This document shows, piece by piece, positions 1 through 64,000 of a stretch of DNA of 64,000 nt (position 1 is the first letter of the stretch; every line of letters starts with the position of its first letter). Below the pieces are notes generated by a model, which searched no databases, was not told the origin of the DNA, and saw nothing but the letters and a program-made list of their open reading frames with translations. Source of the DNA: Candidatus Pacebacteria bacterium RIFOXYA1_FULL_38_18 (GTDB taxonomy: Bacteria; Patescibacteriota; Microgenomatia; UBA1400; PJMF01); contig MFWV01000009.1 in assembly GCA_001787405.1 (NCBI GenBank), positions 26,278 to 90,277 of the forward strand, in the 5' to 3' direction. The position numbers were made by a program, and so were the translations under genes.

Positions 1-101
1 CAAAAGCTCTATGGCATAAGGAAAAGAAGGATCATAAACAAGCCAAAATCCAGCCAAAGCCGAGAGTAAAAATAGTCCCAACCGCCAGGCAATGATCCAA
101 G

Positions 102-1766
102 TTATGATTTTTTTAAAGTCTGTTTTTTTTCTTGCCATATTAATCCAGCCCAAACCAAAAGAGCTAAACCACTAATCACATTACCCGTAATTCTGGGCCA
201 AGTTTGTTGAGTAAAGCGAGACACAATCTGATACTCACCAGGAACCAACTGATAAGCCAATCTGCCTTGAATCAAATCATCATTAAGATAAGTGACCGGT
301 TTATCATTGGCCGTGGTTTGCCAGCCGGCAAAATTCATAGTGGGTTCTGCAATCAGGGCTTCTTGTGTTACTAACAACTGATAGCGACGACTGGAGCCTG
401 TCCAATGCTCAACCGTAAATTCTGCTTGGCCATTCAATACTCTGGGCTCTGGAGACCAGTCGCCAAATAAAATATAGGTAAAGGTTTTTGGTAAATTTTC
501 ATTCAAAGAACTAGTGCTTTGTGGAAATAAATCATATTCCAGAGTGCTTTTATGAAAAATAGCAATAGCCGACAAACGAAAAACTGCCAAGATTTGAATT
601 AAAAATAATAAACCAAGTAGCCACTTAAAACCTCGTCCCAATTGCCAAGTAAAAGCTACTAGCGGAGCCGTAAAAATCAACCAAAATAAAGTTAAACGCC
701 AGGGAAACTGAATAAAACCGATGAGCGGAATTGTTTTCCAAAATACTTGACTGGCTGGCGTTTGTAAAATCAGCAAAAATCCCCCCACCAAACATAAAAA
801 AAACAATTTATGAGCCAATTGCCGATTGGTTCGACCGTATTTGATCAACCACAATGAAGCAATTAGTAGAGAAAACAAAGGGAGCAAACCAACCGCTAGG
901 CTCAGAGTATCAATCGGTACAGAAAAAGAAAAACCAAATGTCAGTGGCGAAGTAACTAGTTGTGAGGGCTGAACTAAGTGTTCGATCGAGCCTACATTGA
1001 GATTGGTTTCATCCAAAACAACCAAGTTTTTCTCCGCTACTGCCGGCAACCAAAACCATAAAGATAATAATCCAGCCAGCAGTACTGTCTTGAGCCATTG
1101 TAACCAGTTGGTTCTATCAAACTTTAAAATACAGAGGTTATAAAAAAACCATAAAATCATTCCAAACATTACTGAGATGTTATGCGAGAGCAAAAAACCA
1201 AGTACGATGGGGATGCTGATTTTCCAAGAAACAAATTTTTTCTGTTTCCAGCGCTGAGTAAGCCATAATAGCCAGGGGAAAAGCCCCAAAGCCCAAACCT
1301 CACCAATGTTGCCTCGAACATAAATTAGGTTAGCCACAAAAGGAGCAGTAAAATAAGTTCCAGCAACAAACAGAGTACTGAGAAGAGAAAAATTTAGCAA
1401 TTTGAGCCAAGAAATGATACCCACTGCGCCCAAAGAAAGACCAGCTACCATGAGTAGTTTAAAAATCAATTCATAAGAAACACCCAAAACACTCAGGGGT
1501 AGTGACAAAATATTAGCCAGTGGATAATTATAATTAAAAACCGGATAGCCATAATGATTCATCAGATTGGGAGCAAGACGAGGGGGAAATTGTCCTTCGC
1601 GGATCGCCACTTTGTAATTGGCAAAACGAGCTAAATGATTTTCTCCATCATGAGTGTAAGGTACACCAGTTTGAAGATATGGCTGAATTAAGACCAATAA
1701 TGGCAAGAAAATAAGCAACCAACTTGGTTTTTTAAATAAATTCTTTAAGACGCTTAGTTTTTTCAT
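102..1766 (-). CDS. Large polytopic membrane protein, GT-C/YfhO-like (paralog A of three); putative glycosyltransferase
   Basis: N-terminal motif HDGENHLARF...REGQFPPRL...HYGYPVFNYNYPL is shared with the ORFs at 19607 and 24604. It has many TM segments and a C-terminal extracytoplasmic domain (NFAGWQ) followed by a final TM. The start is set at the internal MKKLSV, giving a 4-nt overlap with the upstream gene; the ORF track start is 1814. Confidence 0.7.
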   Translation of the reverse strand: MKKLSVLKNLFKKPSWLLIFLPLLVLIQPYLQTGVPYTHDGENHLARFANYKVAIREGQFPPRLAPNLMNHYGYPVFNYNYPLANILSLPLSVLGVSYELIFKLLMVAGLSLGAVGIISWLKLLNFSLLSTLFVAGTYFTAPFVANLIYVRGNIGEVWALGLFPWLLWLTQRWKQKKFVSWKISIPIVLGFLLSHNISVMFGMILWFFYNLCILKFDRTNWLQWLKTVLLAGLLSLWFWLPAVAEKNLVVLDETNLNVGSIEHLVQPSQLVTSPLTFGFSFSVPIDTLSLAVGLLPLFSLLIASLWLIKYGRTNRQLAHKLFFLCLVGGFLLILQTPASQVFWKTIPLIGFIQFPWRLTLFWLIFTAPLVAFTWQLGRGFKWLLGLLFLIQILAVFRLSAIAIFHKSTLEYDLFPQSTSSLNENLPKTFTYILFGDWSPEPRVLNGQAEFTVEHWTGSSRRYQLLVTQEALIAEPTMNFAGWQTTANDKPVTYLNDDLIQGRLAYQLVPGEYQIVSRFTQQTWPRITGNVISGLALLVWAGLIWQEKKQTLKKS

Positions 1767-2800
1767 AAAATACTTTGATAGACTCGCATAGTTTCCTCGG
1801 CAGTTTTCTCCCAAGTAAACTGTTGCTCCCAGTCAGCAGCTTTCTTTACCCAAGCTCTGCGTTTGGCTTGAGTTAAATTTAAGATCATCTCAATATTTTC
1901 TGCCAGTGCCTCCGCAGTAGCTTCAGCAAAAAGAGTAACCTTGCCTCCCACTTCCAATAAAGAAGAGTTGCCAGTTGCTACTACTGGCGTTTTACAACGC
2001 ATTGCTTCCAAAACAGGCAAACCAAAACCCTCAGATAATGAAGGCTGAACATAAACTGCTGCTGCAGAATAAATAGCTGATAAAGTTTGATAGTCATCGC
2101 TTAGAATATCTGGTTTGAACAATACTCGTTTGGCAACATTACTCAGTGCTATTTGCGCCTCTATGGCCTGCCACTCAGGAATGTCTTGTGGGAAAAAATG
2201 TTTGCCTACGCAAACCAACTTGATGTTTTCTGGTAAATATTTGAGAGCTTTGATTAATTGAGGAATATTTTTATTGTAATTAATGTCTCCTACATACAAG
2301 ATATATTTTTCTGGTAACTTGAGTTTGCGCTTGGCTGTTTTTAGTTTGCTGGCAGGTAGTGGTTGTAAAAATGGATTGGCCGCCAGAGGCACTACCGCTA
2401 TTTTTCCCAAAGGTACACCCAAATGAGTAGCAATATCTTGTTGCGAGGCTTGAGAGTCCGTGATGACTTTAGCTACTGTCTTCAGAGCTAGTTTCTGATG
2501 AGCAAAAGCCAACCAGCCTCGTTTGCCCACAGGATATTCTTTGGGAAAAAGAAGTGGGATAACATCATGAATCGTTACTATGGTTTTACTAAATTTGGCC
2601 AGTGGCAAAGTGGGGAAAAATAAATCAAAGAAAGGATAGTGGACAATGTCTATTTTTTTAGGCCTTTGCACTAAACTAGAGCGATACAATTCTATGCCAG
2701 GTTGCTTTTCCAATGCTTCACTCAAAAAACGAGTGTACATTCCCACTCCGCGAATAGCATGACCGGATGAGAGTGGTTGAACATTGATCAGAACTTTCAT
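1763..2800 (-). CDS. GT4 (GT1-fold) glycosyltransferase
   Basis: EGFGLPVLEAMRCKTPVVATGNSSLLEVGG retaining-GT motif. The start is trimmed to MKVLINV for a 4-nt overlap with the gene at 2797. Confidence 0.85.
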   Translation of the reverse strand: MKVLINVQPLSSGHAIRGVGMYTRFLSEALEKQPGIELYRSSLVQRPKKIDIVHYPFFDLFFPTLPLAKFSKTIVTIHDVIPLLFPKEYPVGKRGWLAFAHQKLALKTVAKVITDSQASQQDIATHLGVPLGKIAVVPLAANPFLQPLPASKLKTAKRKLKLPEKYILYVGDINYNKNIPQLIKALKYLPENIKLVCVGKHFFPQDIPEWQAIEAQIALSNVAKRVLFKPDILSDDYQTLSAIYSAAAVYVQPSLSEGFGLPVLEAMRCKTPVVATGNSSLLEVGGKVTLFAEATAEALAENIEMILNLTQAKRRAWVKKAADWEQQFTWEKTAEETMRVYQSIL

Positions 2801-3588
2801 GATCGACTTTCCTTTGTTTGCGTTTGCTCTAGTTCCCACAATTTAAGATAAGCTACTGGATAATGTAAACCGCTCATCAATGCGAAAACAAAACCTGGGT
2901 AACCATCCAAAAAACCTTTATGACGCAAAAAGAGTGAAAGAAAAATCTGCAATGGTTTGATTAAAAAATAATAAAAACCACCCCACCACGTCAAACGTTT
3001 ATTCTCTTCCCACCAAAGTTTGGCTCTAAAAGAAGTGTAGGTATCGAACTTACGCAAATAATCAGCAAAGGTAGGATTGGCAAAGTGGAGCAAATGGCCT
3101 TTTGCCAAACCCACCGAACCGTCCACTGTCATTTGCTCGTGCACATCAGCTTGGGGTAATTTGGCTTTGCCGGCTAAATATAAACGAATGACTGGATCAG
3201 GATACTGCCCGCCTTTGGTGAGCCAGCGACCCAAAAATAAATTTTTACGGCGAAGCCACCAAGCAGAATTTTTTAATTGACCTTCTTTGCGTTTTTTTTC
3301 GATGAGTTTGATAAATTCAAATAATTTTTCGTCCACTACTTCATCAGCATCCAGTTGCAAGATTAATTCCCCGCGAGCCTTATCCATTGCCAGCTGTTTA
3401 TTGATGTGAAAATTTTGTTTGTTGGTAGTTTTATAAACTCGTGCGTCAAAACTTTTGGCAATTTGGGGGGTGCTATCTTTAGAACTGCCATCAACTACAA
3501 TAATTTCATCGGCTAATTTTTTGATAGATGCCAAACAACGAGCCAAGTTTTTTTCTTCATTATAAGTAGCCAGTACAACTGAAATCAT
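2797..3588 (-). CDS. GT2 glycosyltransferase, DPM1/ArnC-like polyprenol-phosphate sugar synthase
   Basis: MISVVLATYNEEKNL...VVDGSSKDST...LDADE: GT2-A fold with DxD. The start is trimmed to MISVV for a 4-nt overlap. Confidence 0.85.
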   Translation of the reverse strand: MISVVLATYNEEKNLARCLASIKKLADEIIVVDGSSKDSTPQIAKSFDARVYKTTNKQNFHINKQLAMDKARGELILQLDADEVVDEKLFEFIKLIEKKRKEGQLKNSAWWLRRKNLFLGRWLTKGGQYPDPVIRLYLAGKAKLPQADVHEQMTVDGSVGLAKGHLLHFANPTFADYLRKFDTYTSFRAKLWWEENKRLTWWGGFYYFLIKPLQIFLSLFLRHKGFLDGYPGFVFALMSGLHYPVAYLKLWELEQTQTKESRS

Positions 3589-5150
3589 AAATCCTTTTCT
3601 ACGATCCAAACTGATGCTGTTTCTGACCATTGTACCAAGATTGTCTCGGTTTGAGAGCGATCTTGTGGCTCAGCAATAAAATGATAATGAGTGAGCTGTT
3701 CTCCATAACGAAAACCTATTTGATTTGGTTGCTGACGAATGATGGTTTTAAAATAAACATCAGGCGGAAGTTTGAGATACCAAGCCAAGATAATATAGTG
3801 ATAACCAGACGGATCGACAATGGCTATCGGCTGATCGGGGTGTTCTGCTTCCACTGTTTGCATTACTTGGGCAAAACCAGGTTGAAAAGCTTGCGTTTGT
3901 TTTGGATAAATTATGAATAATTGAAAAGCGTGATGAGTGGCTTCCAAAACAAGCACCAGTATTATTGCTCCCCAAATAAATTTATTTTGTTTGAGCCAGC
4001 CAGTCAACCAAACCAAGCCCCAAACCGCAATAATTTGTAATAAAACAAAAAAGAGCAAACTACGAGTGGCATGTGGCGCATCAACAGTGATGATGGCTGG
4101 GAGGAGTGAAGCAAAGAGCAACCAAAGCCAAGCCAGTTCGCGTTTGTGAGTTATTGTCAATTTTTTACAAGCTCGAATCGCTCTACCTGTCATGGCTATG
4201 ATTCCCACTCCGGCAAAACAGAAGCTAGTCCATAGGACGTGTCCCAAATTGGGCAGACTGTGCCATGGGTGACTACCACCTGTGGTTAGCAAAAACTTGA
4301 TAGAAAATGAGCTAAATAGATTTTTGATCGATAAATAAATAAAATAAAGATAACGATTGCCGATTAATGATTGCCAGGGTTGATTGAGGCTGGCTCGGAA
4401 ATTGCTCCATTCATGCCAAACAGTCTCATCACTGAAAATAGTAATGCCACTTTTTTGAGAAGTCAAAGCAAGCAATGACCTCAAACCTACCAAAAAAACT
4501 GCTCCCAAAATCAATTCTATGAGAATTAATTTGTTTTTCTGTTTATTGGCAAATCGCAACCAAACGAAAATCATCAAAACTGGTAAAAGTAATAAAGGCG
4601 TGTTGTAGGTAAAAATAGCCAGCAAAAGTAAGATTATTAAAAGCGGAACGTGCCAGCGTCGGGCTTTATGCTGAAATTCCAGTAAAACCACCAAGGCAGC
4701 TATTAGGTAGGTAAGAGCTAAGTTGGCCTCAAAAGCCAAACGCGAATACCAAATAAATACGGGAGAGACCGCTATCAATAAACTTGCCAGCCAAGCCTGT
4801 TTTTCAATGAACTTAATTTTTTTGGCCAGTAAAAAAACCAATGGTACCAGCACCGTACCAGCCAGCGCCGATGGCAGACGAACGGCCAAGTCAGTCAAGC
4901 CAAAAATCTTTAAAAAGGGAATTAATAATAATGGATAACCAGCCAATTTATAGTCGCCAAATGATTCTAGGGTAAGTGGCCAGCTTTTTTGCCATTCATC
5001 TTGGCCGGTTGTTGATAATAAATAAGCATTGTATGCCAGAGCTGCCTCATCGCGGTTGAGAATAGCGGGTAATTGACCCAATTGCCAAACACGCAAGAAG
5101 AAGGCTAATAAGGTGATTGAGATTAATAACCAATTGATTTTTTTATTCAT
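3585..5150 (-). CDS. GT-C family membrane glycosyltransferase (ArnT/PMT-like, GT39/GT83-type)
   Basis: N-terminal TM then first-loop motif LNRDEAALAYNAYLLSTTGQDEW (DE motif) and more than ten TMs. 4-nt overlap with the next gene. Confidence 0.85.
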   Translation of the reverse strand: MNKKINWLLISITLLAFFLRVWQLGQLPAILNRDEAALAYNAYLLSTTGQDEWQKSWPLTLESFGDYKLAGYPLLLIPFLKIFGLTDLAVRLPSALAGTVLVPLVFLLAKKIKFIEKQAWLASLLIAVSPVFIWYSRLAFEANLALTYLIAALVVLLEFQHKARRWHVPLLIILLLLAIFTYNTPLLLLPVLMIFVWLRFANKQKNKLILIELILGAVFLVGLRSLLALTSQKSGITIFSDETVWHEWSNFRASLNQPWQSLIGNRYLYFIYLSIKNLFSSFSIKFLLTTGGSHPWHSLPNLGHVLWTSFCFAGVGIIAMTGRAIRACKKLTITHKRELAWLWLLFASLLPAIITVDAPHATRSLLFFVLLQIIAVWGLVWLTGWLKQNKFIWGAIILVLVLEATHHAFQLFIIYPKQTQAFQPGFAQVMQTVEAEHPDQPIAIVDPSGYHYIILAWYLKLPPDVYFKTIIRQQPNQIGFRYGEQLTHYHFIAEPQDRSQTETILVQWSETASVWIVEKDL

Positions 5151-6835
5151 GGCATTTTTTCAAAATAAATAGCTGCATACTCTGGTCGGTAATCTGCTGT
5201 ATAAAAAATTTTATACCAATTTGGCTGACGAGAGGCAATGGTTTCCAGTTGCCAATCAATAAAATCTTTTCTAGCAATCAAAACTGTTTTTTCAGACAAA
5301 GTAGGTAGTTTTCCCCAATCGAACCAACGAAAACGAATATTATCAATATGGGTGGGCATGTATTGATCAAACTCAATTTTGCTAAAATCCTCAACTGGCA
5401 ATTCATAGGCCATTAGCCACAAATAAAATCTGCTATCGAAAGGCTCGATCCACACTACATCCATTTCTTGTTTTTGTTGCCAAGCTTCATGCGCCAAATC
5501 AGCAAAACCAGTCTGCCACTCACTAGCCGATAGACTGGGATAGACGGAGAAATAAAAAGTAGTGAAGTCCCAAAATGAAAATGCCACTATTGATAGTAAA
5601 CTAAGCCCGAAAGCTAGTTTGAGCCAGCTTGGTTCAACTGCTTGCTTGATTTTCTGCCAACCATAGAAACATCCCCAACCAATCACCACAGTCAGTGGAA
5701 CTAGAGCATTGAGAGAGCGCAAGGCATGAGGGGTGGTTTCTGGTACTGAAGCTGGCAGTAGAGCTGTCAGCCACCACAAGAGCAATAAGACTCCCACTCG
5801 CCAGTGTTTAGTAAACAAAACAAACCAACCATAGATAAAGGGCAAAATAAAAATCGTCAAAAACAAACCATGCCTACCAGTACCATGACGAAGATTGGGA
5901 TCGCCAGTAAAAAAGAGAAAGTCGCTAGAAAGATTGTCTGCATAATTTTTGGCCAGTTCACGAATCAATAAAACTTTGGGATGATAAATGACTTTATCAA
6001 ATAAGGTATTACCGGCTGATAATTTATATTGATTGGAGACTACTGGCCAATCAGCCATGTTCAAAACAGAAGTGGCGCTGAGCCGAAACTGATTGCTGAT
6101 TTTATAAAATGGTGAGCGATACATGGGCCAAAGACTGAGGGTAAAAATCAAGAGCGGTAAAATTAAATTCAAACCAAGCCAGCGCCATAAATTCTGGCCT
6201 TTTCGTTGGGGACCGGCAAATAAACAAATGGTTGCTACAAAAACTACCGGCCAAACAAAACGAATCGAAAAATAAGTATAAGTAGCCAAACCACCCAATA
6301 AAGCTGCGGCCAAGCCCCAAACCCAGTGTTTTTTAGTTTTGAAAGCCAACCAAATACTAGTTGCCATCAGCAATTGACCCACGTGTCCTTCAAAGCCAGT
6401 TCTGGAAAAAAGGATGCTCCAGGGAGTGAGAGCGATAATGAATGCTGTCCACAGAAAAATTGATTGTTGATGCTGTTTTTTTATAGAACCTACCAGCTGA
6501 CTAGCCAAAGCTCCTCCAATGAAAATAGTTGCCATACCAGCCAAGGCGCTGGGTAGCCTCAAAGCCCAATTACTAGCTCCCCACAGTTTAACACTGATAG
6601 AAGCCAGCCAAATATAAACCGGAAGCTTGTAATCACCATAAGACGGGAAAATAGCCGATAGCCAAGCATTACCATGCATGTCCTGACCAGTGGCAGCAAT
6701 GGCTCGCGCATCTACCAAAATCGCTGCTTCATCCCAGTAAAGAGAGACTGGCACCTCTCCCAAACGATAAAAACGCACCGTCAAGCCAATCAAGAAAATA
6801 AAACTCAAAATTAAAGCAAAAAGCCATTTGGACAT
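5147..6835 (-). CDS. GT-C family membrane glycosyltransferase (ArnT/PMT-like)
   Basis: RFYRLGEVPVSLYWDEAAILVDARAIAATGQDMHGNAW; polytopic. Confidence 0.85.
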   Translation of the reverse strand: MSKWLFALILSFIFLIGLTVRFYRLGEVPVSLYWDEAAILVDARAIAATGQDMHGNAWLSAIFPSYGDYKLPVYIWLASISVKLWGASNWALRLPSALAGMATIFIGGALASQLVGSIKKQHQQSIFLWTAFIIALTPWSILFSRTGFEGHVGQLLMATSIWLAFKTKKHWVWGLAAALLGGLATYTYFSIRFVWPVVFVATICLFAGPQRKGQNLWRWLGLNLILPLLIFTLSLWPMYRSPFYKISNQFRLSATSVLNMADWPVVSNQYKLSAGNTLFDKVIYHPKVLLIRELAKNYADNLSSDFLFFTGDPNLRHGTGRHGLFLTIFILPFIYGWFVLFTKHWRVGVLLLLWWLTALLPASVPETTPHALRSLNALVPLTVVIGWGCFYGWQKIKQAVEPSWLKLAFGLSLLSIVAFSFWDFTTFYFSVYPSLSASEWQTGFADLAHEAWQQKQEMDVVWIEPFDSRFYLWLMAYELPVEDFSKIEFDQYMPTHIDNIRFRWFDWGKLPTLSEKTVLIARKDFIDWQLETIASRQPNWYKIFYTADYRPEYAAIYFEKMP

Positions 6836-6859
6836 GTATTTATGGTAACAGAGTTTAAC

Positions 6860-8614
6860 TTACATTTCCTCTGGTGTCTGAATACCCAGTAAAGCCAGTC
6901 CTTCACTCAAAACTAACCTGGTTGCTTGAGTCAAACTCAAACGAACTTGTTGCTGATCCTGAGTTCGGGCGGTTAAAATAGGATTTTGATTGTAAAAAGT
7001 ATTGAATCTTTGTGCCAATTCAAATAGAAATGAGGCTAAATGATGGGGCGTAAATTCTTCAGCAGCTTTTGTCACTACTTCTGCCAAACGATTCAGATAT
7101 TTGATGAGCGCAAGCTCTGTTTGGTCAAAATCATAATTGGCAGGGATTGATAACTGCTGATGCTCTCTTTTATTTAAAACACTCTGGGCTCTTACTGCTG
7201 CATATTGCACATAAGGGCCGGAATTGCCCTTCATACTGAGTATTTCATCCCAGTCAAAAGAGATATCTCTGGCGGCCTCACTTTTTAGATCGTTCCATTT
7301 GAGGGCACCTATCGCTATTTGTTCCACGCTAGCTTGATTGTCTGAGGACAGTGAGGCCGCCCTCTGTTCAGCCTCATCAATCACATCTTGCAACCAAATT
7401 ACATCTCCTTTTCTAGTCGACATTTTTCTAGTCTTGAAACGATATAGGCCGTGTTTTACATGCACTCTTTGCTTGGGTTTGTACCAACCCAGCATTTGCT
7501 CTATTTTATAAAGCTGTTTGAAATATAAACTTTGCTCAGCACCAACCTCATTGATCACCAAATCAGGCTTGAATTCTTTCAATCTGAAATAATCCGTAGC
7601 CAAATCTCTAGTGGAATATAAAGTAGTGCCATCCTTTTTTAAAATCATCAAAGAGGGGAGTGCTTTATCTTCAAAAAAGACTAGTTTTGCTCCATCTTCT
7701 CCTTCACCATAATGACCTCCATTTTTCTCAGATTCATCTTGGGGAAGTTTCTCTCTCAGGATTTCCAAAACTTGCTCCATGCGCCGTTCAAAAAAAGACT
7801 CTCCATAACCCCGACCATTATTTTCCGTAAAAGTTATCTTCAATTTTGTATAAATTTTGTCAAATTCCTGCCAGGATAAATCCACACACCATTGCCAAAT
7901 TGAGCGAGCATCATCATCACCTTCCTCTAGTTTCTTAAACCAAGCTCGTCCATAATCATTCAGAGTGGAATCTTCTTCTGCTCGCTGATGAAACTTGACA
8001 TACAGTTCCACCAGTTCTTTGATCGGCCTAGAAGATTTGCTAATAGCCTCTCGATCTCCCCAAGTTTTGATCGCATAAATTAATTTTCCAAACTGAGTCC
8101 CCCAATCTCCCAAATGATTGTCTCGCAAAACTTCCCAGCCAAGCACTTCATATAAATTGGCCAGAGCATCACCAATGATCGTTGAACGGAGATGACCCAC
8201 AGTAAATGGTTTGGCGATATTAGGTGAGGAATATTCAACAATCACTCGTTTCCCCTGCCCCGCCGGGGGAATAATGGTTTGTATACTAGAAACTTGATTG
8301 ATTTCATTCAATTGACGCAACCAGTATTGTGAAGAGAGAGTAAAGTTGATAAAGCCAGGACCCGCCACACTCATTTCTTGAATATCAGTTTCTTTTGTCA
8401 AAATAACTTGCAATTTTTCTACCAAAGCAGCAGCCAACTCTTTAGGACTGCTAAATTTATCTGTTTGCTTGATGTATTGCAGAGCAACATTGCTACTCCA
8501 ATCACCGAATTGATCATCAGCTGGATGCTCCAACTTGAGTGCTGAGGGTTGAAGGTTTAGTTCACCAAGAGCTTGCTGGATGGCTTGAGTAATAGAGTTA
8601 ATAATCACTCCCAA
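6860..8614 (-). CDS. argS: Arginine--tRNA ligase
   Basis: Class I aaRS: SSPNIAKPFTVGHLRSTIIGDAL (HIGH-like), the N-terminal Add-1 domain pattern QFGDWSSNVALQ, and a C-terminal anticodon-binding domain ending ...EEM. Confidence 0.9.
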   Translation of the reverse strand: MGVIINSITQAIQQALGELNLQPSALKLEHPADDQFGDWSSNVALQYIKQTDKFSSPKELAAALVEKLQVILTKETDIQEMSVAGPGFINFTLSSQYWLRQLNEINQVSSIQTIIPPAGQGKRVIVEYSSPNIAKPFTVGHLRSTIIGDALANLYEVLGWEVLRDNHLGDWGTQFGKLIYAIKTWGDREAISKSSRPIKELVELYVKFHQRAEEDSTLNDYGRAWFKKLEEGDDDARSIWQWCVDLSWQEFDKIYTKLKITFTENNGRGYGESFFERRMEQVLEILREKLPQDESEKNGGHYGEGEDGAKLVFFEDKALPSLMILKKDGTTLYSTRDLATDYFRLKEFKPDLVINEVGAEQSLYFKQLYKIEQMLGWYKPKQRVHVKHGLYRFKTRKMSTRKGDVIWLQDVIDEAEQRAASLSSDNQASVEQIAIGALKWNDLKSEAARDISFDWDEILSMKGNSGPYVQYAAVRAQSVLNKREHQQLSIPANYDFDQTELALIKYLNRLAEVVTKAAEEFTPHHLASFLFELAQRFNTFYNQNPILTARTQDQQQVRLSLTQATRLVLSEGLALLGIQTPEEM

Positions 8615-8661
8615 AGATTATACTGATTAATCAGCATTTGGAAAAGCCGAATCTCAAGAAC

Positions 8662-10362
8662 TCACTCCACAATTGCCAATTGCCAAACCTCTTTTCCAGC
8701 CAAATCCTCAATTATCTCTGGTTGATCTTTGATTTTGAGTCCAGTGAATTGATCGGGCGAGCCAGCAACAATGGCTGGCAGAGTGGTTATTTCCTGCAAA
8801 CTACCTACAAAATGCAGATTGGCAAACTCCAGAAACTCACCCTGATCCTTTTTGACAGTATTATTTTCTCGTTGTACTAAAACAGGATCAGTGGCTGTAT
8901 AAAACCAATAATACATAGCTGGTCTGCCCTGCTCTCTAGTAATGTAAACTGGCAAATCGGGATATTGATTACGCAAAATCTCTACTCTATCAATCAATTG
9001 TTCGTAACCATATTGCCATTCCGAGGAAAATTGTTGCGGATAAACAAATAATAAATGTCGATAAAAAGCAGCAAAACTAAAGCCATAAAAAAAGACTAGA
9101 CTCAGTGGCAAAATAAATAATTTTTTTTGCCAACACTTATCCTTGAGCCATTTAGCAATCCAAACCCAACTCTGCCAAATACCAAAAACAGCGATCAATA
9201 AAAACACCGGAGCAACCGGTAAAATACGCAAGGCATGGGGTACAGTTTTGGACATGGCAGCCGGCAAAATACCAAAAATCAACCACCCAACCAATAATCG
9301 TCGTTTGATTGGTGGCAATTTTTTCAAAACCCAAACCGCACCAACTAATAAAAATATTATTTCTGAAGGGTAAAAAAGACCAAAATAACCAGTAGAGTGA
9401 CGCGGATTTTCATCACCGGCAATAAATAGAAAAGCTGGATTAAAATGTACCAGAAACTGCTCTATTATTTTTGTACCCTGCAAAACAAAACGATGATAAA
9501 CCACTCTGGAGAAAACCGAGTTATGATGTAGTTCTTTGAGCGTATTACTCTCTTTAATAATCGTTAAATCACTAAATAAACTAGTTTCCGTCAAACGCTG
9601 TTTCAGCACTGGAGTCCCTAAGGCAGAACTGAAAGGTTGCAGTAAAGCAGCAGTCAGAAATAAAGGTAAAACATAACCAAAAAGCCAAACATTTTTGAAT
9701 TTGAGTCTCAAATCCTGACTGACAAACTGCCAGCCAATAATCAGGCCCAATACCGGAGCCAAAACTCTAGTACTGTGATAGGTATACAGAGCGGCAAATA
9801 ATAATAAAATGCTCAACATCAACCAAGCAAATCGCCACCGATTTTCTGGTTTGAGCTTAATTGCTTGCCAGCCGGTAATTATGCCCCACAAAATAAAAAA
9901 GCTAGCCAAATTAACTTCCCAACCCGCTCTAGAAAATTGAATAAGCCAAGGCGAAATAGTACTCAAACTTAGAGCAATTAATACTAACCAGCGCCGAGTC
10001 TTGAGTGATAAAATTTCTTGACTAAATTGCCAAACTAGCACTCCCAAACCAGCTACTATCCCCACTCCTGCCAAAATCGATGGCAAGCGAACTGCCAGAG
10101 CGCTCAAACCCCACCATTTGATAAACGGAACTAAAGCATAAAAATAACCACTCGGTTTCCAATCACCAAAAGATTCAAAAGCTACCAACGGCACAGCGCC
10201 ATGATGATCTTTGCCTGTTTCCAAAATAGAATAAGCATCATAACCCAAGGCTACTTCTTCCCAATATAAAGCTGGAGGAGAACTGGTAACTTTGAAAAAT
10301 CTCACCCCAAAAGACACTAACAAAATACTGATTATTGCCCACTGCCAAATCCTTTTTGTCAT
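8662..10362 (-). CDS. GT-C family membrane glycosyltransferase (ArnT/PMT-like)
   Basis: RFFKVTSSPPALYWEEVALGYDAYSILETGKDHHG; polytopic. Confidence 0.85.
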   Translation of the reverse strand: MTKRIWQWAIISILLVSFGVRFFKVTSSPPALYWEEVALGYDAYSILETGKDHHGAVPLVAFESFGDWKPSGYFYALVPFIKWWGLSALAVRLPSILAGVGIVAGLGVLVWQFSQEILSLKTRRWLVLIALSLSTISPWLIQFSRAGWEVNLASFFILWGIITGWQAIKLKPENRWRFAWLMLSILLLFAALYTYHSTRVLAPVLGLIIGWQFVSQDLRLKFKNVWLFGYVLPLFLTAALLQPFSSALGTPVLKQRLTETSLFSDLTIIKESNTLKELHHNSVFSRVVYHRFVLQGTKIIEQFLVHFNPAFLFIAGDENPRHSTGYFGLFYPSEIIFLLVGAVWVLKKLPPIKRRLLVGWLIFGILPAAMSKTVPHALRILPVAPVFLLIAVFGIWQSWVWIAKWLKDKCWQKKLFILPLSLVFFYGFSFAAFYRHLLFVYPQQFSSEWQYGYEQLIDRVEILRNQYPDLPVYITREQGRPAMYYWFYTATDPVLVQRENNTVKKDQGEFLEFANLHFVGSLQEITTLPAIVAGSPDQFTGLKIKDQPEIIEDLAGKEVWQLAIVE

Positions 10363-10368
10363 TTTATT

Positions 10369-11982
10369 TTATTGATTAATATAAATTCTGAATCGTTCCG
10401 AGCCATCACTGCCCAAGATTACTTTATCAGCAGAAAAATTTTTGCTCAACAAATCATCGGTTTGACTGGCTACGACAATCGTATTGGGTCTTTCTACATC
10501 ACCAATATTGATTTCTTCTTTAAATTCATATTTAACCAATGAACCGCCCTGATACCAAATGGGATTAGTTTTTCTTACAAACAGTGCATAAATATAAGGT
10601 TGGCCATAATCACTGGTGAAAATAATTTTATCAACTGCTGTTTTGCCTTGTTCTCCCTTTTCATAGGGAAGCACAAAACGAAATGCTTCCAAATAACCAT
10701 CCTGAAAAGCAGCAGCGCTTGCTGCGGCAAAAACAGTGTAGTAATGATGTAAATAACTAATAAAAAATAAACCATGAAATAAAATAAATGATCCTAATAA
10801 TAAATTTTTGAGGATCGCTGAAAAATTACTTGCAAATAAAGATTGCAAACCAAAAACAGCCAGTAAAATAAAACCGGGCAAACTCAGTAAACTACGATTG
10901 CTATGAGGAACTTCACTGCCTAAAGCTGCCGGTAAAATACCCAAGATCATCATCAACAAACCCAATTTTCCCAACATCATTTGATCAATTTTCTTTTGCT
11001 GTTTGAATAGCAAACAACAAAGTCCCACTATTACTAAACAAAAAGTAGTAAAGAGTAATACTCCCCAACGACCATCACCGTGTCTCAAAGTCGTGGTCGC
11101 TCCCTGTAATAAAAAAGGCGTTGATAGATGAGTGGCAAAATTTGAAATAATCAGGGTGAGTGTTTGGCCGATAGAACTAGTTTCATTGAAAATTAATGTT
11201 CCTGCTCGCTCCAAACCCTTACCAAATAAAGAATCATAAATTAGTGGCTTGGCCACCAATAATCCCACCCCTACTGCCGTAAGAAAACTTTTCCAATAAA
11301 TAACCAACTGTTTTCTTTGTTCAATTATTAAAAACAAAACCAATCCCGGCACCGTGATCTTGGCACTATGATAGGCATAAAGACTAGCCGTAAAACCCAA
11401 GATTGCCAATAAAAAATCTAGATAACGTCGCCATACTTTTTTGACTGCCAAGGCTTTATAAAAAAAATAAATAGCCCAAATAACCAAGGTTAGCGCTAAA
11501 CCGGATTCAAAACCAACTCTGGAAAAATGATGGTGCCAAGGAGAAAGAGCCAATAGACTGCCGGCCAACAAAGCAAGCAATCTGGCACGCTGTAAATTTT
11601 CACCACTTTTCACTGCCAAAATCCGAACCAAATAAATCATACCCAAAACAGCCATCACTCCGCTTAAAGCAAAAGGCAGACGAACTGCCCATAAATTCAT
11701 TCCTCCCAAATAAGTAAAAATACCATTGAGATAAATAGCCAACGGAGCTTTATAGTCTCCAAAAGACCAAAATGAGGTCGGCAAGCGAGTTAGCCATTCA
11801 TCTCTTCTAGTAGTAAAAATCGCAAAGCCGTTATAACCAATTGCTGCTTCATCCCAAGTCATTCCGTGCGGGACTTCACCTAATCGATAAAAACGCAGTA
11901 AGATTGTGATCAATAAAACAACGATCGTACTCCAAAAAAATTGTTTCTTTGTTAATTGAAAAGAAGCCGAGATTACTTTCAT
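10369..11982 (-). CDS. GT-C family membrane glycosyltransferase (ArnT/PMT-like)
   Basis: RFYRLGEVPHGMTWDEAAIGYNGFAIFTTRRDEW; polytopic. Confidence 0.85.
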   Translation of the reverse strand: MKVISASFQLTKKQFFWSTIVVLLITILLRFYRLGEVPHGMTWDEAAIGYNGFAIFTTRRDEWLTRLPTSFWSFGDYKAPLAIYLNGIFTYLGGMNLWAVRLPFALSGVMAVLGMIYLVRILAVKSGENLQRARLLALLAGSLLALSPWHHHFSRVGFESGLALTLVIWAIYFFYKALAVKKVWRRYLDFLLAILGFTASLYAYHSAKITVPGLVLFLIIEQRKQLVIYWKSFLTAVGVGLLVAKPLIYDSLFGKGLERAGTLIFNETSSIGQTLTLIISNFATHLSTPFLLQGATTTLRHGDGRWGVLLFTTFCLVIVGLCCLLFKQQKKIDQMMLGKLGLLMMILGILPAALGSEVPHSNRSLLSLPGFILLAVFGLQSLFASNFSAILKNLLLGSFILFHGLFFISYLHHYYTVFAAASAAAFQDGYLEAFRFVLPYEKGEQGKTAVDKIIFTSDYGQPYIYALFVRKTNPIWYQGGSLVKYEFKEEINIGDVERPNTIVVASQTDDLLSKNFSADKVILGSDGSERFRIYINQ

Positions 11983-12010
11983 ATAAATATTAATTATCGC
12001 GTTCTAAATC

Positions 12011-12871
12011 TTAATTTCTGATTATCCACCAATATGGTCTCCATAATAAATAAGCTACTTTTTGCCAAAAATCACTGTTTTTCCAAGTAAATTTATTGGC
12101 ATTATTCCAGCTCATTTTTTCCATTTTTCTCTGACCAAAAACAGTAGCATTGGTAGTTTCATGATTGTGATCCACAATAGCTTTTGGCTCAAACAAAACT
12201 TTCCAACCACGTTTTCTAGCTTGAAAAGATAAAGCTATGTCTTCCCAATAAGCTGGATAAAACAACTTATTAAATCCACCAATTGCTAGCCATTTTTGTT
12301 TATCAAACACTCCGCTACCACCAGAAACCCAGGCTGTCGGACCACTGGTAAAATCATCCGCTTTGGAATGAATAAACATTCCTCGTTCAAACCACAATTT
12401 GTTTTTACCAGATTTTTTACCATGCTCAATTTCCAATGGACCAACTGCAAAAACAGACTCATCTTGAAAATAGGGTAATAAATACTGAAGAGCAGTTTTT
12501 CTGGGAGCAACGTCACTATTGATCAAGAAAATCAAATCATACTTGGCAGTTCGCACACCCCGATTGGAAGTTTCCCCAAAACGCTGATTCTTGATATTTA
12601 CCAGTAGCAAGACACTAATTTTTTTATTTCCTTGAATAAATAATCCCCGATAAGCCTTCACTCCCGCAACGGGAGCCTTGATTGAGTTCATTTTAAAGTG
12701 ATCTTTCAACCACTGGACCGTGTCATCAGGCCCGGCATCCTCCACTATGATTAATTCGTCTTGGTTCTGCAAACAAGCCAAAACTGCTGGTAAATATTTC
12801 TCCAATAAATGTTTGCCTTTAAAAGTAGGAATCACGGCAGAGACGTGAGGAAGTTGTTTGTTTTTTTTCAT
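12011..12871 (-). CDS. GT2 glycosyltransferase
   Basis: HVSAVIPTFKGKHLLEKYL...IIVEDAGPDDT: GT2 N-terminal fold. Confidence 0.8.
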   Translation of the reverse strand: MKKNKQLPHVSAVIPTFKGKHLLEKYLPAVLACLQNQDELIIVEDAGPDDTVQWLKDHFKMNSIKAPVAGVKAYRGLFIQGNKKISVLLLVNIKNQRFGETSNRGVRTAKYDLIFLINSDVAPRKTALQYLLPYFQDESVFAVGPLEIEHGKKSGKNKLWFERGMFIHSKADDFTSGPTAWVSGGSGVFDKQKWLAIGGFNKLFYPAYWEDIALSFQARKRGWKVLFEPKAIVDHNHETTNATVFGQRKMEKMSWNNANKFTWKNSDFWQKVAYLLWRPYWWIIRN

Positions 12872-13998
12872 TGGTTTAATCTTAAAACTTGCATCATTTC
12901 GCGTAAATTAGTCTCAAATTTTTCTGGTCCAAAATTCTGTGATCGCAACTGTGCTTGAGTTGCCAAGAAAGCGCGCTTATGCTCATTGTTCATAAGCTCG
13001 GCTGTTTTTGCAAGACACGTTTTTTCATCTTGCCACAAAAGCTCAGTCAAACCAGCTCCCAAGATTTCTGGCTGACCACCTTTACTGATCACTACTGGCA
13101 CAGCTCGACTAGCCATTGCCTCCACCGTACTGATTCCAAAATGCTCCATTTTTTCCGGATGCAAATCTTCATCTACTGCAAAACCTGTAGTATGCCAATA
13201 GATAGAGGCTTTAGCGTACCAAGCATCCAATTCATCTCTAGAAACTGTATGAATAATCTTGATGGGCAAACCACTGGCTAGTTTCTTTACTTCTCTGGCA
13301 TATTGTTCATCTTCTACTGAACCAATTAAAACTAATTGCCAGCCCTTACTTTCTTGTGGATATTGTTTTTTTAAATTCTTAAAAAATCGAACTAAAACAT
13401 CTTGGCGTTTGCTATGCAACTGACGGAAAAACCGGCCAACATGAAGAATAATTTTTTCTTTTTGGATTTTTTCACTCAATAACTCAAGTTTGGCAACATC
13501 AACCATGGGCTGATGAACAGCATTGACGCGCAAACCCCAGTGTTTTTCCACAATTTGTTTGGTAAATGCTGAATTGGTATTAACAAATTGCCAACTGAGT
13601 TTTTTTAATCGTTCAAAAAAACTAAGTGGTTGTCTAATCAGGGGAATTTGAATATGAATAACACTCTTACCAGCTCCACTCAAAAATAAACTGCCATCAG
13701 TAATAAAATAAAGCAAATCAAATTGACGAGTCCAGTTAAGTTTTTGCCAAAAACTAGCTTTAGTTCCCAGGGGAGAAGCCAATAACTCCAATTGTTTTAA
13801 ATCTTGACCTAAAAAATCTTGATATTTGGTGTAAATTGCTTCAGTTTCAGAACTTGAGAGTTGCTGATGAAACTCTGTTTGGGGCACAGCCAGAAAAACC
13901 TGACCATAAGTGGCCATGAATTGAGCCACGTCCAATAAATACTTTTCTCCTCCACCAGTGTGTTTGGGAAAATATGGAGAATAAAGACAGATTTTCAT
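12868..13998 (-). CDS. GT4 (GT1-fold) glycosyltransferase
   Basis: FGISTVEAMASRAVPVVISKGGQPEILG C-terminal GT1 motif. Confidence 0.8.
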   Translation of the reverse strand: MKICLYSPYFPKHTGGGEKYLLDVAQFMATYGQVFLAVPQTEFHQQLSSSETEAIYTKYQDFLGQDLKQLELLASPLGTKASFWQKLNWTRQFDLLYFITDGSLFLSGAGKSVIHIQIPLIRQPLSFFERLKKLSWQFVNTNSAFTKQIVEKHWGLRVNAVHQPMVDVAKLELLSEKIQKEKIILHVGRFFRQLHSKRQDVLVRFFKNLKKQYPQESKGWQLVLIGSVEDEQYAREVKKLASGLPIKIIHTVSRDELDAWYAKASIYWHTTGFAVDEDLHPEKMEHFGISTVEAMASRAVPVVISKGGQPEILGAGLTELLWQDEKTCLAKTAELMNNEHKRAFLATQAQLRSQNFGPEKFETNLREMMQVLRLNQ

Positions 13999-14002
13999 TC
14001 AA

Positions 14003-14824
14003 TCACAGCTCCTTTTCGCTCCGCCAAAGAGCCTGAATTTCTTTTTCTTGTTGTTGATATCTCTCTGGTAAATCAGGTTTTTGTTGCAATTCCCAAACTT
14101 GAATATAAACCATGATGCGATTCATACCTTGCACCAAAGCTTCGATCAAACCCACTAAACCATCTCGATAACCTCTTTTTATTACTGCTCGGCGCAAAAA
14201 TTCCATAATACCTTTACGCAAAAGTGTCAAAAAAGTGACAGGCTTCACTCCGGCTTTGCAAATCAACTCTGCCTCCAATTTGGTCCAATTGGCTGATTTT
14301 CTGAGGTTGTCTTCGGTACTGCGATGAGTGAGGTGGATTAATGAAGAGTGCAAAGTGGTTACTTCGCCTTTAAACAGCGGGCTTTCATGAATATCTCCTT
14401 GCCACTCTTTAAAATCAGTTTTTTTAAAGACTCTAGTCACCCAATCTTTTTCCCAACCTCCGTGTTTGAATAAAAACCCATAAAGAAAATTCTCTCGTTT
14501 GAATTTCAAGGCACTGACCTGTGCTGTTTCTGTATGAACCAAGATTTCTTTGGCTAGGGTGGGAGTCACTCGTTCATCAGCATCAATATAAAAAAGCCAG
14601 TCACCAGTAGCATGTTTAATTGCCTCGTCTCTGCGTCTAGCAAATGAAGAATGAGCAAACTCCACTACTTTGGCTCCCAAAGACTCTGCCTTTTGCACTG
14701 TTTCATCTGTTGAGTTGTGATCTATGACCAATATTTCATTACACCAGCCAAGCGTATTTAGACAGCCTTCAATCATAGACGACTCATTGTGAGTTAGGAT
14801 AATGGCGGTTATTTTGAGTTTCAT
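14003..14824 (-). CDS. GT2 glycosyltransferase
   Basis: ITAIILTHNESSMIEGCL...IDHNSTDET...IDADE. Confidence 0.8.
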   Translation of the reverse strand: MKLKITAIILTHNESSMIEGCLNTLGWCNEILVIDHNSTDETVQKAESLGAKVVEFAHSSFARRRDEAIKHATGDWLFYIDADERVTPTLAKEILVHTETAQVSALKFKRENFLYGFLFKHGGWEKDWVTRVFKKTDFKEWQGDIHESPLFKGEVTTLHSSLIHLTHRSTEDNLRKSANWTKLEAELICKAGVKPVTFLTLLRKGIMEFLRRAVIKRGYRDGLVGLIEALVQGMNRIMVYIQVWELQQKPDLPERYQQQEKEIQALWRSEKEL

Positions 14825-15738
14825 AAAATTGGTTGCTTTCCAAAACGAAAAAATAAAAAGTCAAAAACACCTTTTCGTTCGGCATCGGTTCCATTAAAAA
14901 GAGTATTAAAAATAAAACGAATTGCCGTCAGCCAATTGCCCCAAGTGCCATGTTTAACAAATACCAATAAACGATTGCGTGTTTGATAGTATTGTTGAAA
15001 CTTGGAGCCAACTCCACCTGCTGTGGAGCCACCATTCATGTGCCAAACGATTGATTGGGGCACAAAACTTAATTTATAGCCACCCTTTTTTACTCGCAAA
15101 CTGTAATCCATATCTTCGTAATACCCAAAAAATCTTTTGTCCAAAATACCAACATGTTCTGTTACGACTCGCTTAATCATGATAGCGCAACCAGTGGCAA
15201 AATCACAGCTAGTCTGCTGATCAAACTGACCACGATCCACCTCATCTACCCCACGATGAAAAGCAACTAAGTTTTTCCAATCAATACTGCCGCCAGCATA
15301 CCAAAGTACCTTGCCTCGTTCTGATTTTTTATAACTTTTGCGATGAAATTCCAGGCCGGGAGTAAAGTAAATCTTGGAAACAGCAATCCCGATTTTAGGA
15401 TCATTGCGCAGAGTGTCATAGAGCGCTTGTACTCCTTGTTTCTCTACTTCAGCATCAGAATTTAATAGAAAAAAATAATCTGATTGGTAGTTTTTGACAG
15501 CATGGCTTATGCCTAGATTATTTCCTCCCGTAAAACCCAGGTTTGCCTCACTACGGATCAGTTCAACCGGCGCTTTTTTTAAATCTTTGGCCAATTTCAA
15601 CGGTACTTTGGAACCATTATCAACCACTAGAACTTGATGACGAAAACCATCCGCCGTTGCCTTGATAGCAGAACGAATGGCCAAATCTGTTTCTCTGGGG
15701 GTATTGTAATTAACAATAATGGTAGTGACGTGCTCCAT
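14821..15738 (-). CDS. GT2 glycosyltransferase (rhamnosyltransferase-like subgroup)
   Basis: TTIIVNYNTPRETDLAI...VVDNGS. Confidence 0.8.
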   Translation of the reverse strand: MEHVTTIIVNYNTPRETDLAIRSAIKATADGFRHQVLVVDNGSKVPLKLAKDLKKAPVELIRSEANLGFTGGNNLGISHAVKNYQSDYFFLLNSDAEVEKQGVQALYDTLRNDPKIGIAVSKIYFTPGLEFHRKSYKKSERGKVLWYAGGSIDWKNLVAFHRGVDEVDRGQFDQQTSCDFATGCAIMIKRVVTEHVGILDKRFFGYYEDMDYSLRVKKGGYKLSFVPQSIVWHMNGGSTAGGVGSKFQQYYQTRNRLLVFVKHGTWGNWLTAIRFIFNTLFNGTDAERKGVFDFLFFRFGKQPIL

Positions 15739-15765
15739 AGTTTGTCATTCATTATACTATTTATA

Positions 15766-17505
15766 CTACTGGTTTTTACCCTGATATTCCCAAACTTCAA
15801 CACCGGTAGGAGCTGATTGGTGCTTTAAAGTGGTCAGCAACCGATAATCAGGATGATTGCGATTAAAATCAGGAATTTGAGCTTCTTCAACCACAAATAA
15901 AATGTTTTTGTTGTTATACAATTGATTGTTTGACCAATCGATTGATTGAAAATAAATATTATCTAATTTACTAACATGACTAAAACCTTCCACATCATGG
16001 GGATAATATTCAATGCGCGTAGTTAATTCTGCCGGATGACCAGCTTCATAAAATAAAAAATAAATATAAGGAGAATAAGTTTCGTCCTGAAAATAGATGG
16101 CATCGTAATGAGTTTTTTGTTCAGTCAACCAATAAACTAAAGTCTTCATTTGCCACGACCAATAACGAGCATCTTGAATTGGATAAACAAAATAATAATG
16201 AATTAAAAAACGATAAGCATTATAAGATAATCCTATAATTATGAATGAAAATAGAGTGATTAGGACTTTTCTTGAACAATATTTTTGCATTATTTGATGT
16301 AATTTAATAAAACCGTAGACCGAGAGTATTTCAATCACTACAAAAGCCGGTGAAAATCTAATCGTATGATTAGCTTGAAAAGTAATCATAGGTGCAACAC
16401 TGGCCGCCAGCAACCAACCTCCCAACCAAATCTGCCAGCGTTGAGGTCGAATAAATAATGAAGCTATACCAACTACTAAACCAAAAAACATGATCGGGTA
16501 GAAATTTCCAAAACCAGTCAAATTGTGAGCATGATTATCTCCTCCTTGTAAAAACAAAAACTCCGGAGAGATCATCTTAAAAAAATTAGTTTTCAACTGC
16601 ATGAAAAAGGCACTAAATTTGTTGGCGGCCAGCACCAAACTTAACTGTTCAAATTGCGGTACAATGCTACGATATTGATTAACTTGTTTAGTATAAGCAT
16701 CAAGATCAAAGATCGATAAACCATTAAACTTCGTTTGATTAGCTTCCTGGATACCGCTGAATAATAAGAGTGTGCCGATAAAAATAAAAGGAGCCAGACT
16801 AGCTATCACCCAGGATCGATGACCGTTAAAAAACTTTTTCCAAGTCGACCAATAAAGACTCACTGTCATCAACCAAAACAATGGTATAAAAACCTGATAG
16901 GCATGATAACCTACCAAAGTTAAGGCCCACAGTCCTTGTGAGCCAATTAATAAACCCAACCTTTTTCGACCATGCTGAAAGTCACGCCAGACTATTAATA
17001 AGGCCACTAGTCCCCATAAAAACAAAGCTAAGGCAAGATGAGCTTCATAAGCAATATGTGAAAAATGAACTGCCCAAGGAGAAACCGCCAAAATCCATGG
17101 CACTAAAAGTGACAACCAAGTACGAATTTTTTTATCCTTGATTAATAATAAAACCAACCAATAACTACTGACAACCACACTCACGCCCGCTAAAGCCGAG
17201 GGCAAACGCACTGTCCAAGTAGTTAAACCAAACACTTTGACCAACGGAATTAAAACATAGATATAAAGCGGTAATTTCCAGTCACCGAATGATTCAATTT
17301 GCAACGGCCAAGCCACTCCGCGTTCATCTCGACCAGTTTCTAATAAAGAATAAGCTGTGTAACCTAAAGAAGCCTCATCACGATTGAGTTCTATCGGCAC
17401 TTCCCCTAGTTTAAAAAAACGTAAAACAATAGCTAAAATAAAAATCAAACCAACCAAAAGTTGATGTCGATGATTAATGAGTGAAGTTTTAATTTTATTC
17501 ATCAA
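15766..17505 (-). CDS. GT-C family membrane glycosyltransferase (ArnT/PMT-like)
   Basis: RFFKLGEVPIELNRDEASLGYTAYSLLETGRDERG; polytopic. Confidence 0.85.
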   Translation of the reverse strand: MMNKIKTSLINHRHQLLVGLIFILAIVLRFFKLGEVPIELNRDEASLGYTAYSLLETGRDERGVAWPLQIESFGDWKLPLYIYVLIPLVKVFGLTTWTVRLPSALAGVSVVVSSYWLVLLLIKDKKIRTWLSLLVPWILAVSPWAVHFSHIAYEAHLALALFLWGLVALLIVWRDFQHGRKRLGLLIGSQGLWALTLVGYHAYQVFIPLFWLMTVSLYWSTWKKFFNGHRSWVIASLAPFIFIGTLLLFSGIQEANQTKFNGLSIFDLDAYTKQVNQYRSIVPQFEQLSLVLAANKFSAFFMQLKTNFFKMISPEFLFLQGGDNHAHNLTGFGNFYPIMFFGLVVGIASLFIRPQRWQIWLGGWLLAASVAPMITFQANHTIRFSPAFVVIEILSVYGFIKLHQIMQKYCSRKVLITLFSFIIIGLSYNAYRFLIHYYFVYPIQDARYWSWQMKTLVYWLTEQKTHYDAIYFQDETYSPYIYFLFYEAGHPAELTTRIEYYPHDVEGFSHVSKLDNIYFQSIDWSNNQLYNNKNILFVVEEAQIPDFNRNHPDYRLLTTLKHQSAPTGVEVWEYQGKNQ

Positions 17506-17514
17506 ATTTTTAAT

Positions 17515-18441
17515 TTACATTTGAAATTTACGCCTGATTTGCCAATAAATTTTTCTGAAACCGCCAGTATGCCTAACCTGATAATCAGCCCACCAATAAT
17601 GCCAAATTCGTTGCATTTGCTGCAAAGATTTACCCAAATCCTCTGGCTTGGTAACCTTGAAACCTTGGTTGCCCCATTGTTTTAAATAAATAACAGCTTC
17701 ATACATAGCCTGCAATAATGAGAGCGCCACGCCATGCATGCCTTCTTCCACGCCATCCATCATCAGGGCGCGTTTGGCAAACTCTCCTGCAAACTTCTCC
17801 AAAACTACTGCGCTGGAAAAGTCTTTTATTTCAGTACGCTCCTTGGCTTGAATGCTGGTGTAGTGATTGAGTTTGGTAACAAAATGATCAACATCATCAT
17901 AATTGAAATGCTGAAGAGCATACTTTTCTTCTGTGGGCAAATAAACTTCTTTTCCCTTGACGTCTGGCAGTCTATGTACGCCAACCTGCCAGGAAACCGC
18001 TCCTTTTTTAAACAACCTAGGTTGATAATCAGGCCACCAACCAGTTTTAGTTATCCAATGCCCGAACACAATGTTTTTCCTGGGCAGCCAATAAACATCT
18101 GCAGCTGATTCCTGATCTAGAGTCTGTAAAACAATTTGTTTGAGCTCATCACTCACCACCTCATCGGCATCAACAACCAAGATCCACTCATGACTGGCCT
18201 TACTCAAAGCAAAATTCCGGGCTGGATCTGCATAGCCCAAATCTTTATGCTGAAAAATCTTTTTGGTGAATTTTCTGGCCAAGGTGAGAGTGCCGTCACT
18301 GCTGTACATATCCACTATCACGATTTCATCCGCGAAACTAACCGATCTCAAAGTCCGTACAATAGTGTTAGCCACATCTTTGGTATTGATCACTACCGAT
18401 AATTTGACTGAGCGCATGTCGTCATTGTACCGTTTTTTCAC
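17515..18441 (-). CDS. GT2 glycosyltransferase, DPM1-like polyprenol-phosphate sugar synthase
   Basis: KLSVVINTKDVANTIVRTL...VDMYSSDGT...VDADE. Confidence 0.8.
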   Translation of the reverse strand: MKKRYNDDMRSVKLSVVINTKDVANTIVRTLRSVSFADEIVIVDMYSSDGTLTLARKFTKKIFQHKDLGYADPARNFALSKASHEWILVVDADEVVSDELKQIVLQTLDQESAADVYWLPRKNIVFGHWITKTGWWPDYQPRLFKKGAVSWQVGVHRLPDVKGKEVYLPTEEKYALQHFNYDDVDHFVTKLNHYTSIQAKERTEIKDFSSAVVLEKFAGEFAKRALMMDGVEEGMHGVALSLLQAMYEAVIYLKQWGNQGFKVTKPEDLGKSLQQMQRIWHYWWADYQVRHTGGFRKIYWQIRRKFQM

Positions 18442-18486
18442 TAAAGTAAAAATAGATGATAATCAATCGTCGATTGATCTTTAACC

Positions 18487-18515
18487 TTGTGACAGTTTTT
18501 CTAAACTGTTACAAT
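18487..18515 (+). promoter_or_regulatory. Sigma70-like promoter TTGTGA-N17-TACAAT overlapping an imperfect inverted repeat (TTGTGACAG-N10-CTGTTACAA)
   Basis: Read directly from the divergent intergenic region between the GT2 gene (-) and the gene at 18529 (+). The spacing is 17 nt and the ATG lies 14 nt downstream of the -10. Confidence 0.35.
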
Positions 18516-18528
18516 TTTTTTAAGTTAA

Positions 18529-19629
18529 ATGAAAAAAATATTGACCAATTCCATCTTTTGGCTTTTTGTTTTAATTTTTTCTACTACCATTCTAGCAACC
18601 TTAATTCATCGCGCCGAAATCTTCATTCCCACCAATCGTAAGGCTATCAGTCTAGCTTACAGTCAATCGCAGTATGTTCTGGGCGATGAAGCTTTACAAA
18701 AAATAGATGACAATACTCTCTATCAGTATGCAGCCGAAGCCTATCTTCGGGGCGAAGATCCCACGACAATCAATTTTGAGCATCCTCCACTGGGTAAATA
18801 TTTATTTGGTCTGTCGCTACAACTATTTAATCAAGTTTTAGTCATCAATATTTTATTGTTTGCTATTTGTTTGAGTCTATTTGCTCTTCTTCTAAAACAA
18901 TTGAAGTTTTCTGAGACCTTTATTTTCTTGGCAGTTGGTTATTTGGCATTGGGCAGTGGTTTGAGTGGCCATTTGCGCACGGCTCTTTTTGATTTGCAGA
19001 TTTTAATTTGGTCGTTGGCATTTTTTAATGTTTTATTTTTGACAAAAGAAAATTGGCAAAAATATACTTTGCTTGGCTTAGTGCTGGGTTTGTTGATGGC
19101 TACTAAGTATTTTTTTCCGATCATTTTTTTATTTATTGGTCTGTTGGGTATCTGGGTTTGGCAAAAACAAACTTGGAAAAAAGCAATTTTGAGTCTGGTA
19201 ATAGCCGTAATCACTTATTTATTTAGTTATATTGTTTTCTTTCTTCATCAGCATTCATTGATGGATTTTATTCGTTTTGAATGGTTTCGTTTCCGTTGGT
19301 GGACAGGTAATCGAACCATTCCCAAGTTTATTATTTTGCAGACTTTGTTTCTGGGAAAATATCAAGCTTGGTGGGAACCAACTCGGCAATATTTGCCCAG
19401 CGGTGATTGGAATTGGAGTTGGCCTATCTTGTTTATTGTTTATCTCATTTCACTCATCAAACAAAAACTATCATTAAAGACAGCCATAATTATTCTTTAT
19501 ACTCTAGGTTTATTGGGAATTTTTCTCCTTGGATCGGCCGTTTATGGTCGTTATCTACTACAATTAATTCCTTTCTGGTTAATTATTATTGGTCGGGCTT
19601 ACCAAAATGTACAAAAAAATAATCACTAA
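18529..19629 (+). CDS. Small PMT_2-like GT-C membrane protein
   Basis: FEHPPLGKYLFGLSL motif (the HPPLgK of PMT/ArnT-type enzymes), a preceding LGDEAL loop, and about ten TM segments. Confidence 0.7.
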   Translation: MKKILTNSIFWLFVLIFSTTILATLIHRAEIFIPTNRKAISLAYSQSQYVLGDEALQKIDDNTLYQYAAEAYLRGEDPTTINFEHPPLGKYLFGLSLQLFNQVLVINILLFAICLSLFALLLKQLKFSETFIFLAVGYLALGSGLSGHLRTALFDLQILIWSLAFFNVLFLTKENWQKYTLLGLVLGLLMATKYFFPIIFLFIGLLGIWVWQKQTWKKAILSLVIAVITYLFSYIVFFLHQHSLMDFIRFEWFRFRWWTGNRTIPKFIILQTLFLGKYQAWWEPTRQYLPSGDWNWSWPILFIVYLISLIKQKLSLKTAIIILYTLGLLGIFLLGSAVYGRYLLQLIPFWLIIIGRAYQNVQKNNH

Positions 19630-21358
19630 ACTTTCCAACTTATTAAAACTTAAAACTACCAAAAAGTGGTTGATTTTAATCATTAGTCTCGGCATCATTT
19701 TGGGTGGAATATTTTTAGCTATTCGTAAGATGAGAATTTCTCAAGGAATGTGGTATTCCTTTGATGATGTCCATGTTATCAGAACCGTGGCTATGGCTCA
19801 TGAACTTGAGCGCGGTCAATTTCCAGTCAGAATACTCAGTGATTTTGGTAATGGTGGCGGTTATCTTTTTTTTAATTTTTATTCTCCGCTGGTTTATTAC
19901 TTGACTGCTGGATTGGTTTTTCTTGGTAATCATCCGCTCAATGCCGTTAAGCTTGCTTTTCAGTTGTGTTATTTACTGGGAGCCTTGGGCATGTGGACTT
20001 GGTTGCGCCGACTCTTTCCTCAAAAACCCTGGGTCGCTGTTATCGGTAGCTTGTTGCTGATTGGTAGCGGTTATTTCAACTATGATGCTTATGTGAGAGG
20101 TTCATTGGGCGAATTGAGTGGTTTTGCCCTTACTCCCTGGCTTTTTTGGCTTTATGAAAATCTGAAAACTAGCCCAAGAAATAAACTGAGTATTGGTTTG
20201 CTGGCGCTAGCTATCAGTACTTTCATGTATGTTCATATGATTACAGCCTTTATTGTTTTGCCTTTTCTGGGTTTGCGTTGGATTTGGGATCTTTATTTTC
20301 ATCAACTCAAACCAACCAAACGCTGGAATTTGGCTTGGGCAGGCTTACTATCAATAGGTCTTTCAGCTTCCTATCTTTTGCCAGTAATAGTCGAAAAATC
20401 ATTGGTTTGGTACAGTCAAATAGATTATGTCACCCAAGGCTTTCAAAGTGGCTTTGTTTCTTTTGTTGAACTGGTCGGTTGGCAAAAAAATGCCGATCCC
20501 ACCATTCTGCCCATGACTGTTGGGTCCTGGTTGAGCCTGAGTGCTGGGATAGCGATCATCTTCAGTTGGCAACAATTAAAAAGATTGACTGGCAAACAGA
20601 TGATGGTGCAATCCTCACTCTGGTGGTTTGCTGTCAGCGGTTTATTGTTGGCATTATTTATTCAAAGTAAATGGAGTAGAGTGATTTGGGAAAATAGTAG
20701 TCTTTTGCAAATGACTCAATTTCCCTCTCGTTATCTAATGATTATCAGCCTTTTGGCTGTCTTGATTGTTAGCCTGGGCTTGGCTAATTGGAAAAAAGAT
20801 CTAATTGCTATTTTATTGGGAATTACTCTTCTTTCTTTGACTTGGTGGCAAAATCAGCCGCTCATGACCCCGTCCGGATATTACTTTACTGATGAGTTTA
20901 GAGCAGAAGATCTGTGTAGCTCCTCAACTTGGCAGTACGAATATCTACCCAAATGGACACAGGAGTGTTTGCCAAAAGGTCACTCTTTTCCCATAGCGAC
21001 CAGCTCAGAAGCCTTGGAAATCTTGGACGTTCAAGTGGCCGATAACCTCACTTCACTGGAGATAAAAACCAATGGAAAACCTGGCGAATTAATCATTACT
21101 CGTTATTATTTTCCTGGTTGGCAAATCAAGAGTGATCAGCAAATTCTTGAGTCTTATCCTGTTGGTAAATATGGTTTGTTGGGTGCACGAATATCCACCA
21201 ATCAAACTCAACTTAGTGTTCAGTTTACCGACACTCCCATTAGAACTTGGGCCAATAATATTTCAATCAGTAGTTTAATTATAGGATTATGGTTGATAAC
21301 GACCGATAGTATTACTTTGATTAGAAAAAAATTAAAGCTGAAATTCAAAAAACCTTAA
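19607..21358 (+). CDS. Large polytopic membrane protein, GT-C/YfhO-like (paralog B)
   Basis: MWYSFDDVHVIRTVAMAHELERGQFPVRIL...GNGGGYLFFNFYSPLVYY, and a C-terminal domain with YFPGWQ before the final TM. The start is chosen at the internal MYKKII; the ORF track start is 19589. Confidence 0.7.
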   Translation: MYKKIITKLSNLLKLKTTKKWLILIISLGIILGGIFLAIRKMRISQGMWYSFDDVHVIRTVAMAHELERGQFPVRILSDFGNGGGYLFFNFYSPLVYYLTAGLVFLGNHPLNAVKLAFQLCYLLGALGMWTWLRRLFPQKPWVAVIGSLLLIGSGYFNYDAYVRGSLGELSGFALTPWLFWLYENLKTSPRNKLSIGLLALAISTFMYVHMITAFIVLPFLGLRWIWDLYFHQLKPTKRWNLAWAGLLSIGLSASYLLPVIVEKSLVWYSQIDYVTQGFQSGFVSFVELVGWQKNADPTILPMTVGSWLSLSAGIAIIFSWQQLKRLTGKQMMVQSSLWWFAVSGLLLALFIQSKWSRVIWENSSLLQMTQFPSRYLMIISLLAVLIVSLGLANWKKDLIAILLGITLLSLTWWQNQPLMTPSGYYFTDEFRAEDLCSSSTWQYEYLPKWTQECLPKGHSFPIATSSEALEILDVQVADNLTSLEIKTNGKPGELIITRYYFPGWQIKSDQQILESYPVGKYGLLGARISTNQTQLSVQFTDTPIRTWANNISISSLIIGLWLITTDSITLIRKKLKLKFKKP

Positions 21359-21411
21359 ATTATAGGATGTTGATAATTTAAAATAGAGTAGGGGAGTATT
21401 TTTTTTAAATC

Positions 21412-23088
21412 ATGAGGAAAAATATAAGCTTAATTTTATTGACTGTTATTGTGACGTTGGGTTTTATTTTCCGATTCATTAATTTGACTGACACCCCTGC
21501 TGGTTTTAATTGGGATGAGGCTTCTGTCGGTTACAATGCTTATTCTCTGTTATTGACTGGCAAAGACGAGTTCGGTCGCAGTTGGCCCATATTTATTGAA
21601 TCATTTGGTGATTTCAAAACTGGACTCTATAGTATGATGCTTGTGCCTATCATTAATTGTCTGGGTCTTAATGTTTTCTCAGTTAGAGTGCTCAATGTTT
21701 TTATTGGTACCAGTTTGATTATTGCCGGTTATTTTTTGGGGAAACAATACTTTAAAAGAACAACAGAGGCCCTAATACTAGCTGGTTTATTGGCTTTCTC
21801 ACCTTTGGCGATTCATTTATCACGCTTTACGCTGGAATGGTACGCTGCCCTACCTCTTTTTGTAACAGGAGTCGGGTTATTAATTCATGAAAAAAAATTC
21901 AGTTGGCGTCTGATTCTAGCTACCGTTTTATTGGGTTTTAGTTTGTACTGGTATCACAGTCTGCGATTAATCTTACCGTTCTTTCTCTTCAGTTACTTTC
22001 TAATTTATCGTTCGCAACTACTCAAAGAGAAAAAAATCTTTATTTTGAGTTTGGTTGTAGGTTTACTCAGCATCACTCCCCTCTTGATTGCTTTCAAACA
22101 AAATAATATTTTGACCAGACCTCAGGCGGTAGCCATTTTTAATGATAGTGAACAGCAAAGATTGCAAACAGAAAGCTTATATCGTTTTACGACCGCCAGT
22201 GTTCCTTTGCGCAGAATCTTGGCCAATAAAGGAGTTTATTATTTGCAAGAAATTGCCTATCGATATCTAGGTCATTTTTCTCCTGAGTTTTTATTTTTTG
22301 GCACTGATGCCACTCCCAGAATCAGCATTCATCAAGTAGGCAAACTACAATTAGTAGCGCTCCCCTTTCTAATTATTGGTTTTGCCGAAGTTTTGAAAAA
22401 ACGAAGTAAAGAGAATCTGCTGATTTTAAGCTGGGTTTTTCTAGCTCCTCTGCCCGCCAGCCTAACCACTGATGCACCACATGGCTTGCGCAGTTTATTA
22501 CTTTTGCCTGTTTTATTATTGATTGTCGTGATTGGCTTGAGCAGAGTTCATCTTTATTTTAAAAAGCATTGGTCGTCAACTTCAGTCACTTTGATGGAAG
22601 CTTTTATCTTTCTTGTTTTTATGGCAAATTTTCTTTCACAAATTTCGCATTATTTTCTTTTTTATGCGGAGGAAACTACCTCTTATTGGCAAGCTGATCA
22701 ACAAGAAATGGTTCATAAATTAAATCTTTATAAAGATCAATATCAACAAGTTTTGGTTAGCACTGATGATGGCCAACCTTATATTTTTATTGCCTTTTTT
22801 ACCCCAATTAACCCTTTAGAGTTTCAACAAGCCATCAAAAATCAACAACAAATTTTTAATTCTAGGGTTAATCAACTGGGTAACCTCATTTTTAAAACCA
22901 TTCATTCTGAAGATTATTGTCTGCCAAATACTCTAATCATTACCAAAAACTTTCCAGTAGTAAAAAATCTAAAACCAATCGCCACTGTTTATCTGCCAAA
23001 TCGTTGGCATGAACCTAAAGAGAGTTTTTATTTCTTTGAAACTGACAATCCCCTCATTCGGAGTCAATTATGTCCGGTTGAAAAATAG
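21412..23088 (+). CDS. GT-C family membrane glycosyltransferase (ArnT/PMT-like)
   Basis: RFINLTDTPAGFNWDEASVGYNAYSLLLTGKDEFGRSW; polytopic. Confidence 0.85.
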   Translation: MRKNISLILLTVIVTLGFIFRFINLTDTPAGFNWDEASVGYNAYSLLLTGKDEFGRSWPIFIESFGDFKTGLYSMMLVPIINCLGLNVFSVRVLNVFIGTSLIIAGYFLGKQYFKRTTEALILAGLLAFSPLAIHLSRFTLEWYAALPLFVTGVGLLIHEKKFSWRLILATVLLGFSLYWYHSLRLILPFFLFSYFLIYRSQLLKEKKIFILSLVVGLLSITPLLIAFKQNNILTRPQAVAIFNDSEQQRLQTESLYRFTTASVPLRRILANKGVYYLQEIAYRYLGHFSPEFLFFGTDATPRISIHQVGKLQLVALPFLIIGFAEVLKKRSKENLLILSWVFLAPLPASLTTDAPHGLRSLLLLPVLLLIVVIGLSRVHLYFKKHWSSTSVTLMEAFIFLVFMANFLSQISHYFLFYAEETTSYWQADQQEMVHKLNLYKDQYQQVLVSTDDGQPYIFIAFFTPINPLEFQQAIKNQQQIFNSRVNQLGNLIFKTIHSEDYCLPNTLIITKNFPVVKNLKPIATVYLPNRWHEPKESFYFFETDNPLIRSQLCPVEK

Positions 23089-23107
23089 TTTTCCTTTTGA
23101 AACTGAT

Positions 23108-24607
23108 TTATTTTCTCAATAAACTGTGCACTTCCTTGTTGAGCTGGCGCCAACCAAATAAAGCAATACTCAGTAAATAAATCAGGCCACTTGAAATTAT
23201 GCCAATAACTAACATTCGCAAACCCTGAGTCCAGATTTGCATACCTAGTAAACCTAAAGTAGCCATGATTACTGATCCTATTAAAGCCAATTTTACTTGA
23301 GGAAAAACCTCGATTGGGACATATTTTTTGACCATCCTAATTGACAAAACCGAGGTAAAAGAAATGATTAGTGCCGACCAAGCCACTCCGTTAAATCCAA
23401 CTTTCCAAAGCAAAAGCGGAGTGATAATCCAAGTTAGCATTGTCCATAAACTCATTAATTTTAAAGTCTTATTGATCTGTCCAATAGCATTGAGTGTATT
23501 GACCAAGGGAGTAGAAAGAGCTGCCCAACCGATGCTTAGTGCAAATAAAATAAAGCTGACCACGGCAGGCTCCCATTGTTTATATCTCTCTACTACTTGA
23601 ATTAACGGCCAAATAAAAACACTCATTGCTGTCAAAATAGGAAAAATGGCCAAAGAAATGAAAAACAGTGATTTTTCGATCGCTTTTTTGAGTAAGTCAG
23701 TACGTGATTGTAAACGCGAATAAGTGGGAAAAGTGATGGCTAATACGTTCTGGACAGTGAGGTTATATGGGTATTGCGACCAGCTTTTTGCCCATTGAAT
23801 ATAACCAAATTGATCTAATGGTAAAAATATGCCCAGTCCCAAAAAGAAAAGTTGATCTTTGATGCGAGCTAGAAAATCATTGAGCTGAAACTTTACGCCA
23901 TAACTCAATAATGATTTGAGTACTTTAGTATTCCAACGCAAGCCAATTTCCCGCCACGGTTCGATCGACCACATAATTATTACTCCCACGATGGACCTGG
24001 CCACAATGGCATAGGCATAAGAAATAACTCCAAAGCCATGCCAAGCTAGATAAACCAGCAAACCATAAAAAACTATTTGCTCAAAAATTTGGGGAATAAC
24101 CAATTTATTAAATAATAATTTACGCTCCAACTTGATGGAAGAAATTGTTTTCAAGGTAGCCAGAGGAAATGAGATAGCCAAGCTGACTAGCAACCAAGCT
24201 CCAGCCCCACCCACTTTGGCTTGAACCCAGCCCGTTAGCAACAACAAAATAATGATTCCTACAATCAACCAACTCAATAGCCACTGAAGAGTAAACACCA
24301 CTCTATATTCACTTTTGTTTGGCTCATCCTTTTTTTGCACCAATGCCGCAGCCAAACCAATATCGGAAAAGAAAATTAACAACCCAATAATCTGAATCAC
24401 GAAACCGTATATGCCAAAATCTTCTGGCGAAAAAAAGGCACTCAAAATCAAAGCCGAAACCAAACCAATGATCTGTAAAACCGCTGTTCTCAAAAAATAA
24501 GATAAAGCGCCCATTACAGAGCGATGTTTAATATTGGCAATTTCTTCTGCGTCAGTTAATAACTCTTCAACTTCGTCTGTGGTATCAACTGGAGTGTGTT
24601 GAATCAT
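23108..24607 (-). CDS. Polysaccharide/oligosaccharide flippase (Wzx-like, MOP superfamily)
   Basis: About 12-14 TM segments with the typical N-terminal HRSVMGALSYFLRTAVLQIIGLVSALILSAFFSPEDFGIYG pattern of polysaccharide biosynthesis proteins. Confidence 0.75.
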   Translation of the reverse strand: MIQHTPVDTTDEVEELLTDAEEIANIKHRSVMGALSYFLRTAVLQIIGLVSALILSAFFSPEDFGIYGFVIQIIGLLIFFSDIGLAAALVQKKDEPNKSEYRVVFTLQWLLSWLIVGIIILLLLTGWVQAKVGGAGAWLLVSLAISFPLATLKTISSIKLERKLLFNKLVIPQIFEQIVFYGLLVYLAWHGFGVISYAYAIVARSIVGVIIMWSIEPWREIGLRWNTKVLKSLLSYGVKFQLNDFLARIKDQLFFLGLGIFLPLDQFGYIQWAKSWSQYPYNLTVQNVLAITFPTYSRLQSRTDLLKKAIEKSLFFISLAIFPILTAMSVFIWPLIQVVERYKQWEPAVVSFILFALSIGWAALSTPLVNTLNAIGQINKTLKLMSLWTMLTWIITPLLLWKVGFNGVAWSALIISFTSVLSIRMVKKYVPIEVFPQVKLALIGSVIMATLGLLGMQIWTQGLRMLVIGIISSGLIYLLSIALFGWRQLNKEVHSLLRK

Positions 24608-26379
24608 GATTTATTTTTTTTCTTTAAATTTAATGAATTTAATTGTTTTTTGGGAATCAATAAAAAGACCAATATCAACCAAGAAAATAAACTAAGTAAG
24701 TCAGCATATTTTCTAACGGGAGTAGACAGAAAACGTAAAGCAACTAAATGCTGGCCGGCTGGCACTGTTACAGAGATATTGCCATTTTCACCAATCTGGC
24801 GATTCCAGCGTTGGTTATCAATTTCTAGCCCCCAGCCGGGATAGTCGGCTACGGCCAGCTCAAGAGTGGCCTCACTGGTAAAATTAGTCTTGATCAATTT
24901 TTCATGTACTCGTTCCACCAATATCTCGAAACTATCTGCTGGTAATTCTTGACTATTGATAATTAACTCTTCCGGAATCAAGGTCGGCGGGATGGGCATG
25001 CCCACTACTGCATAATCAGGCAGAATATTACTCAGGTTTTTTCTCATCAAAAGTGGATCGGTATAATAATAGTCTTCATTGCGCTCCAAAAATTTTTCTG
25101 GTCTAAAATAAGTCACTGAACCAATGACCATGATGATCACTAGTAATAATGAACCATAAACTCTTGTCAATTTATTTTTGATAAACCAAGTCAGACTGCC
25201 AATCAAAAGAGCGATTAATAGAATAATAATGCTCAACCATCTCCAGGGGAACTGAGCATATTTTAATAAAAATATTTGATCCCACAACCACTGTGATTTC
25301 AGTAAAGACATATAAAAACCAATCAAAAGTAAAAAGCCGAAAAGTAATACCAAGCCCAAAACTTTTTTTGAAGGAAAAAGCGGTTGGCGACCTCTCAGCC
25401 AATTCCAAAATCTTCCTACACTGATCAAACCCAACACGCCCAAACTAAGCCACTGTCCCCAACCCAGGAAAAAAGAAATATCATCATCTACTCCCCAAGC
25501 ACTGCCACCATAATCCCAATTGGGTTGAAAAAATTGCCTGATATATAAAAAATGTAAACGATAATCAAAATAATAAGTAAAGATCGTATCTTCTATTTGA
25601 GTGAGGTTTTTTTCAAAAAACGCCGGTATTAAATAAAAAGCCGATAAACCCAAAGCCAACAATACACTTAGCGCTAGACTACCCAAAATTCTAACAAAGT
25701 TTCGCCAACGAAATTGATTGCGATAAAAAAACTCTGGTGCTTTGCGCCAAAATAAAATCACAAAAAACCCAAACACAAAAAGACCTAGGATAGGCATAAA
25801 AAGTAGAGTAATAATGTTGTGTGATAAAAATAATCCCACTAAGGCCAAACTCAGCATCAACCAGCCATTTTTCTCACGATGAAAAACCTTGATAACACCC
25901 AAGAAAATCCAAGGTAAAAATAGAATCGCCCAAGCTTCATTGAGCGCCCCTCTCACAAATAAATTGACTGCTCGATAAGGAGCCAGAGTTAGGGCAGCCG
26001 CAGTCAACAAACCACCACTTTTACCAAATAATTTTTTTCCCAACAGATAGCCACCCATGATGGTGCCCGCATTAACCACAAGAAAAAGTGCTTTGATGGC
26101 CAATACTACATCTGCACTCAACCAATAAATGATGGCTCCCAAATAAAAAGGCAGTGGACCATAAAACTCAAATAAAGGCATGCCGTAGCCAAATCCAAAA
26201 TTCTGCGTCCAACGAACGGGAAAATGACCGTCACCCAAGGCTCTCGTCATCTCAGCGATTCGACCAGCATGAGTATAGTCATGAATGCGAAAAAATTTGG
26301 GACTAAATAACGACCAAGAGCTGGCCAAAAAAATTAAAATCAAAAAATAAAGTGGCAACCAGGTTTTTATTTTTTTCAC
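24604..26379 (-). CDS. Large polytopic membrane protein, GT-C/YfhO-like (paralog C)
   Basis: FFRIHDYTHAGRIAEMTRALGDGHFPVRWTQNFGFGYGMPLFEFYGPLPFY, and a C-terminal YPGWG domain plus terminal TM. Confidence 0.7.
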   Translation of the reverse strand: MKKIKTWLPLYFLILIFLASSWSLFSPKFFRIHDYTHAGRIAEMTRALGDGHFPVRWTQNFGFGYGMPLFEFYGPLPFYLGAIIYWLSADVVLAIKALFLVVNAGTIMGGYLLGKKLFGKSGGLLTAAALTLAPYRAVNLFVRGALNEAWAILFLPWIFLGVIKVFHREKNGWLMLSLALVGLFLSHNIITLLFMPILGLFVFGFFVILFWRKAPEFFYRNQFRWRNFVRILGSLALSVLLALGLSAFYLIPAFFEKNLTQIEDTIFTYYFDYRLHFLYIRQFFQPNWDYGGSAWGVDDDISFFLGWGQWLSLGVLGLISVGRFWNWLRGRQPLFPSKKVLGLVLLFGFLLLIGFYMSLLKSQWLWDQIFLLKYAQFPWRWLSIIILLIALLIGSLTWFIKNKLTRVYGSLLLVIIMVIGSVTYFRPEKFLERNEDYYYTDPLLMRKNLSNILPDYAVVGMPIPPTLIPEELIINSQELPADSFEILVERVHEKLIKTNFTSEATLELAVADYPGWGLEIDNQRWNRQIGENGNISVTVPAGQHLVALRFLSTPVRKYADLLSLFSWLILVFLLIPKKQLNSLNLKKKNKS

Positions 26380-26428
26380 AAAGACATTGTAGCCTATCTA
26401 AGGGTGAATACCCAAGATGCTTTTGTTT

Positions 26429-26437
26429 TGCTACAAT
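26429..26437 (+). promoter_or_regulatory. Possible extended -10 element TGcTACAAT upstream of the LCP gene
   Basis: Sequence TGCTACAAT lies 25 nt upstream of the ATG at 26462. The -35 is weak. Confidence 0.25.
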
Positions 26438-26461
26438 TCCTATCAAACTAAGGTTTAATCT

Positions 26462-27649
26462 ATGAAAAAAACAACTGTTACCAAACAAGAAACTGCCAAG
26501 ACTCACTCTTCTAAAACTTTTCCCTCCGCTTCTATCACGTCTTTCTCAGATTCCAACCGGTCAAAATCTGATTTCAAGTTTGGGGAAGTTTTTCTCAAAG
26601 CAATTTTTTTGACGGCGGGCATCACTATTTTGATGTTACTAATAACTGCTCTAGGAATAGGAATCTGGAGCTATGGTCAATTCCAAAAATTCTTAACCAT
26701 CGCCAAACTTGATCGAGCAAGCTTGATTGAAGAATTAAAAACCGGTTGGCAAACAGCTCCCATAGCAGATCAAGATCATAAAAACATTTTATTATTGGGC
26801 ACAGACACAACTGCGGATCGTAGTAATTTTCCCACTCTAACCGATACCATCATGCTTTTTTCTATTAATCTTAAAAATGGAGAAATCAATACTCTCCCTT
26901 TACCCAGAGATTTGTGGAGTGATGTTTATCAAACTAAAATCAATGCTCTCTATATTTATGGTCAAGAACGTTATCCTGATAATCCAGAACAATTCACTGC
27001 TGAAGTCGTTCAAGAAATGACTGGCATACCCATCCACCACACTCTAGTTTTGTCCCTTGATCAACTTCAAGAACTGATCGATCTAGTAGATGGAGTGGAG
27101 ATAAAAGTAGAAAAAGGCTTCACCGATCCACTCTATCCCAAGTCTGATGTTGATGTTTCGGTGGAAACCGATCCAGAAATTCTTTATGAAACAATTGTTT
27201 TTGAAGCGGGAGAACAAAAACTATCTGGACCGCGAGCCTTACAATATATTCGCAGTAGACACAGTGAAGACGAACAAGGTCATGATTTAGCTCGTGGAGC
27301 GCGTCAACAACAAGTCATTGCTGCATTAATTACCAAACTTACTAACTACAAACTATTCCTCACTCAACCAGAATTAGCTGCCAAGCTCTATGTTTTTTAT
27401 CAAAGAGATTTTGCCAAAGCATTATCTTTACCAGAACTGGTTGCTACTATCAAAACATTATTGCCTTATCGAGAAAATTTGGAATTTACCAGTCATCAAC
27501 TGAGCGACATTGATGATGATCCCACTGACGGCGTCTTGGACAATCCGGCTCGTTTGTCAATCTATCAATATCAATGGGTTTACATCATCACTGATGAGCA
27601 AAAATTTCAAACACTAGTTCAAGAAAAACTAATTTTAGGTCATAATTAG
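26462..27649 (+). CDS. LytR-CpsA-Psr (LCP) family glycopolymer-to-peptidoglycan ligase
   Basis: N-terminal TM; ILLLGTDTTADRSNFPTLTDTIMLFSINL...LPRDLW...GPRALQYIRSRH are the LCP signature blocks. Confidence 0.85.
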   Translation: MKKTTVTKQETAKTHSSKTFPSASITSFSDSNRSKSDFKFGEVFLKAIFLTAGITILMLLITALGIGIWSYGQFQKFLTIAKLDRASLIEELKTGWQTAPIADQDHKNILLLGTDTTADRSNFPTLTDTIMLFSINLKNGEINTLPLPRDLWSDVYQTKINALYIYGQERYPDNPEQFTAEVVQEMTGIPIHHTLVLSLDQLQELIDLVDGVEIKVEKGFTDPLYPKSDVDVSVETDPEILYETIVFEAGEQKLSGPRALQYIRSRHSEDEQGHDLARGARQQQVIAALITKLTNYKLFLTQPELAAKLYVFYQRDFAKALSLPELVATIKTLLPYRENLEFTSHQLSDIDDDPTDGVLDNPARLSIYQYQWVYIITDEQKFQTLVQEKLILGHN

Positions 27650-27666
27650 CCAAAGTTAATCAATTT

Positions 27667-27861
27667 ATGTTTACCAAACTTCCCCAGCCAATTGAACCGC
27701 GGTTTGTCATTAGATTATTGGTAGCCATTATCGTAATACTGGCTTTTTTGGCTGGTTACTATCACTCAGCCCTTGGTGTCGAACAAGAAAAACTAAAACA
27801 ACTAGAAATTCAAATAGAGTCACTACAAATTAAAGAAATTGAAATTGAGGAAAAATTATGA
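27667..27861 (+). CDS. Small single-TM protein with coiled-coil tail (hypothetical; FtsB/DivIC-like architecture)
   Basis: 64 aa with a TM (VIRLLVAIIVILAFLAGYY) then EQEKLKQLEIQIESLQIKEIEIEE. Its stop overlaps the rmlB start, suggesting translational coupling. Confidence 0.4.
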   Translation: MFTKLPQPIEPRFVIRLLVAIIVILAFLAGYYHSALGVEQEKLKQLEIQIESLQIKEIEIEEKL

Positions 27862-28871
27862 GTCAAACAATTTTAGTTACTGGGGGAGCCGGATTTATCG
27901 GTGCCAACTTTATTCATTATTGGTTTAAAAACCATCCGGAAGATCAAATCATCAACTTGGATGTACTTACCTATGCAGGCAACTTGGATAATCTGACCAG
28001 TGTTAATGATTTGCCCAATTATACTTTTGTGAGAGGTGATATTCGTGATAAAGAACTTGTCAATAAAATCATGGATGAAATAGATGTCGTTGTTCATTTT
28101 GCAGCCGAATCACATGTGGATCGATCAATCAAAAATCCAGAAATTTTTTTGGAAACCAATATTATTGGTACCCAGATATTGCTAGAGTCTGCTCTCAAAC
28201 ATAATTTAAAACGTTTTCATCATATCTCTACTGATGAAGTTTTTGGGGCATTGCCTCTGAACACTACTGAGAAATTTACTCTGGATACTCCCTATAATCC
28301 CCACAGTCCCTACTCTGCCAGCAAGGCAGCAGCAGATCACTTGGTGCGCGCTTACGGCACTACTTATGGTCTGCCTTACACCATCACCAACTGCACCAAT
28401 AATTACGGCCCTTTCCAATTTCCGGAAAAATTCATTGCTCTTACTATCACCAATTTACTGGAAGGTAAAAAAATTCCTGTCTATGGCGACGGCCTCTATG
28501 TCAGAGATTGGTTACACACAGAAGATCATTGTCGGGCCATTGATCGAGTGCTTGCTGATGGAAAACTGGGTAAAACTTATCTTGTAGGTGGTATGACCAA
28601 AGATGTTTCCAACTTGGAAATCTCCAGAATGATTTTGGAAATCATGGGTGAAAGTGAAGATAAAATCGAACACGTCAAAGATCGACCTGGTCACGATCGC
28701 CGTTATGCTATTGATTGGAGTGAAACCAAAGCGCAGTTGGGTTGGGAACCGAGTATTACTCTGCAGAAAGGTCTAGAACAAACCGTAAAATGGTATCAAG
28801 AAAACCAAGCGTGGTGGAAAAAATTAAAACAAACCAATCAACAATATTTTACCGAACATTATAAAAATTAA
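27858..28871 (+). CDS. rmlB: dTDP-glucose 4,6-dehydratase
   Basis: ILVTGGAGFIGANF...HFAAESHVDRSI...YSASKAAADHLVRAY...TNCTNNYGPFQFPEKFI. Confidence 0.9.
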   Translation: MSQTILVTGGAGFIGANFIHYWFKNHPEDQIINLDVLTYAGNLDNLTSVNDLPNYTFVRGDIRDKELVNKIMDEIDVVVHFAAESHVDRSIKNPEIFLETNIIGTQILLESALKHNLKRFHHISTDEVFGALPLNTTEKFTLDTPYNPHSPYSASKAAADHLVRAYGTTYGLPYTITNCTNNYGPFQFPEKFIALTITNLLEGKKIPVYGDGLYVRDWLHTEDHCRAIDRVLADGKLGKTYLVGGMTKDVSNLEISRMILEIMGESEDKIEHVKDRPGHDRRYAIDWSETKAQLGWEPSITLQKGLEQTVKWYQENQAWWKKLKQTNQQYFTEHYKN

Positions 28872-28885
28872 GCCTAAGGATTTTT

Positions 28886-29671
28886 ATGAAAGTACTGCTA
28901 ACCAATGATGATGGCTATCAAGCCTTAGGTTTGCGCATCGTGGCCTCAATTCTGAAAGAAAAATTTGAACAAATTATTATTGCTGCTCCCAAAACTCAGC
29001 AAAGTTCTACTGGTGGGAGTTTCCCAGGAAAAGGTAATTGGGGTAAAGATCAAGTTGATGGGATGGAGGTTTTGTGGGTGGATGGTCCCCCTTCTGATGC
29101 AATAGAGCTGGCAGGAGAATTATATGGCAATGATTTTGATTTGATTTTTTCTGGTATGAATATGGGTACCAATGTAGGCTCAGTACCCGCTTCTGGCACA
29201 TTGGGCGCTGCTAACCATGCCCTAGAAAAAGCCATTGCCCCAAAAGCATTAGTTTTTAGTTGGCGAGTGCCGGAAGAGCTATGGGATAAAACTGCTCCCA
29301 ATCTACCTTTGGCAAAATATAAAAAATATCCCACCAGCACAGTGCGCAAATTGATTGAGCTGACTTTAGAAAATGATTTTTGGGGAGCTGAGTTATTAAA
29401 CTTCAATCTTCCTGAAAACCAACCTGATTTTCTGAGAATTTGCGAACCGGCCAAACAAGCTTATAAAAAATATTATGCCTATACTTTAGCGGTCGATCAC
29501 CAGGTCAAAACCTATCAAAAAATTGGTGCCGACCCCAGAATCTTAACCGGCGATTTGCATTTTGATGCCAATGCACTCTCTCAAGGCTATGCTACCGTTG
29601 TTCCTTGGCTCTCCAATCGCTATGTCAATCAGAACTTACTCAAGCTAATTGGTACAGAAATTAAGCTCTAG
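28886..29671 (+). CDS. surE: SurE-like 5'/3'-nucleotidase/phosphatase
   Basis: MKVLLTNDDGYQALGLRIVASIL...IIAAPKTQQSSTGGSF matches the SurE N-terminal LLxNDDG signature. About 260 aa. Confidence 0.65.
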   Translation: MKVLLTNDDGYQALGLRIVASILKEKFEQIIIAAPKTQQSSTGGSFPGKGNWGKDQVDGMEVLWVDGPPSDAIELAGELYGNDFDLIFSGMNMGTNVGSVPASGTLGAANHALEKAIAPKALVFSWRVPEELWDKTAPNLPLAKYKKYPTSTVRKLIELTLENDFWGAELLNFNLPENQPDFLRICEPAKQAYKKYYAYTLAVDHQVKTYQKIGADPRILTGDLHFDANALSQGYATVVPWLSNRYVNQNLLKLIGTEIKL

Positions 29672-29681
29672 AAAGATTTTT

Positions 29682-30557
29682 ATGAAAAATAATTTATTAA
29701 CCACTGGTTTAAATGGACTGGTTGGCTCGCATTTTGCTCTGGATTTCCATAATACCTATGAATTTGACAATCTTGATCTGCGCGACAAAAACCAACCAAT
29801 AGACATCACTAACTATGAACAAGTGCTCAAACGCTTTCAAACCTCTCAAGCCACCCACGTCATCCACCTAGCAGCATTTACCGATGTCACTGGTGCTTGG
29901 CAACAGACTGATGATAAAAATGGATTGACTTATAGGGTAAATGTAGTGGGAACAGAGAATATTGTTCGAGCAGCAGAAGTAACCAATAAACATATTATTT
30001 ATGTTTCTACTGCTTATGTTTTTGATGGCGAAAAAAAAGAACTTTACACTGAACAAGATCAACCCAATCCCATTGAGTGGTACGGCAAAACCAAATGGTT
30101 GGCTGAAGAAGCGGTCAAAAAATCAACTGCACCTACAACTATCCTGCGCATTGACCAGCCTTTTCGTTCCGATCAATTTGAAAAAATAGATACCGTGCAC
30201 CTGATTATCAAAGGCATTCAAGAAAAAATTCTTCATCCACAATTTACCAATCATTTTTTTGGTCCCACCTATGTGAATGATTTTAGTAAAGTACTGGATT
30301 TTGTGATTCGCACCAAACTGACCGGTCTTTATCACGCCTCTAGTGGGGAGAGTTGGTCTGATTTTGAGTTTGCCAAACTAATCAATGAAGCTCTTCAGCT
30401 GGGTGGCGAAATTAAAGAGGGAGATTTGGACGCTTATCTAGCTAAATCCGAGCGTCCTTATCAGCGCAATACCGCCATGGATACCACTAAATTGACAAAA
30501 ATCTTGGATTTTAAACAAAAAACGATCGAAGAGGCAATTGGAGAAGTAGAGTTTTAG
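29682..30557 (+). CDS. rmlD: dTDP-4-dehydrorhamnose reductase-like NAD(P)-dependent reductase
   Basis: LLTTGLNGLVGSHF...YVSTAYVFDGEK; about 290 aa in the RmlD-type SDR family. The start is chosen at MKNNLL after the surE stop; the ORF track start is 29649. Confidence 0.7.
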   Translation: MKNNLLTTGLNGLVGSHFALDFHNTYEFDNLDLRDKNQPIDITNYEQVLKRFQTSQATHVIHLAAFTDVTGAWQQTDDKNGLTYRVNVVGTENIVRAAEVTNKHIIYVSTAYVFDGEKKELYTEQDQPNPIEWYGKTKWLAEEAVKKSTAPTTILRIDQPFRSDQFEKIDTVHLIIKGIQEKILHPQFTNHFFGPTYVNDFSKVLDFVIRTKLTGLYHASSGESWSDFEFAKLINEALQLGGEIKEGDLDAYLAKSERPYQRNTAMDTTKLTKILDFKQKTIEEAIGEVEF

Positions 30558-31201
30558 CTTTTTTGATTTTTGCGCCAAGCGGTGATTTTTTGATGATCGC
30601 CGGTCAGTAATTCTGCCGGTACGCGCCAACCTTGGTAGTTCTCTGGTCGAGTATATTGTGGATGACCAAGTTTACCTGGTGTGCTGTGCGATTCATCCAG
30701 ATTGCTTAACTCATTACCGAGTACTCCAGGAATTAATCGGGTCAAAGCATCAACCATCACTGTTACAGCTGGTTCGCCACCAGTCAGCACATAATCACCA
30801 ATCCTGATTTCTTCATCGATCAAGTGTTTTACTACTCGCTCGTCTACTCCTTCATAGTGACCGCAAATGAGTGCCAGGCGATCTAGCGTCTGCCAATCTC
30901 CAGCCGTTTGCTGAGTAAAAACCTTACCTTTGGCGGAAGTGAGAATAATTTTCTCTTTCGCCATTCCCTTTTTAAACTTAAATTCTTGTAGTGCCAAATT
31001 AATCGGCTCCACTTTCATCACCATACCCGGACCACCACCATAAGGCCGATCATCAGTGGTGTGGTGTTTATCAGTCGCAAAATCACGCAGATTGACTATC
31101 TGAATTTTGAGTAACTTATTTTTCAAGGCCCGACCAAGAATGGAGGTCGCAAAGACTGAGTTAAAAAACTCAGGGAAAAGAGTAAAAATAAAGATTTGCA
31201 C
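30554..31201 (-). CDS. trmD: tRNA (guanine37-N1)-methyltransferase
   Basis: MQIFIFTLFPEFF...RPYGGGPGMVMKVEPI...DYVLTGGEPAVTVMVDALTRLIPGVLGN. Confidence 0.9.
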   Translation of the reverse strand: MQIFIFTLFPEFFNSVFATSILGRALKNKLLKIQIVNLRDFATDKHHTTDDRPYGGGPGMVMKVEPINLALQEFKFKKGMAKEKIILTSAKGKVFTQQTAGDWQTLDRLALICGHYEGVDERVVKHLIDEEIRIGDYVLTGGEPAVTVMVDALTRLIPGVLGNELSNLDESHSTPGKLGHPQYTRPENYQGWRVPAELLTGDHQKITAWRKNQKS

Positions 31202-31267
31202 TCTTCAATTATATAATGCTAAGTCCTTTTTGGAATGATATACTGGCTCAATAATCTAGAGAAATTT

Positions 31268-32566
31268 ATGAACATCACTATTATCGGTACCGGATTTGTA
31301 GGAGTAGTAACGGCAGCAGTTTATGCTTCCTTTGGTCACCAGGTCATTGGTTTGGATGTTGATGAACAAAAAATTTCCAGCTTGAAAAAAAGTCAGGTGC
31401 CTTTTTATGAGCCTGGTTTGGAAGAACTTCTCAAAGAACAACAGGCTCACCACAACCTAAGTTTTACCACGGATTATCAAACTGCCATCAAAGATGCTGA
31501 GATTATTTTTGTTACGGTAGGCACTCCTTCCGCTCCCGATGGCCAAGCTGATTTGCGGTTTGTGTTTGCCAGTGTAGAGTCACTTGCTCCTCACTTGCAA
31601 AAACAAGCCATTGTCGTGATTAAGTCCACTGTTCCACCCGGCACTTTGGATAAAGTGGAGGAATTGATTCATTCGCACACTGAAACTGCCTTTTACACTG
31701 CTGCTGTCCCAGAATTTCTGCGAGAAGGTTCAGCCGTAGCAGACACTCTTCATCCTGATCGCATCGTGTTGGGTGCCACTAATGAACAAGTCTTTAAAAA
31801 ACTAGAAGAATTACATCGACCACTGCAGGCTCCAATGATCAGAGTTAAGCCAGAATCGGCTCAAATGGCCAAATATGCAGCCAATGCTTATCTAGCCACC
31901 CGCATCACTTTTATCAATCAAATTGCCGATTTGTGTGAAAAAAATGGAGCTAATGTAGAAGAAGTTGTGGTAGCCATTAGTCCTGATAAACGTATTGGAG
32001 CTCATTATTGGTATCCTGGTTTTGGTTATGGAGGTTCATGTTTTCCCAAAGATGTAAAAGAGTTGGCGGCTTATTCACGCGCCATTGGTGAGAGTGATAA
32101 TTTATTCAATAAAGTCAATGATCTCAATCAAGACAGAATTCCCAAACTCTTGGACAATTTTGAAAAGAAGATTGGTGGTTGGGAAAATAAACAAGTGGCT
32201 GTTTTGGGCTTATCTTTCAAACCAAATACTGATGATATGCGTGAATCCCCCGCCACCCTAGTCATTCCGATTTTGCTGAGTAAAGGAGCTAGTGTAACTA
32301 GTTTTGATCCCATGGCCGATTGGCAAAGATTTTTACGTTTGGAAAAAATGGAAAAAAATCATCAGCAATCCGAAACTCTCAAACAAGCCGTCAAAGATGC
32401 AGATGTCATTATTGCTTTGGTAGAGTGGCCAGAAATTATTGGTTTTGATTTTGCCGAAACTAAAACAACCAAGCAACAGTGGTTTATTGATGCTCGCAAT
32501 CAATTTTCTCCAACAATCATCAAAAAAATAGGTTATCACTATCTAGGCTTGGGACGCCCATCATGA
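31268..32566 (+). CDS. ugd: UDP-glucose 6-dehydrogenase (nucleotide-sugar dehydrogenase family)
   Basis: MNITIIGTGFVGVVTAA...GGSCFPKDV catalytic Cys motif. The start is moved to the MNITIIG Rossmann start; the ORF track start is 31235. Confidence 0.85.
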   Translation: MNITIIGTGFVGVVTAAVYASFGHQVIGLDVDEQKISSLKKSQVPFYEPGLEELLKEQQAHHNLSFTTDYQTAIKDAEIIFVTVGTPSAPDGQADLRFVFASVESLAPHLQKQAIVVIKSTVPPGTLDKVEELIHSHTETAFYTAAVPEFLREGSAVADTLHPDRIVLGATNEQVFKKLEELHRPLQAPMIRVKPESAQMAKYAANAYLATRITFINQIADLCEKNGANVEEVVVAISPDKRIGAHYWYPGFGYGGSCFPKDVKELAAYSRAIGESDNLFNKVNDLNQDRIPKLLDNFEKKIGGWENKQVAVLGLSFKPNTDDMRESPATLVIPILLSKGASVTSFDPMADWQRFLRLEKMEKNHQQSETLKQAVKDADVIIALVEWPEIIGFDFAETKTTKQQWFIDARNQFSPTIIKKIGYHYLGLGRPS

Positions 32567-33507
32567 CCGATATTATTTTAATCACTGGAGGAACTGGGTT
32601 TGCTGGCTCTCATTTGGTAGAGGCTTTATTGGCCAAAAATCAAGCTCCAGAGACCATTCATGTTACTAGTTTTTCAAATAAACCTGGATTTGTCGGTCAG
32701 TTATTACCTGCAACCAACATTCATCAACTCGATCTAACTCAAACAGAAGCAGTTATAAAAGTTTTTACTAAGCTTCAACCAACTCAAATCTTTCATCTGG
32801 CTAGTTTCTCTTCACCTAGTCTAAGTTTGGAAAATACCGCCAAAGCCATCGAGACCAATGTCGAGATTCAAATGAATGTGCTGGAGGCAATGCGCGTGCA
32901 TACTCCCCAAGCTCGTCTATTATCAATCGGCAGTGCTTCTGAGTACGCCAGTTCACCAGAGCCTCTAAGTGAAACCAGCATCTTGGGTCCTCATGATCCT
33001 TATGGCGTTTCCAAAGTTGCCCAAGACATGTTGGCTTATTCCTATGCCGTACGTTTTGAGCTGGATATTGTGCGAGTCAGACCATTCAATCACATTGGCG
33101 AGCGTCAAGAAAAAGGTTTTGTAGTCAGCGATTTTGCTCATCAGATTATTCAAATTGAACGAAAGCTACAACAAGAAATTCAAGTAGGCAATCTACAAGT
33201 TACCAGAGATTTTTCTGATGTAAAAGACATTGTCCAAGCCTATTTATTATTGATGGCTGAAGGAAAATCCGGTGAAGTTTATAATGTGGGTAGTAGTAAA
33301 GATGTTACTATTCAAGAACTATTGGCCAGAATGAAGGCTCTCTCTACGGTTGATTTTGCAATCAAAGTGGTGGAGCAAAAACAACGTCCGGGAGATATTC
33401 CTCGTAGCGTGGCTGAGATTAGTAAAATTAGTAAACTGGGTTGGCAACCAACTATTCCTCTTGAAAAAACATTGGAACGAATATTAAATTGGTGGAGACA
33501 ACAATAA
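32563..33507 (+). CDS. NAD-dependent epimerase/dehydratase family, GDP-4-keto-6-deoxy-D-mannose reductase (Rmd)-like
   Basis: ILITGGTGFAGSHL...YGVSKVAQDML (YxxxK) at about 314 aa, sitting immediately upstream of gmd. Confidence 0.65.
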   Translation: MTDIILITGGTGFAGSHLVEALLAKNQAPETIHVTSFSNKPGFVGQLLPATNIHQLDLTQTEAVIKVFTKLQPTQIFHLASFSSPSLSLENTAKAIETNVEIQMNVLEAMRVHTPQARLLSIGSASEYASSPEPLSETSILGPHDPYGVSKVAQDMLAYSYAVRFELDIVRVRPFNHIGERQEKGFVVSDFAHQIIQIERKLQQEIQVGNLQVTRDFSDVKDIVQAYLLLMAEGKSGEVYNVGSSKDVTIQELLARMKALSTVDFAIKVVEQKQRPGDIPRSVAEISKISKLGWQPTIPLEKTLERILNWWRQQ

Positions 33508-33519
33508 GAAAGGGAATTT

Positions 33520-34497
33520 ATGAAAAAAGCATTTATCACCGGCATTACCGGTCAAGACGGATCATATTTAGCTGAGTTTTTATTGGAAAAAGGCTATCAA
33601 GTTTATGGACTGACTCGCAGAACCAGTACCCAAAATTTTGATCGTATTAAAAAAATTGTTCACAATCCCAATTTGAAATTAATTTCAGGAGATTTAGTTG
33701 ATCAGAACTCACTCACTTTTGCTTTTAAAGATACTCAGCCTGATGAAGTTTATAACCTAGCTGCTCAATCATTTGTGCAAGCTTCCTGGGAACAACCAGT
33801 TTTGACTGGCGAATTTACTGGCTTGGGAGTAACCAGAGTATTGGAAGCAATGCGTCTAGCTTGTCCAGGGGCTAAGTTTTATCAAGCCAGCTCCAGTGAA
33901 ATGTTTGGTAAGGTGCTGGAAACTCCACAGAATGAAAAAACACCATTTTACCCACGCTCTCCTTATGGAGTAGCCAAGGTTTATGGTCATTGGATTACGA
34001 TTAATTATCGAGAATCTTACGACTTATTTGCCGTCTCTGGCATTTTATTCAATCATGAGTCCCCTCGTAGAGGTTTGGAGTTTGTTACCAGAAAAATTGC
34101 CAATGGAGTAGCCAGAGTAAAATTGGGCAAACAGCAATTCGTGGAACTGGGCAATCTAGAATCAAAACGAGACTGGGGCTATGCCAAAGATTATGTGGAA
34201 GCCATGTGGTTGATGTTACAACAAGATAAGGCAGAAGATTTTGTGATCGCCACTGAAGAAACTCACTCCGTCAGAGAATTTTTACAACTAGCCAGTAAAG
34301 CAGCCGGGATTAATGACTGGGAATCAATTTACAAACATAATCCCGTTTTTGATCGACCAGCAGAAGTAGACATGCTCATTGGTGATGCTAGCAAAGCCAA
34401 AAAGAAACTAGGTTGGAAACCATCAGTAGATTTTGAGGGATTGGTCACTTTGATGGTTGAGGCCGAACTAGAAGAAGAACGTAAAATAAAGGCGTAA
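33520..34497 (+). CDS. gmd: GDP-mannose 4,6-dehydratase
   Basis: [35 protein letters not shown]...ISGDL...SSSEMFG...[19 protein letters not shown]. Confidence 0.9.
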
Positions 34498-34507
34498 GAT
34501 TCATTTT

Positions 34508-35683
34508 ATGAAAAAAAAGTCGGCCATTATCATCATTCCTACTTATAATGAGCGAGAAAACATCACTGCTACCCTGGAACAAGTCTATGCTGTGTTGCGT
34601 ACCGTTAAAAATTGGCAATGCGGAGTCTTGGTAGTTGATGATACTTCTCCAGACAAAACCTATGAATTGGTAAAAAAACTGCAAAATAAATATAGTAATT
34701 TGCATTTATTTCTCAACAAACGAAAAGCCGGTTTGGGTGGGGCTTATCTCAAAGGCATGGCTCATGCTTTTAATGAACTGGGAGCCGATCTCGTTTTTCA
34801 GTTTGATGCTGATTTATCTCACGATCCCAAAAAAATTCCGCAGTTTTTGAAAAAAATCGAAGCCGGCAATGATTTGGTGTTGGGCTCGCGCTATATTCCT
34901 GGTGGCAGTATTCCTGATAATTGGGGTCTGCATCGAAAATTCCTGAGTGTAATAGGTAATTTATTCATCAACATTGTGTTGACCAATTTTAATGTGCGTG
35001 ATTGGACTACTGGTTATCGAGCCGTTAATAAAAAAGTTTATCAAGCCGTTTCTCCAGAACTAACAACAGAGCGTTTTTCAGGATATACTTTTCAGATAGG
35101 CTTTTTACATAAAGCTATCAGTAAGGGTTTCAAGGTCGCTGAAGTGCCATTTCACTTCAAAGATCGTAATTTTGGTAAAAGTAAAATAGGACCAGAGTAT
35201 ATTAAAAATACTCTGTTATACATCATGAAGGCTCGCTTACAAGAAATTTTCAAAAACAGAATCTTTAAATTTTTGGTAGTGGGTAGTGTCGGTGCTTTTG
35301 TGCAGTTATCTACTTTGCAAATCTGGCGATTATTATTTCCCTTTCAACTTGCCTTTTTCCTAGCCATTGAGGGAGCCGTTATAAGTAATTTTATTTTTAA
35401 TAATTTTTGGACTTTTTCTGATCGAAAATTACAATCCAAACAATATTTCTCCAAATTTTTACAATTTAACTTAGCTTCAGGAGGCTCAATTATTATTCAG
35501 CAATTAATTGCTTTTCTGGGAGAAATGTATCTTGGTTTGTTTGATTTATTCACTCTACCCATAATCAATTTTACTATCGACACCGGCACAATGTATGCCG
35601 TCGTAGGAATCTTGATTGGGATGTTCTGGAACTTTTTTGCCTACAGTAAGATTATTTGGAAAAAACAAAACAAGGCTCATTAA
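34508..35683 (+). CDS. GT2 polyprenol-phosphate sugar synthase (DPM1/GtrB-like) fused to a C-terminal GtrA-like membrane domain
   Basis: AIIIIPTYNERENI...VVDDTSPDKT...FDADLSHDP followed by a 4-TM tail, FKFLVVGSVGAFVQLSTLQIWRLLF..., that is typical of GtrA. Confidence 0.8.
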   Translation: MKKKSAIIIIPTYNERENITATLEQVYAVLRTVKNWQCGVLVVDDTSPDKTYELVKKLQNKYSNLHLFLNKRKAGLGGAYLKGMAHAFNELGADLVFQFDADLSHDPKKIPQFLKKIEAGNDLVLGSRYIPGGSIPDNWGLHRKFLSVIGNLFINIVLTNFNVRDWTTGYRAVNKKVYQAVSPELTTERFSGYTFQIGFLHKAISKGFKVAEVPFHFKDRNFGKSKIGPEYIKNTLLYIMKARLQEIFKNRIFKFLVVGSVGAFVQLSTLQIWRLLFPFQLAFFLAIEGAVISNFIFNNFWTFSDRKLQSKQYFSKFLQFNLASGGSIIIQQLIAFLGEMYLGLFDLFTLPIINFTIDTGTMYAVVGILIGMFWNFFAYSKIIWKKQNKAH

Positions 35684-37249
35684 ATGAAGGTAACTGCCTC
35701 CTGGAAAAAAATCATCCTGGGATTGTTGTTGATAAGTGGAGTTTTTTTGCGTTTTTATAATCTTGCTGGCACCTTGCAATTTCAAGGCGATCAAGGTCGC
35801 GATGCTATCGTGGTAGCTGATATTTTCCGTCAAAAGGATCTGGTTTTTATCGGTCCTGTAACTAGTGTGGGCAATATGTACTTAGGTCCACTTTATTACT
35901 ACTTTATGCTACCTTTTTTATGGCTTTCTTATCCCAGTCCATTGGGACCTGTCTATGCTGTAGCCTTATTGGGAGTGATAGTCACTTATCTTATTTATAA
36001 ACTGGGCAAAGATCTAATCGGCAAAACAGGAGCTTTGCTGGCTACCTTCTTTTTTACCTTTAGTGCCACGATTACGCAAACTTTTCGTTTTAGCTGGAAT
36101 CCCAATCCAGCGCCATTTGTCTCTATCGTGATGATTTGGGCTACTGCTCAAGCTTGGCAGAAAAATCCTCGTTACTGGATCTTGGTGGCAATTACTTTTA
36201 GTGTCCTTATTCAACTTCATTACATGACTTTACTGGCTGCACCGGCAGCTGGAATAATTTGGCTGGTTGATTTTTGGCAACGACATCGGAAAGCGCCCAA
36301 GAAACTTCGTCCTTATTGGCAACAACTAAAGTTATTGATCCTGCCAACGCTGATCGGCGCTCTTATTTTTCTATTATCTCTAACTCCATTGGTGCTTTTT
36401 GATCTAAAACATGAGGCCACCAATCTTCAAGCTTTCAAATCACTACTAACCAGTGAGGAAAACTTCACTCCTACCGGTACTGTCAAATCTTTGCTGGGTA
36501 AAACTACTGAAACCCTCAAAGAAACCGAGGGCAGAGGCATGCATATTTTATTTGAATATATGATTGGAAAAAATAGACCTCTAAATCAATCATTATTGTA
36601 TTTGGTTTCTTTTGTTTTACTGATTAATTTATGGAAAAAACATCAACTTGGAAAAGAATCAAAAAAAGAATGGGTGCTCGTTTCTTATTTGGGATTTGGT
36701 ATCTTGGGCACTGCTTTGTACCAACACACTATTTTTGATCACTATATTGCCTATCTTTTTCCTATCACTGTTTTGGTTTATGGTTTTGTCTTGACCAAAA
36801 TAAGACCGCATTGGCTGGGTTTTCTAGCCGGAATTTTATTTGTGGCAGTTTTTCTGCAATATAATCTCCCTCGATTGCCACTCAAAACTACCGGTTGGAC
36901 AATGGCTGATATTCAGCAAACCAGTCAAGAAATCTTGAAGCATGTCAAACCAGGAGAAAAGTACAACTTGGTTTTATTATCCGAAAGCCGTGATATTAAT
37001 GGCCAAAATTATCGTTATTTTTTGACTACTGGTCACACTAGGCCAGTCTCAGAAAATGAACGCGGAGAAATAGAAACTTTGTTTATTATTAATGAAGAGA
37101 AAAAAATTAGTAAAGTTACTGATTCTCCCATTTATGAAATAGTCGTCTTTCCTAATAAAGAACCTGCTGAAGTTTTTTCAATCGATAACGGTCCAGAAAT
37201 CACGATTTTGCGTACAACTACCCAAGAAAGCTTGGAACCGCTAGAATGA
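35684..37249 (+). CDS. GT-C family membrane glycosyltransferase, ArnT-like (variant first-loop motif DQGRDA)
   Basis: LRFYNLAGTLQFQGDQGRDAIVVADIF aligns to the ArnT DETRYA loop. It is polytopic with a large C-terminal soluble domain. Confidence 0.65.
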   Translation: MKVTASWKKIILGLLLISGVFLRFYNLAGTLQFQGDQGRDAIVVADIFRQKDLVFIGPVTSVGNMYLGPLYYYFMLPFLWLSYPSPLGPVYAVALLGVIVTYLIYKLGKDLIGKTGALLATFFFTFSATITQTFRFSWNPNPAPFVSIVMIWATAQAWQKNPRYWILVAITFSVLIQLHYMTLLAAPAAGIIWLVDFWQRHRKAPKKLRPYWQQLKLLILPTLIGALIFLLSLTPLVLFDLKHEATNLQAFKSLLTSEENFTPTGTVKSLLGKTTETLKETEGRGMHILFEYMIGKNRPLNQSLLYLVSFVLLINLWKKHQLGKESKKEWVLVSYLGFGILGTALYQHTIFDHYIAYLFPITVLVYGFVLTKIRPHWLGFLAGILFVAVFLQYNLPRLPLKTTGWTMADIQQTSQEILKHVKPGEKYNLVLLSESRDINGQNYRYFLTTGHTRPVSENERGEIETLFIINEEKKISKVTDSPIYEIVVFPNKEPAEVFSIDNGPEITILRTTTQESLEPLE

Positions 37250-38013
37250 TAAACATGGCAAATAACTCTCCTTTTCTATCAGTGGTAGTGCCCTCTTTCA
37301 ATGAACAAAAAAATATTGCCAGAGGAGTATTGTCAGAAATGCTGGATTATTTAAAAACTCAAGATTATTCTTGGGAAATAATCCTCACCGATGACGGTAG
37401 CACCGATGGTACTGTTGAAAAACTAACGGCCTTTGCTAAGAACCATCCTCACATTAAAGTTTTGAAAAATCTGCACGCCGGAAAAGGACCCACTGTGGCA
37501 GCAGGAATGTTGGCTGCTAACGGTCAATGGCGTTTATTTACTGATTTTGATCAATCAACTCCCCTTTCAGAAGTAGAAAAATTATTTGCTTTTACTGATA
37601 CTCATCAAGTTATTTTTGGTTCTAGAGAAATAAAAGGAGCCAAAAGAGACAAGGAACCATTTTATCGTCACTTGATGGGGAGAGGCTTTAATTTATTGGT
37701 CCGGATTATGGCAGTACCCGGAGTCAGCGATACTCAATGTGGTTTTAAGTTATTTTCAGCACCCACAGCAGAAACACTATTCAAAAAATTATATGTTTAT
37801 GGTCATCAAACAGAACGGCCAGATGCCTTCACTGGTGCTTTTGATGTGGAATTATTATTTTTGGCCAGAAAACTGGGATTTGCGAGTATTGAGGTGCCCA
37901 TTCTTTGGCGACATCATGCCACTGATCGAGTCAGTCCTATTAAAGATTCCTTGCGCATGTTGCGTGATATTTTATTGATCAGATGGGCCAAAATAACGGG
38001 TAAATATCGATAA
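37246..38013 (+). CDS. GT2 polyprenol-phosphate sugar synthase (DPM1/ArnC-like)
   Basis: FLSVVVPSFNEQKNI...LTDDGSTDGT...TDFDQS. Confidence 0.8.
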   Translation: MINMANNSPFLSVVVPSFNEQKNIARGVLSEMLDYLKTQDYSWEIILTDDGSTDGTVEKLTAFAKNHPHIKVLKNLHAGKGPTVAAGMLAANGQWRLFTDFDQSTPLSEVEKLFAFTDTHQVIFGSREIKGAKRDKEPFYRHLMGRGFNLLVRIMAVPGVSDTQCGFKLFSAPTAETLFKKLYVYGHQTERPDAFTGAFDVELLFLARKLGFASIEVPILWRHHATDRVSPIKDSLRMLRDILLIRWAKITGKYR

Positions 38014-38015
38014 AA

Positions 38016-39305
38016 ATGTTTAAAAAAAATAACCTGAAAATTGGTAATCCCTTAAGTTTGCTATTTAAATTATTATTTGTTTTCAACTTACTTTACGTTT
38101 TTTGGTCATATTCTCTTACCGATCCCAACTTAATTCTCACTAGTTGGCCACCTTATTGGCAATTTCAGCAAAGAATGTGGCAGTTCTTTTTTCATCAGCG
38201 AGAGTGGTTGAGTTATGGATATGCTAGTTTGATGATCGGTTTATTTGCTGTTTATTTTTGGGGTATTTATTTGACTGGCAAACAAACCGCAAAAATCGTC
38301 CAGCGAAAAGATTTTTTTAAATATCTATTGGCTCTCTCTCCTCTGTTGCTAAGTTACAACGCTCTTTCTCATGATGTATTTAATTACATTTTTAATGCCA
38401 AAATGATTCTGGTTTATCATGCCAATCCTCATCTTCAAGTTGCTCTGGATTTTGTTCGTGATGATTGGGTTCGGTTTATGCATAACACCCATACCCCAGC
38501 TCCATATGGTTACGGCTGGACCGCTCTTTCACTATTACCTTCTTTTTTGGGAGCAAGCAAATTTGTCGCTACCTGGTTACTCTTTCGAGCTTGGGCTGTT
38601 ATTAGTTTGGTTTTGTTGTACCAAGTGATAGTCAAATTAACTAGTAAAGTTACTGGTAAATCATTGAGCCTGCCTTCTTTTTGGTTATTATTTGCCAATC
38701 CGCTGTTATTTATCGAAATAATCGCCAATCAACACAATGATTTATGGATGCTGGTGCCAGCCTTAACTTCTATTCTATTGGTCATTGAAAAACCAACCTG
38801 TTTGCTTGGGCGCAGTCAATTGACAAAAAAAACAATGAGTGTTTTGCTTTTCAAATTATTACTTTCCATAGGCTTATTGATTTTCTCGATTTCCATCAAA
38901 CTAGCTACCCTGGTGCTAATTCCTATTTGGTTGCTAATCATTGCTCGCTGGTTTGTGCCTTTAATAAAACAAAGGATTTCTAAATTTAATTTGATGTGGT
39001 TGAACTCGGTTGCTCTTTTTCTGCCACTTTTTACTGCTCGTTCACAACAATTTCTCCCTTGGTATTTGATCTGGTCTTTGGTCTGGCTACCTGTCATCAA
39101 AATTGGGTGGTGGAAACGTTGGCTGGTGATAATTTCTCTAACCGCCATGGCTCGTTATCTACCTTGGTTGTGGGCCGGTGGCTTTGACAGTCAAGTCTTG
39201 TGGCAACAAAAATTATTTTTATGGGGTGGAGCAGTGGGACTGTGGTTGATTATTTCTTTATTTTCACTCTTTAAAGCTAAAGTAGCTTACAATAAAAAAA
39301 CATGA
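38016..39305 (+). CDS. Polytopic membrane protein, probable GT-C-type glycosyltransferase (DUF2029/GT87-like guess)
   Basis: About 12 TM segments with the loop motif NALSHDVFNYIFNAK. It is co-operonic with GT2 and GT-C genes. Confidence 0.5.
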   Translation: MFKKNNLKIGNPLSLLFKLLFVFNLLYVFWSYSLTDPNLILTSWPPYWQFQQRMWQFFFHQREWLSYGYASLMIGLFAVYFWGIYLTGKQTAKIVQRKDFFKYLLALSPLLLSYNALSHDVFNYIFNAKMILVYHANPHLQVALDFVRDDWVRFMHNTHTPAPYGYGWTALSLLPSFLGASKFVATWLLFRAWAVISLVLLYQVIVKLTSKVTGKSLSLPSFWLLFANPLLFIEIIANQHNDLWMLVPALTSILLVIEKPTCLLGRSQLTKKTMSVLLFKLLLSIGLLIFSISIKLATLVLIPIWLLIIARWFVPLIKQRISKFNLMWLNSVALFLPLFTARSQQFLPWYLIWSLVWLPVIKIGWWKRWLVIISLTAMARYLPWLWAGGFDSQVLWQQKLFLWGGAVGLWLIISLFSLFKAKVAYNKKT

Positions 39306-40852
39306 AAAAAATCTTTAAGCCAATTACTTTATTTTTCTTGGGTTGTTTGGTAGTTTATTTGGCTACTCATCTGCCTGCTTTGACTAAACTACCAGTTTTT
39401 GCTGATGAAGCAATCTATCTTCGTTGGGCCCAACTTATTCTGGACGACTGGCGACAATACTTATTTTTCCCTCTCAATGACGGCAAAACGCCGTTATTTA
39501 TCTGGCTAGCAGTGGGATCGCTCAAAATATTTACCGATCCATTATTGGCTGGTCGAATGATTTCTTTAATTGCCGGTCTGGTTCAGGTTTGGGTGACAGT
39601 TTCGATAGTTAAAAAACTGGGAGGCCAAAAAATCGCTGTTGTTTTTGCAACTTTGACAGTGATTTGGTTACCTTTTTGGTTTTTTCATCATCGAATGGCT
39701 TTGATGGACGGCCTGTTAGTTCTTTGGCTTTCTCTTTCAATCAATAGTTTGCTATCTGCTAGTTTGAAAAAATCCAAGCGTTGGCAAGCACTACTGGGAG
39801 CAGGTTTGTTTTTTGGCTTGTCATTATTGACCAAGTTATCAGCTCTATTATTTATTCCGATTCTTTTACTTGTACCTTGGTTGGTTAAAACTAAAAAAAT
39901 CAATCATGCTCACACTCTCAGTTGGAGTGTTGGCACGCTATTAATTGGTTTGTTAGTTTTTCTCAGTCTCAAGTTGCAACCTGCCTTTGGCCAGTTATTT
40001 AATCGTGGCAACGATTTTCTTTATCCATTAAATGAAGTTTTGGCTCTGAAAGTTTGGCCGGTTGTTTTTGCCAATAGCCGTCATGTTTGGCAAGTACTGA
40101 ATGCTTATCTAACTTGGCCAATCCTGATTTTACCTATCTTGGGTCTTTGGCAAACAAAGTGGCAGAGAAAGCATTTTATTTTATTATTGACTGCTTTGGG
40201 CTTCTTGGGGCCAATCATTTTATTGAGCAAAGTGCTCTATCCTCGTTATTTATTACCAGCTGCCCTACCCATAACAATCTCAGCTTCATTGGCTTTTGAA
40301 CAGTTTTTTTTGAGTACCAAAAAAGCAATAAAAAAACCCTTCATTTTTTTCATTAAAGTTAGTTTCTTAATCTTTGGCATTACTTTTGTCAGCACTAAAG
40401 CTCTAGAATTTACCCTCATTTCCTGGCAAGACCCCAACCATCTGCCCTTCACTGATCTGGATAGATCTCAATATTTACAAGCTTGGTCTGCTGGAAATGG
40501 TATCAAAGAAACAACCGATTATTTATTATTAACCGCTCAAGAACACACCGTCGCTGTCGCCACCGAAGGCTATTTTGGTACTTTGCCCGATGGAGTCTTG
40601 ATGTATTTGCATAATCAAGATGTGACCAATATTTTGGTTGAGGGCATTGGTCAGCCGATTCACGAAATTCCCGATGATTTTGCTAAAAAGGCTCAATATT
40701 TTGAACAAGTTTGGTTAGTAGTAAATTCTCACCGACAAATGATGCATTTAACTCCCGATCAACCGAATGTTGCTTTGATTAAAAAATATTGTCGAGTAAA
40801 TCATGCTCCTTGTCTGGAAATCTGGGACATTACTCAGCTAGTTCATCAGTAA
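39302..40852 (+). CDS. GT-C family membrane glycosyltransferase, ArnT-like
   Basis: LPVFADEAIYLRWAQLIL (DE motif as in ArnT DETRY), polytopic, with a C-terminal soluble domain. Confidence 0.8.
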   Translation: MKKIFKPITLFFLGCLVVYLATHLPALTKLPVFADEAIYLRWAQLILDDWRQYLFFPLNDGKTPLFIWLAVGSLKIFTDPLLAGRMISLIAGLVQVWVTVSIVKKLGGQKIAVVFATLTVIWLPFWFFHHRMALMDGLLVLWLSLSINSLLSASLKKSKRWQALLGAGLFFGLSLLTKLSALLFIPILLLVPWLVKTKKINHAHTLSWSVGTLLIGLLVFLSLKLQPAFGQLFNRGNDFLYPLNEVLALKVWPVVFANSRHVWQVLNAYLTWPILILPILGLWQTKWQRKHFILLLTALGFLGPIILLSKVLYPRYLLPAALPITISASLAFEQFFLSTKKAIKKPFIFFIKVSFLIFGITFVSTKALEFTLISWQDPNHLPFTDLDRSQYLQAWSAGNGIKETTDYLLLTAQEHTVAVATEGYFGTLPDGVLMYLHNQDVTNILVEGIGQPIHEIPDDFAKKAQYFEQVWLVVNSHRQMMHLTPDQPNVALIKKYCRVNHAPCLEIWDITQLVHQ

Positions 40853-40921
40853 AACCACCCCAACTTACTTCACTTGCAAAATTTTAAGGATTTTTTAATC
40901 TAAAAAGTGTAAGTTTCTATC

Positions 40922-41581
40922 ATGTCAAAAAAACTAGCACTTTTTTCGACTGCCCCTGTGATCCGTCACAGCTTTTCCACCCCAATTACCAATATTCTGC
41001 TCAATACTCAAATCGCTGTTCAAGCTCTACCTGTTGAGGCTAGAGCCTTATCCGACATTTATTTGCAACGCGTTTTGCTCAATGCAAATTATTTAAGCTC
41101 AGCGCTGCAAACTGCGACTTCAACTCATTCATGGTTTTCTCCCAAACAGGCTTTAAAAGAACTGCTCACGCTCAATGATGACACTAAATTAAAACAACAT
41201 TTAATCAGTCGCTTACCAGTAACTGATAATTTTAAATTATCGGGTAATAAACTTTTTTTCCAAGAAATGGTGGCTTGTTTATTAAACAATGCCTATGAAA
41301 GCTATGCTCCAGAAAAAATTAACAAACCAATTTTTTTAAGTTTTAGCTTGAAAAATAAAGTCGGCGTGCTATCTGTTGCTGACGGTGGACAGGGAATGAA
41401 TTGGTTAAAACAAAAAATGAGTATCAATCAATTTTATTCCAGCAAACAAAATCATTCTGGTTTGGGTCTCTACTTTGTCAAGAAAACTTTGGAGCAAGAT
41501 TTTGGCGGTAAATTTTTATTAAGTTCTAGACCACAAAAAGGCACCGTCATTACTCTAAGTTTTCCTCCGCACAGCGGTTAA
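40922..41581 (+). CDS. Sensor-less histidine kinase core (DHp + HATPase_c only)
   Basis: H-box-like VIRHSFSTPITNIL near residue 16, N-box LLNNAYESYA, G1 DGGQGMNW and G2 HSGLGLYFVKK. No TM or sensor domain. 219 aa. Confidence 0.75.
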   Translation: MSKKLALFSTAPVIRHSFSTPITNILLNTQIAVQALPVEARALSDIYLQRVLLNANYLSSALQTATSTHSWFSPKQALKELLTLNDDTKLKQHLISRLPVTDNFKLSGNKLFFQEMVACLLNNAYESYAPEKINKPIFLSFSLKNKVGVLSVADGGQGMNWLKQKMSINQFYSSKQNHSGLGLYFVKKTLEQDFGGKFLLSSRPQKGTVITLSFPPHSG

Positions 41582-42244
41582 GCAATAACCAAAACCACGA
41601 TGAGTCTGCAACATAAAACTATACTCTCCCAATTTTTGACGCAAGCGACGAATATAAACGTCCACGGTACTGGCATTTGGTTCATAATTTGCTGGCCATA
41701 AAGTTCGAGTGAGCTGATGACGAGAAATAACTGCACCAGAAGCTTGTGCCAAACAATTCAGAACTTCGGTTTCGCGGCGGCGCAGTTGGGTTTTATAATC
41801 CGGGGTTTCTATCACACCCTGATTGGGATAAAAAACCAACTCTCCTATCAGCAAGCGCCGCCCTTCCTGATCAGTCACTCGTTGCATAGCCAAAAGATTG
41901 CGCACTCGCAATCTCAACTCCGCCAAAGAAAAGGGTTTTGCCAAATAATCATCGCCTGCCGTCTCCAAACCTTGGATCCTATCTTTAATCTCACCTTTTT
42001 TGCTCAAAAACAAAATCTTGACTTTGGGTAAAATGTCTTTGGCGTACTCTCCAGCCAATAAAGCATCCTCTTTATTAATCAAGCGATCCATGACGCATAA
42101 ATCAAAATGATGGTTCTCTATCTGCTGATAAAAATCCTGCAGAGTATTGACTGCCCGCACATTAACTTGTTTATTCTCTAAGGCTATTTTTAAAGTTTGA
42201 GCTAAATTTAAATCATCTTCCAAAATTAAAATTTTTTTCATCAC
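41555..42244 (-). CDS. OmpR/PhoB-family response regulator
   Basis: Receiver domain: KILILEDD, phospho-acceptor CVMDRL and conserved K in DDYLAKPF. C-terminal winged helix: ETEVLNCL...VDVYIRRLRQKL. Confidence 0.85.
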   Translation of the reverse strand: MMKKILILEDDLNLAQTLKIALENKQVNVRAVNTLQDFYQQIENHHFDLCVMDRLINKEDALLAGEYAKDILPKVKILFLSKKGEIKDRIQGLETAGDDYLAKPFSLAELRLRVRNLLAMQRVTDQEGRRLLIGELVFYPNQGVIETPDYKTQLRRRETEVLNCLAQASGAVISRHQLTRTLWPANYEPNASTVDVYIRRLRQKLGEYSFMLQTHRGFGYCLTAVRRKT

Positions 42245-42309
42245 AACTCCTCTGGTATACTATTAATCTAGCTAGCTTAACAAACTAAGCTTAAAAAATC
42301 CTTAAAAAA

Positions 42310-42383
42310 TCCCGGGTGGTGAAATGGCATCACTACAGGCTCTGAACTTGTCATTCTAGGTTCGAATCCTAGCCCGGGATCCA
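42310..42383 (+). tRNA. tRNA-Gln (anticodon CTG)
   Basis: Manual cloverleaf: 7-bp acceptor stem (TCCCGGG/CCCGGGA with a U1:A72 pair as in bacterial tRNA-Gln), D-stem GTGA/TCAC, anticodon stem ACAGG/CTTGT with loop CTCTGAA, T-arm CTAGG-TTCGAAT-CCTAG, and an encoded CCA. Confidence 0.85.
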
Positions 42384-42404
42384 CCCAAAACATATCCTAT
42401 AATA

Positions 42405-42433
42405 TTGACATTTGATATATTTTGTGCTAGTAT
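42405..42433 (+). promoter_or_regulatory. Near-consensus sigma70 promoter TTGACA-N17-TAGTAT
   Basis: Read directly, 20 nt downstream of tRNA-Gln. It heads about 400 nt of non-coding, structured sequence before the ATG at 42827. Confidence 0.45.
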
Positions 42434-42826
42434 ATGTAGCATCCTACAAGAGTAATCTTCTAGGATTTTTTATAAGAAAAATATGACTAAAGAGGAGCGA
42501 GGCCTACTTTAAGATAACTTTAAAAACTCCTTTTTTGTTGGTAGAAACCTGGTTGGAAATAAAATCTTTTCTCCTGAGTTTTTCAGGATAGTTTCTAACT
42601 AGATTTCTGCTATTAAGCTGTAGGTTGTTGATAGCAGGTTTTGAGTAAAACAAGGTTAGAAACAGCTTCTAACAAATTGTTTTTCAAGAAAAAAAACCTA
42701 CATCTGCACTTTAATAATTTGCGAAAAACAAAACCCTCCGACCTGAATGGGTAGCTTTTTGGACATTAATCGATAGTGTTCAGCAAGCTATCCATTCGGG
42801 ATAGTAAACCTACAAAGGAGAGAAAA

Positions 42827-43333
42827 ATGTTCAGCAAGAAACCCAAATGGGTAAGAGCCCTTGCATGGTGTATAACCCTGCAAGTAATTTTTGCATGGGC
42901 AATCATCACTCGGGAAATGATCCGAGACCACACCTATTCCGGAAAGGAAGAGGTTGTGGTTAAAATTTACAGAGGTTACAACATCGATATTTATGTTGAA
43001 ACCCCTGTTGCCATTGAGGCAACAAGCCTCGATTTTTTCCTGCTCGAGAGGGGCGGGGAATATCTATATGGCATACCTTATTCTCCTCTAGAATTTGGGG
43101 AGCATAAGTATTTTTCTCTCACTGGAGAAATCTCTAGTGGAGAATGGGAGGTTTCAGGGGATGAAGAAATAAGCCTGAGACTTGTCAGCGAAGAAGAAGA
43201 AAATGAAAAAGGGATAGAGGTAAGAATCTATCCCCGGGAACCAGTAATCTTCTCCATTATCTTCTTCAATGCCCTGTTTTCTCTCGCAGTTTGGGCATTA
43301 ATGATGGCACCTATCTGGATATTTTTTAATTAA
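42827..43333 (+). CDS. Hypothetical two-TM membrane protein with acidic central domain; compositionally atypical
   Basis: The start is chosen at the ATG preceded by AAAGGAGAGAAAA, a strong Shine-Dalgarno; the ORF track start is GTG 42776. It has N- and C-terminal TMs. Local GC content and codon usage (CTC, CGG, GGG, AGG) differ from neighbouring genes. Confidence 0.55.
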   Translation: MFSKKPKWVRALAWCITLQVIFAWAIITREMIRDHTYSGKEEVVVKIYRGYNIDIYVETPVAIEATSLDFFLLERGGEYLYGIPYSPLEFGEHKYFSLTGEISSGEWEVSGDEEISLRLVSEEEENEKGIEVRIYPREPVIFSIIFFNALFSLAVWALMMAPIWIFFN

Positions 43334-43340
43334 GTGCAGA

Positions 43341-43456
43341 AAAAGCCTGAAGTAGAGAAAAAAGATAGAAAAGGAGTGTGTTGCGATAAGCAATACACAC
43401 GTGTGATTACAACACACTTTCCTTTCTATCTTTATCTCGTAAATCTTCAGGCTTTT
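43341..43456. repeat. 116-nt imperfect palindrome (giant hairpin) with perfect CACACGTGTG centre; putative bidirectional terminator or MITE-like element
   Basis: Outer arms AAAAGCCTGAAG / CTTCAGGCTTTT are perfect. Inner arms GATAGAAAAGGAGTGTGTTG / CAACACACTTTCCTTTCTATC are near-perfect. The flanks are T-rich on both strands. Confidence 0.6.
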
Positions 43457-43550
43457 CTTTATTTAAAACCTAAATTGAAAAAATTATTTATAGGCAAAAA
43501 ACCAGTTTTACCATTACACCCTTGTCAGAAAGATATGATAAAGTACTCTC

Positions 43551-44420
43551 ATGCCAGATAAATTCAATGCTACCTGGGTTTCTTATAGCTCTATTAGTGA
43601 TTGGCAAAAATGTCCCAGAGCTTACTTTTTGAAAAACATTTACCGCAATCCTAATACCGGCAATAGAGTTCAGCTGGCCGCCCCTTCCCTCTCTCTGGGT
43701 CAAGCAGTACATGAAGTGATTGAAAGTTTGTCGATTCTACCCGTTGATAAACGTTTTACGGAATCATTGTTAAAAAAATATGAACAAATCTGGAAAAAGG
43801 TTAGTGGAAAAATCGGCGGATTTCTTGATGAGCAAACCGAACTGAACTTTAAACAACGTGGCGAAGTGATGTTGCAAAAAGTGATGAAAAATCCAGGACC
43901 AGTAGGTGAATTAGCTATCAAAATTAAAGAAAACTTACCTCAATACTGGCTTTCTGAAGAAGATGAGATTATTTTATGTGGCAAAGTCGATTGGCTAAAA
44001 TATTCTCCAGAAACAGATAAAGTTGAGATTTTAGATTTCAAAACTAGTACCAAAAAAGAGCGTCCTGACTCACTGCAGTTACCTATTTATTTATTACTCG
44101 TCACCAATACCCAATCAAGAACAGTAACCGGAATGAGTTATTGGTACTTAGGGTTTTCGGATCAACCAGAATCAGTAGATCTTCCAGATTTGAAAGAATC
44201 GCACAACACCATTCTAAAAATTGCAAAAGAAATCAAGCTCGCCCGCAAATTAGAGCGTTTCCGCTGTCCCAATGGAGAGGCAGGTTGTCCTATTTGCAAA
44301 CCCTTTGAAAAAATCGTAACCCAAGAAGCTGAGTTTGTCGGCACCAATCCAATTTATAAACAAGATATTTTTATTCTGCCCGATCTTCAAGAAAAGCAAG
44401 CAGACAGTTATATTCTTTAA
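43551..44420 (+). CDS. Cas4-like PD-(D/E)xK nuclease with 4Fe-4S cluster cysteines (RecB/AddB nuclease-domain family)
   Basis: N-terminal Cys in DWQKCPRAYFLK; motif II/III VDWLKY...VEILDFKTS (DxK-T); QLPIYLLL (QxxxY); C-terminal RCPNGEAGCPICKPF (C-x6-C-x2-C). No CRISPR array or other cas genes are present in the window. Confidence 0.7.
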   Translation: MPDKFNATWVSYSSISDWQKCPRAYFLKNIYRNPNTGNRVQLAAPSLSLGQAVHEVIESLSILPVDKRFTESLLKKYEQIWKKVSGKIGGFLDEQTELNFKQRGEVMLQKVMKNPGPVGELAIKIKENLPQYWLSEEDEIILCGKVDWLKYSPETDKVEILDFKTSTKKERPDSLQLPIYLLLVTNTQSRTVTGMSYWYLGFSDQPESVDLPDLKESHNTILKIAKEIKLARKLERFRCPNGEAGCPICKPFEKIVTQEAEFVGTNPIYKQDIFILPDLQEKQADSYIL

Positions 44421-44422
44421 TT

Positions 44423-45697
44423 ATGTTTAAAAATTTTGATCAAAGATTGGGAATTGTCTTTGCCATTCAGATTACGGAAGTATTGGGTTTTTCTTTAATT
44501 TTGCCGTTTTTGCCATTTTACGCCTTGGAGTACGGCGCCTCTCCTTTTACGGTGGGAATGATTCTGACTGTCTTTTCTTTATTTCAGTTTATTTCATCTC
44601 CTATTATGGGTTCATTGAGTGATGGTTATGGAAGAAGACCACTACTACTACTTTCACAATTTTCTACTTTTATTAGTTTTCTAGTTTTGGGTTTTGCCAA
44701 TAGTTTGTGGCTGATTTTTCTTTCCAGAATTATTGATGGTTTGCTGGGTAGTAATTTTACGATTGCTCAAGCTTATATTAGTGATATTACTTCCAAAAAA
44801 AATCGCAGTAAAGCTTTTGGTCTTTCCAGTGCAGCTTTTGGTTTTGGATTTTTAATTGGTCCGGCAATCGGCGGTTATTTATCTCGTTTTGGTTACTCAG
44901 TACCGGCTTTTCTCGCAGCAGGCATTTCCTTACTCAGCATCTTATTAACTTATTTTTATCTACCAGAAACTATCAAAAACAAAAAGGATCGTCGTAATTT
45001 TTCTTTTTCAGAAATAAAGATTATTGATCTTTCTCGTTTCAAAAAATACTTTAACAAACCTCAGGTTAGTTTTGTTTTATGGCAGTTTTTTCTTTTTTCT
45101 TTGGCTCACATAGTCTGGACAAGTAGTTTTGCGGTTTATGGAAACCTAAAATTTGGTCTTACAGCAGAAACCGTTGGCTTTCTCCTAGCTTACATTGGTT
45201 TATTGAGCGTCATTTTGCGCTCTCTAGTGATCCCCAAGTTAATTGATTATTTCAAGGAGCGCAGTTTAACTATTTTAGGTATGAGCGTTATCATTTTAGG
45301 GTTGCTTTTGGCTCCTTTTTTCCATACTCTCTCCCCATTTTTTATAGTAATCACGCTCTTTGCTTTTGGTACCGGCATTTCTAGACCATTACTGATGGGA
45401 GCTATTTCCCGTTCTGCACCAGATAATGAGCAGGGTGCGGTAATGGGAGTGGCCAATTCTTTGAGTAGCCTGACTCAAATCATCGGACCTGTTTGGGGAG
45501 GACTTTTGCTCTCCCTTCTCTTTCCTGACAGTGTTTTATTGACTGGAGCTGGCATTATGACAATCGGACTAATTTTAGTTTTGAAACAACCTATTGAGAA
45601 GATTCCCAACCCACGTGAGACACTGCCAAAAAAAATGAGGCTAGAGCCAATAAACTTAGAAACAAACTCAAAAAAACAATCAATTTCCAAAAACTAA
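44423..45697 (+). CDS. MFS transporter (drug/H+ antiporter-like)
   Basis: GMILTVFSLFQFISSPIMGSLSDGYGRRPLLLLSQ (MFS motif A G-x-L-x-D-x-x-G-R-R) and 12 TM segments. Confidence 0.85.
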   Translation: MFKNFDQRLGIVFAIQITEVLGFSLILPFLPFYALEYGASPFTVGMILTVFSLFQFISSPIMGSLSDGYGRRPLLLLSQFSTFISFLVLGFANSLWLIFLSRIIDGLLGSNFTIAQAYISDITSKKNRSKAFGLSSAAFGFGFLIGPAIGGYLSRFGYSVPAFLAAGISLLSILLTYFYLPETIKNKKDRRNFSFSEIKIIDLSRFKKYFNKPQVSFVLWQFFLFSLAHIVWTSSFAVYGNLKFGLTAETVGFLLAYIGLLSVILRSLVIPKLIDYFKERSLTILGMSVIILGLLLAPFFHTLSPFFIVITLFAFGTGISRPLLMGAISRSAPDNEQGAVMGVANSLSSLTQIIGPVWGGLLLSLLFPDSVLLTGAGIMTIGLILVLKQPIEKIPNPRETLPKKMRLEPINLETNSKKQSISKN

Positions 45698-45744
45698 ACT
45701 GTGGCGAAACCATGAATTTATCATGCGCTTTTTATTTATTACAG

Positions 45745-46584
45745 TCAAGTAAGCCAAGTTTTTTTAGTTTTTAAAGTAGCAATAGCAAAACGATTTTTTC
45801 CAAATTGATCAAGTTTTACTTTAATCTCAAAATCTGGGCTGATTTGTTCCAAAACGGATTGCGTATGAGTGTCATCTACTTCTAGATAAATTTTACCGGT
45901 TTTTTTTAAATAATGTTTGGCAAGGTGCAGTAATTGAGTGATTAATCTCAATCCAGTCTCTCCACCATCAAGAGCTTTGAGTGGTTCAAAGTCTTTAACC
46001 GATGAATCAAGCTGATTTAAACGAGTTGTTGGAACGTAAGGTAGATTGGCAATGATGTAATCAAAGTTATTTACTCGATCAATTTCTGCCAGCAAATCTG
46101 TTTGCTTGAAACTGAGCTGACCATGATTCAATTGATTGTCAAAAAGATTTTGGAAGTTGAGTTTGGCAACTTCTAGAGCAGAGTGGCTCAGATCCGTTAG
46201 AGTTAACTGAAAAGCCAATTGCTGTTGTTCCAATAAGCTTGCCAAACTCAAACCAATCACGCCACTACCAGTCCCTATCTCAATTAATTGCAAGGGTTCG
46301 AGTTGATGAGATTGTTTGGCTAAATCAGCTTGATTAACTTGGTCAGCGCGATTAGATAAGTCTTGCCAAATCAGTTCTACCAACTCTTCGGTTTCTACTC
46401 TGGGAATCAAGACTGCAGGACTAACAGAGAATTCTTTCCCCAAAAACTCAACCTTACCAGTAATGTATTCCACGGGCATTTCTCCATAACGATCAATTTC
46501 TGTGGGAGAGATACCAGCGCGCAATAAATGATTTTTTTCGTAAGAACTTAAATCTCGACTATTTTGATGTTGATTGATAATCAC
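45745..46584 (-). CDS. HemK/PrmC-family class I SAM-dependent methyltransferase (release-factor glutamine N5-MTase-like)
   Basis: IEIGTGSGVIGLSLA (motif I) and IIANLPYVP (an NPPY-like D/N-P-P-Y variant). Confidence 0.6.
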   Translation of the reverse strand: MIINQHQNSRDLSSYEKNHLLRAGISPTEIDRYGEMPVEYITGKVEFLGKEFSVSPAVLIPRVETEELVELIWQDLSNRADQVNQADLAKQSHQLEPLQLIEIGTGSGVIGLSLASLLEQQQLAFQLTLTDLSHSALEVAKLNFQNLFDNQLNHGQLSFKQTDLLAEIDRVNNFDYIIANLPYVPTTRLNQLDSSVKDFEPLKALDGGETGLRLITQLLHLAKHYLKKTGKIYLEVDDTHTQSVLEQISPDFEIKVKLDQFGKNRFAIATLKTKKTWLT

Positions 46585-46658
46585 AACTTGTATTTTACGA
46601 CAAATTAGTTAAACTGGCGTTTACCAATTACAACCTAAAAAGTGGAAGGATACTTGAA

Positions 46659-47402
46659 ATGGATAATAAAAATCGCATCAATCTCATCGGAGCCGTAATA
46701 GTTCTTGTTATTGGCTTTTTCCTAGGCTCATTTTGGGCTGAAAATAAATTTTTAAGAAATAATCAAGCTACTCCGACTGGAAATACCCCTAGTGTGGCTA
46801 CTCCCACTCCTCCTGTTTTTGATTTAGCCAAAGTCCCAGCCATCACCGAAGATGATCATCTGCTGGGCAATCCCGATGCTGATATTATTTTGATAGAGTA
46901 TTCTGATTTTGAATGTCCTTGGTGTAGTCGCTTTCATCCCACAATGAAAGAAATCTCAGAGGAATATGGCGATCGAGTAGCCTGGGTATATAGACAAAAT
47001 CCAGTGCCTTCTCTTGGTCATCTCCAAGCTCAACTTAGTGCGGAAGCCTCAGAGTGTGCTGCCAAAATTGCCGGCAATGAAGCTTTCTGGGCTCTTTCAG
47101 ACAAAATGTTTGAAAATGCTTCTTTATTGGTTGAAAAAAATCAAAGTGCTGGCCCTGCTTTGACTGAAGAAAAACTACTTGGATACTCCGCAAGTGTGGG
47201 AATTAACATTCAAGCCATGCAAAAATGTTTGGACAACAAGGAAACCAAAGACTTGGTTGCCGAAGATTTGGCTGGTGCCAAAACCGCTGGTATTACTGGT
47301 ACTCCCTCAACAGTACTCATCACCAAAGAGGGTGACGGTGAATTGATTAGAGGTGCTGTTCAGTTTGAACAATTGCAAGCTGTTATTGAAAAATATTTAT
47401 AA
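46659..47402 (+). CDS. DsbA-like thiol:disulfide oxidoreductase (thioredoxin fold), membrane-anchored
   Basis: N-terminal TM then EYSDFECPWCSRFHP (CPWC active site). Confidence 0.75.
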   Translation: MDNKNRINLIGAVIVLVIGFFLGSFWAENKFLRNNQATPTGNTPSVATPTPPVFDLAKVPAITEDDHLLGNPDADIILIEYSDFECPWCSRFHPTMKEISEEYGDRVAWVYRQNPVPSLGHLQAQLSAEASECAAKIAGNEAFWALSDKMFENASLLVEKNQSAGPALTEEKLLGYSASVGINIQAMQKCLDNKETKDLVAEDLAGAKTAGITGTPSTVLITKEGDGELIRGAVQFEQLQAVIEKYL

Positions 47403-47422
47403 ACAAAATCAAAAACTAAATA

Positions 47423-47451
47423 AAAAAGCGTCCTTTTGGGCGCTTTTTTTA
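47423..47451. terminator. Bidirectional rho-independent terminator between the convergent dsbA-like and recJ genes
   Basis: AAAAAAGCGTCC-TTTT-GGGCGC-TTTTTTT: a GC stem flanked by an A-run and a T-run. Confidence 0.6.
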
Positions 47452-47474
47452 TTTTTTGTTTTTATTCTTTGGTT

Positions 47475-49106
47475 TTATTCTTTGGGCTGCAAATCTTTAA
47501 TAATTAGTTGTAGAGTAATTCGCTCACGCCATTGATTGGCTTCTAGCACTCCAGCCACATTGATCAATTGCCCAGGATTGAGATTAATCGCCAGCTCACC
47601 CTTACCCCAAGCTAGAGCTGTTAGCTCTGATCCTCCCTCAGTAGCTTGAATCGTAAGTTTTAAGTGTTGACTTTCATTACCCACTGTTTGAACTTGAGCA
47701 ATTTTGACATCTTGTAGGGCAAAAACTGGTTCTGGATTTGCTTGGCCAAAAGGAGCGAATTTCTGGATCATTTTGACCAATTTTTCATCAATCATTGTAA
47801 AAGGCAATAAGCACTCAATCTCCATGGTTTTCTGCAATAACAATGGATCAATACTCTCTCTAGCCTGCTCATAAAGATGGGCCATCAATTCTTTTAATTT
47901 ATTTTTTTCAAAACCAAAACCGGCAGCCATAGGATGACCGCCCACTTCCAACAAATATTGACGAGCGGTTCTGATTAACTCAGTAATATTCACTCCCGGT
48001 ACAGATCTGGCTGAAGCCTTGGCTACTTCCCCACGGGTACTAATCACAATGACTGGTTTGGCGTACCAATTGGCCAATTTACCAGCAATCAAACCAATTA
48101 CTCCTTCATGAAAATCAGCAGAGTGAGCGATTAACAAACTCTCTTTTTTTTGACCGATCACTTGTTGTTTGGCTATTTGCATTAAATCTGTCGTCAACTG
48201 TTGCCGATCAAGATTGGTATCATCCACTATGGTCGCTAGGGCCATAGCTCTAGTTTCGCTAGTGGTACACAATAAGCGCAGGGCGTCCAAGCCATGAGAA
48301 AGTCTGCCCATAGCATTAATGCGGGGCGCCAAAGTATAGCCAATCATACCGGCATCTATTTTTTTGTTTTGCAAGTTTGCTACTTTGATCAAGGCTTTCA
48401 AGCCCAATCGAGTAAGTTTATTGATGGCTTGTAAACCATGAAAAACCAAACTGCGATTGATCCCTTGTAATGGCATCATGTCAGAAACAGTAGCCAAACC
48501 CACTAAGTCTAAAGATTTTTGAACTGCTAACTCATTTAATTCTCTAGCCAAAAACCAAGCCACCGCTGCTCCAGAAACTGCCGTACTGTGCACGATTGCC
48601 AAAGCCTCAGGCAAGGTAGCTTCTGGTTGATGATGATCGGTAATGATTACTTCTACACCTTTGGCAACCAAATCTTGCACTGCTTCTATGGCCACTATGC
48701 CAGTATCCACCGTCACGATCAGCGAAGGCAGGGTGCGTTTTTCCAACTCCTGAATAGCTGCCCAAGTCAAGCCATAACCATGTTTTTCTCGATGAGGAAT
48801 GAGCGGTAAAACTTGAGCTCCCAGGTCATATAAAGCCTCCCACATAATGGCTGTGGCACAAATTCCATCTGCGTCATAGTCGCCAAATACCAAAATTTGT
48901 TCTTTTTTCTCTATTGCCTGCAAGATACGCTTTTGCGCTTTGCGAACCTGTTTTGGATCGATTCCCACCTCTTTCAAAGAAATTTGGCTGGGTTTGACTG
49001 GTTCAAAAAACGCTTCCGGATCAGTAATTTGACGATTATCTAGCATCAATTGCTCTAGATCTTCAAGAGTTTTGGGGACATTCTTGCTTAAAAATTGCCA
49101 TTGCAT
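47475..49106 (-). CDS. recJ: Single-stranded-DNA-specific exonuclease RecJ (DHH family)
   Basis: ILVFGDYDADGICATAIM (DHH motif I/II), ITDHHQPE (DHH) and a C-terminal OB-fold region. Confidence 0.85.
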   Translation of the reverse strand: MQWQFLSKNVPKTLEDLEQLMLDNRQITDPEAFFEPVKPSQISLKEVGIDPKQVRKAQKRILQAIEKKEQILVFGDYDADGICATAIMWEALYDLGAQVLPLIPHREKHGYGLTWAAIQELEKRTLPSLIVTVDTGIVAIEAVQDLVAKGVEVIITDHHQPEATLPEALAIVHSTAVSGAAVAWFLARELNELAVQKSLDLVGLATVSDMMPLQGINRSLVFHGLQAINKLTRLGLKALIKVANLQNKKIDAGMIGYTLAPRINAMGRLSHGLDALRLLCTTSETRAMALATIVDDTNLDRQQLTTDLMQIAKQQVIGQKKESLLIAHSADFHEGVIGLIAGKLANWYAKPVIVISTRGEVAKASARSVPGVNITELIRTARQYLLEVGGHPMAAGFGFEKNKLKELMAHLYEQARESIDPLLLQKTMEIECLLPFTMIDEKLVKMIQKFAPFGQANPEPVFALQDVKIAQVQTVGNESQHLKLTIQATEGGSELTALAWGKGELAINLNPGQLINVAGVLEANQWRERITLQLIIKDLQPKE

Positions 49107-49182
49107 GAATCATAGCCTATCACAAAATCATCATTCCTACCGCCTCTGCCGACCACACTCAAGATACTCTATAATGGTTTTT

Positions 49183-50778
49183 ATGAAACTAAGATTGCCA
49201 TTTGAAGTGCTTTTTATTTTACACAAACTTCAACAAGGGGGATTCACGGCTTTTTTGGTAGGTGGATCGGTCAGAGACTTGATTATGCAAACCGTGACTA
49301 ATGATCAAACAACCCAAGCTCTTGTCACTGACTACGACTTCACTACCAATGCCAAACCAGAGGAAGTTCAGGCCATCTTTCCTGATAGTTTCTATGAAAA
49401 TGAGTTTGGTACGGTGGGAGTAACTCATGAAAATCTCTGGGAAATGTTACAAAAGCAATATTTTCAGTTGCCAGCCCAAACCATTGCCACTCTCTATCAA
49501 GCTTCTATCAAAAAACAACAACGACCTAGTTTGATCGATCTTTCACAAGCTTCCAAAATCCATGAATCATTACTGGTTCCAGATCAGGCTACTCAAAAAA
49601 ACTCAACTCAACCCAAACCATTTGAAATCACGACTTATCGAGCAGACGGCACTTATGACGATCATCGTCGGCCAACTAGTGTAATTTGGGGCAAGAGTAT
49701 TGAAGATGATCTCAAAAGACGCGACTTTACCATCAATGCCATGGCTCTCAACATCAAACAAACCGTTTTGGATGATTTTTTTAGTCAACAAGTTTTTCCT
49801 TCCCATCTGGAACTTGAGCAAAATCAATATAATTTAGTTGATCCTTTTGACGGATTACAAGATTTGGCCCGCAAAGAAATTATTGCTGTGGGAGAAGTTG
49901 ATCTGCGCTTTAAAGAAGATGCGCTGAGAATGTTGCGTGCTATTCGATTTTCCACGCAACTAGCCATGACTATTAATCCTCTCACTCTGGATGCCATCAA
50001 AGAATATGCTCCTTCGATTAAATATATTAGTTGGGAAAGAATTCAGGACGAGTTCTTCAAGATTCTCAGTAGTCCCCTGCCCAAGCAAGGAATAGAACTG
50101 ATGGACCAAGTTGGTCTATTGGAGTTTATTATGCCTGAATTGCTTGAAGGAAAAGAAGTGGAACAAGGAGGTCATCATAATACTGACGTCTGGACTCATT
50201 CCTTGGATTCGGTCGATCATTGTCCCTCACTCGATCCCGTAGTGCGTTTGGCCACTTTACTGCATGATATCGGCAAACCCAGAACTCAAAAAGTAATTGA
50301 AGGTAAAATTACTTTTTATAATCATGAAATCGTCGGTTCGCGCCTGGCTGCCAAGATAGCTCAGCGCCTTCGTTTGTCCAAAAAAGATTCCGAGCGCTTA
50401 TTTATCCTGGTGCGCTATCACATGTTCCACTATCAACCACAAAATACAGACGCTTCTATCAGGCGTTTTATGCGCAAAGTGGGTCTGGAAAACATTGATG
50501 ACATCTTGGATTTGCGCGAAGCTGACCGGCTGGGCAGCGGAGCGCGCAAAACCAGCTGGCGTTTGGAAGAGATGAAAGAGCGCATTGTAGAACAACTCAA
50601 TCAACCCATGGATGTCAAAGATCTAGCTATTGATGGCCATGATTTGATTGAAAAACTAAACTTGAAACCAGGTAAAAAAATCGGGGAAATTCTAGATCAA
50701 TTATTTGAAGAAGTTCTGGAAAACCCTCAACTCAATACTCCAGAAACTTTGCTGGAAAAAGCCAAACAGCTCGTTTAA
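49183..50778 (+). CDS. cca: CCA-adding tRNA nucleotidyltransferase with HD domain
   Basis: GFTAFLVGGSVRDLIM...DFTINAMAL (pol-beta NTase head) and HNTDVWTHSLDSVDH...LHDIGKP (HD domain). The start is chosen at MKLRLPF; the ORF track start is 49072. TATAAT sits at 49169-49174, so the transcript may be leaderless. Confidence 0.8.
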   Translation: MKLRLPFEVLFILHKLQQGGFTAFLVGGSVRDLIMQTVTNDQTTQALVTDYDFTTNAKPEEVQAIFPDSFYENEFGTVGVTHENLWEMLQKQYFQLPAQTIATLYQASIKKQQRPSLIDLSQASKIHESLLVPDQATQKNSTQPKPFEITTYRADGTYDDHRRPTSVIWGKSIEDDLKRRDFTINAMALNIKQTVLDDFFSQQVFPSHLELEQNQYNLVDPFDGLQDLARKEIIAVGEVDLRFKEDALRMLRAIRFSTQLAMTINPLTLDAIKEYAPSIKYISWERIQDEFFKILSSPLPKQGIELMDQVGLLEFIMPELLEGKEVEQGGHHNTDVWTHSLDSVDHCPSLDPVVRLATLLHDIGKPRTQKVIEGKITFYNHEIVGSRLAAKIAQRLRLSKKDSERLFILVRYHMFHYQPQNTDASIRRFMRKVGLENIDDILDLREADRLGSGARKTSWRLEEMKERIVEQLNQPMDVKDLAIDGHDLIEKLNLKPGKKIGEILDQLFEEVLENPQLNTPETLLEKAKQLV

Positions 50779-50841
50779 GCTTATCTATCCAGCAATTTGT
50801 TTGGTATTTGTTCAGCAAATGAATCAAGGCTTATTTTTAAA

Positions 50842-51537
50842 TTACTTGAGTTGCCAGGTTCCGATTTTTCTCGATTTGCTCATACTAGCATTGCCGGTTA
50901 CCAAACTAACAGAATCTATCTCATAACTAAATGGGGTCATTGTTTGGGAAATTTCCTCAACTTGAGCGTGAAATTCTTGACTAACTGGCTGATTAAAACG
51001 ACATAGTGTTACGTTGCTAAAAAAATATTTATCATTTATATAAACCTTGTTATCTGGAATGCCTGCCTCAATCAAAGCCCGATCAAGATCAAAAATAATT
51101 TTATCTAGTTCTTCATCTGTCGTACCAACCAAGGCTAAATTATTGGGAAAAAGTAATAATCGATAATAATATGCCTGAAAAGCATGGTGTTGTGAAACAA
51201 CCCGAGAAAAAATAGTTTTTGCTTGCTCAATCACTTGCTCGTCAAAATTGGGTGGATTGGCCACTGTGCGCAAGTTTTTAATCGTCATATGCAATGAAGT
51301 ATCTGGATAATAATAAATTGAATGATCAAGTTTTTTTAAATTATCAATCAATTGATGAACTTTTTGGAAAAAAGATTGATCAGGAAAATGAACGCTGGTT
51401 AAACAAATTCTAGGATCATTGGCATAATCCTCTGTAGGTTTTACCGTACTAAAATTAAGAGCTTGATTTTTGATCGCTTTTTCAATTTGTTCAATCACTT
51501 CTCGTTGTTTTTGTTGAAAAGTGACTCTCTTTGTCAT
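50842..51537 (-). CDS. Hypothetical protein (possible degenerate 2H-phosphoesterase/LigT-like)
   Basis: One H-x-T-x motif (SLHMTIKNL) and a second degenerate one (SNVTLCRF). Weak evidence. Confidence 0.4.
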   Translation of the reverse strand: MTKRVTFQQKQREVIEQIEKAIKNQALNFSTVKPTEDYANDPRICLTSVHFPDQSFFQKVHQLIDNLKKLDHSIYYYPDTSLHMTIKNLRTVANPPNFDEQVIEQAKTIFSRVVSQHHAFQAYYYRLLLFPNNLALVGTTDEELDKIIFDLDRALIEAGIPDNKVYINDKYFFSNVTLCRFNQPVSQEFHAQVEEISQTMTPFSYEIDSVSLVTGNASMSKSRKIGTWQLK

Positions 51538-51561
51538 ATTAATAATATGAAAGTGTGAAAT

Positions 51562-52164
51562 TTATAGGCTTTGTTGCTGTTCACGATGAGTAAATTCTGC
51601 CTCATCACCAATGATCATGATTCTAGTGCGGTAAAGAATCTCCATCACAAACGGATCACGACGGGCTTTGCGAAACTCAAATTCTTCTTTGTCAAAAACA
51701 GCATAATTGACTTCTCTGCCCAGTCTCTTTTCTTCTTCCTTCATTAAAGCCTGTAATTCGGGTAAAACCACGTCACCAATAATCAAGACTTCAACTTCAT
51801 CTTTGGTAGGAACAAGACCCTTAATGAATTTTCCAGAGAACATGACAAACTTCAGATCCCCCAGCTTGCGTCGTAAACGACGAATTTTTTGACCCAAACC
51901 AGTGGCTTTGATCACGATTTGCTGTAATTCCTGATAATAAAGGTAACGAGGATTCAGAGAATAATAAAGACGATTGCCTCTCTGTTCACTTTTGAGCAAA
52001 CCAGTGCCCAGTAAACGGTCTAGCTCTCGACGAACTGCATTAATTTCTTCTTTGATTTCTCTAGTTATTTGGCGAACATAATACATTTCCTCTGGATTGT
52101 TATAAAACAACTCCAGCATCTTCACTCGTACTCTAGAAACAATTAAATCGCGTAAGTCTGCCAT
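51562..52164 (-). CDS. Winged-helix DNA-binding protein (ArsR/MarR-like N-terminus) with uncharacterized C-terminal domain
   Basis: N-terminal RVRVKMLELFYNNPEEMYYVRQITREIKEEINAVRRELDRLLGTGLLKSEQRGNRLYYSL has an HTH plus wing pattern. Confidence 0.5.
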   Translation of the reverse strand: MADLRDLIVSRVRVKMLELFYNNPEEMYYVRQITREIKEEINAVRRELDRLLGTGLLKSEQRGNRLYYSLNPRYLYYQELQQIVIKATGLGQKIRRLRRKLGDLKFVMFSGKFIKGLVPTKDEVEVLIIGDVVLPELQALMKEEEKRLGREVNYAVFDKEEFEFRKARRDPFVMEILYRTRIMIIGDEAEFTHREQQQSL

Positions 52165-52253
52165 AAGAATATGAACTATTTATGTACTCAAATTATACCA
52201 CAGTTAATATCTTGATTTGACTATTTGACTGAGTTTTAAAACTACAACTGAAC

Positions 52254-53435
52254 CTAATATGTTACGTCCGTACCGATACCTACTACAGAAATCCAGGTTA
52301 GTCCTCTGGCCATAGGAATATCTTGGCCACGACTGTCTACAAAACGTAGTTCATCAGTACGAGTTTTTTTAGTCCAAGTAGCCTCTATTGCTTCTCCATG
52401 TTTGAAAATGAGAGCATCTCCAGTGCCAGTGGTGCCATAGAGCATGTGTTTCTTTTCATTAATCGGTCCTTTTTCCGTAGCAAATAGAACCACTACGTTT
52501 TTGGCAGTAATTTGCTCATCATTATTATGATCTTTATTGGCCTGACCACCCATTGTTTGCAAAAAGCCATCTTTGGTTTCGTCATAATTCCACTCCTGCG
52601 AATAATCACTGTAACCATCCCAAAACCCATAGGCTACTTTTTTGACGTTGCCAGCAGCGGGAGCTAGGTCCTCGAATGTCCAAGGCTGAAAATCAGCCAA
52701 CCAATCAGTTCCAGGAACAACTCGACGATTAACTATCCTATCAGGAGACATATTGGTCCACTCACGCTCTGTCGCCACTGCCCAGAGTTTTTCAGTAGTA
52801 GTAACCATGGTATGTTCAGTGGCCAATTCTTTACCAGGCAATCGATTGTAATCTCTAACAAAAGTGGGGTAACCTACCGAAAATTGATTGATGTCGTTTT
52901 CCAAACCCCAACCATAACTAGAGATTTGACCTAAAGCATCGGTAGGACCTGGTACGTTAGCTCCCCCTACATGAACATACATTGGGAAATTATAACCAGA
53001 TGCCCAATCTACAAAGTAAGTTCTAGCAGAACGAATTGGTGCCAATTCCACATCTTGAATTTGAGCTGCACAATAATAAACTGCGCCAAAACGAGTCACT
53101 CCTCCTTCGGCAATGGCTTCAAAAATCACATCTGCTCTACTTAGTCCAGAATGCGGTCTGGCTTCAGGATGATTTTCGATCATTACAAATAAAGGTCGGC
53201 GTTTTTCCCAAGCGTTTTTCTCTGTTTGAGTATAAAGCTGACCATTGATGGGACAAGTTTGATCTCTGGGTTCGTTGGGGTCTATTTTGAGCAAAGCTTC
53301 CAACAAAGTTTCCCCTTTCGAGCCATTGCTTGGCAAAACCACTTTGCTCTTTTCCATATAGGAAAAAGCACTAAAAGAAAGAATGGTAGAAAGACCATAT
53401 AAAACTAAAGCTACTAAAAGATGTTTTTTCTGCAT
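52254..53435 (-). CDS. Secreted/lipoprotein-like protein, DUF3048 (YerB)-like
   Basis: Signal peptide MQKKHLLVALVLYGLSTILSFSAFS, then RPLFVMIENHPEARPHSGLSRADVIFEAIAEGGVTRF. The start is trimmed to MQKK; the ORF track start is 53453. Confidence 0.5.
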   Translation of the reverse strand: MQKKHLLVALVLYGLSTILSFSAFSYMEKSKVVLPSNGSKGETLLEALLKIDPNEPRDQTCPINGQLYTQTEKNAWEKRRPLFVMIENHPEARPHSGLSRADVIFEAIAEGGVTRFGAVYYCAAQIQDVELAPIRSARTYFVDWASGYNFPMYVHVGGANVPGPTDALGQISSYGWGLENDINQFSVGYPTFVRDYNRLPGKELATEHTMVTTTEKLWAVATEREWTNMSPDRIVNRRVVPGTDWLADFQPWTFEDLAPAAGNVKKVAYGFWDGYSDYSQEWNYDETKDGFLQTMGGQANKDHNNDEQITAKNVVVLFATEKGPINEKKHMLYGTTGTGDALIFKHGEAIEATWTKKTRTDELRFVDSRGQDIPMARGLTWISVVGIGTDVTY

Positions 53436-53526
53436 GTTGATCAATCCTTTCATTTATCAAACAGTTTAGTATAAACAAAATTTAAAAATATGACACCTAG
53501 TATAATTTTCTTTCTAAATTTTGAAT

Positions 53527-54651
53527 CTAGCTCTGGAAAATTTGAGCAATATCTCTAAATGATACCAAAATAATCAAACCAACCAAGAGTAAAAATCCAG
53601 CATAATGAGCAGCCCCCTCAATTTGCTGAATGCGTTTTTTACCCACTATTTTTTCCAACAAAATAAATAAAATTCTTCCGCCGTCCAAAGCAGGAATGGG
53701 GAGAAGATTCATGATTCCCAAGTTTATCGATAAAATTCCTGAAAATTCCAGCAAAGGAGCCCAGCCACTGGTCAAGATTTTACTGCTACTAGCCTGATGC
53801 ACAATGCCAACAGGTCCGGTCAAACCAGTAGGAACCGTTCCCGCAGTCAAGAGATCACGAAATAAATCTACCACGGCTCCAACAATCAATATCCCTAAAG
53901 CAACCGATTGCCGAATTCCATACCAAACGCCATTGATTAATTGACTATGCCAAGATCCTTTTTCCAAAAAGAAATCTGCAAACACTACTCCAATTGCACC
54001 CTCACCCGCTGGAGATTCAGCCTCAGAGCGTAAATAGATTGGGTTTTCTATTTGCGTGTCTGAACAAACCAAGCCTTCACAAGAGTCAGTAAAAATAATC
54101 TGCACTTCTTGACCTTGATTTTGCTGAACAAACTCTATCACTGCTTTGGTAGTTTCTGTTAGCACTAAATCGCCAAATAATTTAAAGCCAATAATCTCAC
54201 TTTGAGCTTGTAAACCAGCCTTTTCCGCTGGTGAATTGACTGCCACTGTTTCTATTCTGGGTCTGCCATTTAAAAAATGGGGAACACCCATTATTCCAAA
54301 AACAATACAGAAAGCCAAAACAGCATAAAGAATATTTGCCAAAGGCCCTGCAAAAATTATGGCAGTTCTTGCCCAGGCTGATTTAGCATAAAATGCTTTG
54401 GGATTGGCTGTTTGAGCGTCATTTTCACTGGGATTAACATCTTCTCCCTCCAACTTTACAAAACCGCCAAAAGGAATGGCATTCAGAGTGAAATGCGCAC
54501 CTTGCCAGATAAATAGTTTTTTTAAACGCGGAGGATAGCCAAAACCAAATTCCTGAACCTTAACTCCTTGTTTGCGAGCCACCAAAAAATGACCCAACTC
54601 ATGAATTACCACTAATAACGACAAAATTAAAATAAAGATTAAAACTGTCAT
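53527..54651 (-). CDS. rseP: RseP-type site-2 zinc metalloprotease (M50) with PDZ domain
   Basis: VIHELGHFLVARKQGV (HExxH) and a C-terminal LDGGR (motif LDGG). Confidence 0.85.
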   Translation of the reverse strand: MTVLIFILILSLLVVIHELGHFLVARKQGVKVQEFGFGYPPRLKKLFIWQGAHFTLNAIPFGGFVKLEGEDVNPSENDAQTANPKAFYAKSAWARTAIIFAGPLANILYAVLAFCIVFGIMGVPHFLNGRPRIETVAVNSPAEKAGLQAQSEIIGFKLFGDLVLTETTKAVIEFVQQNQGQEVQIIFTDSCEGLVCSDTQIENPIYLRSEAESPAGEGAIGVVFADFFLEKGSWHSQLINGVWYGIRQSVALGILIVGAVVDLFRDLLTAGTVPTGLTGPVGIVHQASSSKILTSGWAPLLEFSGILSINLGIMNLLPIPALDGGRILFILLEKIVGKKRIQQIEGAAHYAGFLLLVGLIILVSFRDIAQIFQS

Positions 54652-54659
54652 GAATTTTT

Positions 54660-55217
54660 TTAAAATGAAGTAAGTTCTTTTTCCTTTTCTTTAGTCAACT
54701 CATCTATTTTGGTTGAATATTCCTTAACTACTTCCTCCAATTCCGATAAAGACAACTTGATGTCATCTTCACTAATACCAGCACCACCTTCTTGATCTTC
54801 AATTTCTTGTTTGATTTCAGCGCGCACAGATCGCAACATCACTCGACTGTTTTCAGCTTTTTGATGTAAAATCTTGACCATTTCTTGACGACGTTCCTGA
54901 GTTAAAGAAGGTACTGGCACTTTGATTGAGTCACTATCCACCACTGGACTGAGATTAAGATTGGCTGCTTGAATACCTTTTTCTATCTCAGCAATTAAAC
55001 CTTTATCCCAAGGAGAAACCACTAATAGACTAGAATCAGGCACCGAAATAGAGGCTAGTTCATTTAAATGTAAACGAGAGCCATAAGCTTCTACCATCAC
55101 CTCATCCAACATTTGAATAGAGGCTCTGCCAGTACGCAAGTTTGCCACTTCTTGTTGGACATGTTTTAAAACTTTTTCAAATTGTGCTAAATAGTCACTT
55201 TTATTTATCATAATCAA
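54660..55217 (-). CDS. frr: Ribosome recycling factor
   Basis: ANLRTGRASIQMLDEVMVEAYGS...QERRQEMVKILHQKAE. Confidence 0.9.
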   Translation of the reverse strand: MIMINKSDYLAQFEKVLKHVQQEVANLRTGRASIQMLDEVMVEAYGSRLHLNELASISVPDSSLLVVSPWDKGLIAEIEKGIQAANLNLSPVVDSDSIKVPVPSLTQERRQEMVKILHQKAENSRVMLRSVRAEIKQEIEDQEGGAGISEDDIKLSLSELEEVVKEYSTKIDELTKEKEKELTSF

Positions 55218-55267
55218 TCATTTTACCAGAGTTTGTTCTAGATCAACAGATACGGTACACTATTGTT

Positions 55268-56167
55268 ATGAAAAATTATTTTCAGAATTATTTTAAAAAT
55301 CTTTTTACCAGTTTTTTTGATCTACAAGTCTATCACCGCTTTATCCAAGGAAAAACTAGTCAAGCAGTTTGGCATTTCACAATTAGTATGCTATTGATTG
55401 GTATAGTTGTCGGCTGGCAAATCTATACTCACGCCATTCCAGCCGTCAGAGAAGCCATTGATAATAATTTGGATTATTTGGCAACCAATTATCCACAAGA
55501 CTTAAATATTCGTTGGGATGGAGCTCAATTGACTACAGAACCAGAACAATATCACTTTTTAGCCATTCATCCAGAAAAATTACCACTTTTTAACTCTCTC
55601 AAAGAAGATTTTTCAGGACCATTGTTAATCTACACCAATACCAATCTAACCATGGCTGAGGCCGATAAACTTTTAACTCAACACAATAGTATTATGGTTA
55701 TAGATCAAAACTCGATTTTTGCCATTACAGATGAACAAGAAGGCTTAAGGAGTCTTGTCTTATCTGAATATTTTGATGACAAACAAATAGAAATCAATCA
55801 AACCAATCTTGCTCAATATGAACAAATAGTAAAAGATAATTTAAATAGCTGGTTGGATCTTTTTTCAAAAATTGTTTTTCCATTTTTTGTGTTTGGCTTG
55901 CTTTTAATCAGATTGGTCACTTCTTTAATCATGGCTACTATTTTATGGATTCCGGCCAGATTGGGAAAAATCATCAATACTTGGCAACAAAGCTGGCGTT
56001 TTACTTTGGTTTTGTCGGTGGTAGTAGAAATCATCTACTGGATTTCGTCACTACTTTACCCCGATTTAAGTTTTCCAGTTTATGGAATAGCTTTCTGGGT
56101 CTTGAGTTTATTTATCTTGCTTTCACTCAAAACTCAAACAAAAATCAGCTCAAAATCAAAAACCTGA
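55268..56167 (+). CDS. Polytopic membrane protein, DUF1189-like
   Basis: N-terminal YFQNYFKNLF...YHRFIQGKTSQAVWHFTISMLLIGIV resembles the DUF1189 N-terminal pattern. Two TM clusters. Confidence 0.5.
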   Translation: MKNYFQNYFKNLFTSFFDLQVYHRFIQGKTSQAVWHFTISMLLIGIVVGWQIYTHAIPAVREAIDNNLDYLATNYPQDLNIRWDGAQLTTEPEQYHFLAIHPEKLPLFNSLKEDFSGPLLIYTNTNLTMAEADKLLTQHNSIMVIDQNSIFAITDEQEGLRSLVLSEYFDDKQIEINQTNLAQYEQIVKDNLNSWLDLFSKIVFPFFVFGLLLIRLVTSLIMATILWIPARLGKIINTWQQSWRFTLVLSVVVEIIYWISSLLYPDLSFPVYGIAFWVLSLFILLSLKTQTKISSKSKT

Positions 56168-56179
56168 GTAATTTTTTAT

Positions 56180-56557
56180 TTACCGAGCGTCATCAATTCT
56201 CAATTTTAAATCAAGCGGAGGAAAAGGTAGATCCTGAGTGGTGGGATTGGCTTGCTCTAAGTTTTGTTTGGCAATTTCTAGGCGTTGTTCCAAAGGACTC
56301 AAAACCGATGGGATACCATTTGATGAAGTTTCTTCTTCTTCTGGATCGTCCATTGTTGGTGACAACCTCAAAACAATGATTAGCGCAATGATTAATAATG
56401 TTGCCACTCCTCCCACAAGTAACCACTTCCATTTGGAAAAACGAGAAGGTTTTATTTCCTCTTTTTGTTCTGGAGGAGGTTGAACAACCACCGGCTTTTC
56501 TAGTAAGGGTTCTTCAACTATAAACTGGGTCTGATTTTGATTATATGTGTCTGTCAT
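56180..56557 (-). CDS. Small single-TM membrane protein (hypothetical)
   Basis: 125 aa with a central TM, KWKWLLVGGVATLLIIALIIVL. 4-nt overlap with the upstream gene. Confidence 0.45.
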   Translation of the reverse strand: MTDTYNQNQTQFIVEEPLLEKPVVVQPPPEQKEEIKPSRFSKWKWLLVGGVATLLIIALIIVLRLSPTMDDPEEEETSSNGIPSVLSPLEQRLEIAKQNLEQANPTTQDLPFPPLDLKLRIDDAR

Positions 56558-57387
56558 AGTTGTCGCAATCTCTCTTGTAAGAAAGATACTAATTTATTCA
56601 AATCTGCATAAATTGGATTGAGAGTCTTGCTCAAATTGTTATAAAAACTGCCACTATTTTCTTCTCTCAGATCAACCTCCAAACTCGTCCAGGTAGCTTT
56701 GAGTAGATCAACCAAAAATTGATTTATTCGCTCAGTTTCACGCACCGATCTTTCCAAAGCAATCCCACTTTGACTTGCTTCTTCTTTTAATAAATCTTGG
56801 TTGATCGCCGTTAATTGATCTAAAACGTTTTGTAATTTTCCCAAAGATAATAATGAGATGGTTTGTTGAGCAACATCGACTAAAATAAGAGATTGAGTCG
56901 TAAAAGCATCACTCAATTGATTTAACTGCTCACGATCATTGGCGCCAGAAATAGCTTGTTGATGAGTCTGTAGCCAATTTTTTTGTACTTCCAAACGATT
57001 TAACACCAATTCTTTGAGTGATAACTCCACTCCTTCAGCAGCAATCAAGCTTACCCTCAATAAATCAAAATAAGTAATCAAAACCTGATTGCGCAACTTC
57101 ATCACTTTGCTGGCTACATCAGTCACTTCATTAATAGATGCCAAAGTCTGTAATTGACGGTATTGATCACGAGCAATGACGAATTCTTTCTCAGCTAAAC
57201 GATATTCAGAAAGTTGGCCCCGATAAATATTATTCAGCTCTACTAGTTCTGCATCAAAACGCTGTTTTTGTAAAATTACTTGCTCGGTTTGTTCTTGAGA
57301 GTTTTGCTCGTCTGGATTCTCTTGCGCCAAACAACTAGTGGGCAATACTAGTAAAGTAAAACTTAATAAAATCAGTAAATATTTCAT
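56554..57387 (-). CDS. Secreted coiled-coil protein (hypothetical)
   Basis: Signal peptide MKYLLILLSFTLLVLPTSCLA and a Q/E/L-rich heptad-like sequence. Confidence 0.55.
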   Translation of the reverse strand: MKYLLILLSFTLLVLPTSCLAQENPDEQNSQEQTEQVILQKQRFDAELVELNNIYRGQLSEYRLAEKEFVIARDQYRQLQTLASINEVTDVASKVMKLRNQVLITYFDLLRVSLIAAEGVELSLKELVLNRLEVQKNWLQTHQQAISGANDREQLNQLSDAFTTQSLILVDVAQQTISLLSLGKLQNVLDQLTAINQDLLKEEASQSGIALERSVRETERINQFLVDLLKATWTSLEVDLREENSGSFYNNLSKTLNPIYADLNKLVSFLQERLRQL

Positions 57388-57388
57388 T

Positions 57389-57646
57389 TTAAATAGTAAT
57401 TAAAAATAATAATAAACCAATTAATAAAGAAACAGCAAAATATTCTGTGATGACCTTACTGTTTAGACGACTGGTTTTGATATGAGTAGTAATACCCCAA
57501 AGAAAATAAAAAACAGCAAAAATAAGACTAGATAGGCGCTGGGCAACCCGATTGGGCCAAACCGCAAAAAAATAAAATAAAAATATTCCAATTCCTATTA
57601 GTAAAACAGCGTAGGCAAGTTTGTGATGGTTAAAATTGAATTTCAT
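57389..57646 (-). CDS. Small two-TM membrane protein (hypothetical)
   Basis: 85 aa with two hydrophobic helices. 2-nt gap to the next gene. Confidence 0.4.
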   Translation of the reverse strand: MKFNFNHHKLAYAVLLIGIGIFLFYFFAVWPNRVAQRLSSLIFAVFYFLWGITTHIKTSRLNSKVITEYFAVSLLIGLLLFLITI

Positions 57647-57650
57647 AATT

Positions 57651-58619
57651 TTATTGAATTAAACCACTACGGAAAAAGATCAAGATAAAAGTTACCGCGC
57701 CCAAAACTAATAAATGCCCCAAATTTTTATTGAAAGCCATCACTATTTGACGATTACGAACAATAAAACTGTCATAAATCAGAGTAGCCGTAATCAAAAT
57801 AATCACTGCCAAAAAGAAAGCTTTTGTCAGGTGGAGAGGGGTGAGCAATACTGGATTATCTAAAGGATTTGGTAATAGTACCGAACCAGCCAATACCTGA
57901 GTTTCCTGATCAGTTGCTGATTTTACTGATGCTACTTCTTGTCTGGCAGAATCAGTCAATAACTGTTGTTGGCCAGCTTTATTATTGGCTACTGTAGTGG
58001 GACTCCCAAACATTTGCACCACCAAAGTAGTTTCAAATCCTTGTAAATTACCATTGATTACCGCAATGCCAATCTCTTCAAATTTATTATTTACAATGTT
58101 TGCACGATGAGTAGGTGATTTCATCCAAGCCTCCATCATTTCAGTCGTATCCATAAAATCACGAGCCAAATTTTCCCCAGCAGCTTTATAAACATAACCA
58201 GATTCTTTAATGAAGCTCCAAGGCTCCATACCGTCTGGTGAAGTATGAGACCAATATTGATCAGTAAACATATCCTGACCTTTAGCCAAAGCCGCTTGGG
58301 ATAATTTTTCGTTAATTTTTAGTTCTGATAGTCCTTGATTAACTCGTTGCTGATTGGTCTGAATTAGGACATCTTCGGCCGTAATATTGGAAGCATAACC
58401 CAAAATAGAACTACTTAAACTTGGGAAAAAACGCAATGCTCGCACTATGGAAAATGAAGCCAGCACAATCAAACAAAAATACAAAATAGATTCTGGGTGC
58501 AAAAGTTTAGAGCGGTAATAATTGCGCTTTGAAGGTCTGAAAAGATGAGTAAGAGTGCTACCTAGCTTGGCGGGCTGGTGGCGCTTTCTTCTTCGGGGCA
58601 TGGTCTCTATTATGCACAT
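57651..58619 (-). CDS. CAP (SCP/PR-1/YkwD-like) domain protein, membrane-anchored at both ends
   Basis: YWSHTSPDGMEPWSFIKESGYVYKAAGENLARDF...EAWMKSPTHRANIVNNKFEEIGIAV is the CAP domain signature. It has N-terminal and C-terminal TM helices. Confidence 0.7.
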   Translation of the reverse strand: MCIIETMPRRRKRHQPAKLGSTLTHLFRPSKRNYYRSKLLHPESILYFCLIVLASFSIVRALRFFPSLSSSILGYASNITAEDVLIQTNQQRVNQGLSELKINEKLSQAALAKGQDMFTDQYWSHTSPDGMEPWSFIKESGYVYKAAGENLARDFMDTTEMMEAWMKSPTHRANIVNNKFEEIGIAVINGNLQGFETTLVVQMFGSPTTVANNKAGQQQLLTDSARQEVASVKSATDQETQVLAGSVLLPNPLDNPVLLTPLHLTKAFFLAVIILITATLIYDSFIVRNRQIVMAFNKNLGHLLVLGAVTFILIFFRSGLIQ

Positions 58620-58671
58620 TCTTGCCCATCTCTACAAGAGAAATTGCAAGAATGCTCGGATTCAAGAAGAT

Positions 58672-59259
58672 TTAAACTTGATCTAGATGAAAAATTACAT
58701 CCAAATCAAACACATCGCCCATAGCTTCTGAACCACAATTATCGGTACGCATCATCAAGTGCATTTTTGCTGATCCCACTCCCACCCAAGCATCAACTTG
58801 GTTTCCCCAAAATGTTTCCAAACTACTCACAGTATTAATCGACGTCCAATCAATTGTTTGCGCCTCCAATATTGTTTGATTTTCTGGATCAGCACTATTA
58901 TCAAAACCAATCCAAACCTCTGCACACTTATCCAGCTCCCCTTCACCAGCAACATCGGTCTCTGATTCAGGATTATCTCCTTCTGCACTATTCTTGGTCA
59001 CCAACTCCATCCAAAAATTACCATCCAGGCCACCGACGCTAGCTATAGGTAACCAAAATTCACGAATTTCTCCAGCAACTAAATTATTAAATACATAGCT
59101 AACCGTACTGGGATCATTTTCACCCACTTTCAAATTGAGAGTAGCTCCTCTCACTTTGACCGTAGTTTGTTCAATATCTTGCAATAGTGCCCTGGAAACA
59201 GTTGCCAAACTAAAACTCAACAGTCCCGCCAAAATTATTGCTATCAAGAGTTTTTTCAT
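58672..59259 (-). CDS. Secreted protein, possibly TasA/camelysin-like (SipW-cognate-type signal)
   Basis: Signal MKKLLIAIILAGLLSFSLATVSRA, then ...TVKVRGATLNLKVGEND...FNNLVAGEIREF, reminiscent of the TasA N-terminus. Weak. Confidence 0.45.
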   Translation of the reverse strand: MKKLLIAIILAGLLSFSLATVSRALLQDIEQTTVKVRGATLNLKVGENDPSTVSYVFNNLVAGEIREFWLPIASVGGLDGNFWMELVTKNSAEGDNPESETDVAGEGELDKCAEVWIGFDNSADPENQTILEAQTIDWTSINTVSSLETFWGNQVDAWVGVGSAKMHLMMRTDNCGSEAMGDVFDLDVIFHLDQV

Positions 59260-59274
59260 CCTCTCCTTTCTTTT

Positions 59275-60174
59275 TTATTTTTTACTACTACTTATGCTCA
59301 GTTTTTTTAAACTTAAGCGGTTATCAATAATTCTGGATTGATTTTTATCACGAATCATCAACCAAATTACTCCAGCCAACACTAGCCAAACCAACCAAAC
59401 AAACCAACTCTGATCCACCAATTGTTTCAATCGCTCTTGCCAATAACTCAACTGAGTGGCTGAGTTTTCGTCTTCAGCACCCAACACCTGCCCAGCAAGC
59501 CTTGCTTCATCAAAAGCAACCACATCTGGCTCTTTGATTGGCTGATTCAATTTTTCACCAACATCATCTCCATTTTTAATTACATCTGGAATTTCTTGAA
59601 TTACTATTGACTGATCAACAATCATTGACTGACCAAAAATCTTTATGGATTGTAAAATTACTCCTGACGGATTGAGCAAATCTCCCATTTCTCCAGCAAA
59701 AATCGTCAAAGTTTGCGCTCCACTCAAAGAGCCTAAATAAAGTTTTTCTGTTTGTAACTTACAACAAATCTGGGCGATGCTTTTTTTCAAAATTACTTGG
59801 TTATTTAAAAACACTACTATGACCGGATCATCAAATCCCGCCTCGGTTTCTTGAGACCAAGGCTGATAAATCAATTCCAACCAAACATCCTGATTCTGAT
59901 CAAGTGCAAATTCTTTTCTAAAACTGTTTTGCACCAAAAAATGAGGTTCCGCACTCGTATTGAGTAATACTTCTTGATCAATTAAAGAAAATAATAAATC
60001 AGCAGCCTCTTCACCCGCAAACTCTGCTTTGACCACCTCGCCAAATTCCCAAGACCCATCCAGTTGTGAACCAAATAACTCACTTTCTGGAGTAAAAACC
60101 TTTGCTCCAACACCAGAAGCTAGCCACAAAAGCCCACAAATTAATTCGATAATAATCAATGAAAAAAACTTCAC
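59275..60174 (-). CDS. Membrane-anchored extracytoplasmic protein with C-terminal TM plus basic tail (hypothetical)
   Basis: N-terminal signal/TM; C-terminal WFVWLVWLVLAGVIWLMIRDKNQSR. No LPXTG or PEP motif. Confidence 0.5.
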   Translation of the reverse strand: MKFFSLIIIELICGLLWLASGVGAKVFTPESELFGSQLDGSWEFGEVVKAEFAGEEAADLLFSLIDQEVLLNTSAEPHFLVQNSFRKEFALDQNQDVWLELIYQPWSQETEAGFDDPVIVVFLNNQVILKKSIAQICCKLQTEKLYLGSLSGAQTLTIFAGEMGDLLNPSGVILQSIKIFGQSMIVDQSIVIQEIPDVIKNGDDVGEKLNQPIKEPDVVAFDEARLAGQVLGAEDENSATQLSYWQERLKQLVDQSWFVWLVWLVLAGVIWLMIRDKNQSRIIDNRLSLKKLSISSSKK

Positions 60175-60260
60175 CCTCTCAGCTTAAAAGACAATTCTGA
60201 CAAAAACCGTAACATCCGTTGAGTGCCTGAGGAAAAAAACGTATAATACCCATCTGCTAG

Positions 60261-60332
60261 GCCCCATCGTCTAGCGGTTAGGACATCGGGTTCTCATCCC
60301 GGCAACTGGGGTTCGATTCCCCATGGGGTCAC
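60261..60332 (+). tRNA. tRNA-Glu (anticodon CTC)
   Basis: Manual cloverleaf: acceptor GGCCCCA/TGGGGTC (one G-U), D-arm GTCT-AGCGGTTA-GGAC, anticodon stem TCGGG/CCCGG with loop TTCTCAT, T-arm TGGGG-TTCGATT-CCCCA, discriminator A. CCA is not encoded. Confidence 0.8.
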
Positions 60333-60341
60333 AAAACAGAA

Positions 60342-60371
60342 AAGATTGCTTCAGCAATCTTTTTTTGTTTT
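60342..60371 (+). terminator. Rho-independent terminator downstream of tRNA-Glu
   Basis: AAAGATTGC-TTCA-GCAATCTTT followed by TTTTTGTTTT. Confidence 0.7.
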
Positions 60372-60466
60372 ATAAGCTCACGATTGGAAAAGATCACTAG
60401 TTCGCCCTACGAAGTACAAATAATTCTTCCTTCAGCCTGAGTAATTCGCAGGAACAAAGCGACGAG

Positions 60467-60490
60467 AATTCCCCATGGGGTCACAAAACA
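60467..60490 (+). repeat. Direct repeat duplicating the 3' end of tRNA-Glu (ATTCCCCATGGGGTCACAAAACAG), att-site-like
   Basis: The identical 24-mer occurs at 60317-60340 (the tRNA 3' end plus 8 nt) and at 60467-60490. Confidence 0.6.
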
Positions 60491-60561
60491 GGAATTTAGA
60501 GGAATAATTTTGGAGTTAATTTCAATAAAGCCTTTGTATATAGCTCTATTGTAAACGTAAT

Positions 60562-61086
60562 TTATTTAGTGGAAATACTAGCTAGTTTTCCAAGTTCTTC
60601 ATCAAAACGATAATGAGAGTAGGAAACCGGTTTATTATTAGCATCTAGTTCTACTACGCTCAAGCTAATAGAGTCTGTTGATTCGGCTACAGGAACTCTA
60701 ATTTCAAATTGTTTATCGATTATTACCAAGTGATTCTTATTTAGTTTTACCGATTCAACTGTAACAAGAGGAAAGTTAGCAGCTAATTCTTCCATTCTAT
60801 CAAAGTATGCTTTTTGATCGTCGCCATCAACATTTCTTGATTCAATAAGCTCTCCATTTTTATAAACCTTCCAATTGCCAGTTATATGGATTTGATATCG
60901 ACCTCTTTCATAAGGCTCATCTTGTCCATCTTTTCCGGGTAATGTGTCGGTGTATTTTTGACCCAAATCAATAGTTAGCCAGCCATCAGCAGGATGTATA
61001 ACTCTCCAAATTGATTTACCAATAACTTCTTTGAAAGACAATATAAAATCTTGAATTGATATGGATTGCTTATTCATAATGTTCAT
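60562..61086 (-). CDS. Hypothetical protein (no recognisable family), in AT-rich segment
   Basis: 174-aa ORF. Local composition is more AT-rich than the flanking core genes. Confidence 0.45.
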   Translation of the reverse strand: MNIMNKQSISIQDFILSFKEVIGKSIWRVIHPADGWLTIDLGQKYTDTLPGKDGQDEPYERGRYQIHITGNWKVYKNGELIESRNVDGDDQKAYFDRMEELAANFPLVTVESVKLNKNHLVIIDKQFEIRVPVAESTDSISLSVVELDANNKPVSYSHYRFDEELGKLASISTK

Positions 61087-61266
61087 TATAGTAAATTGAA
61101 GAGAATTTGATATCTTATTTTATCTATTCATAGCTTTCTCTTACCGATATAGTTGCTTCATCTAGTTCATCCATTTTAGTTCAATTCCCCCCCCTACACA
61201 GTAATAATGTCAAATCATCACAATCTCAAAAAAAATATTTCAATAACTCAATCATGAGCTGATAGA

Positions 61267-61842
61267 ATGGTGGATGTGCAAATAAAAAAATGGAAATTAT
61301 TGTCCAGAAAGAATGTTTCGCCCAGCAAATGGTTTCCCGTAGAAAAGAGAGTTTATAAACTCCCAAATGGAAAAATAGTCGATGATTTTACGGTTGCCAC
61401 CCTCGCTGATGTAGCAATGATTGTGCCGATTACTATTGATGAAAAAATAGTTTTTGTTCGTCAATATAAACCTGGCTACGATGAGGTAATTATAGAATTT
61501 CCCTCAGGTAGAATGGAAAACAATCATAAAAATATCAAAGAAACAGCCATACACGAACTGGAAGAAGAAACTGGTATAAAAACTAATTCTCTAAATTTTA
61601 TTGGTATTTTTTCTGGATTTGTAACTAAAGCCACAGAAAAAGTACATTGTTACTTGGTGGAAAATGCCGAATTTAATTCTATACAAAATCTAGATGAGAC
61701 TGAAGAAATAGAAGTAATTGCTTTGAGTTTTGATGAAGTGGAATTATTGATTGAAAAAAATAAAATCAATGCAGCGATTACGGTAGCAGCTTGGGATCTG
61801 ACGAAAAGAAAATTTAAACATAAATTTTCAACCTGGAAATAA
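61267..61842 (+). CDS. Nudix hydrolase (ADP-ribose pyrophosphatase-like)
   Basis: Nudix box GRMENNHKNIKETAIHELEEETGI (G-x5-E-x7-REuxEExGu pattern). Confidence 0.75.
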   Translation: MVDVQIKKWKLLSRKNVSPSKWFPVEKRVYKLPNGKIVDDFTVATLADVAMIVPITIDEKIVFVRQYKPGYDEVIIEFPSGRMENNHKNIKETAIHELEEETGIKTNSLNFIGIFSGFVTKATEKVHCYLVENAEFNSIQNLDETEEIEVIALSFDEVELLIEKNKINAAITVAAWDLTKRKFKHKFSTWK

Positions 61843-61864
61843 TTTATTATAATATAATTCAAGT

Positions 61865-62119
61865 ATGCCTAGAAATCCTGATTATCAAAAGTTTTTAGAT
61901 ATTCATGTGGATGGTCAGCCTGATGGCTTGCCTCAAAATCAAGAAAGTGTCGCCACACCTGAAGAGATTGGTTGGCGCAAACAATATCAGATGAGAAGAG
62001 CGATTGGTAAAGCTAGAAGGGGTGTTGCCACCAGAGAAGACTTGATTTATTTAGCAAAGCACGGTCTTTATTATCCAGATACACCCAGGTCATTGCGAAA
62101 AAAAACAAATAAAAAATAA
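61865..62119 (+). CDS. Small basic hypothetical protein
   Basis: 84-aa ORF 22 nt after the Nudix gene, with no recognisable motif. Confidence 0.3.
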   Translation: MPRNPDYQKFLDIHVDGQPDGLPQNQESVATPEEIGWRKQYQMRRAIGKARRGVATREDLIYLAKHGLYYPDTPRSLRKKTNKK

Positions 62120-62139
62120 AATCTAAATTAGATTAATCT

Positions 62140-63903
62140 TTATTTTCTCTCTTCAGCTTCCTCAATCCCTTTGAGACCATAAACTAAAAACCAAGCAATT
62201 CCTGCTTGATCGGCTGGATCTTGCCAAGAAAATCTACCCTGAAATTCTACGGTTAGGTTGGTGTTCAAAACATTTTCCATAGCTCCTACTGCAGGTACTA
62301 TTTCAGACCAATATGACCTTAGACGTTGCTCGATTTCCTTGATAAAAATCAAGGACCTGGAAACAATTATTTCATTCAAAATAAGTCGGGGCACCTGGCC
62401 CTGTTCAACTAACTCTATCAAAATTTCTTGAATGATTGCTTGGCTGATTTTTTCAGTGCGATCTGTTTTTTGAAATTTTGTTTTATATCTGGAATTAATT
62501 TCTTGATAAAGAGCTCTTTCATAAGCTGAGAGATTTTTTTCGCTAGCTAGTTTGGCTACTAAATCAGTTACTCTTTGAAAGTCCAAATGATCTGTCCCCA
62601 AACCAAAATTAATACGACTGATTCCATCTGGAAAATTCTTTTTCAAAAATAAGGCAATACTGATGATTTTTTCTTTGGGGTATGCAGTTTCTTCTCCAGA
62701 ATATTGATTGATTTCCAGATTTTCCAGAGTTCTCAGATGAGCTACTTCTGGCAAAATGCTTCCCCTAACTACTGGTTCTTTTTCTCTAGACATTTGCAAA
62801 CCAATGACAAAATGTTCTTGGGCTAATTCTTGACTCATTTTACCGGGACGATTAAAGCCTATTAAGACTTCTTCCAAAGTCACTGATTCATGCAGACCTT
62901 TTAGCCAATCAGGGAAAAGACCATACTTGGAAGTAGGTGCCTGATGTTGGTCAAAAACAGTTTTATCTCCAGTAAAGAAGGCATCAATCAATACAGCTGA
63001 TTCTTGTTCGGCACGAGGATCAAATAAAATCCAGGGATTGTTGCCCAATCTGGTTTGATCGCCGTGATAAGTAAATGCCGAACGAATCGTAACTTGATAA
63101 CCTTCTCTCAAGCCAGCCAGAATTTTTTCTTTAATTTTTGCTTGATTGGTTCTCTCCACCTCTCCTTCTTTTGAAATATTCAATTTCATGGGGCGGTAAA
63201 GAGTGATTATTTCCTTTGGAAAAACTTCGTTGATGAGAGCTTGAGATTGAGCTTTGATTGAACTGAATGTTCTTTTGATCAAAGGTCTTTTCTCTTGCAA
63301 TTCCAGATAGTTCTTTCCATATGTTATTTCTCCTGTTGATCCAACCAATCCCTCAGTCCAAAAACTAGTTCCCAGTTTTTTTCTCTGCTCCAATCTTTCG
63401 GCTGCTACTGGCTCCAATCGATGTTTGATGATTTTTAATTTGCCCTGATAAACCTGACCATTGTCACTATTTACCGATAACCAATCGCCTTTTTTGATTC
63501 TGGTATTTTTAAAACAAAGGGTGGCTTCTTTTATTCTCAAATCTTCATTACCGCAACCCATCACTCCCACACCACCCTGGGCGTTGATGATGCTAGCTAC
63601 ATGACTTTGAGCTGTACCCCGAAAAGAAACTATGGCAAACCGCCGATTAAACTCTCCCATTAGTCTCAACAGTTCTACTTCATTTTCAATTAATTCTTGA
63701 ACAAGGATAACTGAATCACCATCTTCCAAGAGAGTAGCGGCATCAGTAAAATTGGTTGCCAGTTTGCCCACCAATACTCCCCCTCCTATTCCATGACCCT
63801 GAGCCAATAATCTATCCTCTTGAATCGCTCGTCGTTCTTCTTTTTGAGTAAAAGTGCTTTTTAGAGCATCAATGTCTTGCGGTTTGATTAATTTTCTCAA
63901 CAA
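62140..63903 (-). CDS. Protein with N-terminal PEP-utilizing-enzyme mobile (phosphohistidine swivel) domain and a long uncharacterized C-terminal region
   Basis: FAIVSFRGTAQSHVASIINAQGGVGVMGCG aligns to the GGRTSHAAIIAREL-GIP-CVVGC phospho-His motif of PPDK/PEP synthase/EI. No ATP-grasp is recognised and the domain order is atypical. Confidence 0.55.
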   Translation of the reverse strand: MLRKLIKPQDIDALKSTFTQKEERRAIQEDRLLAQGHGIGGGVLVGKLATNFTDAATLLEDGDSVILVQELIENEVELLRLMGEFNRRFAIVSFRGTAQSHVASIINAQGGVGVMGCGNEDLRIKEATLCFKNTRIKKGDWLSVNSDNGQVYQGKLKIIKHRLEPVAAERLEQRKKLGTSFWTEGLVGSTGEITYGKNYLELQEKRPLIKRTFSSIKAQSQALINEVFPKEIITLYRPMKLNISKEGEVERTNQAKIKEKILAGLREGYQVTIRSAFTYHGDQTRLGNNPWILFDPRAEQESAVLIDAFFTGDKTVFDQHQAPTSKYGLFPDWLKGLHESVTLEEVLIGFNRPGKMSQELAQEHFVIGLQMSREKEPVVRGSILPEVAHLRTLENLEINQYSGEETAYPKEKIISIALFLKKNFPDGISRINFGLGTDHLDFQRVTDLVAKLASEKNLSAYERALYQEINSRYKTKFQKTDRTEKISQAIIQEILIELVEQGQVPRLILNEIIVSRSLIFIKEIEQRLRSYWSEIVPAVGAMENVLNTNLTVEFQGRFSWQDPADQAGIAWFLVYGLKGIEEAEERK

Positions 63904-64000
63904 TTTATTTTCAAATCGTTGATTTAGATCTGCTGGAGATTGAAAAGAGGCAAGCTGAAGAATTCGGTCTATTAGAGCTAAAACTATTTTAATCTTGGCT

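What the first reader, a model, noticed from the sequence alone, without database searches (positions are those of the whole stretch)
102..40852. A 40-kb cell-envelope glycosylation megalocus dense in GT-C glycosyltransferases
About 35 consecutive genes are almost all glycan-related. There are 10 ArnT/PMT-like GT-C enzymes, 3 YfhO-like giant membrane proteins, 7 GT2 enzymes, 2 GT4 enzymes, a Wzx flippase, an LCP ligase and nucleotide-sugar genes (rmlB/rmlD, ugd, gmd with an rmd-like reductase). Many are translationally coupled through 4-nt overlaps. This density of lipid-carrier-dependent, extracytoplasmic glycosyltransferases is far beyond a normal O-antigen or teichoic-acid locus. It suggests an elaborate, possibly multi-branched wall glycopolymer or extensive protein O-glycosylation system that, to my knowledge, has not been characterised in such reduced-genome bacteria. 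The flippase, the LCP ligase and GDP-D-rhamnose/dTDP-rhamnose/UDP-GlcA precursor genes in the same block support a surface polymer that is flipped, decorated outside the membrane, and ligated to peptidoglycan.
Basis: partly seen in the sequence, partly recalled or inferred. Interest (0 to 1): 0.75.

Follow-up and report, generated by a model that had tools for sequence, protein, structure and literature searches.

The report
GT-C-rich surface-glycan locus in Pacebacteria
An ultra-small groundwater bacterium (Pacebacteria, CPR) gives over 40 kb of its tiny genome to sugar-attaching enzymes, including 13 membrane enzymes that work outside the cell; related genomes keep the block, but the surface glycan it builds is uncharacterised.

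Summary
Window 102-40852 holds 33 genes, and 29 are glycan-related or putatively so (28 assigned plus one conserved 64-aa membrane ORF). There are 13 GT-C-fold membrane glycosyltransferases, 7 GT2, 2 GT4, a Wzx flippase, an LCP ligase, RmlB, RmlD, Ugd, Gmd and an Rmd-like reductase. argS, surE and trmD are interspersed.

The organism is Candidatus Pacebacteria (CPR/Patescibacteria) from groundwater. The block is native: G+C is even and it has no repeats. It is collinear with relatives at about 50% protein identity, and each GT-C paralog has its own ortholog, so the duplications are ancient. The locus continues at least 10 kb left of the window, where a GacI/GacJ-like pair lies.

The best explanation is a multi-component extracytoplasmic glycosylation system. 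GT2 enzymes load polyprenyl-phosphate with sugars, GtrA and Wzx flip them, many GT-Cs build or branch a glycan outside the membrane, and LCP probably links it to peptidoglycan.

The acceptor (wall polymer, protein or lipid) is undetermined. No priming transferase, Wzy, RmlA or RmlC lies in the block.

The parts are known kinds; the GT-C-dominated architecture in a CPR genome appears undescribed. Interest 0.6.

The parts
102..1766 (-). Family B GT-C glycosyltransferase (554 aa), PTPS_related/AftD-like, with a C-terminal beta-sandwich and a terminal TM helix
   Evidence: No Pfam or NCBIfam hit. AlphaFold pLDDT 88.9. Foldseek PDB hits AftD 6e-4, STT3, AglB, ArnT, AftA, Pmt4. Profile against the PMT_2 set gives probability 95%. 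Homologs carry PF10131/PF11847.
1763..2800 (-). GT4 glycosyltransferase (345 aa)
   Evidence: Glycos_transf_1 94 bits, Glyco_transf_4. Start as called.
2797..3588 (-). GT2 glycosyltransferase (263 aa)
   Evidence: Glycos_transf_2 81.5 bits. Start as called.
3585..5150 (-). Family A GT-C (521 aa), PMT/PMT_2
   Evidence: PMT_2 36.5 and PMT 32.3 bits, both above cut-off. 11 hydrophobic peaks. RDE motif after TM1.
5147..6835 (-). Family A GT-C (562 aa)
   Evidence: PMT_2 26.4 bits, at cut-off. Paralogy E 1e-17 to 1e-46. WDE motif.
6860..8614 (-). Arginyl-tRNA synthetase, a housekeeping gene embedded in the block
   Evidence: tRNA-synt_1d 274 bits, DALR_1, Arg_tRNA_synt_N. Same position in relatives L003 and L082.
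8662..10362 (-). Family A GT-C (566 aa), no Pfam hit
   Evidence: BLASTP E 1e-44 to 1e-47 to PMT_2-positive paralogs. WEE motif. Sources name homologs GT39 or ArnT-like.
10369..11982 (-). Family A GT-C (537 aa)
   Evidence: PMT_2 32.9 bits. This is the only family-A member next to argS in UBA6180.
12011..12871 (-). GT2 glycosyltransferase (286 aa)
   Evidence: Glyco_tranf_2_3 54 bits, Glycos_transf_2 50.7 bits.
12868..13998 (-). GT4 glycosyltransferase (376 aa)
   Evidence: Glycos_transf_1 69.5 bits.
14003..14824 (-). GT2 glycosyltransferase (273 aa)
   Evidence: Glycos_transf_2 59.4 bits.
14821..15738 (-). GT2 glycosyltransferase (305 aa), weak rhamnosyltransferase similarity
   Evidence: Glycos_transf_2 50.9 bits. 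TIGR01556 53 bits, below the 200 cut-off.
15766..17505 (-). Family A GT-C (579 aa), no Pfam hit
   Evidence: BLASTP E 1e-33 to 1e-51 to paralogs. RDE motif. Ortholog at 53% in L082.
17515..18441 (-). GT2 glycosyltransferase (308 aa)
   Evidence: Glycos_transf_2 59.3 bits.
18529..19629 (+). Short (366 aa) PMT_2-like GT-C
   Evidence: PMT_2 22 bits, below cut-off. 579 representative homologs, mostly about 370 aa. 15 of 50 hit PMT_2, best 2e-14. Profile against family A gives probability 93%.
19589..21358 (+). Family B GT-C (up to 589 aa; the true start is probably later)
   Evidence: PTPS_related 46.2 bits, above cut-off. hhalign to the family B profile 99.9%.
21412..23088 (+). Family A GT-C (558 aa), no Pfam hit
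   Evidence: BLASTP E 1e-26 to 1e-51 to paralogs. WDE motif.
23108..24607 (-). Wzx/MOP-family flippase (499 aa)
   Evidence: Polysacc_synt_3 151.5 bits. MOP flippase NF007773 71 bits, below cut-off. 12 hydrophobic peaks.
24604..26379 (-). Family B GT-C (591 aa), overlapping wzx by 4 nt
   Evidence: Weak YfhO, PMT_2 and PTPS_related hits. hhalign to family B 99.9% and to family A 94%. Ortholog at 42% in UBA6180.
26462..27649 (+). LCP (LytR-CpsA-Psr) glycopolymer-peptidoglycan ligase, one N-terminal TM helix
   Evidence: LytR_cpsA_psr 105 bits. TIGR00350 83 bits against a cut-off of 62.
27667..27861 (+). Conserved 64-aa single-TM protein, function unknown; counted only provisionally with the glycan genes
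   Evidence: Called on the source contig. 65-aa counterpart at the same place in the relative.
27858..28871 (+). RmlB, dTDP-glucose 4,6-dehydratase
   Evidence: TIGR01181 472 bits against a cut-off of 365.
28886..29671 (+). SurE nucleotidase; not a glycan gene and absent at this spot in the relative
   Evidence: SurE 95 bits. L084 has RmlB directly followed by RmlD.
29682..30557 (+). RmlD-like dTDP-4-dehydrorhamnose reductase
   Evidence: RmlD_sub_bind 161.6 bits. TIGR01214 143.7 bits, below the 224 cut-off. Best PDB relatives are RmlD.
30554..31201 (-). TrmD tRNA methyltransferase, an embedded housekeeping gene
   Evidence: tRNA_m1G_MT 175 bits. Same position in L084.
31268..32566 (+). Ugd, UDP-glucose 6-dehydrogenase family
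   Evidence: All three UDPG_MGDP_dh domains. TIGR03026 427 bits against 190.
32563..33507 (+). Rmd-like GDP-6-deoxy-D-lyxo-4-hexulose reductase
   Evidence: Best PDB relative is 2pk3 (Rmd), 202 bits, against 128 and 109 for the next two. No NCBIfam equivalog.
33520..34497 (+). Gmd, GDP-mannose 4,6-dehydratase
   Evidence: TIGR01472 430 bits against 415.
34508..35683 (+). GT2 fused to a GtrA-type membrane domain: candidate polyprenyl-phosphate-sugar synthase with a built-in flippase module
   Evidence: Glycos_transf_2 97 bits plus GtrA_DPMS_TM 54 bits. Weak PgfS, ArnC, AglJ and PpgS hits.
35684..37249 (+). PMT_2-type GT-C (521 aa)
   Evidence: PMT_2 34.7 bits. hhalign to family A 96.8%.
37246..38013 (+). 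GT2 (255 aa), candidate second polyprenyl-phosphate-sugar synthase
   Evidence: Glycos_transf_2 74 bits. Weak PgfS, ArnC, PpgS and dolichyl-P-hexose transferase hits.
38016..39305 (+). GT-C (429 aa), ALG3/PIG-M/PimE-like; MptA_B family by precomputed Pfam
39302..40852 (+). PMT/PMT_2 GT-C (516 aa)
   Evidence: PMT_2 50.8 and PMT 39.7 bits, both above cut-off. ADE motif.
40922..42244 (.). Short histidine-kinase ATPase protein (219 aa, +) and OmpR-type response regulator (-), next to the block in this genome and in the relative; link to the locus unproven
   Evidence: HATPase_c, Response_reg and Trans_reg_C. Same pair after the last GT-C in L084.

Best explanation
The block is a native, vertically inherited surface-glycan biosynthesis supercluster of Pacebacteria (CPR). 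It most likely works as an enlarged multi-component extracytoplasmic glycosylation system.

Shown by sequence or structure:
- Enzymes for dTDP-Rha (RmlB and RmlD only), UDP-GlcA (Ugd) and GDP-D-Rha (Gmd plus an Rmd-like reductase).
- Nine soluble GT2/GT4 enzymes.
- A GT2-GtrA fusion. Just outside the window lie a GacI/GacJ-like GT2+DUF2304 pair and a GtrB-like GT2.
- A Wzx flippase whose gene overlaps a GT-C gene by 4 nt.
- 13 GT-C enzymes that keep an acidic motif after TM1. For family A the N-terminus carries positive residues, so this loop should face outward.
- An LCP ligase.

Inferred:
- The GT2 synthases load polyprenyl-phosphate with single sugars or a primer.
- Cytoplasmic GT2/GT4 enzymes extend a lipid-linked oligosaccharide.
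- GtrA and Wzx flip the lipid intermediates.
- The GT-C paralogs, each conserved as its own ortholog, add distinct residues or branches, or polymerise, on the outer face.
- LCP attaches the product to peptidoglycan.

The product would be a complex, branched glycan containing rhamnose, GlcA and hexose. Part of the GT-C set may instead glycosylate surface proteins or lipids.
For: - Gene inventory.
- GT-C fold: for two divergent members. Paralogy and profile links for the rest.
- Conserved acidic motif after TM1 in all six family-A paralogs (W/R-D/E-E) and HDGEN in family B.
- Rmd assignment.
- GT2-GtrA fusion.
- GT2 (227 aa) plus DUF2304 pair 2 kb beyond the window edge. GacJ is a DUF2304 protein that activates GacI (and Rv3632 activates PpgS): 10.1101/180810.
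- The wzx / GT-C pair resembles GacK/GacL and WpsG/WpsJ. GT-C polymerases and transferases acting on C55-P-linked oligosaccharides are documented: PMC9574508.
- LCP gene divergently adjacent.
- Native origin: even G+C of 0.35-0.42, no DNA repeats, and about 50 kb collinear with GCA_049322655.1 at about 50% identity.
- Core order kept in UBA6180, L088 and L089.
- One-to-one orthologs for every paralog, 41-55% against 25-32% between paralogs.
Against: - No priming phosphoglycosyltransferase (WecA/TagO/WbaP), Wzy, Wzz, ABC exporter, RmlA or RmlC in the 64-kb window or in the 10 kb to the left. LCP enzymes normally need a pyrophosphate-linked donor, so the wall-ligation step is not supported by a complete pathway here.
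- None of the GT2/GT4 proteins reaches an NCBIfam equivalog score, so sugar and linkage specificities are unknown.
- Housekeeping genes interrupt the block. Collinearity with the relative continues through unrelated genes (recJ, cca), so conserved order may reflect slow rearrangement rather than functional coupling.
- There are no expression, glycan or biochemical data.
Confidence: 0.55

Rival explanations
1. The block is mainly a protein O-glycosylation system. The PMT/GT39-like GT-Cs transfer sugars from polyprenyl-phosphate donors directly to Ser/Thr of secreted proteins such as S-layer proteins, pilins or adhesins, as in actinobacterial Pmt/Ppm1 or streptococcal Pgf. The many paralogs would give different substrate or sugar specificities.
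For: - Two members pass the Pfam PMT model itself: 3585-5150 at 32.3 bits and 39302-40852 at 39.7 bits, cut-off 22.7.
- NCBI names some homologs 'glycosyltransferase family 39'.
- The GT2-GtrA protein's best NCBIfam hit is PgfS, though far below cut-off.
- The best solved relative of the Rmd-like enzyme is the Rmd of Aneurinibacillus thermoaerophilus. From my own knowledge, that organism uses GDP-D-rhamnose for its S-layer glycoprotein glycan.
Against: - Family A profiles find no PMT among PDB sequences, and PMT_2 scores are marginal.
- An LCP ligase, Wzx and nine soluble GTs are not needed for simple O-mannosylation.
- No candidate acceptor protein or oligosaccharyltransferase (PglL/PglB type) was found in the window.
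Confidence: 0.2
2. The block builds a membrane-anchored lipoglycan or glycolipid by a route like mycobacterial PIM/LM/LAM (or GPI/ER). GT4 enzymes start on a lipid at the inner face. MptA/B-, PimE-, PIG-V- and AftD-like GT-Cs then extend it outside from polyprenyl-phosphate sugars.
For: - 38016-39305 carries PF26314 (MptA_B family) on record and is structurally closest to ALG3, GPI mannosyltransferase I and PimE.
- Family B is closest to AftD, and orthologs have weak PF11847 GT-C_AftD hits.
- The gene after family B is a Gpi18/PIG-V-like membrane protein that is fused to family B in roughly 940-aa homologs.
- No priming phosphoglycosyltransferase is present, and a lipid-anchored product would not need one.
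Against: - The LCP ligase and Wzx point to a wall-linked or lipid-PP-linked product.
- No PI synthase or acyltransferase was seen in the window.
- The GT4 hits are generic.
- Fold similarity among GT-C enzymes does not define the acceptor.
Confidence: 0.15
3. The block is not one system. Several independent glycosylation modules and housekeeping genes sit together only because gene order changes slowly in these small genomes.
For: - At least six changes of transcription direction, with argS, surE and trmD inside the block.
- Collinearity with GCA_049322655.1 runs on through MFS, DsbA, recJ and cca.
- UBA6180 lacks four GT-Cs at the argS locus.
- L088 has the core without argS.
Against: - 29 of 33 genes are glycan-related or putatively so, far from a random sample of a genome.
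- Eleven 4-nt overlaps tie neighbours together.
- Precursor genes, lipid-sugar synthases, flippases, GT-Cs and the ligase are complementary steps.
- None of the other Microgenomates/CPR loci among the 80 argS loci fetched carries family A or B genes; only UBA6180 (L003) does.
Confidence: 0.15

Closest known systems
Multi-component transmembrane glycosylation systems: GtrA/GtrB/GtrX, CsbB/GtcA/YfhO, GacI/J/K/L, and lactococcal WpsA/B-G-I-J and Csd/CflA (review PMC9574508)
   Same: A GT-A/GT2 enzyme makes a polyprenyl-phosphate sugar, a GtrA- or Wzx-family flippase moves it, and a polytopic GT-C transfers it outside. A GacJ-type DUF2304 partner, an LCP ligase and rml genes lie in the same neighbourhood.
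   Different: Known systems use one to three GT-Cs per polymer, whereas this block has 13 (probably 14-16 with the left extension). There is no RgpC/D-type ABC exporter and no recognisable rhamnan backbone genes. The GT-C families are too divergent to hit NCBIfam, and five miss Pfam.
Corynebacteriales lipomannan/LAM and arabinogalactan assembly (Ppm1, PimE, MptA/B, Emb, AftA-D)
   Same: A large set of GT-C enzymes is fed by a few polyprenyl-phosphate sugar donors and builds a branched glycan outside the membrane, with an LCP ligase attaching a polymer to peptidoglycan. Structural neighbours include PimE and AftD, and one member has an MptA_B Pfam record.
   Different: The organism is unrelated, with a very small genome. 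Sequence identity to the solved enzymes is only 10-15%. No PI-anchor, decaprenyl-phospho-arabinose or mycolate genes are present. The genes here sit in one block rather than being scattered.
Protein O-mannosyltransferases (GT39: eukaryotic PMT, actinobacterial Pmt) and ArnT (GT83)
   Same: Pfam PMT and PMT_2 hits, an acidic motif in the first outer loop, and a polytopic architecture.
   Different: Scores are marginal, there are no MIR domains, and profiles find no PDB sequence relatives. Six ancient paralogs sit side by side. The acceptor is unknown.
ER-lumenal ALG and GPI (PIG-M, PIG-V) mannosyltransferases
   Different: This is a bacterial setting with undecaprenyl-type carriers presumed. 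There is no evidence for a dolichol-PP-oligosaccharide or a GPI product.
Wzx/Wzy-dependent O-antigen or capsule loci and wall teichoic acid loci
   Same: Wzx flippase, nucleotide-sugar genes, GT2/GT4 enzymes and an LCP ligase.
   Different: There is no initiating transferase, Wzy, Wzz, TagF-type polymerase or TagGH exporter. GT-C enzymes dominate.

Membership tests
GT-C fold glycosyltransferase superfamily | Polytopic integral membrane protein, about 8-13 TM helices | tested here: met
   6-12 hydrophobic peaks in all 13 candidates by a crude Kyte-Doolittle scan. The two AlphaFold models are helical bundles.
GT-C fold glycosyltransferase superfamily | Conserved acidic (modified DXD) motif in the first extracytoplasmic loop | tested here: met
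   W/R-D/E-E directly after TM1 in all six family-A paralogs and ADE in 39302. HDGEN is invariant in family B and aligns with the family-A motif. D61 is invariant in the 18529 family. 35684 has GDQ at this position. The outward orientation is inferred from the positive N-terminus and was not measured.
GT-C fold glycosyltransferase superfamily | Structural similarity to solved GT-C enzymes | tested here: met
GT-C fold glycosyltransferase superfamily | Uses a lipid-phosphate-linked sugar donor | not testable with these tools
   Needs biochemistry. Candidate donor synthases are present.
Three- or four-component extracytoplasmic glycosylation system (Gtr/Csb/Gac/Wps type) | GT-A-fold polyprenyl-phosphate-sugar synthase | tested here: inconclusive
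   The GT2-GtrA fusion 34508-35683 and GT2 37246-38013 have only sub-threshold PgfS, ArnC, PpgS and Dol-P-hexose transferase hits. A GT2 with C-terminal TM helices and a GT2+DUF2304 pair lie left of the window.
Three- or four-component extracytoplasmic glycosylation system (Gtr/Csb/Gac/Wps type) | GtrA-family or Wzx-family flippase | tested here: met
   GtrA_DPMS_TM 54 bits. Polysacc_synt_3 151 bits.
Three- or four-component extracytoplasmic glycosylation system (Gtr/Csb/Gac/Wps type) | GacJ-type small membrane activator (DUF2304) | tested here: met
   PF10066 on a 110-aa gene overlapping a 227-aa GT2, on the same contig about 2.7 kb beyond window position 1. GacJ belongs to DUF2304 per 10.1101/180810.
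Three- or four-component extracytoplasmic glycosylation system (Gtr/Csb/Gac/Wps type) | Defined glycopolymer acceptor | not testable with these tools
   No glycan data exist for this lineage.
Wzx/Wzy-dependent O-antigen or capsule locus | Initiating phosphoglycosyltransferase (WecA/MraY-type or WbaP-type) | tested here: not met
   No Glycos_transf_4 or Bac_transf hit in any window ORF of 100 aa or more that was scanned, nor in L085.
Wzx/Wzy-dependent O-antigen or capsule locus | Wzy polymerase and chain-length regulator | tested here: not met
   Only a 16.5-bit sub-threshold O_anti_polymase hit inside a PMT_2 protein. No Wzz or Wzy_C hit.
Wall teichoic acid locus | TagB/TagF-type glycerol- or ribitol-phosphate transferases and the TagGH ABC exporter | tested here: not met
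   No such Pfam or NCBIfam hits in the window.
Rhamnose-rich cell-wall polysaccharide locus (rgp/gac/cwps) | Complete rmlABCD, rhamnosyltransferases and the RgpC/D ABC exporter | tested here: not met
   Only RmlB and an RmlD-like protein are present. One GT2 has a weak rhamnosyltransferase hit (53 bits against 200). There is no ABC exporter. The rest of the genome was not examined.
GDP-D-rhamnose pathway (Gmd plus Rmd) | Gmd equivalog next to a GDP-4-keto-6-deoxymannose reductase | tested here: met
   TIGR01472 430 bits against 415. Best PDB relative of the neighbouring gene is Rmd 2pk3, 202 bits. Stereochemistry of the product is not testable here.
Mycobacterial LM/LAM mannosyltransferases (MptA/MptB, PimE) | Membership of the MptA_B Pfam family and a PimE-like fold | tested here: inconclusive

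The most novel reading that the evidence does not exclude
Pacebacteria, and perhaps many Microgenomates, may assemble their main surface glycoconjugate almost entirely on the outer face of the membrane. A relay of 13-16 polyprenyl-phosphate-sugar-dependent GT-C enzymes would do this, in an assembly line like those of the ER lumen or mycobacteria, but arranged as one conserved block in a genome of roughly 1 Mb. The product would be a new class of bacterial envelope polymer that could mediate attachment to hosts or protection from phage.
Probability: 0.25. Interest if true: 0.8.

Novelty: new variant of a known kind. Interest (0 to 1): 0.6.

Why it matters
CPR/Patescibacteria make up a large share of bacterial diversity. 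Cultivated members live attached to other microbes, so their surface chemistry is central to their biology, yet it is almost unknown. A 2024 perspective on unexplored patescibacterial biology does not mention glycans at all. A freshwater survey reports about 15 CAZymes per CPR genome, mostly GT4 and GT2.

This block alone holds 22 glycosyltransferases, 13 of them GT-C. Most of these are annotated as hypothetical proteins because they miss NCBIfam, and five miss Pfam. Standard surveys therefore undercount them.

That a streamlined genome keeps six anciently diverged paralogs as separate orthologs implies that each has its own function, and that the glycan is complex and under selection. The locus provides concrete genes for three lines of work:
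- Heterologous reconstitution.
- Targets for glycan and glycoproteome analysis of enrichments.
- Three divergent GT-C families for structural and biochemical study.

Tried and rejected
- Exact-sequence look-up of argS with its TTG start found nothing. Other genes located the source contig.
- Sequence profiles of families A and B and of the 38016 family found no meaningful relative among PDB sequences; the one match for family A at E ≤ 1 was a spurious TetR regulator, E 0.064.
- My Pfam copy gave no hit for 38016-39305 even at E ≤ 1, although PF26314 is on record for the identical protein (against 12, 27). I treat family-level membership as inconclusive and rely on the fold.
- I tested whether 18529-19629 and 19589-21358 are one frameshifted gene matching the roughly 940-aa homologs. 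Rejected: those long proteins are family B fused to a PIG-V-like domain, and 18529 does not align to them. About 370 aa is the normal length of the 18529 family.
- Horizontal-transfer island: rejected on even G+C, no repeats, no flanking mobile genes and deep synteny.
- Recent tandem duplication: rejected. There is no DNA-level similarity, and each paralog has its own ortholog.
- The promoter/terminator scan was uninformative: 39 promoter-like sites against 38.9 expected.
- The three polytopic proteins left of the window (382, 518 and 450 aa) could not be assigned by Pfam or single-sequence hhalign. Only the 382-aa one has indirect Gpi18/PIG-V-like support.
- Nine literature searches found no description of GT-C expansion or of this locus in CPR bacteria. 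The library lacks most subscription-journal papers, so absence is not proof.

Full report
**What is there.** The window has even composition, G+C 0.35-0.42, and is tightly packed with ORFs.
- GT2: seven genes (2797-3588, 12011-12871, 14003-14824, 14821-15738, 17515-18441, 34508-35683, 37246-38013).
- GT4: two genes (1763-2800, 12868-13998).
- Wzx/MOP flippase: 23108-24607, Polysacc_synt_3 151 bits.
- LCP ligase: 26462-27649, 105 bits; TIGR00350 83 against a cut-off of 62.
- Nucleotide-sugar enzymes: RmlB (TIGR01181, 472 against 365), an RmlD-like reductase (below the NCBIfam cut-off, but its best PDB relatives are RmlD), Ugd, and Gmd (TIGR01472, 430 against 415).
- A short-chain reductase between ugd and gmd. 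Its best solved relative is by far the GDP-6-deoxy-D-lyxo-4-hexulose reductase Rmd (2pk3, 202 bits; the next are 128 and 109).
- Not glycan genes: argS (6860-8614), surE (28886-29671) and trmD (30554-31201).

Using the gene starts called on the source contig, eleven neighbouring gene pairs overlap by exactly 4 nt.

**The membrane proteins.** Thirteen polytopic proteins, apart from Wzx, were claimed as GT-C. All-against-all BLASTP sorts nine of them into two families.
- Family A: 3585, 5147, 8662, 10369, 15766 and 21412. They are 25-34% identical, E 1e-17 to 1e-51. Three pass Pfam PMT_2, and 3585 also passes PMT.
- Family B: 102-1766, 19589 and 24604, E 1e-11 to 1e-19. 19589 passes PF10131 PTPS_related.

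35684 and 39302 pass PMT_2, and 39302 also passes PMT. Both link to family A by hhalign at 96-97%.

The doubtful cases were tested directly.
- 102-1766 has no Pfam or NCBIfam hit. An AlphaFold model from 52 homologs (pLDDT 88.9) has top Foldseek PDB hits that are almost all GT-C enzymes: AftD 6e-4, yeast STT3, AglB, ArnT, AftA and Pmt4, probability 0.93-1.00. Its profile aligns with the PMT_2 set at 95% probability, placing its invariant HDGEN on the family-A W-D/E-E motif.
- 18529-19629 scores 22 bits on PMT_2, below cut-off. It belongs to a family with 579 representatives, mostly about 370 aa. Of 50 members, 15 hit PMT_2 (best 2e-14) and 9 hit PMT. Its profile matches family A at 93%.

All six family-A paralogs keep W/R-D/E-E right after TM1, as well as FGDxK and PHxxR motifs. 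The N-termini are short and positively charged, so this loop should face outward, as in ArnT and PMT. That orientation is inferred.

The count of 13 GT-C stands. The label 'YfhO-like giant' does not: these proteins are 554-591 aa and resemble AftD/PTPS_related.

**Whose genome.** The 38016 protein is 100% identical to a hypothetical protein of Candidatus Pacebacteria bacterium RIFOXYB1_FULL_39_46. The same contig recurs in Rifle and other groundwater assemblies. ArgRS finds only about 50%-identical relatives, all Microgenomates-group CPR. NCBI now places Pacebacteria in the phylum Minisyncoccota.

**Extent and conservation.** The locus does not start at 102. On the source contig, the 10 kb to the left (L085) holds, in order:
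- a 382-aa 10-TM protein. It carries a WANFDGVHY motif and is fused to family B in roughly 940-aa homologs, one of which JGI names Gpi18-like mannosyltransferase;
- an epimerase;
- a 227-aa GT2 overlapping a 110-aa DUF2304 gene;
- two more GT2, one with C-terminal TM helices;
- a 518-aa and a 450-aa polytopic protein, neither assignable;
- another epimerase;
- an AsnB-like amidotransferase.

DUF2304 is the family of GacJ, the activator of the undecaprenyl-phosphate-GlcNAc synthase GacI, and of Rv3632, the partner of PpgS (10.1101/180810).

In GCA_049322655.1 (652-kb contig) the whole stretch is collinear with the window at about 50% protein identity. This includes every family-A paralog, argS, trmD, the sugar-nucleotide genes, the right-hand GT2/GT-C operon and the kinase/regulator pair. 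The collinearity continues into unrelated housekeeping genes.
- Pacebacteria UBA6180 keeps the core order GT2-GT2-GT2-GT4-GT2-GT-C-argS-GT2-GT4 but lacks four family-A genes there.
- A 1.4-Mb contig keeps the core without argS.
- Another CPR contig has seven GT-C genes in a row.
- Among the 80 argS loci fetched, none of the other Microgenomates/CPR loci carries family A or B genes.

Each paralog has its own ortholog at 41-55%, against 25-32% between paralogs, and there is no DNA-level repetition. The duplications are therefore old and every copy has been retained.

The block is native and clade-conserved. It is not an island and not universal.

**How it most likely works.** The parts match the multi-component transmembrane glycosylation systems reviewed for Gram-positive rhamnose polysaccharides (PMC9574508).
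- A GT-A enzyme, sometimes with a GacJ-type partner, makes a C55-P-sugar.
- A GtrA- or Wzx-family flippase moves it across the membrane.
- A GT-C transfers it outside.
- In lactococci, cytoplasmic GTs extend a C55-P-GlcNAc primer, Wzx flips the oligosaccharide, one GT-C polymerises it and another grafts it on, and an LCP enzyme anchors the rhamnan.

Here the candidate donor synthases are the GT2-GtrA fusion (34508), GT2 37246, and the GacI/J-like and GtrB-like genes to the left. The wzx gene overlaps the family-B GT-C 24604 by 4 nt, like GacK/GacL, and the pair sits back to back with LCP. The operon gmd / GT2-GtrA / GT-C / GT2 / GT-C / GT-C looks like two donor-plus-transferase modules fed by GDP-sugars.

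I therefore propose that a few lipid-phosphate sugar donors feed many acceptor-specific GT-Cs, and that these build or branch a complex glycan on the outer face. LCP ligation to peptidoglycan is the likely end point. The gene identities are shown; the donors, the order of steps, the acceptor and the ligation are inferred.

**What weakens it.** No priming phosphoglycosyltransferase, Wzy, Wzz, ABC exporter, RmlA or RmlC occurs in the window or the left extension. No GT2 or GT4 reaches an equivalog score. Conserved order extends to unrelated genes. Three rivals remain open and are not mutually exclusive:
- Protein O-glycosylation, supported by PMT hits and by the use of D-rhamnose in S-layer glycoprotein glycans.
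- A PIM/LM-like lipoglycan, supported by MptA/B-, PimE-, PIG-V- and AftD-like folds and by the missing primer.
- A mere neighbourhood of separate modules.

**Comparison and novelty.** In logic, the block is closest to the Gtr/Csb/Gac/Wps systems. In scale, it is closest to the mycobacterial LM/LAM/arabinogalactan GT-C network. It fails the defining features of Wzx/Wzy O-antigen, teichoic-acid and rgp-type rhamnan loci.

Searches of the paper library found dTDP-rhamnose synthesis noted as conserved in CPR classes, and a guess at rhamnose wall polysaccharides. They found nothing on GT-C, GT39 or GT83 in CPR. A freshwater survey reports about 15 CAZymes per CPR genome, mostly GT4 and GT2. Eight of ten GT-Cs tested have no NCBIfam hit, and sources mostly call them hypothetical proteins, which would explain the silence.

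I rate it a new variant of a known kind, with interest 0.6. It is real, striking and conserved, and it opens the question of CPR surface glycans to experiment. It is built from known enzyme classes, and its product is unknown.

Noticed in passing
L085:11629-21665 (same contig, just left of window position 1): The glycan locus continues at least 10 kb beyond the window. It holds a Gpi18/PIG-V-like 382-aa membrane protein, two epimerases, a GT2+DUF2304 (GacI/GacJ-like) pair, two more GT2, unassigned polytopic proteins of 518 and 450 aa, and an AsnB-like amidotransferase.
   Followed up: partly
window:102-1766 and L085:11629-12777; homologs P0147, P0150, P0172: Family B GT-C and the downstream PIG-V-like protein are separate, overlapping genes here. 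In other CPR genomes they are fused into single proteins of roughly 940 aa, which suggests the two act together.
   Followed up: partly
window:40922-42244: A 219-aa protein has only a histidine-kinase ATPase domain: no sensor, no TM helix and no HisKA hit. It overlaps convergently with an OmpR-type response regulator. The same pair follows the last GT-C in the roughly 50%-identical relative (L084).
   Followed up: no
window:27667-27861: A conserved 64-aa single-TM ORF lies between the LCP gene and rmlB and overlaps rmlB by 4 nt. A 65-aa counterpart sits at the same place in the relative. No family hit.
   Followed up: partly
window:28886-29671: surE sits between rmlB and rmlD here but is absent from that position in GCA_049322655.1, so it is a lineage-specific insertion into an otherwise conserved gene pair.
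   Followed up: partly
window:18529-19629; homologs P0399, P0417, P0447 and others: The short (about 370 aa) PMT_2-like family also occurs as the N-terminal half of roughly 680-aa proteins and the C-terminal part of roughly 950-aa proteins. The positional counterparts in L082 and L088 are 681-683 aa.
   Followed up: partly
L089:8266-20012: Another CPR contig (ERZ27250217) carries seven consecutive GT-C genes of 457-592 aa, followed by a GT2 and a GT4. GT-C arrays are therefore a wider feature of this group.
   Followed up: partly
L011, L012, L027, L043; P0095/P0346: Several public MAG records are labelled Gammaproteobacteria, Pseudomonadales or Vitreimonas. They nevertheless carry CPR-like ArgRS (38-52% identical) or the CPR GT-C genes, which suggests wrong taxonomic labels.
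   Followed up: no
window:62140-63903, 56554-57387, 42776-43333: Three ORFs (587, 277 and 185 aa) have no Pfam hit. The 587-aa one has no predicted TM helix. None was examined further.
   Followed up: no
L021:1491-10889: A Roizmanbacteria MAG has rmlB, rmlD, ugd, an SDR and a GT2-GtrA gene directly upstream of argS. This is a different arrangement that links the same sugar-nucleotide genes to argS.
   Followed up: no

What the first reader, a model, noticed from the sequence alone, without database searches (positions are those of the whole stretch)
102..26379. Triad of giant membrane proteins with a conserved HD..H..R / FPxRW / GYxxPxFxFYxPL N-terminal signature
Three ORFs of about 580 aa (102-1766, 19607-21358, 24604-26379) share an unusual N-terminal motif (HDGENHLARF / DDVHVIRTVAMAHELERGQFPVR / HDYTHAGRIAEMTRALGDGHFPVRW, then GYPVFNYNYPL / GGGYLFFNFYSPL / GYGMPLFEFYGPLPFY). 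They also share a C-terminal extracytoplasmic domain with a conserved aromatic-PGW motif and a final TM. I could not place this signature confidently in a named family; YfhO-like or another GT-C family is a guess. They are co-located with PMT-like genes, which suggests they are additional lipid-carrier-dependent transferases or polymer-processing enzymes.
Basis: seen in the sequence. Interest (0 to 1): 0.55.

Follow-up and report, generated by a model that had tools for sequence, protein, structure and literature searches.

The report
Three paralogous GT-C membrane glycosyltransferases
The three ~560-590-residue membrane proteins are real, distantly related paralogues with the fold of lipid-carrier-dependent (GT-C) glycosyltransferases, and they belong to a very large, catalogued but uncharacterised family inside a candidate-phyla-radiation cell-wall polysaccharide gene cluster, so they are a plausible but fairly ordinary find.

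Summary
Three ORFs (102-1766 −, 19607-21358 +, 24604-26379 −) are paralogues (26-28% identity, E 1e-12 to 3e-20). Their N-terminal motif, QFPWR motif and C-terminal GW motif are conserved in 260 homologues.

The window comes from Candidatus Pacebacteria bacterium RIFOXYB1_FULL_39_46 (Patescibacteria).

AlphaFold models of C and A are very confident (pLDDT 96 and 95). In the PDB they match only GT-C glycosyltransferases: STT3/AglB/PglB, AftA/AftD, ArnT, DPY19, ALG9/12 and PMT.

B passes Pfam PF10131 (PTPS_related, GT-C clan). A and C fall below every Pfam cut-off but join the same superfamily, which holds 36,346 clusters at 50% identity.

The "HD..H..R" motif is the first extracytoplasmic loop and carries the near-invariant Asp expected of a GT-C catalytic loop. 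All conserved polar residues face outward.

Each paralogue has its own conserved neighbourhood:
- C is coupled to a Wzx flippase, beside an LCP ligase and rhamnose genes (Wzx follows in 56 of 72 loci).
- A follows GT2 and GT4 genes and overlaps, or elsewhere is fused to, a PIG-V-like GT-C.
- B follows a short PMT_2-like protein.

Most likely they are outer-face glycosyltransferases using polyprenyl-phosphate-sugar donors to build or decorate a wall glycopolymer. A polymerase role for C is not excluded.

This is a new member of a known kind, of modest interest.

The parts
102..1766 (-). Paralogue A (famA), 554 aa, a GT-C-fold membrane protein. Its start ATG overlaps the stop codon of the upstream GT4 gene in an ATGA arrangement.
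   Evidence: ORF. It has no Pfam or NCBIfam hit. AF2 model pLDDT 95.1, pTM 0.93. Foldseek PDB top hits are STT3, AftD, PglB, AglB, ArnT and AftA. 472 homologues were found.
19607..21358 (+). Paralogue B (famB), 583 aa, a GT-C-fold membrane protein and the only one of the three that passes Pfam PF10131.
   Evidence: PF10131 E 1.9e-12, 46.9 bits against a gathering score of 26.4; residues 89-421 match profile positions 1-312 of 621. P0001 is 100% identical, from Candidatus Pacebacteria bacterium RIFOXYB1_FULL_39_46.
24604..26379 (-). Paralogue C (famC), 591 aa, a GT-C-fold membrane protein. Its stop codon overlaps the start of the downstream Wzx gene by 4 nt.
   Evidence: AF2 model pLDDT 96.3, pTM 0.94, with 12 TM helices and a C-terminal beta-sandwich. 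Foldseek finds GT-C enzymes only. 1049 homologues were found.
26152..26283 (-). N-terminal signature of C (residues 33-76: HDYTHAGRIAEMTRALGDGHFPVRW...GYGMPLFEFYGPL). This is the first extracytoplasmic loop (EL1) directly after TM1 and contains the putative catalytic Asp34.
   Evidence: Conservation: D34 98%, R40 96%, R56 99%, P75 100%. In the model it lies after helix 2-25 and includes helix 37-49. Most of it lies upstream of where the PF10131 model starts to match (residue 70 in C).
1518..1652 (-). N-terminal signature of A (residues 39-83: HDGENHLARF...GQFPPRL...GYPVFNYNYPL).
   Evidence: Alignments.
19760..19891 (+). N-terminal signature of B (residues 52-95: FDDVHVIRTVAMAHELERGQFPVR...GGGYLFFNFYSPL).
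   Evidence: Alignments. In this subfamily the first His is replaced (Phe in B; His in only 26% of famB).
24658..24930 (-). C-terminal extracytoplasmic beta-sandwich of C (residues ~484-550, carrying YPGW) followed by the final TM helix (554-574).
   Evidence: Strands and helix from the AF2 secondary structure. G515 and W516 are 94% and 98% conserved. The C-terminal end of the Pfam YfhO profile (767-824 of 835) matches residues 497-551, below cut-off. Partial Foldseek matches to beta-sandwich side domains of glycoside hydrolases (1nof, 2rdy, 8k7x).
23108..24607 (-). Wzx/MOP-family flippase, translationally coupled downstream of C.
   Evidence: Polysacc_synt_3 E 4e-44. Best NCBIfam matches are 'MOP flippase family' and 'O-glycosylation flippase', both below their cut-offs. 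It is the next gene downstream on the same strand in 56 of 72 related loci with room.
26462..27649 (+). LytR-CpsA-Psr (LCP) family protein, divergent from C. LCP proteins are glycopolymer-to-peptidoglycan ligases.
   Evidence: PF03816 E 4.6e-30. It is divergent and immediately upstream of famC in 36 of 73 loci with room.
27858..30557 (+). RmlB-like dehydratase (27858-28871), SurE (28886-29671) and RmlD-like reductase (29649-30557): a dTDP-rhamnose-type sugar supply.
   Evidence: Rml homologues occur in 50 of 80 related loci.
1..138 (-). Truncated 5' end of the gene downstream of A. It is a PIG-V/Mannosyl_trans2-like ~400-aa GT-C partner and overlaps the 3' end of A by 37 nt.
   Evidence: Its translation MARKKTDFKKIITWIIAWRLGLFLLSALAGFWLVYDPSFPYAIELL resembles, by eye, the N-termini of the ~400-aa proteins after famA in L003 and L004; no score was computed for this 46-residue fragment. 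One of those proteins carries a weak PF04188 hit. Those proteins align at 47-74% identity with the C-terminal halves of 15 famA homologues of ~917-951 aa.
18529..19629 (+). Short (366 aa) PMT_2-like membrane protein whose 3' end overlaps the start of B.
   Evidence: PMT_2 E 2e-4, below cut-off. The same gene-then-famB pair occurs in L005.
1763..3630 (-). GT4 (1763-2839) and GT2 (2797-3630) genes directly upstream of A in the same operon.
   Evidence: The order GT2 > GT4 > famA is seen again in L004.
34508..35683 (+). GT2 fused to a GtrA/DPMS transmembrane domain: a candidate polyprenyl-phosphate-sugar synthase that could supply lipid-linked monosaccharide donors.
   Evidence: Glycos_transf_2 plus GtrA_DPMS_TM. 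Best NCBIfam similarities are PgfS, ArnC, AglJ and PpgS, all below cut-off.
3585..23088 (.). Six PMT_2-like GT-C paralogues interleaved with the triad: 3585-5150 (−), 5147-6835 (−), 8662-10362 (−), 10369-11982 (−), 15766-17505 (−) and 21412-23088 (+).
   Evidence: Alignment A3 shows 25-29% identity and a conserved (D/E)E...GD.K...SR..FE pattern. Three pass the PMT_2 gathering score. hhalign against the triad profile gives probability 94.6%.

Best explanation
A, B and C are three anciently diverged paralogues of one GT-C_A-fold integral-membrane glycosyltransferase superfamily. That superfamily centres on Pfam PF10131 'PTPS_related' and borders YfhO, PMT_2 and AftD-type GT-C families.

**Architecture (shown).** Each protein has 12 transmembrane helices with both termini in the cytoplasm. 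A long first outer loop follows TM1. A beta-sandwich domain on the outer face is tethered by a last TM helix.

**Active site (inferred).** Its near-invariant Asp (D34 in C) is the counterpart of the catalytic or acceptor-activating Asp that solved GT-C enzymes carry just after TM1. The other invariant residues (R40, R56, K96, R143, E148, H187, E256, R380) all lie in outer loops or at the outer ends of helices. They would form the pocket that binds the phosphate of a polyprenyl-phosphate-linked sugar and the sugar itself.

**Proposed mechanism (inferred).** Cytoplasmic GT2 and GT4 enzymes and a polyprenyl-phosphate-sugar synthase make lipid-linked glycans and sugars. A Wzx/MOP flippase moves them outward. 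The three GT-C enzymes then transfer sugar from the lipid carrier onto a rhamnose-containing wall glycopolymer, each with its own donor or acceptor specificity. The beta-sandwich probably holds the acceptor glycan. The LCP enzyme finally attaches the polymer to peptidoglycan.

Shown here: paralogy, fold, topology, residue conservation and conserved gene neighbourhoods. Inferred: catalysis, donor, acceptor and order of action.
For: **Paralogy.**

**Fold.** AF2 models have pLDDT 96.3 and 95.1. For C, ranks 1-27 of the Foldseek PDB list are all GT-C enzymes: STT3 7oci_F at 8e-5, AglB 3wak, AftA 8if8, AftD 6w98, ArnT 5f15, DPY19 7zlh, ALG12/ALG9 and Pmt4. For A, ranks 1-24 are likewise all GT-C.

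**Family.** B reaches 46.9 bits on PF10131 against a gathering score of 26.4. Of 67 relatives, 41 hit PF10131, 18 YfhO, 12 PMT_2 and 9 GT-C_AftD. PF10131 belongs to GT-C clan CL0111 (PMC7801869). hhalign against the window's PMT_2-like paralogues gives probability 94.6%, E 7e-8, placing the R143...E148 segment opposite their 'SRxxFE' segment, with the Glu one position out of register.

**Conservation and topology.** D34, R56, R143, E148, H187 and R380 are 98-100% conserved in 260 homologues. In short loops there are 15 K/R in 49 inside-loop residues against 3 in 25 outside-loop residues, and all conserved polar residues are on the outer side.

**Literature.** The catalytic Asp of solved GT-C structures lies after TM1. 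C-terminal beta-rich CBMs bind the acceptor glycan in GT136, EmbC and AftD (PMC11127046). Multi-component systems of GT-A + flippase (GtrA or Wzx type) + GT-C decorate wall polymers, including the streptococcal rhamnan system with its Wzx-type flippase GacK and GT-C GacL (PMC8035078).

**Context.** The arrangement RmlD< RmlB< LCP< famC> Wzx> GT2> GT2> PMT2-like> recurs, with Wzx directly downstream in 56 of 72 loci. In L003 the order is PF00953 transferase > UbiA prenyltransferase > famA.

**A Firmicutes relative.** A full-length homologue in Monoglobus (hhalign probability 99.9, E 1e-36, same GHD..H..R..GQFPVR..GYGY motif) starts at the last base of the stop codon of a 324-aa GT2. That GT2 resembles AglJ / dolichyl-phosphate hexose transferases and ends in two hydrophobic stretches that look like TM helices. 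This is the classical pairing of a lipid-phosphate-sugar synthase with a GT-C.

**Copy number.** Tandem arrays of up to four famC copies occur, and single proteins carry 2-6 matched stretches. This fits diversified step-wise transferases.
Against: - No enzymatic, genetic or glycan-structure data exist for any member, and I found no paper that characterises PF10131.
- A and C do not reach any Pfam gathering score. NCBIfam has no model for any of the three.
- A sequence profile finds no solved structure.
- In the window none of the three is adjacent to a clear polyprenyl-phosphate-sugar synthase. The nearest candidate is 8 kb away, at 34508-35683.
- The best structural matches are OST subunits, the one GT-C_A family that uses lipid-PP-oligosaccharide donors. 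Together with the tight coupling of C to Wzx, this leaves the donor type open.
Confidence: 0.7

Rival explanations
1. C, and possibly the whole family, is not a monosaccharide-adding transferase. Instead it would be the Wzy-like polymerase or en-bloc transferase of a Wzx-dependent pathway. It would take the lipid-PP-linked oligosaccharide flipped by the adjacent Wzx and polymerise it, or transfer it onto the growing wall polymer, which LCP then ligates to peptidoglycan.
For: - famC is coupled to Wzx in 56 of 72 loci and lies next to LCP and rml genes, the slot that wzy occupies in many capsule and O-antigen loci.
- No Wzy-type Pfam family (PF04932, EpsG, O-ag_pol_Wzy) appeared among the window ORFs scanned, nor in the precomputed Pfam lists of L001, L002 and L005.
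- Seven cytoplasmic GT2/GT4 genes lie in the same operons, enough to build a repeat unit.
- The best Foldseek hits are OSTs, which use lipid-PP-oligosaccharide donors.
- One clan of known Wzy polymerases (GT-C3: GT122-124) also has its long loop near the N-terminus, with two conserved Arg, one Asp and one His (PMC10920833).
Against: - Wzy proteins are often invisible to Pfam, so their absence is weak evidence.
- Wzx-type flippases also serve lipid-P-monosaccharide systems, such as GacK/GacL (PMC8035078).
- The Monoglobus homologue is coupled to a lipid-phosphate-hexose synthase-like GT2, not to a flippase of repeat units.
- Three paralogues per genome, tandem arrays of four and fusions with up to six matched stretches are unusual for a polymerase.
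- None of the 67 relatives hit EpsG.
- The OST motif WWDYG is not conserved. 'WDYG' in C is at a non-equivalent position, and its Asp is Gly in 87% of famC.
Confidence: 0.18
2. The proteins are protein glycosyltransferases, comparable to PMT or TMTC O-mannosyltransferases or to oligosaccharyltransferases. They would modify surface proteins such as S-layer proteins or pilins rather than a wall polysaccharide.
For: - Structural neighbours include OST, PMT and DPY19 enzymes, which are all protein glycosyltransferases.
- The best NCBIfam similarity of the adjacent flippase includes 'O-glycosylation flippase', below cut-off.
- The cluster is rich in PMT_2-type genes.
- S-layer glycan clusters also carry rml genes (my own knowledge).
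Against: - The conserved partner is an LCP ligase, which attaches glycopolymers to peptidoglycan.
- The PMT 'DE' motif and the OST WWDYG motif are absent.
- No MIR or TPR acceptor-binding domains are present.
- The C-terminal domain is a beta-sandwich resembling carbohydrate-binding side domains.
Confidence: 0.08
3. The proteins are not transferases at all. They could be a pterin-metabolism-related membrane protein (as the Pfam name '6-pyruvoyl-tetrahydropterin synthase related' suggests), a transporter, or a non-catalytic scaffold.
For: Only the inherited Pfam/NCBI product name supports this. A few low-probability Foldseek matches to MFS/POT transporters appear far down the list, with probabilities of 0.04-0.12.
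Against: - There is no PTPS catalytic domain in these proteins, and the Pfam match is to the membrane part only.
- All significant structural matches are GT-C glycosyltransferases.
- The invariant Asp/Arg/Glu/His constellation on the outer face argues for catalysis.
- Every conserved neighbour is a glycan-biosynthesis gene.
Confidence: 0.02

Closest known systems
Pfam PF10131 PTPS_related (GT-C clan CL0111; function unknown)
   Same: B passes the family's gathering score, and 41 of 67 relatives match at E<=0.01. The multi-span core from the 'FNFYxPL' segment to about TM10 aligns with profile positions 1-312.
   Different: A has no hit and C scores 17.4 bits, below the cut-off of 26.4. Only the first half of the 621-position profile is matched. 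TM1 and most of the conserved EL1 signature (the Asp and the FPxR motif) lie upstream of where the model starts to match. The family name is a misnomer for these proteins.
YfhO (PF09586), the GT-C enzyme of the CsbB/GtcA/YfhO teichoic-acid glycosylation systems of Bacillus, Staphylococcus and Listeria
   Same: Both are GT-C membrane proteins thought to work on the outer face with C55-P-sugar donors (PMC8035078). The end of the YfhO profile (767-824 of 835) matches the C-terminal beta-sandwich of C, and 18 of 67 relatives give YfhO hits, the best at 1.9e-15. A Monoglobus homologue is paired with a CsbB/AglJ-like GT2.
   Different: None of the three reaches the YfhO gathering score, and A and B have no hit at all. 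The YfhO Pfam profile is 835 positions long, against 554-591 aa for these proteins. In the window they are not paired with a CsbB-type GT2 or a GtrA/GtcA flippase but with Wzx, LCP, GT4 and other GT-C genes.
GacL/GacK (with GacI/J) side-chain glycosylation of the streptococcal rhamnose polysaccharide
   Same: Both systems combine a GT-C enzyme with a Wzx-type flippase, in a cluster with rhamnose-biosynthesis genes for a wall-anchored rhamnose-containing polymer (PMC8035078).
   Different: GacL is listed as a PMT_2-type GT-C (PMC8035078), whereas famC scores below the PMT_2 cut-off. No ABC exporter for a main chain was seen among the window ORFs scanned. Whether Wzx here flips a monosaccharide or an oligosaccharide carrier is unknown.
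GT136 three-component pentofuranose system (Citrobacter youngae ORF12/14/15; Kelly et al. 2024) and mycobacterial arabinan GT-Cs (AftA/AftD/Emb)
   Same: Both have a GT-C core with a small helical outer domain after TM1, a catalytic Asp next to TM1 and a C-terminal beta-rich carbohydrate-binding domain. Both have a MOP/MATE-superfamily flippase. A UbiA-type prenyl-phosphate sugar synthase lies next to a famA homologue in L003. AftA and AftD are among the top structural matches.
   Different: CDD places ORF12 in the EpsG family, and none of the 67 relatives hit EpsG. tblastn of C found no phage relatives. The triad has an extra terminal TM helix after the beta-sandwich. No UbiA gene was found in this window.
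The window's own PMT_2-like (GT39/GT83-type) paralogues
   Same: Detectable homology over TM2-TM7 (hhalign probability 94.6%, E 7e-8), including the R...E segment of the TM3-TM4 outer loop. They share the operons and a similar length.
   Different: The EL1 chemistry differs: (D/E)E...GD.K in the PMT_2-like set against HD..H..R...FPxR in the triad. The PMT_2-like set has no QFPWR motif. Their C-terminal regions did not align in hhalign, which matched only columns 78-244.

Membership tests
GT-C fold glycosyltransferase superfamily (GT-C_A type) | Polytopic membrane core of about 8-14 TM helices | tested here: met
   The AF2 secondary structure of C shows 12 TM helices, with hydropathy 0.75-2.36 per helix and N-in/C-in topology by the positive-inside rule. 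A has the same layout.
GT-C fold glycosyltransferase superfamily (GT-C_A type) | Structural similarity to solved GT-C enzymes | tested here: met
   In Foldseek PDB, the first 27 matches for C and the first 24 for A are all GT-C enzymes (GT66, the arabinofuranosyltransferases AftA/AftD, GT83, GT39, DPY19, ALG9/12), with probability >=0.95 and TM-scores 0.3-0.45. There were no WaaL or SEDS (GT-C_B) matches.
GT-C fold glycosyltransferase superfamily (GT-C_A type) | Conserved acidic residue (DxD or a modified form) in the first extracytoplasmic loop just after TM1 | tested here: met
   D34 (C numbering) lies 9 residues after TM1 and is 98% conserved in 260 homologues: 100% in famA and famB, 97% in famC. 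It is a single Asp, not a DxD or DE pair.
GT-C fold glycosyltransferase superfamily (GT-C_A type) | Conserved residues clustered on the extracytoplasmic face | tested here: met
   D34, R40, R56, K96, R143, E148, H187, E256 and R380 map to outer loops or the outer ends of TM helices. Spatial clustering in 3D could not be measured because no coordinates were available.
GT-C fold glycosyltransferase superfamily (GT-C_A type) | Uses a polyprenyl-phosphate- or -diphosphate-linked sugar donor | not testable with these tools
   Only context is available: a GtrA-fused GT2 at 34508-35683, an AglJ-like GT2 coupled to the Monoglobus homologue, and UbiA next to famA in L003.
Pfam PF10131 PTPS_related | Whole-protein score at or above the gathering score of 26.4 bits | tested here: inconclusive
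   B scores 46.9 bits (met). C scores 17.4 bits (not met). A has no hit (not met). 41 of 67 relatives match at E<=0.01.
YfhO (PF09586) | Whole-protein score at or above the gathering score of 28.5 bits | tested here: not met
   C scores 20.4 bits, and its best stretch covers only the C-terminal 55 residues. A and B have no hit.
YfhO (PF09586) | Works with a CsbB-type GT2 and a GtrA/GtcA flippase to glycosylate teichoic acid | not testable with these tools
   In the window the partners are Wzx, LCP, GT4 and other GT-C genes. A CsbB/AglJ-like pairing is seen only for the Monoglobus homologue.
PMT_2 / PMT (GT39, GT83-like) | Score at or above the PMT_2 gathering score (26.1 bits) and an acidic pair (DE-type) motif in EL1 | tested here: not met
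   C scores 21.5 bits; A and B have no hit. EL1 reads HD or FD, whereas the window's PMT_2-like paralogues have an acidic pair (DE; EE in one) with only the Glu invariant. Remote homology exists only over TM2-7.
Oligosaccharyltransferase STT3/PglB/AglB (GT66) | WWDYG motif in a C-terminal outer domain | tested here: not met
   No WWDxG occurs in A or B. 'WDYG' at residue 288 of C lies in the TM7-TM8 loop, and its Asp is Gly in 87% of famC. Only 1 of 67 relatives gives a weak STT3 hit.
Wzy-type polysaccharide polymerases (clan GT-C3: GT122-124; EpsG-like) | Sequence membership in a Wzy family, and use of lipid-PP-oligosaccharide to polymerise repeat units | tested here: inconclusive
   None of the 67 relatives hit EpsG or other Wzy Pfam families. 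Direct comparison with GT122-124 sequences was not possible. The shared features are generic: a long N-terminal loop and conserved Asp, His and two Arg (PMC10920833).
GT136 (C. youngae ORF12) | Sequence similarity to ORF12 and pairing with a UbiA-type PPPRS and a MATE flippase | not tested
   No ORF12 sequence was available; BK026208.1 is not in the phage collection, and tblastn of C against phages found nothing. ORF12 is EpsG-like by CDD. The UbiA-famA adjacency occurs only in L003.

The most novel reading that the evidence does not exclude
famC would be the missing outer-face polymerase or en-bloc transferase of a Wzx-dependent, LCP-anchored rhamnose-containing wall polysaccharide pathway in Microgenomates-type CPR bacteria. 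That would make it a GT-C_A-fold enzyme doing the job of Wzy, in a lineage where no canonical Wzy was seen. famA (with its fused or overlapping PIG-V-like partner) and famB would then elaborate the polymer. This would define a new functional class of bacterial polysaccharide polymerase and a CPR-specific wall-assembly route.
Probability: 0.18. Interest if true: 0.6.

Novelty: new member of a known kind. Interest (0 to 1): 0.3.

Why it matters
CPR/Patescibacteria have tiny genomes, yet this organism devotes about 41 kb to glycan assembly, with at least a dozen GT-C-type genes. The surface glycopolymers of these bacteria are unknown and probably matter for their episymbiotic life.

The triad belongs to a very large family (36,346 50%-identity clusters) that has no characterised member and carries a misleading product name ('6-pyruvoyl-tetrahydropterin synthase-related').

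Three results turn a hypothetical-protein family into one with testable predictions:
- the conserved N-terminal signature is identified as the GT-C catalytic loop;
- a list of invariant outer-face residues is available for mutagenesis;
- each paralogue has a stable gene partnership (C with Wzx and LCP, A with a PIG-V-like GT-C, B with a short PMT_2-like protein).

A homologue in the cultivable Firmicute Monoglobus gives an experimental entry point. The result does not overturn anything: it is what a specialist would expect of such a cluster.

Tried and rejected
- **NCBIfam.** No model matches A, B or C.
- **Sequence profile against all PDB chains.** Only noise came back (casein kinase, E~2).
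- **Genome scan with one protein.** The single-protein scan of genome contigs found nothing. The alignment-based scan worked.
- **BLAST-type searches with C.** tblastn against phages found nothing. blastn against E. coli genomes found nothing. Plasmids gave one hit, in Monoglobus, which proved useful.
- **GT136 comparison.** I tried to fetch a GT136-type system (BK026208.1) for direct comparison, but the record is not in the collection. GT136 membership is therefore untested.
- **OST reading.** 'NWDYGG' in C looked like WWDYG, but it sits at a non-equivalent position and its Asp is not conserved. Rejected.
- **Pterin-synthase reading of the Pfam name.** Only the membrane part of the profile matches. 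Rejected.
- **The ~670-740-aa multi-TM proteins after Wzx in related loci.** I tested whether they are divergent members. hhalign probability is 0.3% against the triad profile and 0.2% against the PMT_2-like profile. Not members by this test.
- **Canonical Wzy, initiating phosphoglycosyltransferase or UbiA in the window.** None appeared among the ORFs scanned.
- **Literature.** Searches for PF10131/PTPS_related function and for GT-C in Patescibacteria found no characterisation.

Full report

The three ORFs exist where stated: A 102-1766 (−, 554 aa), B 19607-21358 (+, 583 aa) and C 24604-26379 (−, 591 aa). The collections hold proteins identical to them. Those matching B and C are named as coming from 'Candidatus Pacebacteria bacterium RIFOXYB1_FULL_39_46', a member of the Patescibacteria/CPR (NCBI lineage Minisyncoccota for sister records).

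The three are homologous beyond chance:
- A-B: 28% identity, E 9e-15.
- A-C: 27% identity, E 1e-12.
- B-C: 26% identity over the full length, E 3e-20.

A profile built from the family finds exactly these three strong members among all window ORFs.

In an alignment of 260 homologues the motif residues are strongly conserved (C numbering): D34 98%, R40 96%, R56 99%, G66 98%, F70 94% and P75 100%.

The two His of 'HD..H' are subfamily-specific. They are high in famA and famC but only 26% and 46% in famB.
- the proteins are not 'giant';
- the His residues are not family-wide;
- the signature is not rare.

**2. What the proteins are**

*Pfam and NCBIfam.* B passes PF10131 'PTPS_related' (46.9 bits against a gathering score of 26.4). 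C has only sub-threshold hits to YfhO (its C-terminal 55 residues), PMT_2 and PF10131. A has nothing. NCBIfam has no model for any of them. Among 67 relatives, 41 hit PF10131, 18 YfhO, 12 PMT_2 and 9 GT-C_AftD. PF10131 is a member of the GT-C clan CL0111 and is described as 'function unknown' in the one paper that mentions it (PMC7801869). No paper characterising it was found.

*Structure.* A sequence profile finds no solved structure. AlphaFold2 models are nevertheless very confident: C has pLDDT 96.3 and pTM 0.94; A has pLDDT 95.1 and pTM 0.93. Foldseek against the PDB returns only GT-C glycosyltransferases at the top of both lists (ranks 1-27 for C, 1-24 for A). These are STT3/AglB/PglB, AftA, AftD, ArnT, DPY19, ALG9/ALG12 and Pmt. 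They are the GT-C_A type rather than the WaaL/SEDS type (classification as tabulated in PMC10920833).

*Relation to the neighbours.* A profile-profile comparison links the triad to the six PMT_2-like paralogues of the same window (probability 94.6%, E 7e-8). It places the R143...E148 segment opposite their 'SRxxFE' segment, with the Glu one position out of register.

**3. Anatomy**

The model of C has 12 TM helices. The positive-inside rule gives 15 K/R in 49 inner short-loop residues against 3 in 25 outer ones, which puts both termini in the cytoplasm.

D34 sits nine residues after TM1, followed by an interfacial helix (37-49) and the FPVRW/GYG/FxFYxPL stretch leading into TM2. PF10131 begins to match only at residue 70 in C and 89 in B. 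TM1 and most of this loop, including the Asp, are therefore upstream of the matched region.

All other invariant polar residues lie on the outer side:
- K96 at the outer end of TM2;
- R143/E148 in the TM3-TM4 turn;
- H187 between TM5 and TM6;
- E256 in the TM7-TM8 loop;
- QFPWR at the start of TM10.

After TM11 comes an outer beta-sandwich (strands 484-550, carrying the PGW motif) and a final TM helix. This part matches the end of the YfhO profile. It also gives partial Foldseek matches to beta-sandwich side domains of glycoside hydrolases.

**4. Context**

The first 41 kb of the window is one glycan-assembly region. It contains:
- five GT2 and two GT4 genes in the first 18.5 kb;
- six PMT_2-like paralogues, a short PMT_2-like protein and two further PMT_2 proteins;
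- a GT2-GtrA fusion (a polyprenyl-phosphate-sugar synthase candidate) and one more GT2 at 37246-38013;
- a Wzx flippase and an LCP ligase;
- RmlB/RmlD-like genes, a UDP-sugar dehydrogenase and GDP-mannose dehydratase.

Related loci were collected from at least 566 species-level genomes, nearly all titled as Patescibacteria/Microgenomates-type lineages; some titles are evidently mislabelled. Each paralogue has its own conserved neighbourhood.

*famC.* It sits in RmlD< RmlB< LCP< famC> Wzx> GT2> GT2> PMT2-like>. Wzx is the next gene on the same strand in 56 of 72 loci with room. LCP is divergent upstream in 36 of 73.

*famA.* It follows GT2>GT4 and is followed by a ~400-aa PIG-V/Mannosyl_trans2-like protein. 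That partner is fused to famA in 15 of the 120 listed homologues (~917-951 aa). Its 5' end is visible at window 1-138 (−), overlapping A. In one lineage famA follows a PF00953 transferase and a UbiA prenyltransferase.

*famB.* It follows the short PMT_2-like gene.

*Size and reach of the superfamily.* It is huge: 36,346 50%-identity clusters at E<=1e-3 and 11,376 at E<=1e-30. It includes proteins with two to six matched stretches and tandem arrays of up to four famC genes. It also reaches Firmicutes. A 711-aa Monoglobus protein is a full-length homologue (hhalign probability 99.9, E 1e-36) with the same GHD..H..R..GQFPVR..GYGY loop. Its start overlaps the stop codon of a 324-aa AglJ/dolichyl-phosphate-hexose-transferase-like GT2 that ends in two hydrophobic stretches resembling TM helices.

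**5. Mechanism**

The best-supported reading is that A, B and C are outer-face GT-C glycosyltransferases that take sugar from a polyprenyl-phosphate carrier. D34 would be the catalytic or acceptor-activating residue. The Arg/Lys set would bind the carrier phosphate, and the beta-sandwich would hold the acceptor glycan. They would act on a rhamnose-containing polymer that LCP anchors to peptidoglycan.

This is analogous to the multi-component GT-A/flippase/GT-C systems of Gram-positive bacteria, including the GacK (Wzx-type)/GacL pair (PMC8035078). It also resembles GT136 and mycobacterial arabinan assembly (PMC11127046).

Fold, topology, conservation and synteny are shown. Catalysis, donor and acceptor are inferred.

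The main rival is that famC is a Wzy-like polymerase or en-bloc transferase for the Wzx-flipped lipid-PP-oligosaccharide.
- For the rival: the tight Wzx coupling, the absence of a recognisable Wzy, OSTs as the best structural matches, and the existence of a Wzy clan with an N-terminal catalytic loop (PMC10920833).
- Against it: the Monoglobus pairing with a lipid-P-sugar synthase, the multiplicity of paralogues and fusions, and the lack of EpsG/Wzy or WWDYG signatures.

Protein glycosylation and a non-enzymatic role are less likely.

**6. Comparison, novelty and verdict**

The triad is filed as members of the GT-C superfamily. B is a Pfam PF10131 member. A and C are unmodelled outliers of the same superfamily. 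None is a YfhO, PMT_2, OST or (as far as could be tested) GT136 or Wzy member.

This is a new member of a known kind: a catalogued but uncharacterised GT-C family with a misleading name.

Interest is modest (0.3). The useful outputs are:
- the identification of the signature as the catalytic loop;
- the list of invariant residues;
- the three stable gene partnerships;
- a cultivable-organism homologue for experiments.

Noticed in passing
window 1-138 (−): This is the truncated start of a gene that overlaps the 3' end of A by 37 nt. Its N-terminus resembles, by eye, the ~400-aa PIG-V/Mannosyl_trans2-like GT-C that follows famA in other genomes. In 15 of the 120 listed famA homologues the two are fused into ~917-951-aa proteins.
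   Followed up: partly
window 6860-8614 (−): The arginyl-tRNA synthetase gene (argS, identified from its translation only; no family scan was run) sits in the middle of the long minus-strand operon of GT2, GT4 and PMT_2-like genes. This is an odd housekeeping insertion in a glycan cluster.
   Followed up: no
window 3585-40852: GT-C-type genes are unusually dense here, with at least 12 in 41 kb. They are the triad, six PMT_2-like paralogues (25-29% identity to each other), a short 366-aa PMT_2-like protein (18529-19629) and two more PMT_2 proteins (35684-37249 and 39302-40852).
   Followed up: partly
window 38016-39305 (+): This 429-aa multi-TM protein has no Pfam hit even at E<=1. It lies between a GT2 and a PMT_2 gene, and relatives occur in a few related loci (6 BLAST hits). 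It could be another divergent GT-C or a Wzy/ligase-type protein.
   Followed up: partly
L002:13197-15221 (−) and 17 other related loci; absent from the window: A ~670-740-aa multi-TM protein family lies convergent with Wzx in 18 of 80 related loci. It has no Pfam hit and no significant hhalign match to the triad or the PMT_2-like profiles. It does contain an 'NAHDGVLHLSFIEALIRQFPP' stretch reminiscent of the HD..H...QFP signature.
   Followed up: partly
P0284 (3329 aa), P0285 (1670 aa), P0282 (1116 aa); L078, L082: Some proteins carry 2-6 matched stretches of this GT-C module in one polypeptide. Tandem arrays of up to four famC genes occur, upstream of a single Wzx in L078 and with no Wzx seen within the stored locus in L082 (Daviesbacteria and Woesebacteria records).
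   Followed up: no
window 28886-29671 (+): A SurE-family nucleotidase sits between the RmlB-like and RmlD-like genes, where related loci have RmlC (dTDP-sugar isomerase). No RmlA or RmlC was seen among the window ORFs scanned.
   Followed up: no
L086 (Monoglobus pectinilyticus NZ_OY725740.1, 5500-7635): A Firmicutes full-length homologue carries the same N-terminal signature. It lies in a cluster GT39 - DUF6056 - acyltransferase - GT39 - AglJ-like GT2 - homologue - 690-aa hypothetical, and both it and the next gene are annotated 'hypothetical protein'.
   Followed up: yes
L010, L013, L016 and others; L057: Many genome records with this CPR-type synteny are titled 'uncultured Pseudomonadales/Gammaproteobacteria', and single records are titled 'Limisphaerales', 'Methylococcaceae' or 'candidate division TM6'. 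These are probably taxonomic mislabels or binning errors rather than true occurrences.
   Followed up: no
window 40922-50778: Beyond the glycan region there is a histidine-kinase fragment and response regulator (40922-42244), tRNA-Gln (42310-42383), a PD-(D/E)XK/Cas4-like nuclease (43551-44420), an MFS transporter, RecJ (47475-49106) and a CCA-adding-type nucleotidyltransferase with an HD domain (49072-50778).
   Followed up: no
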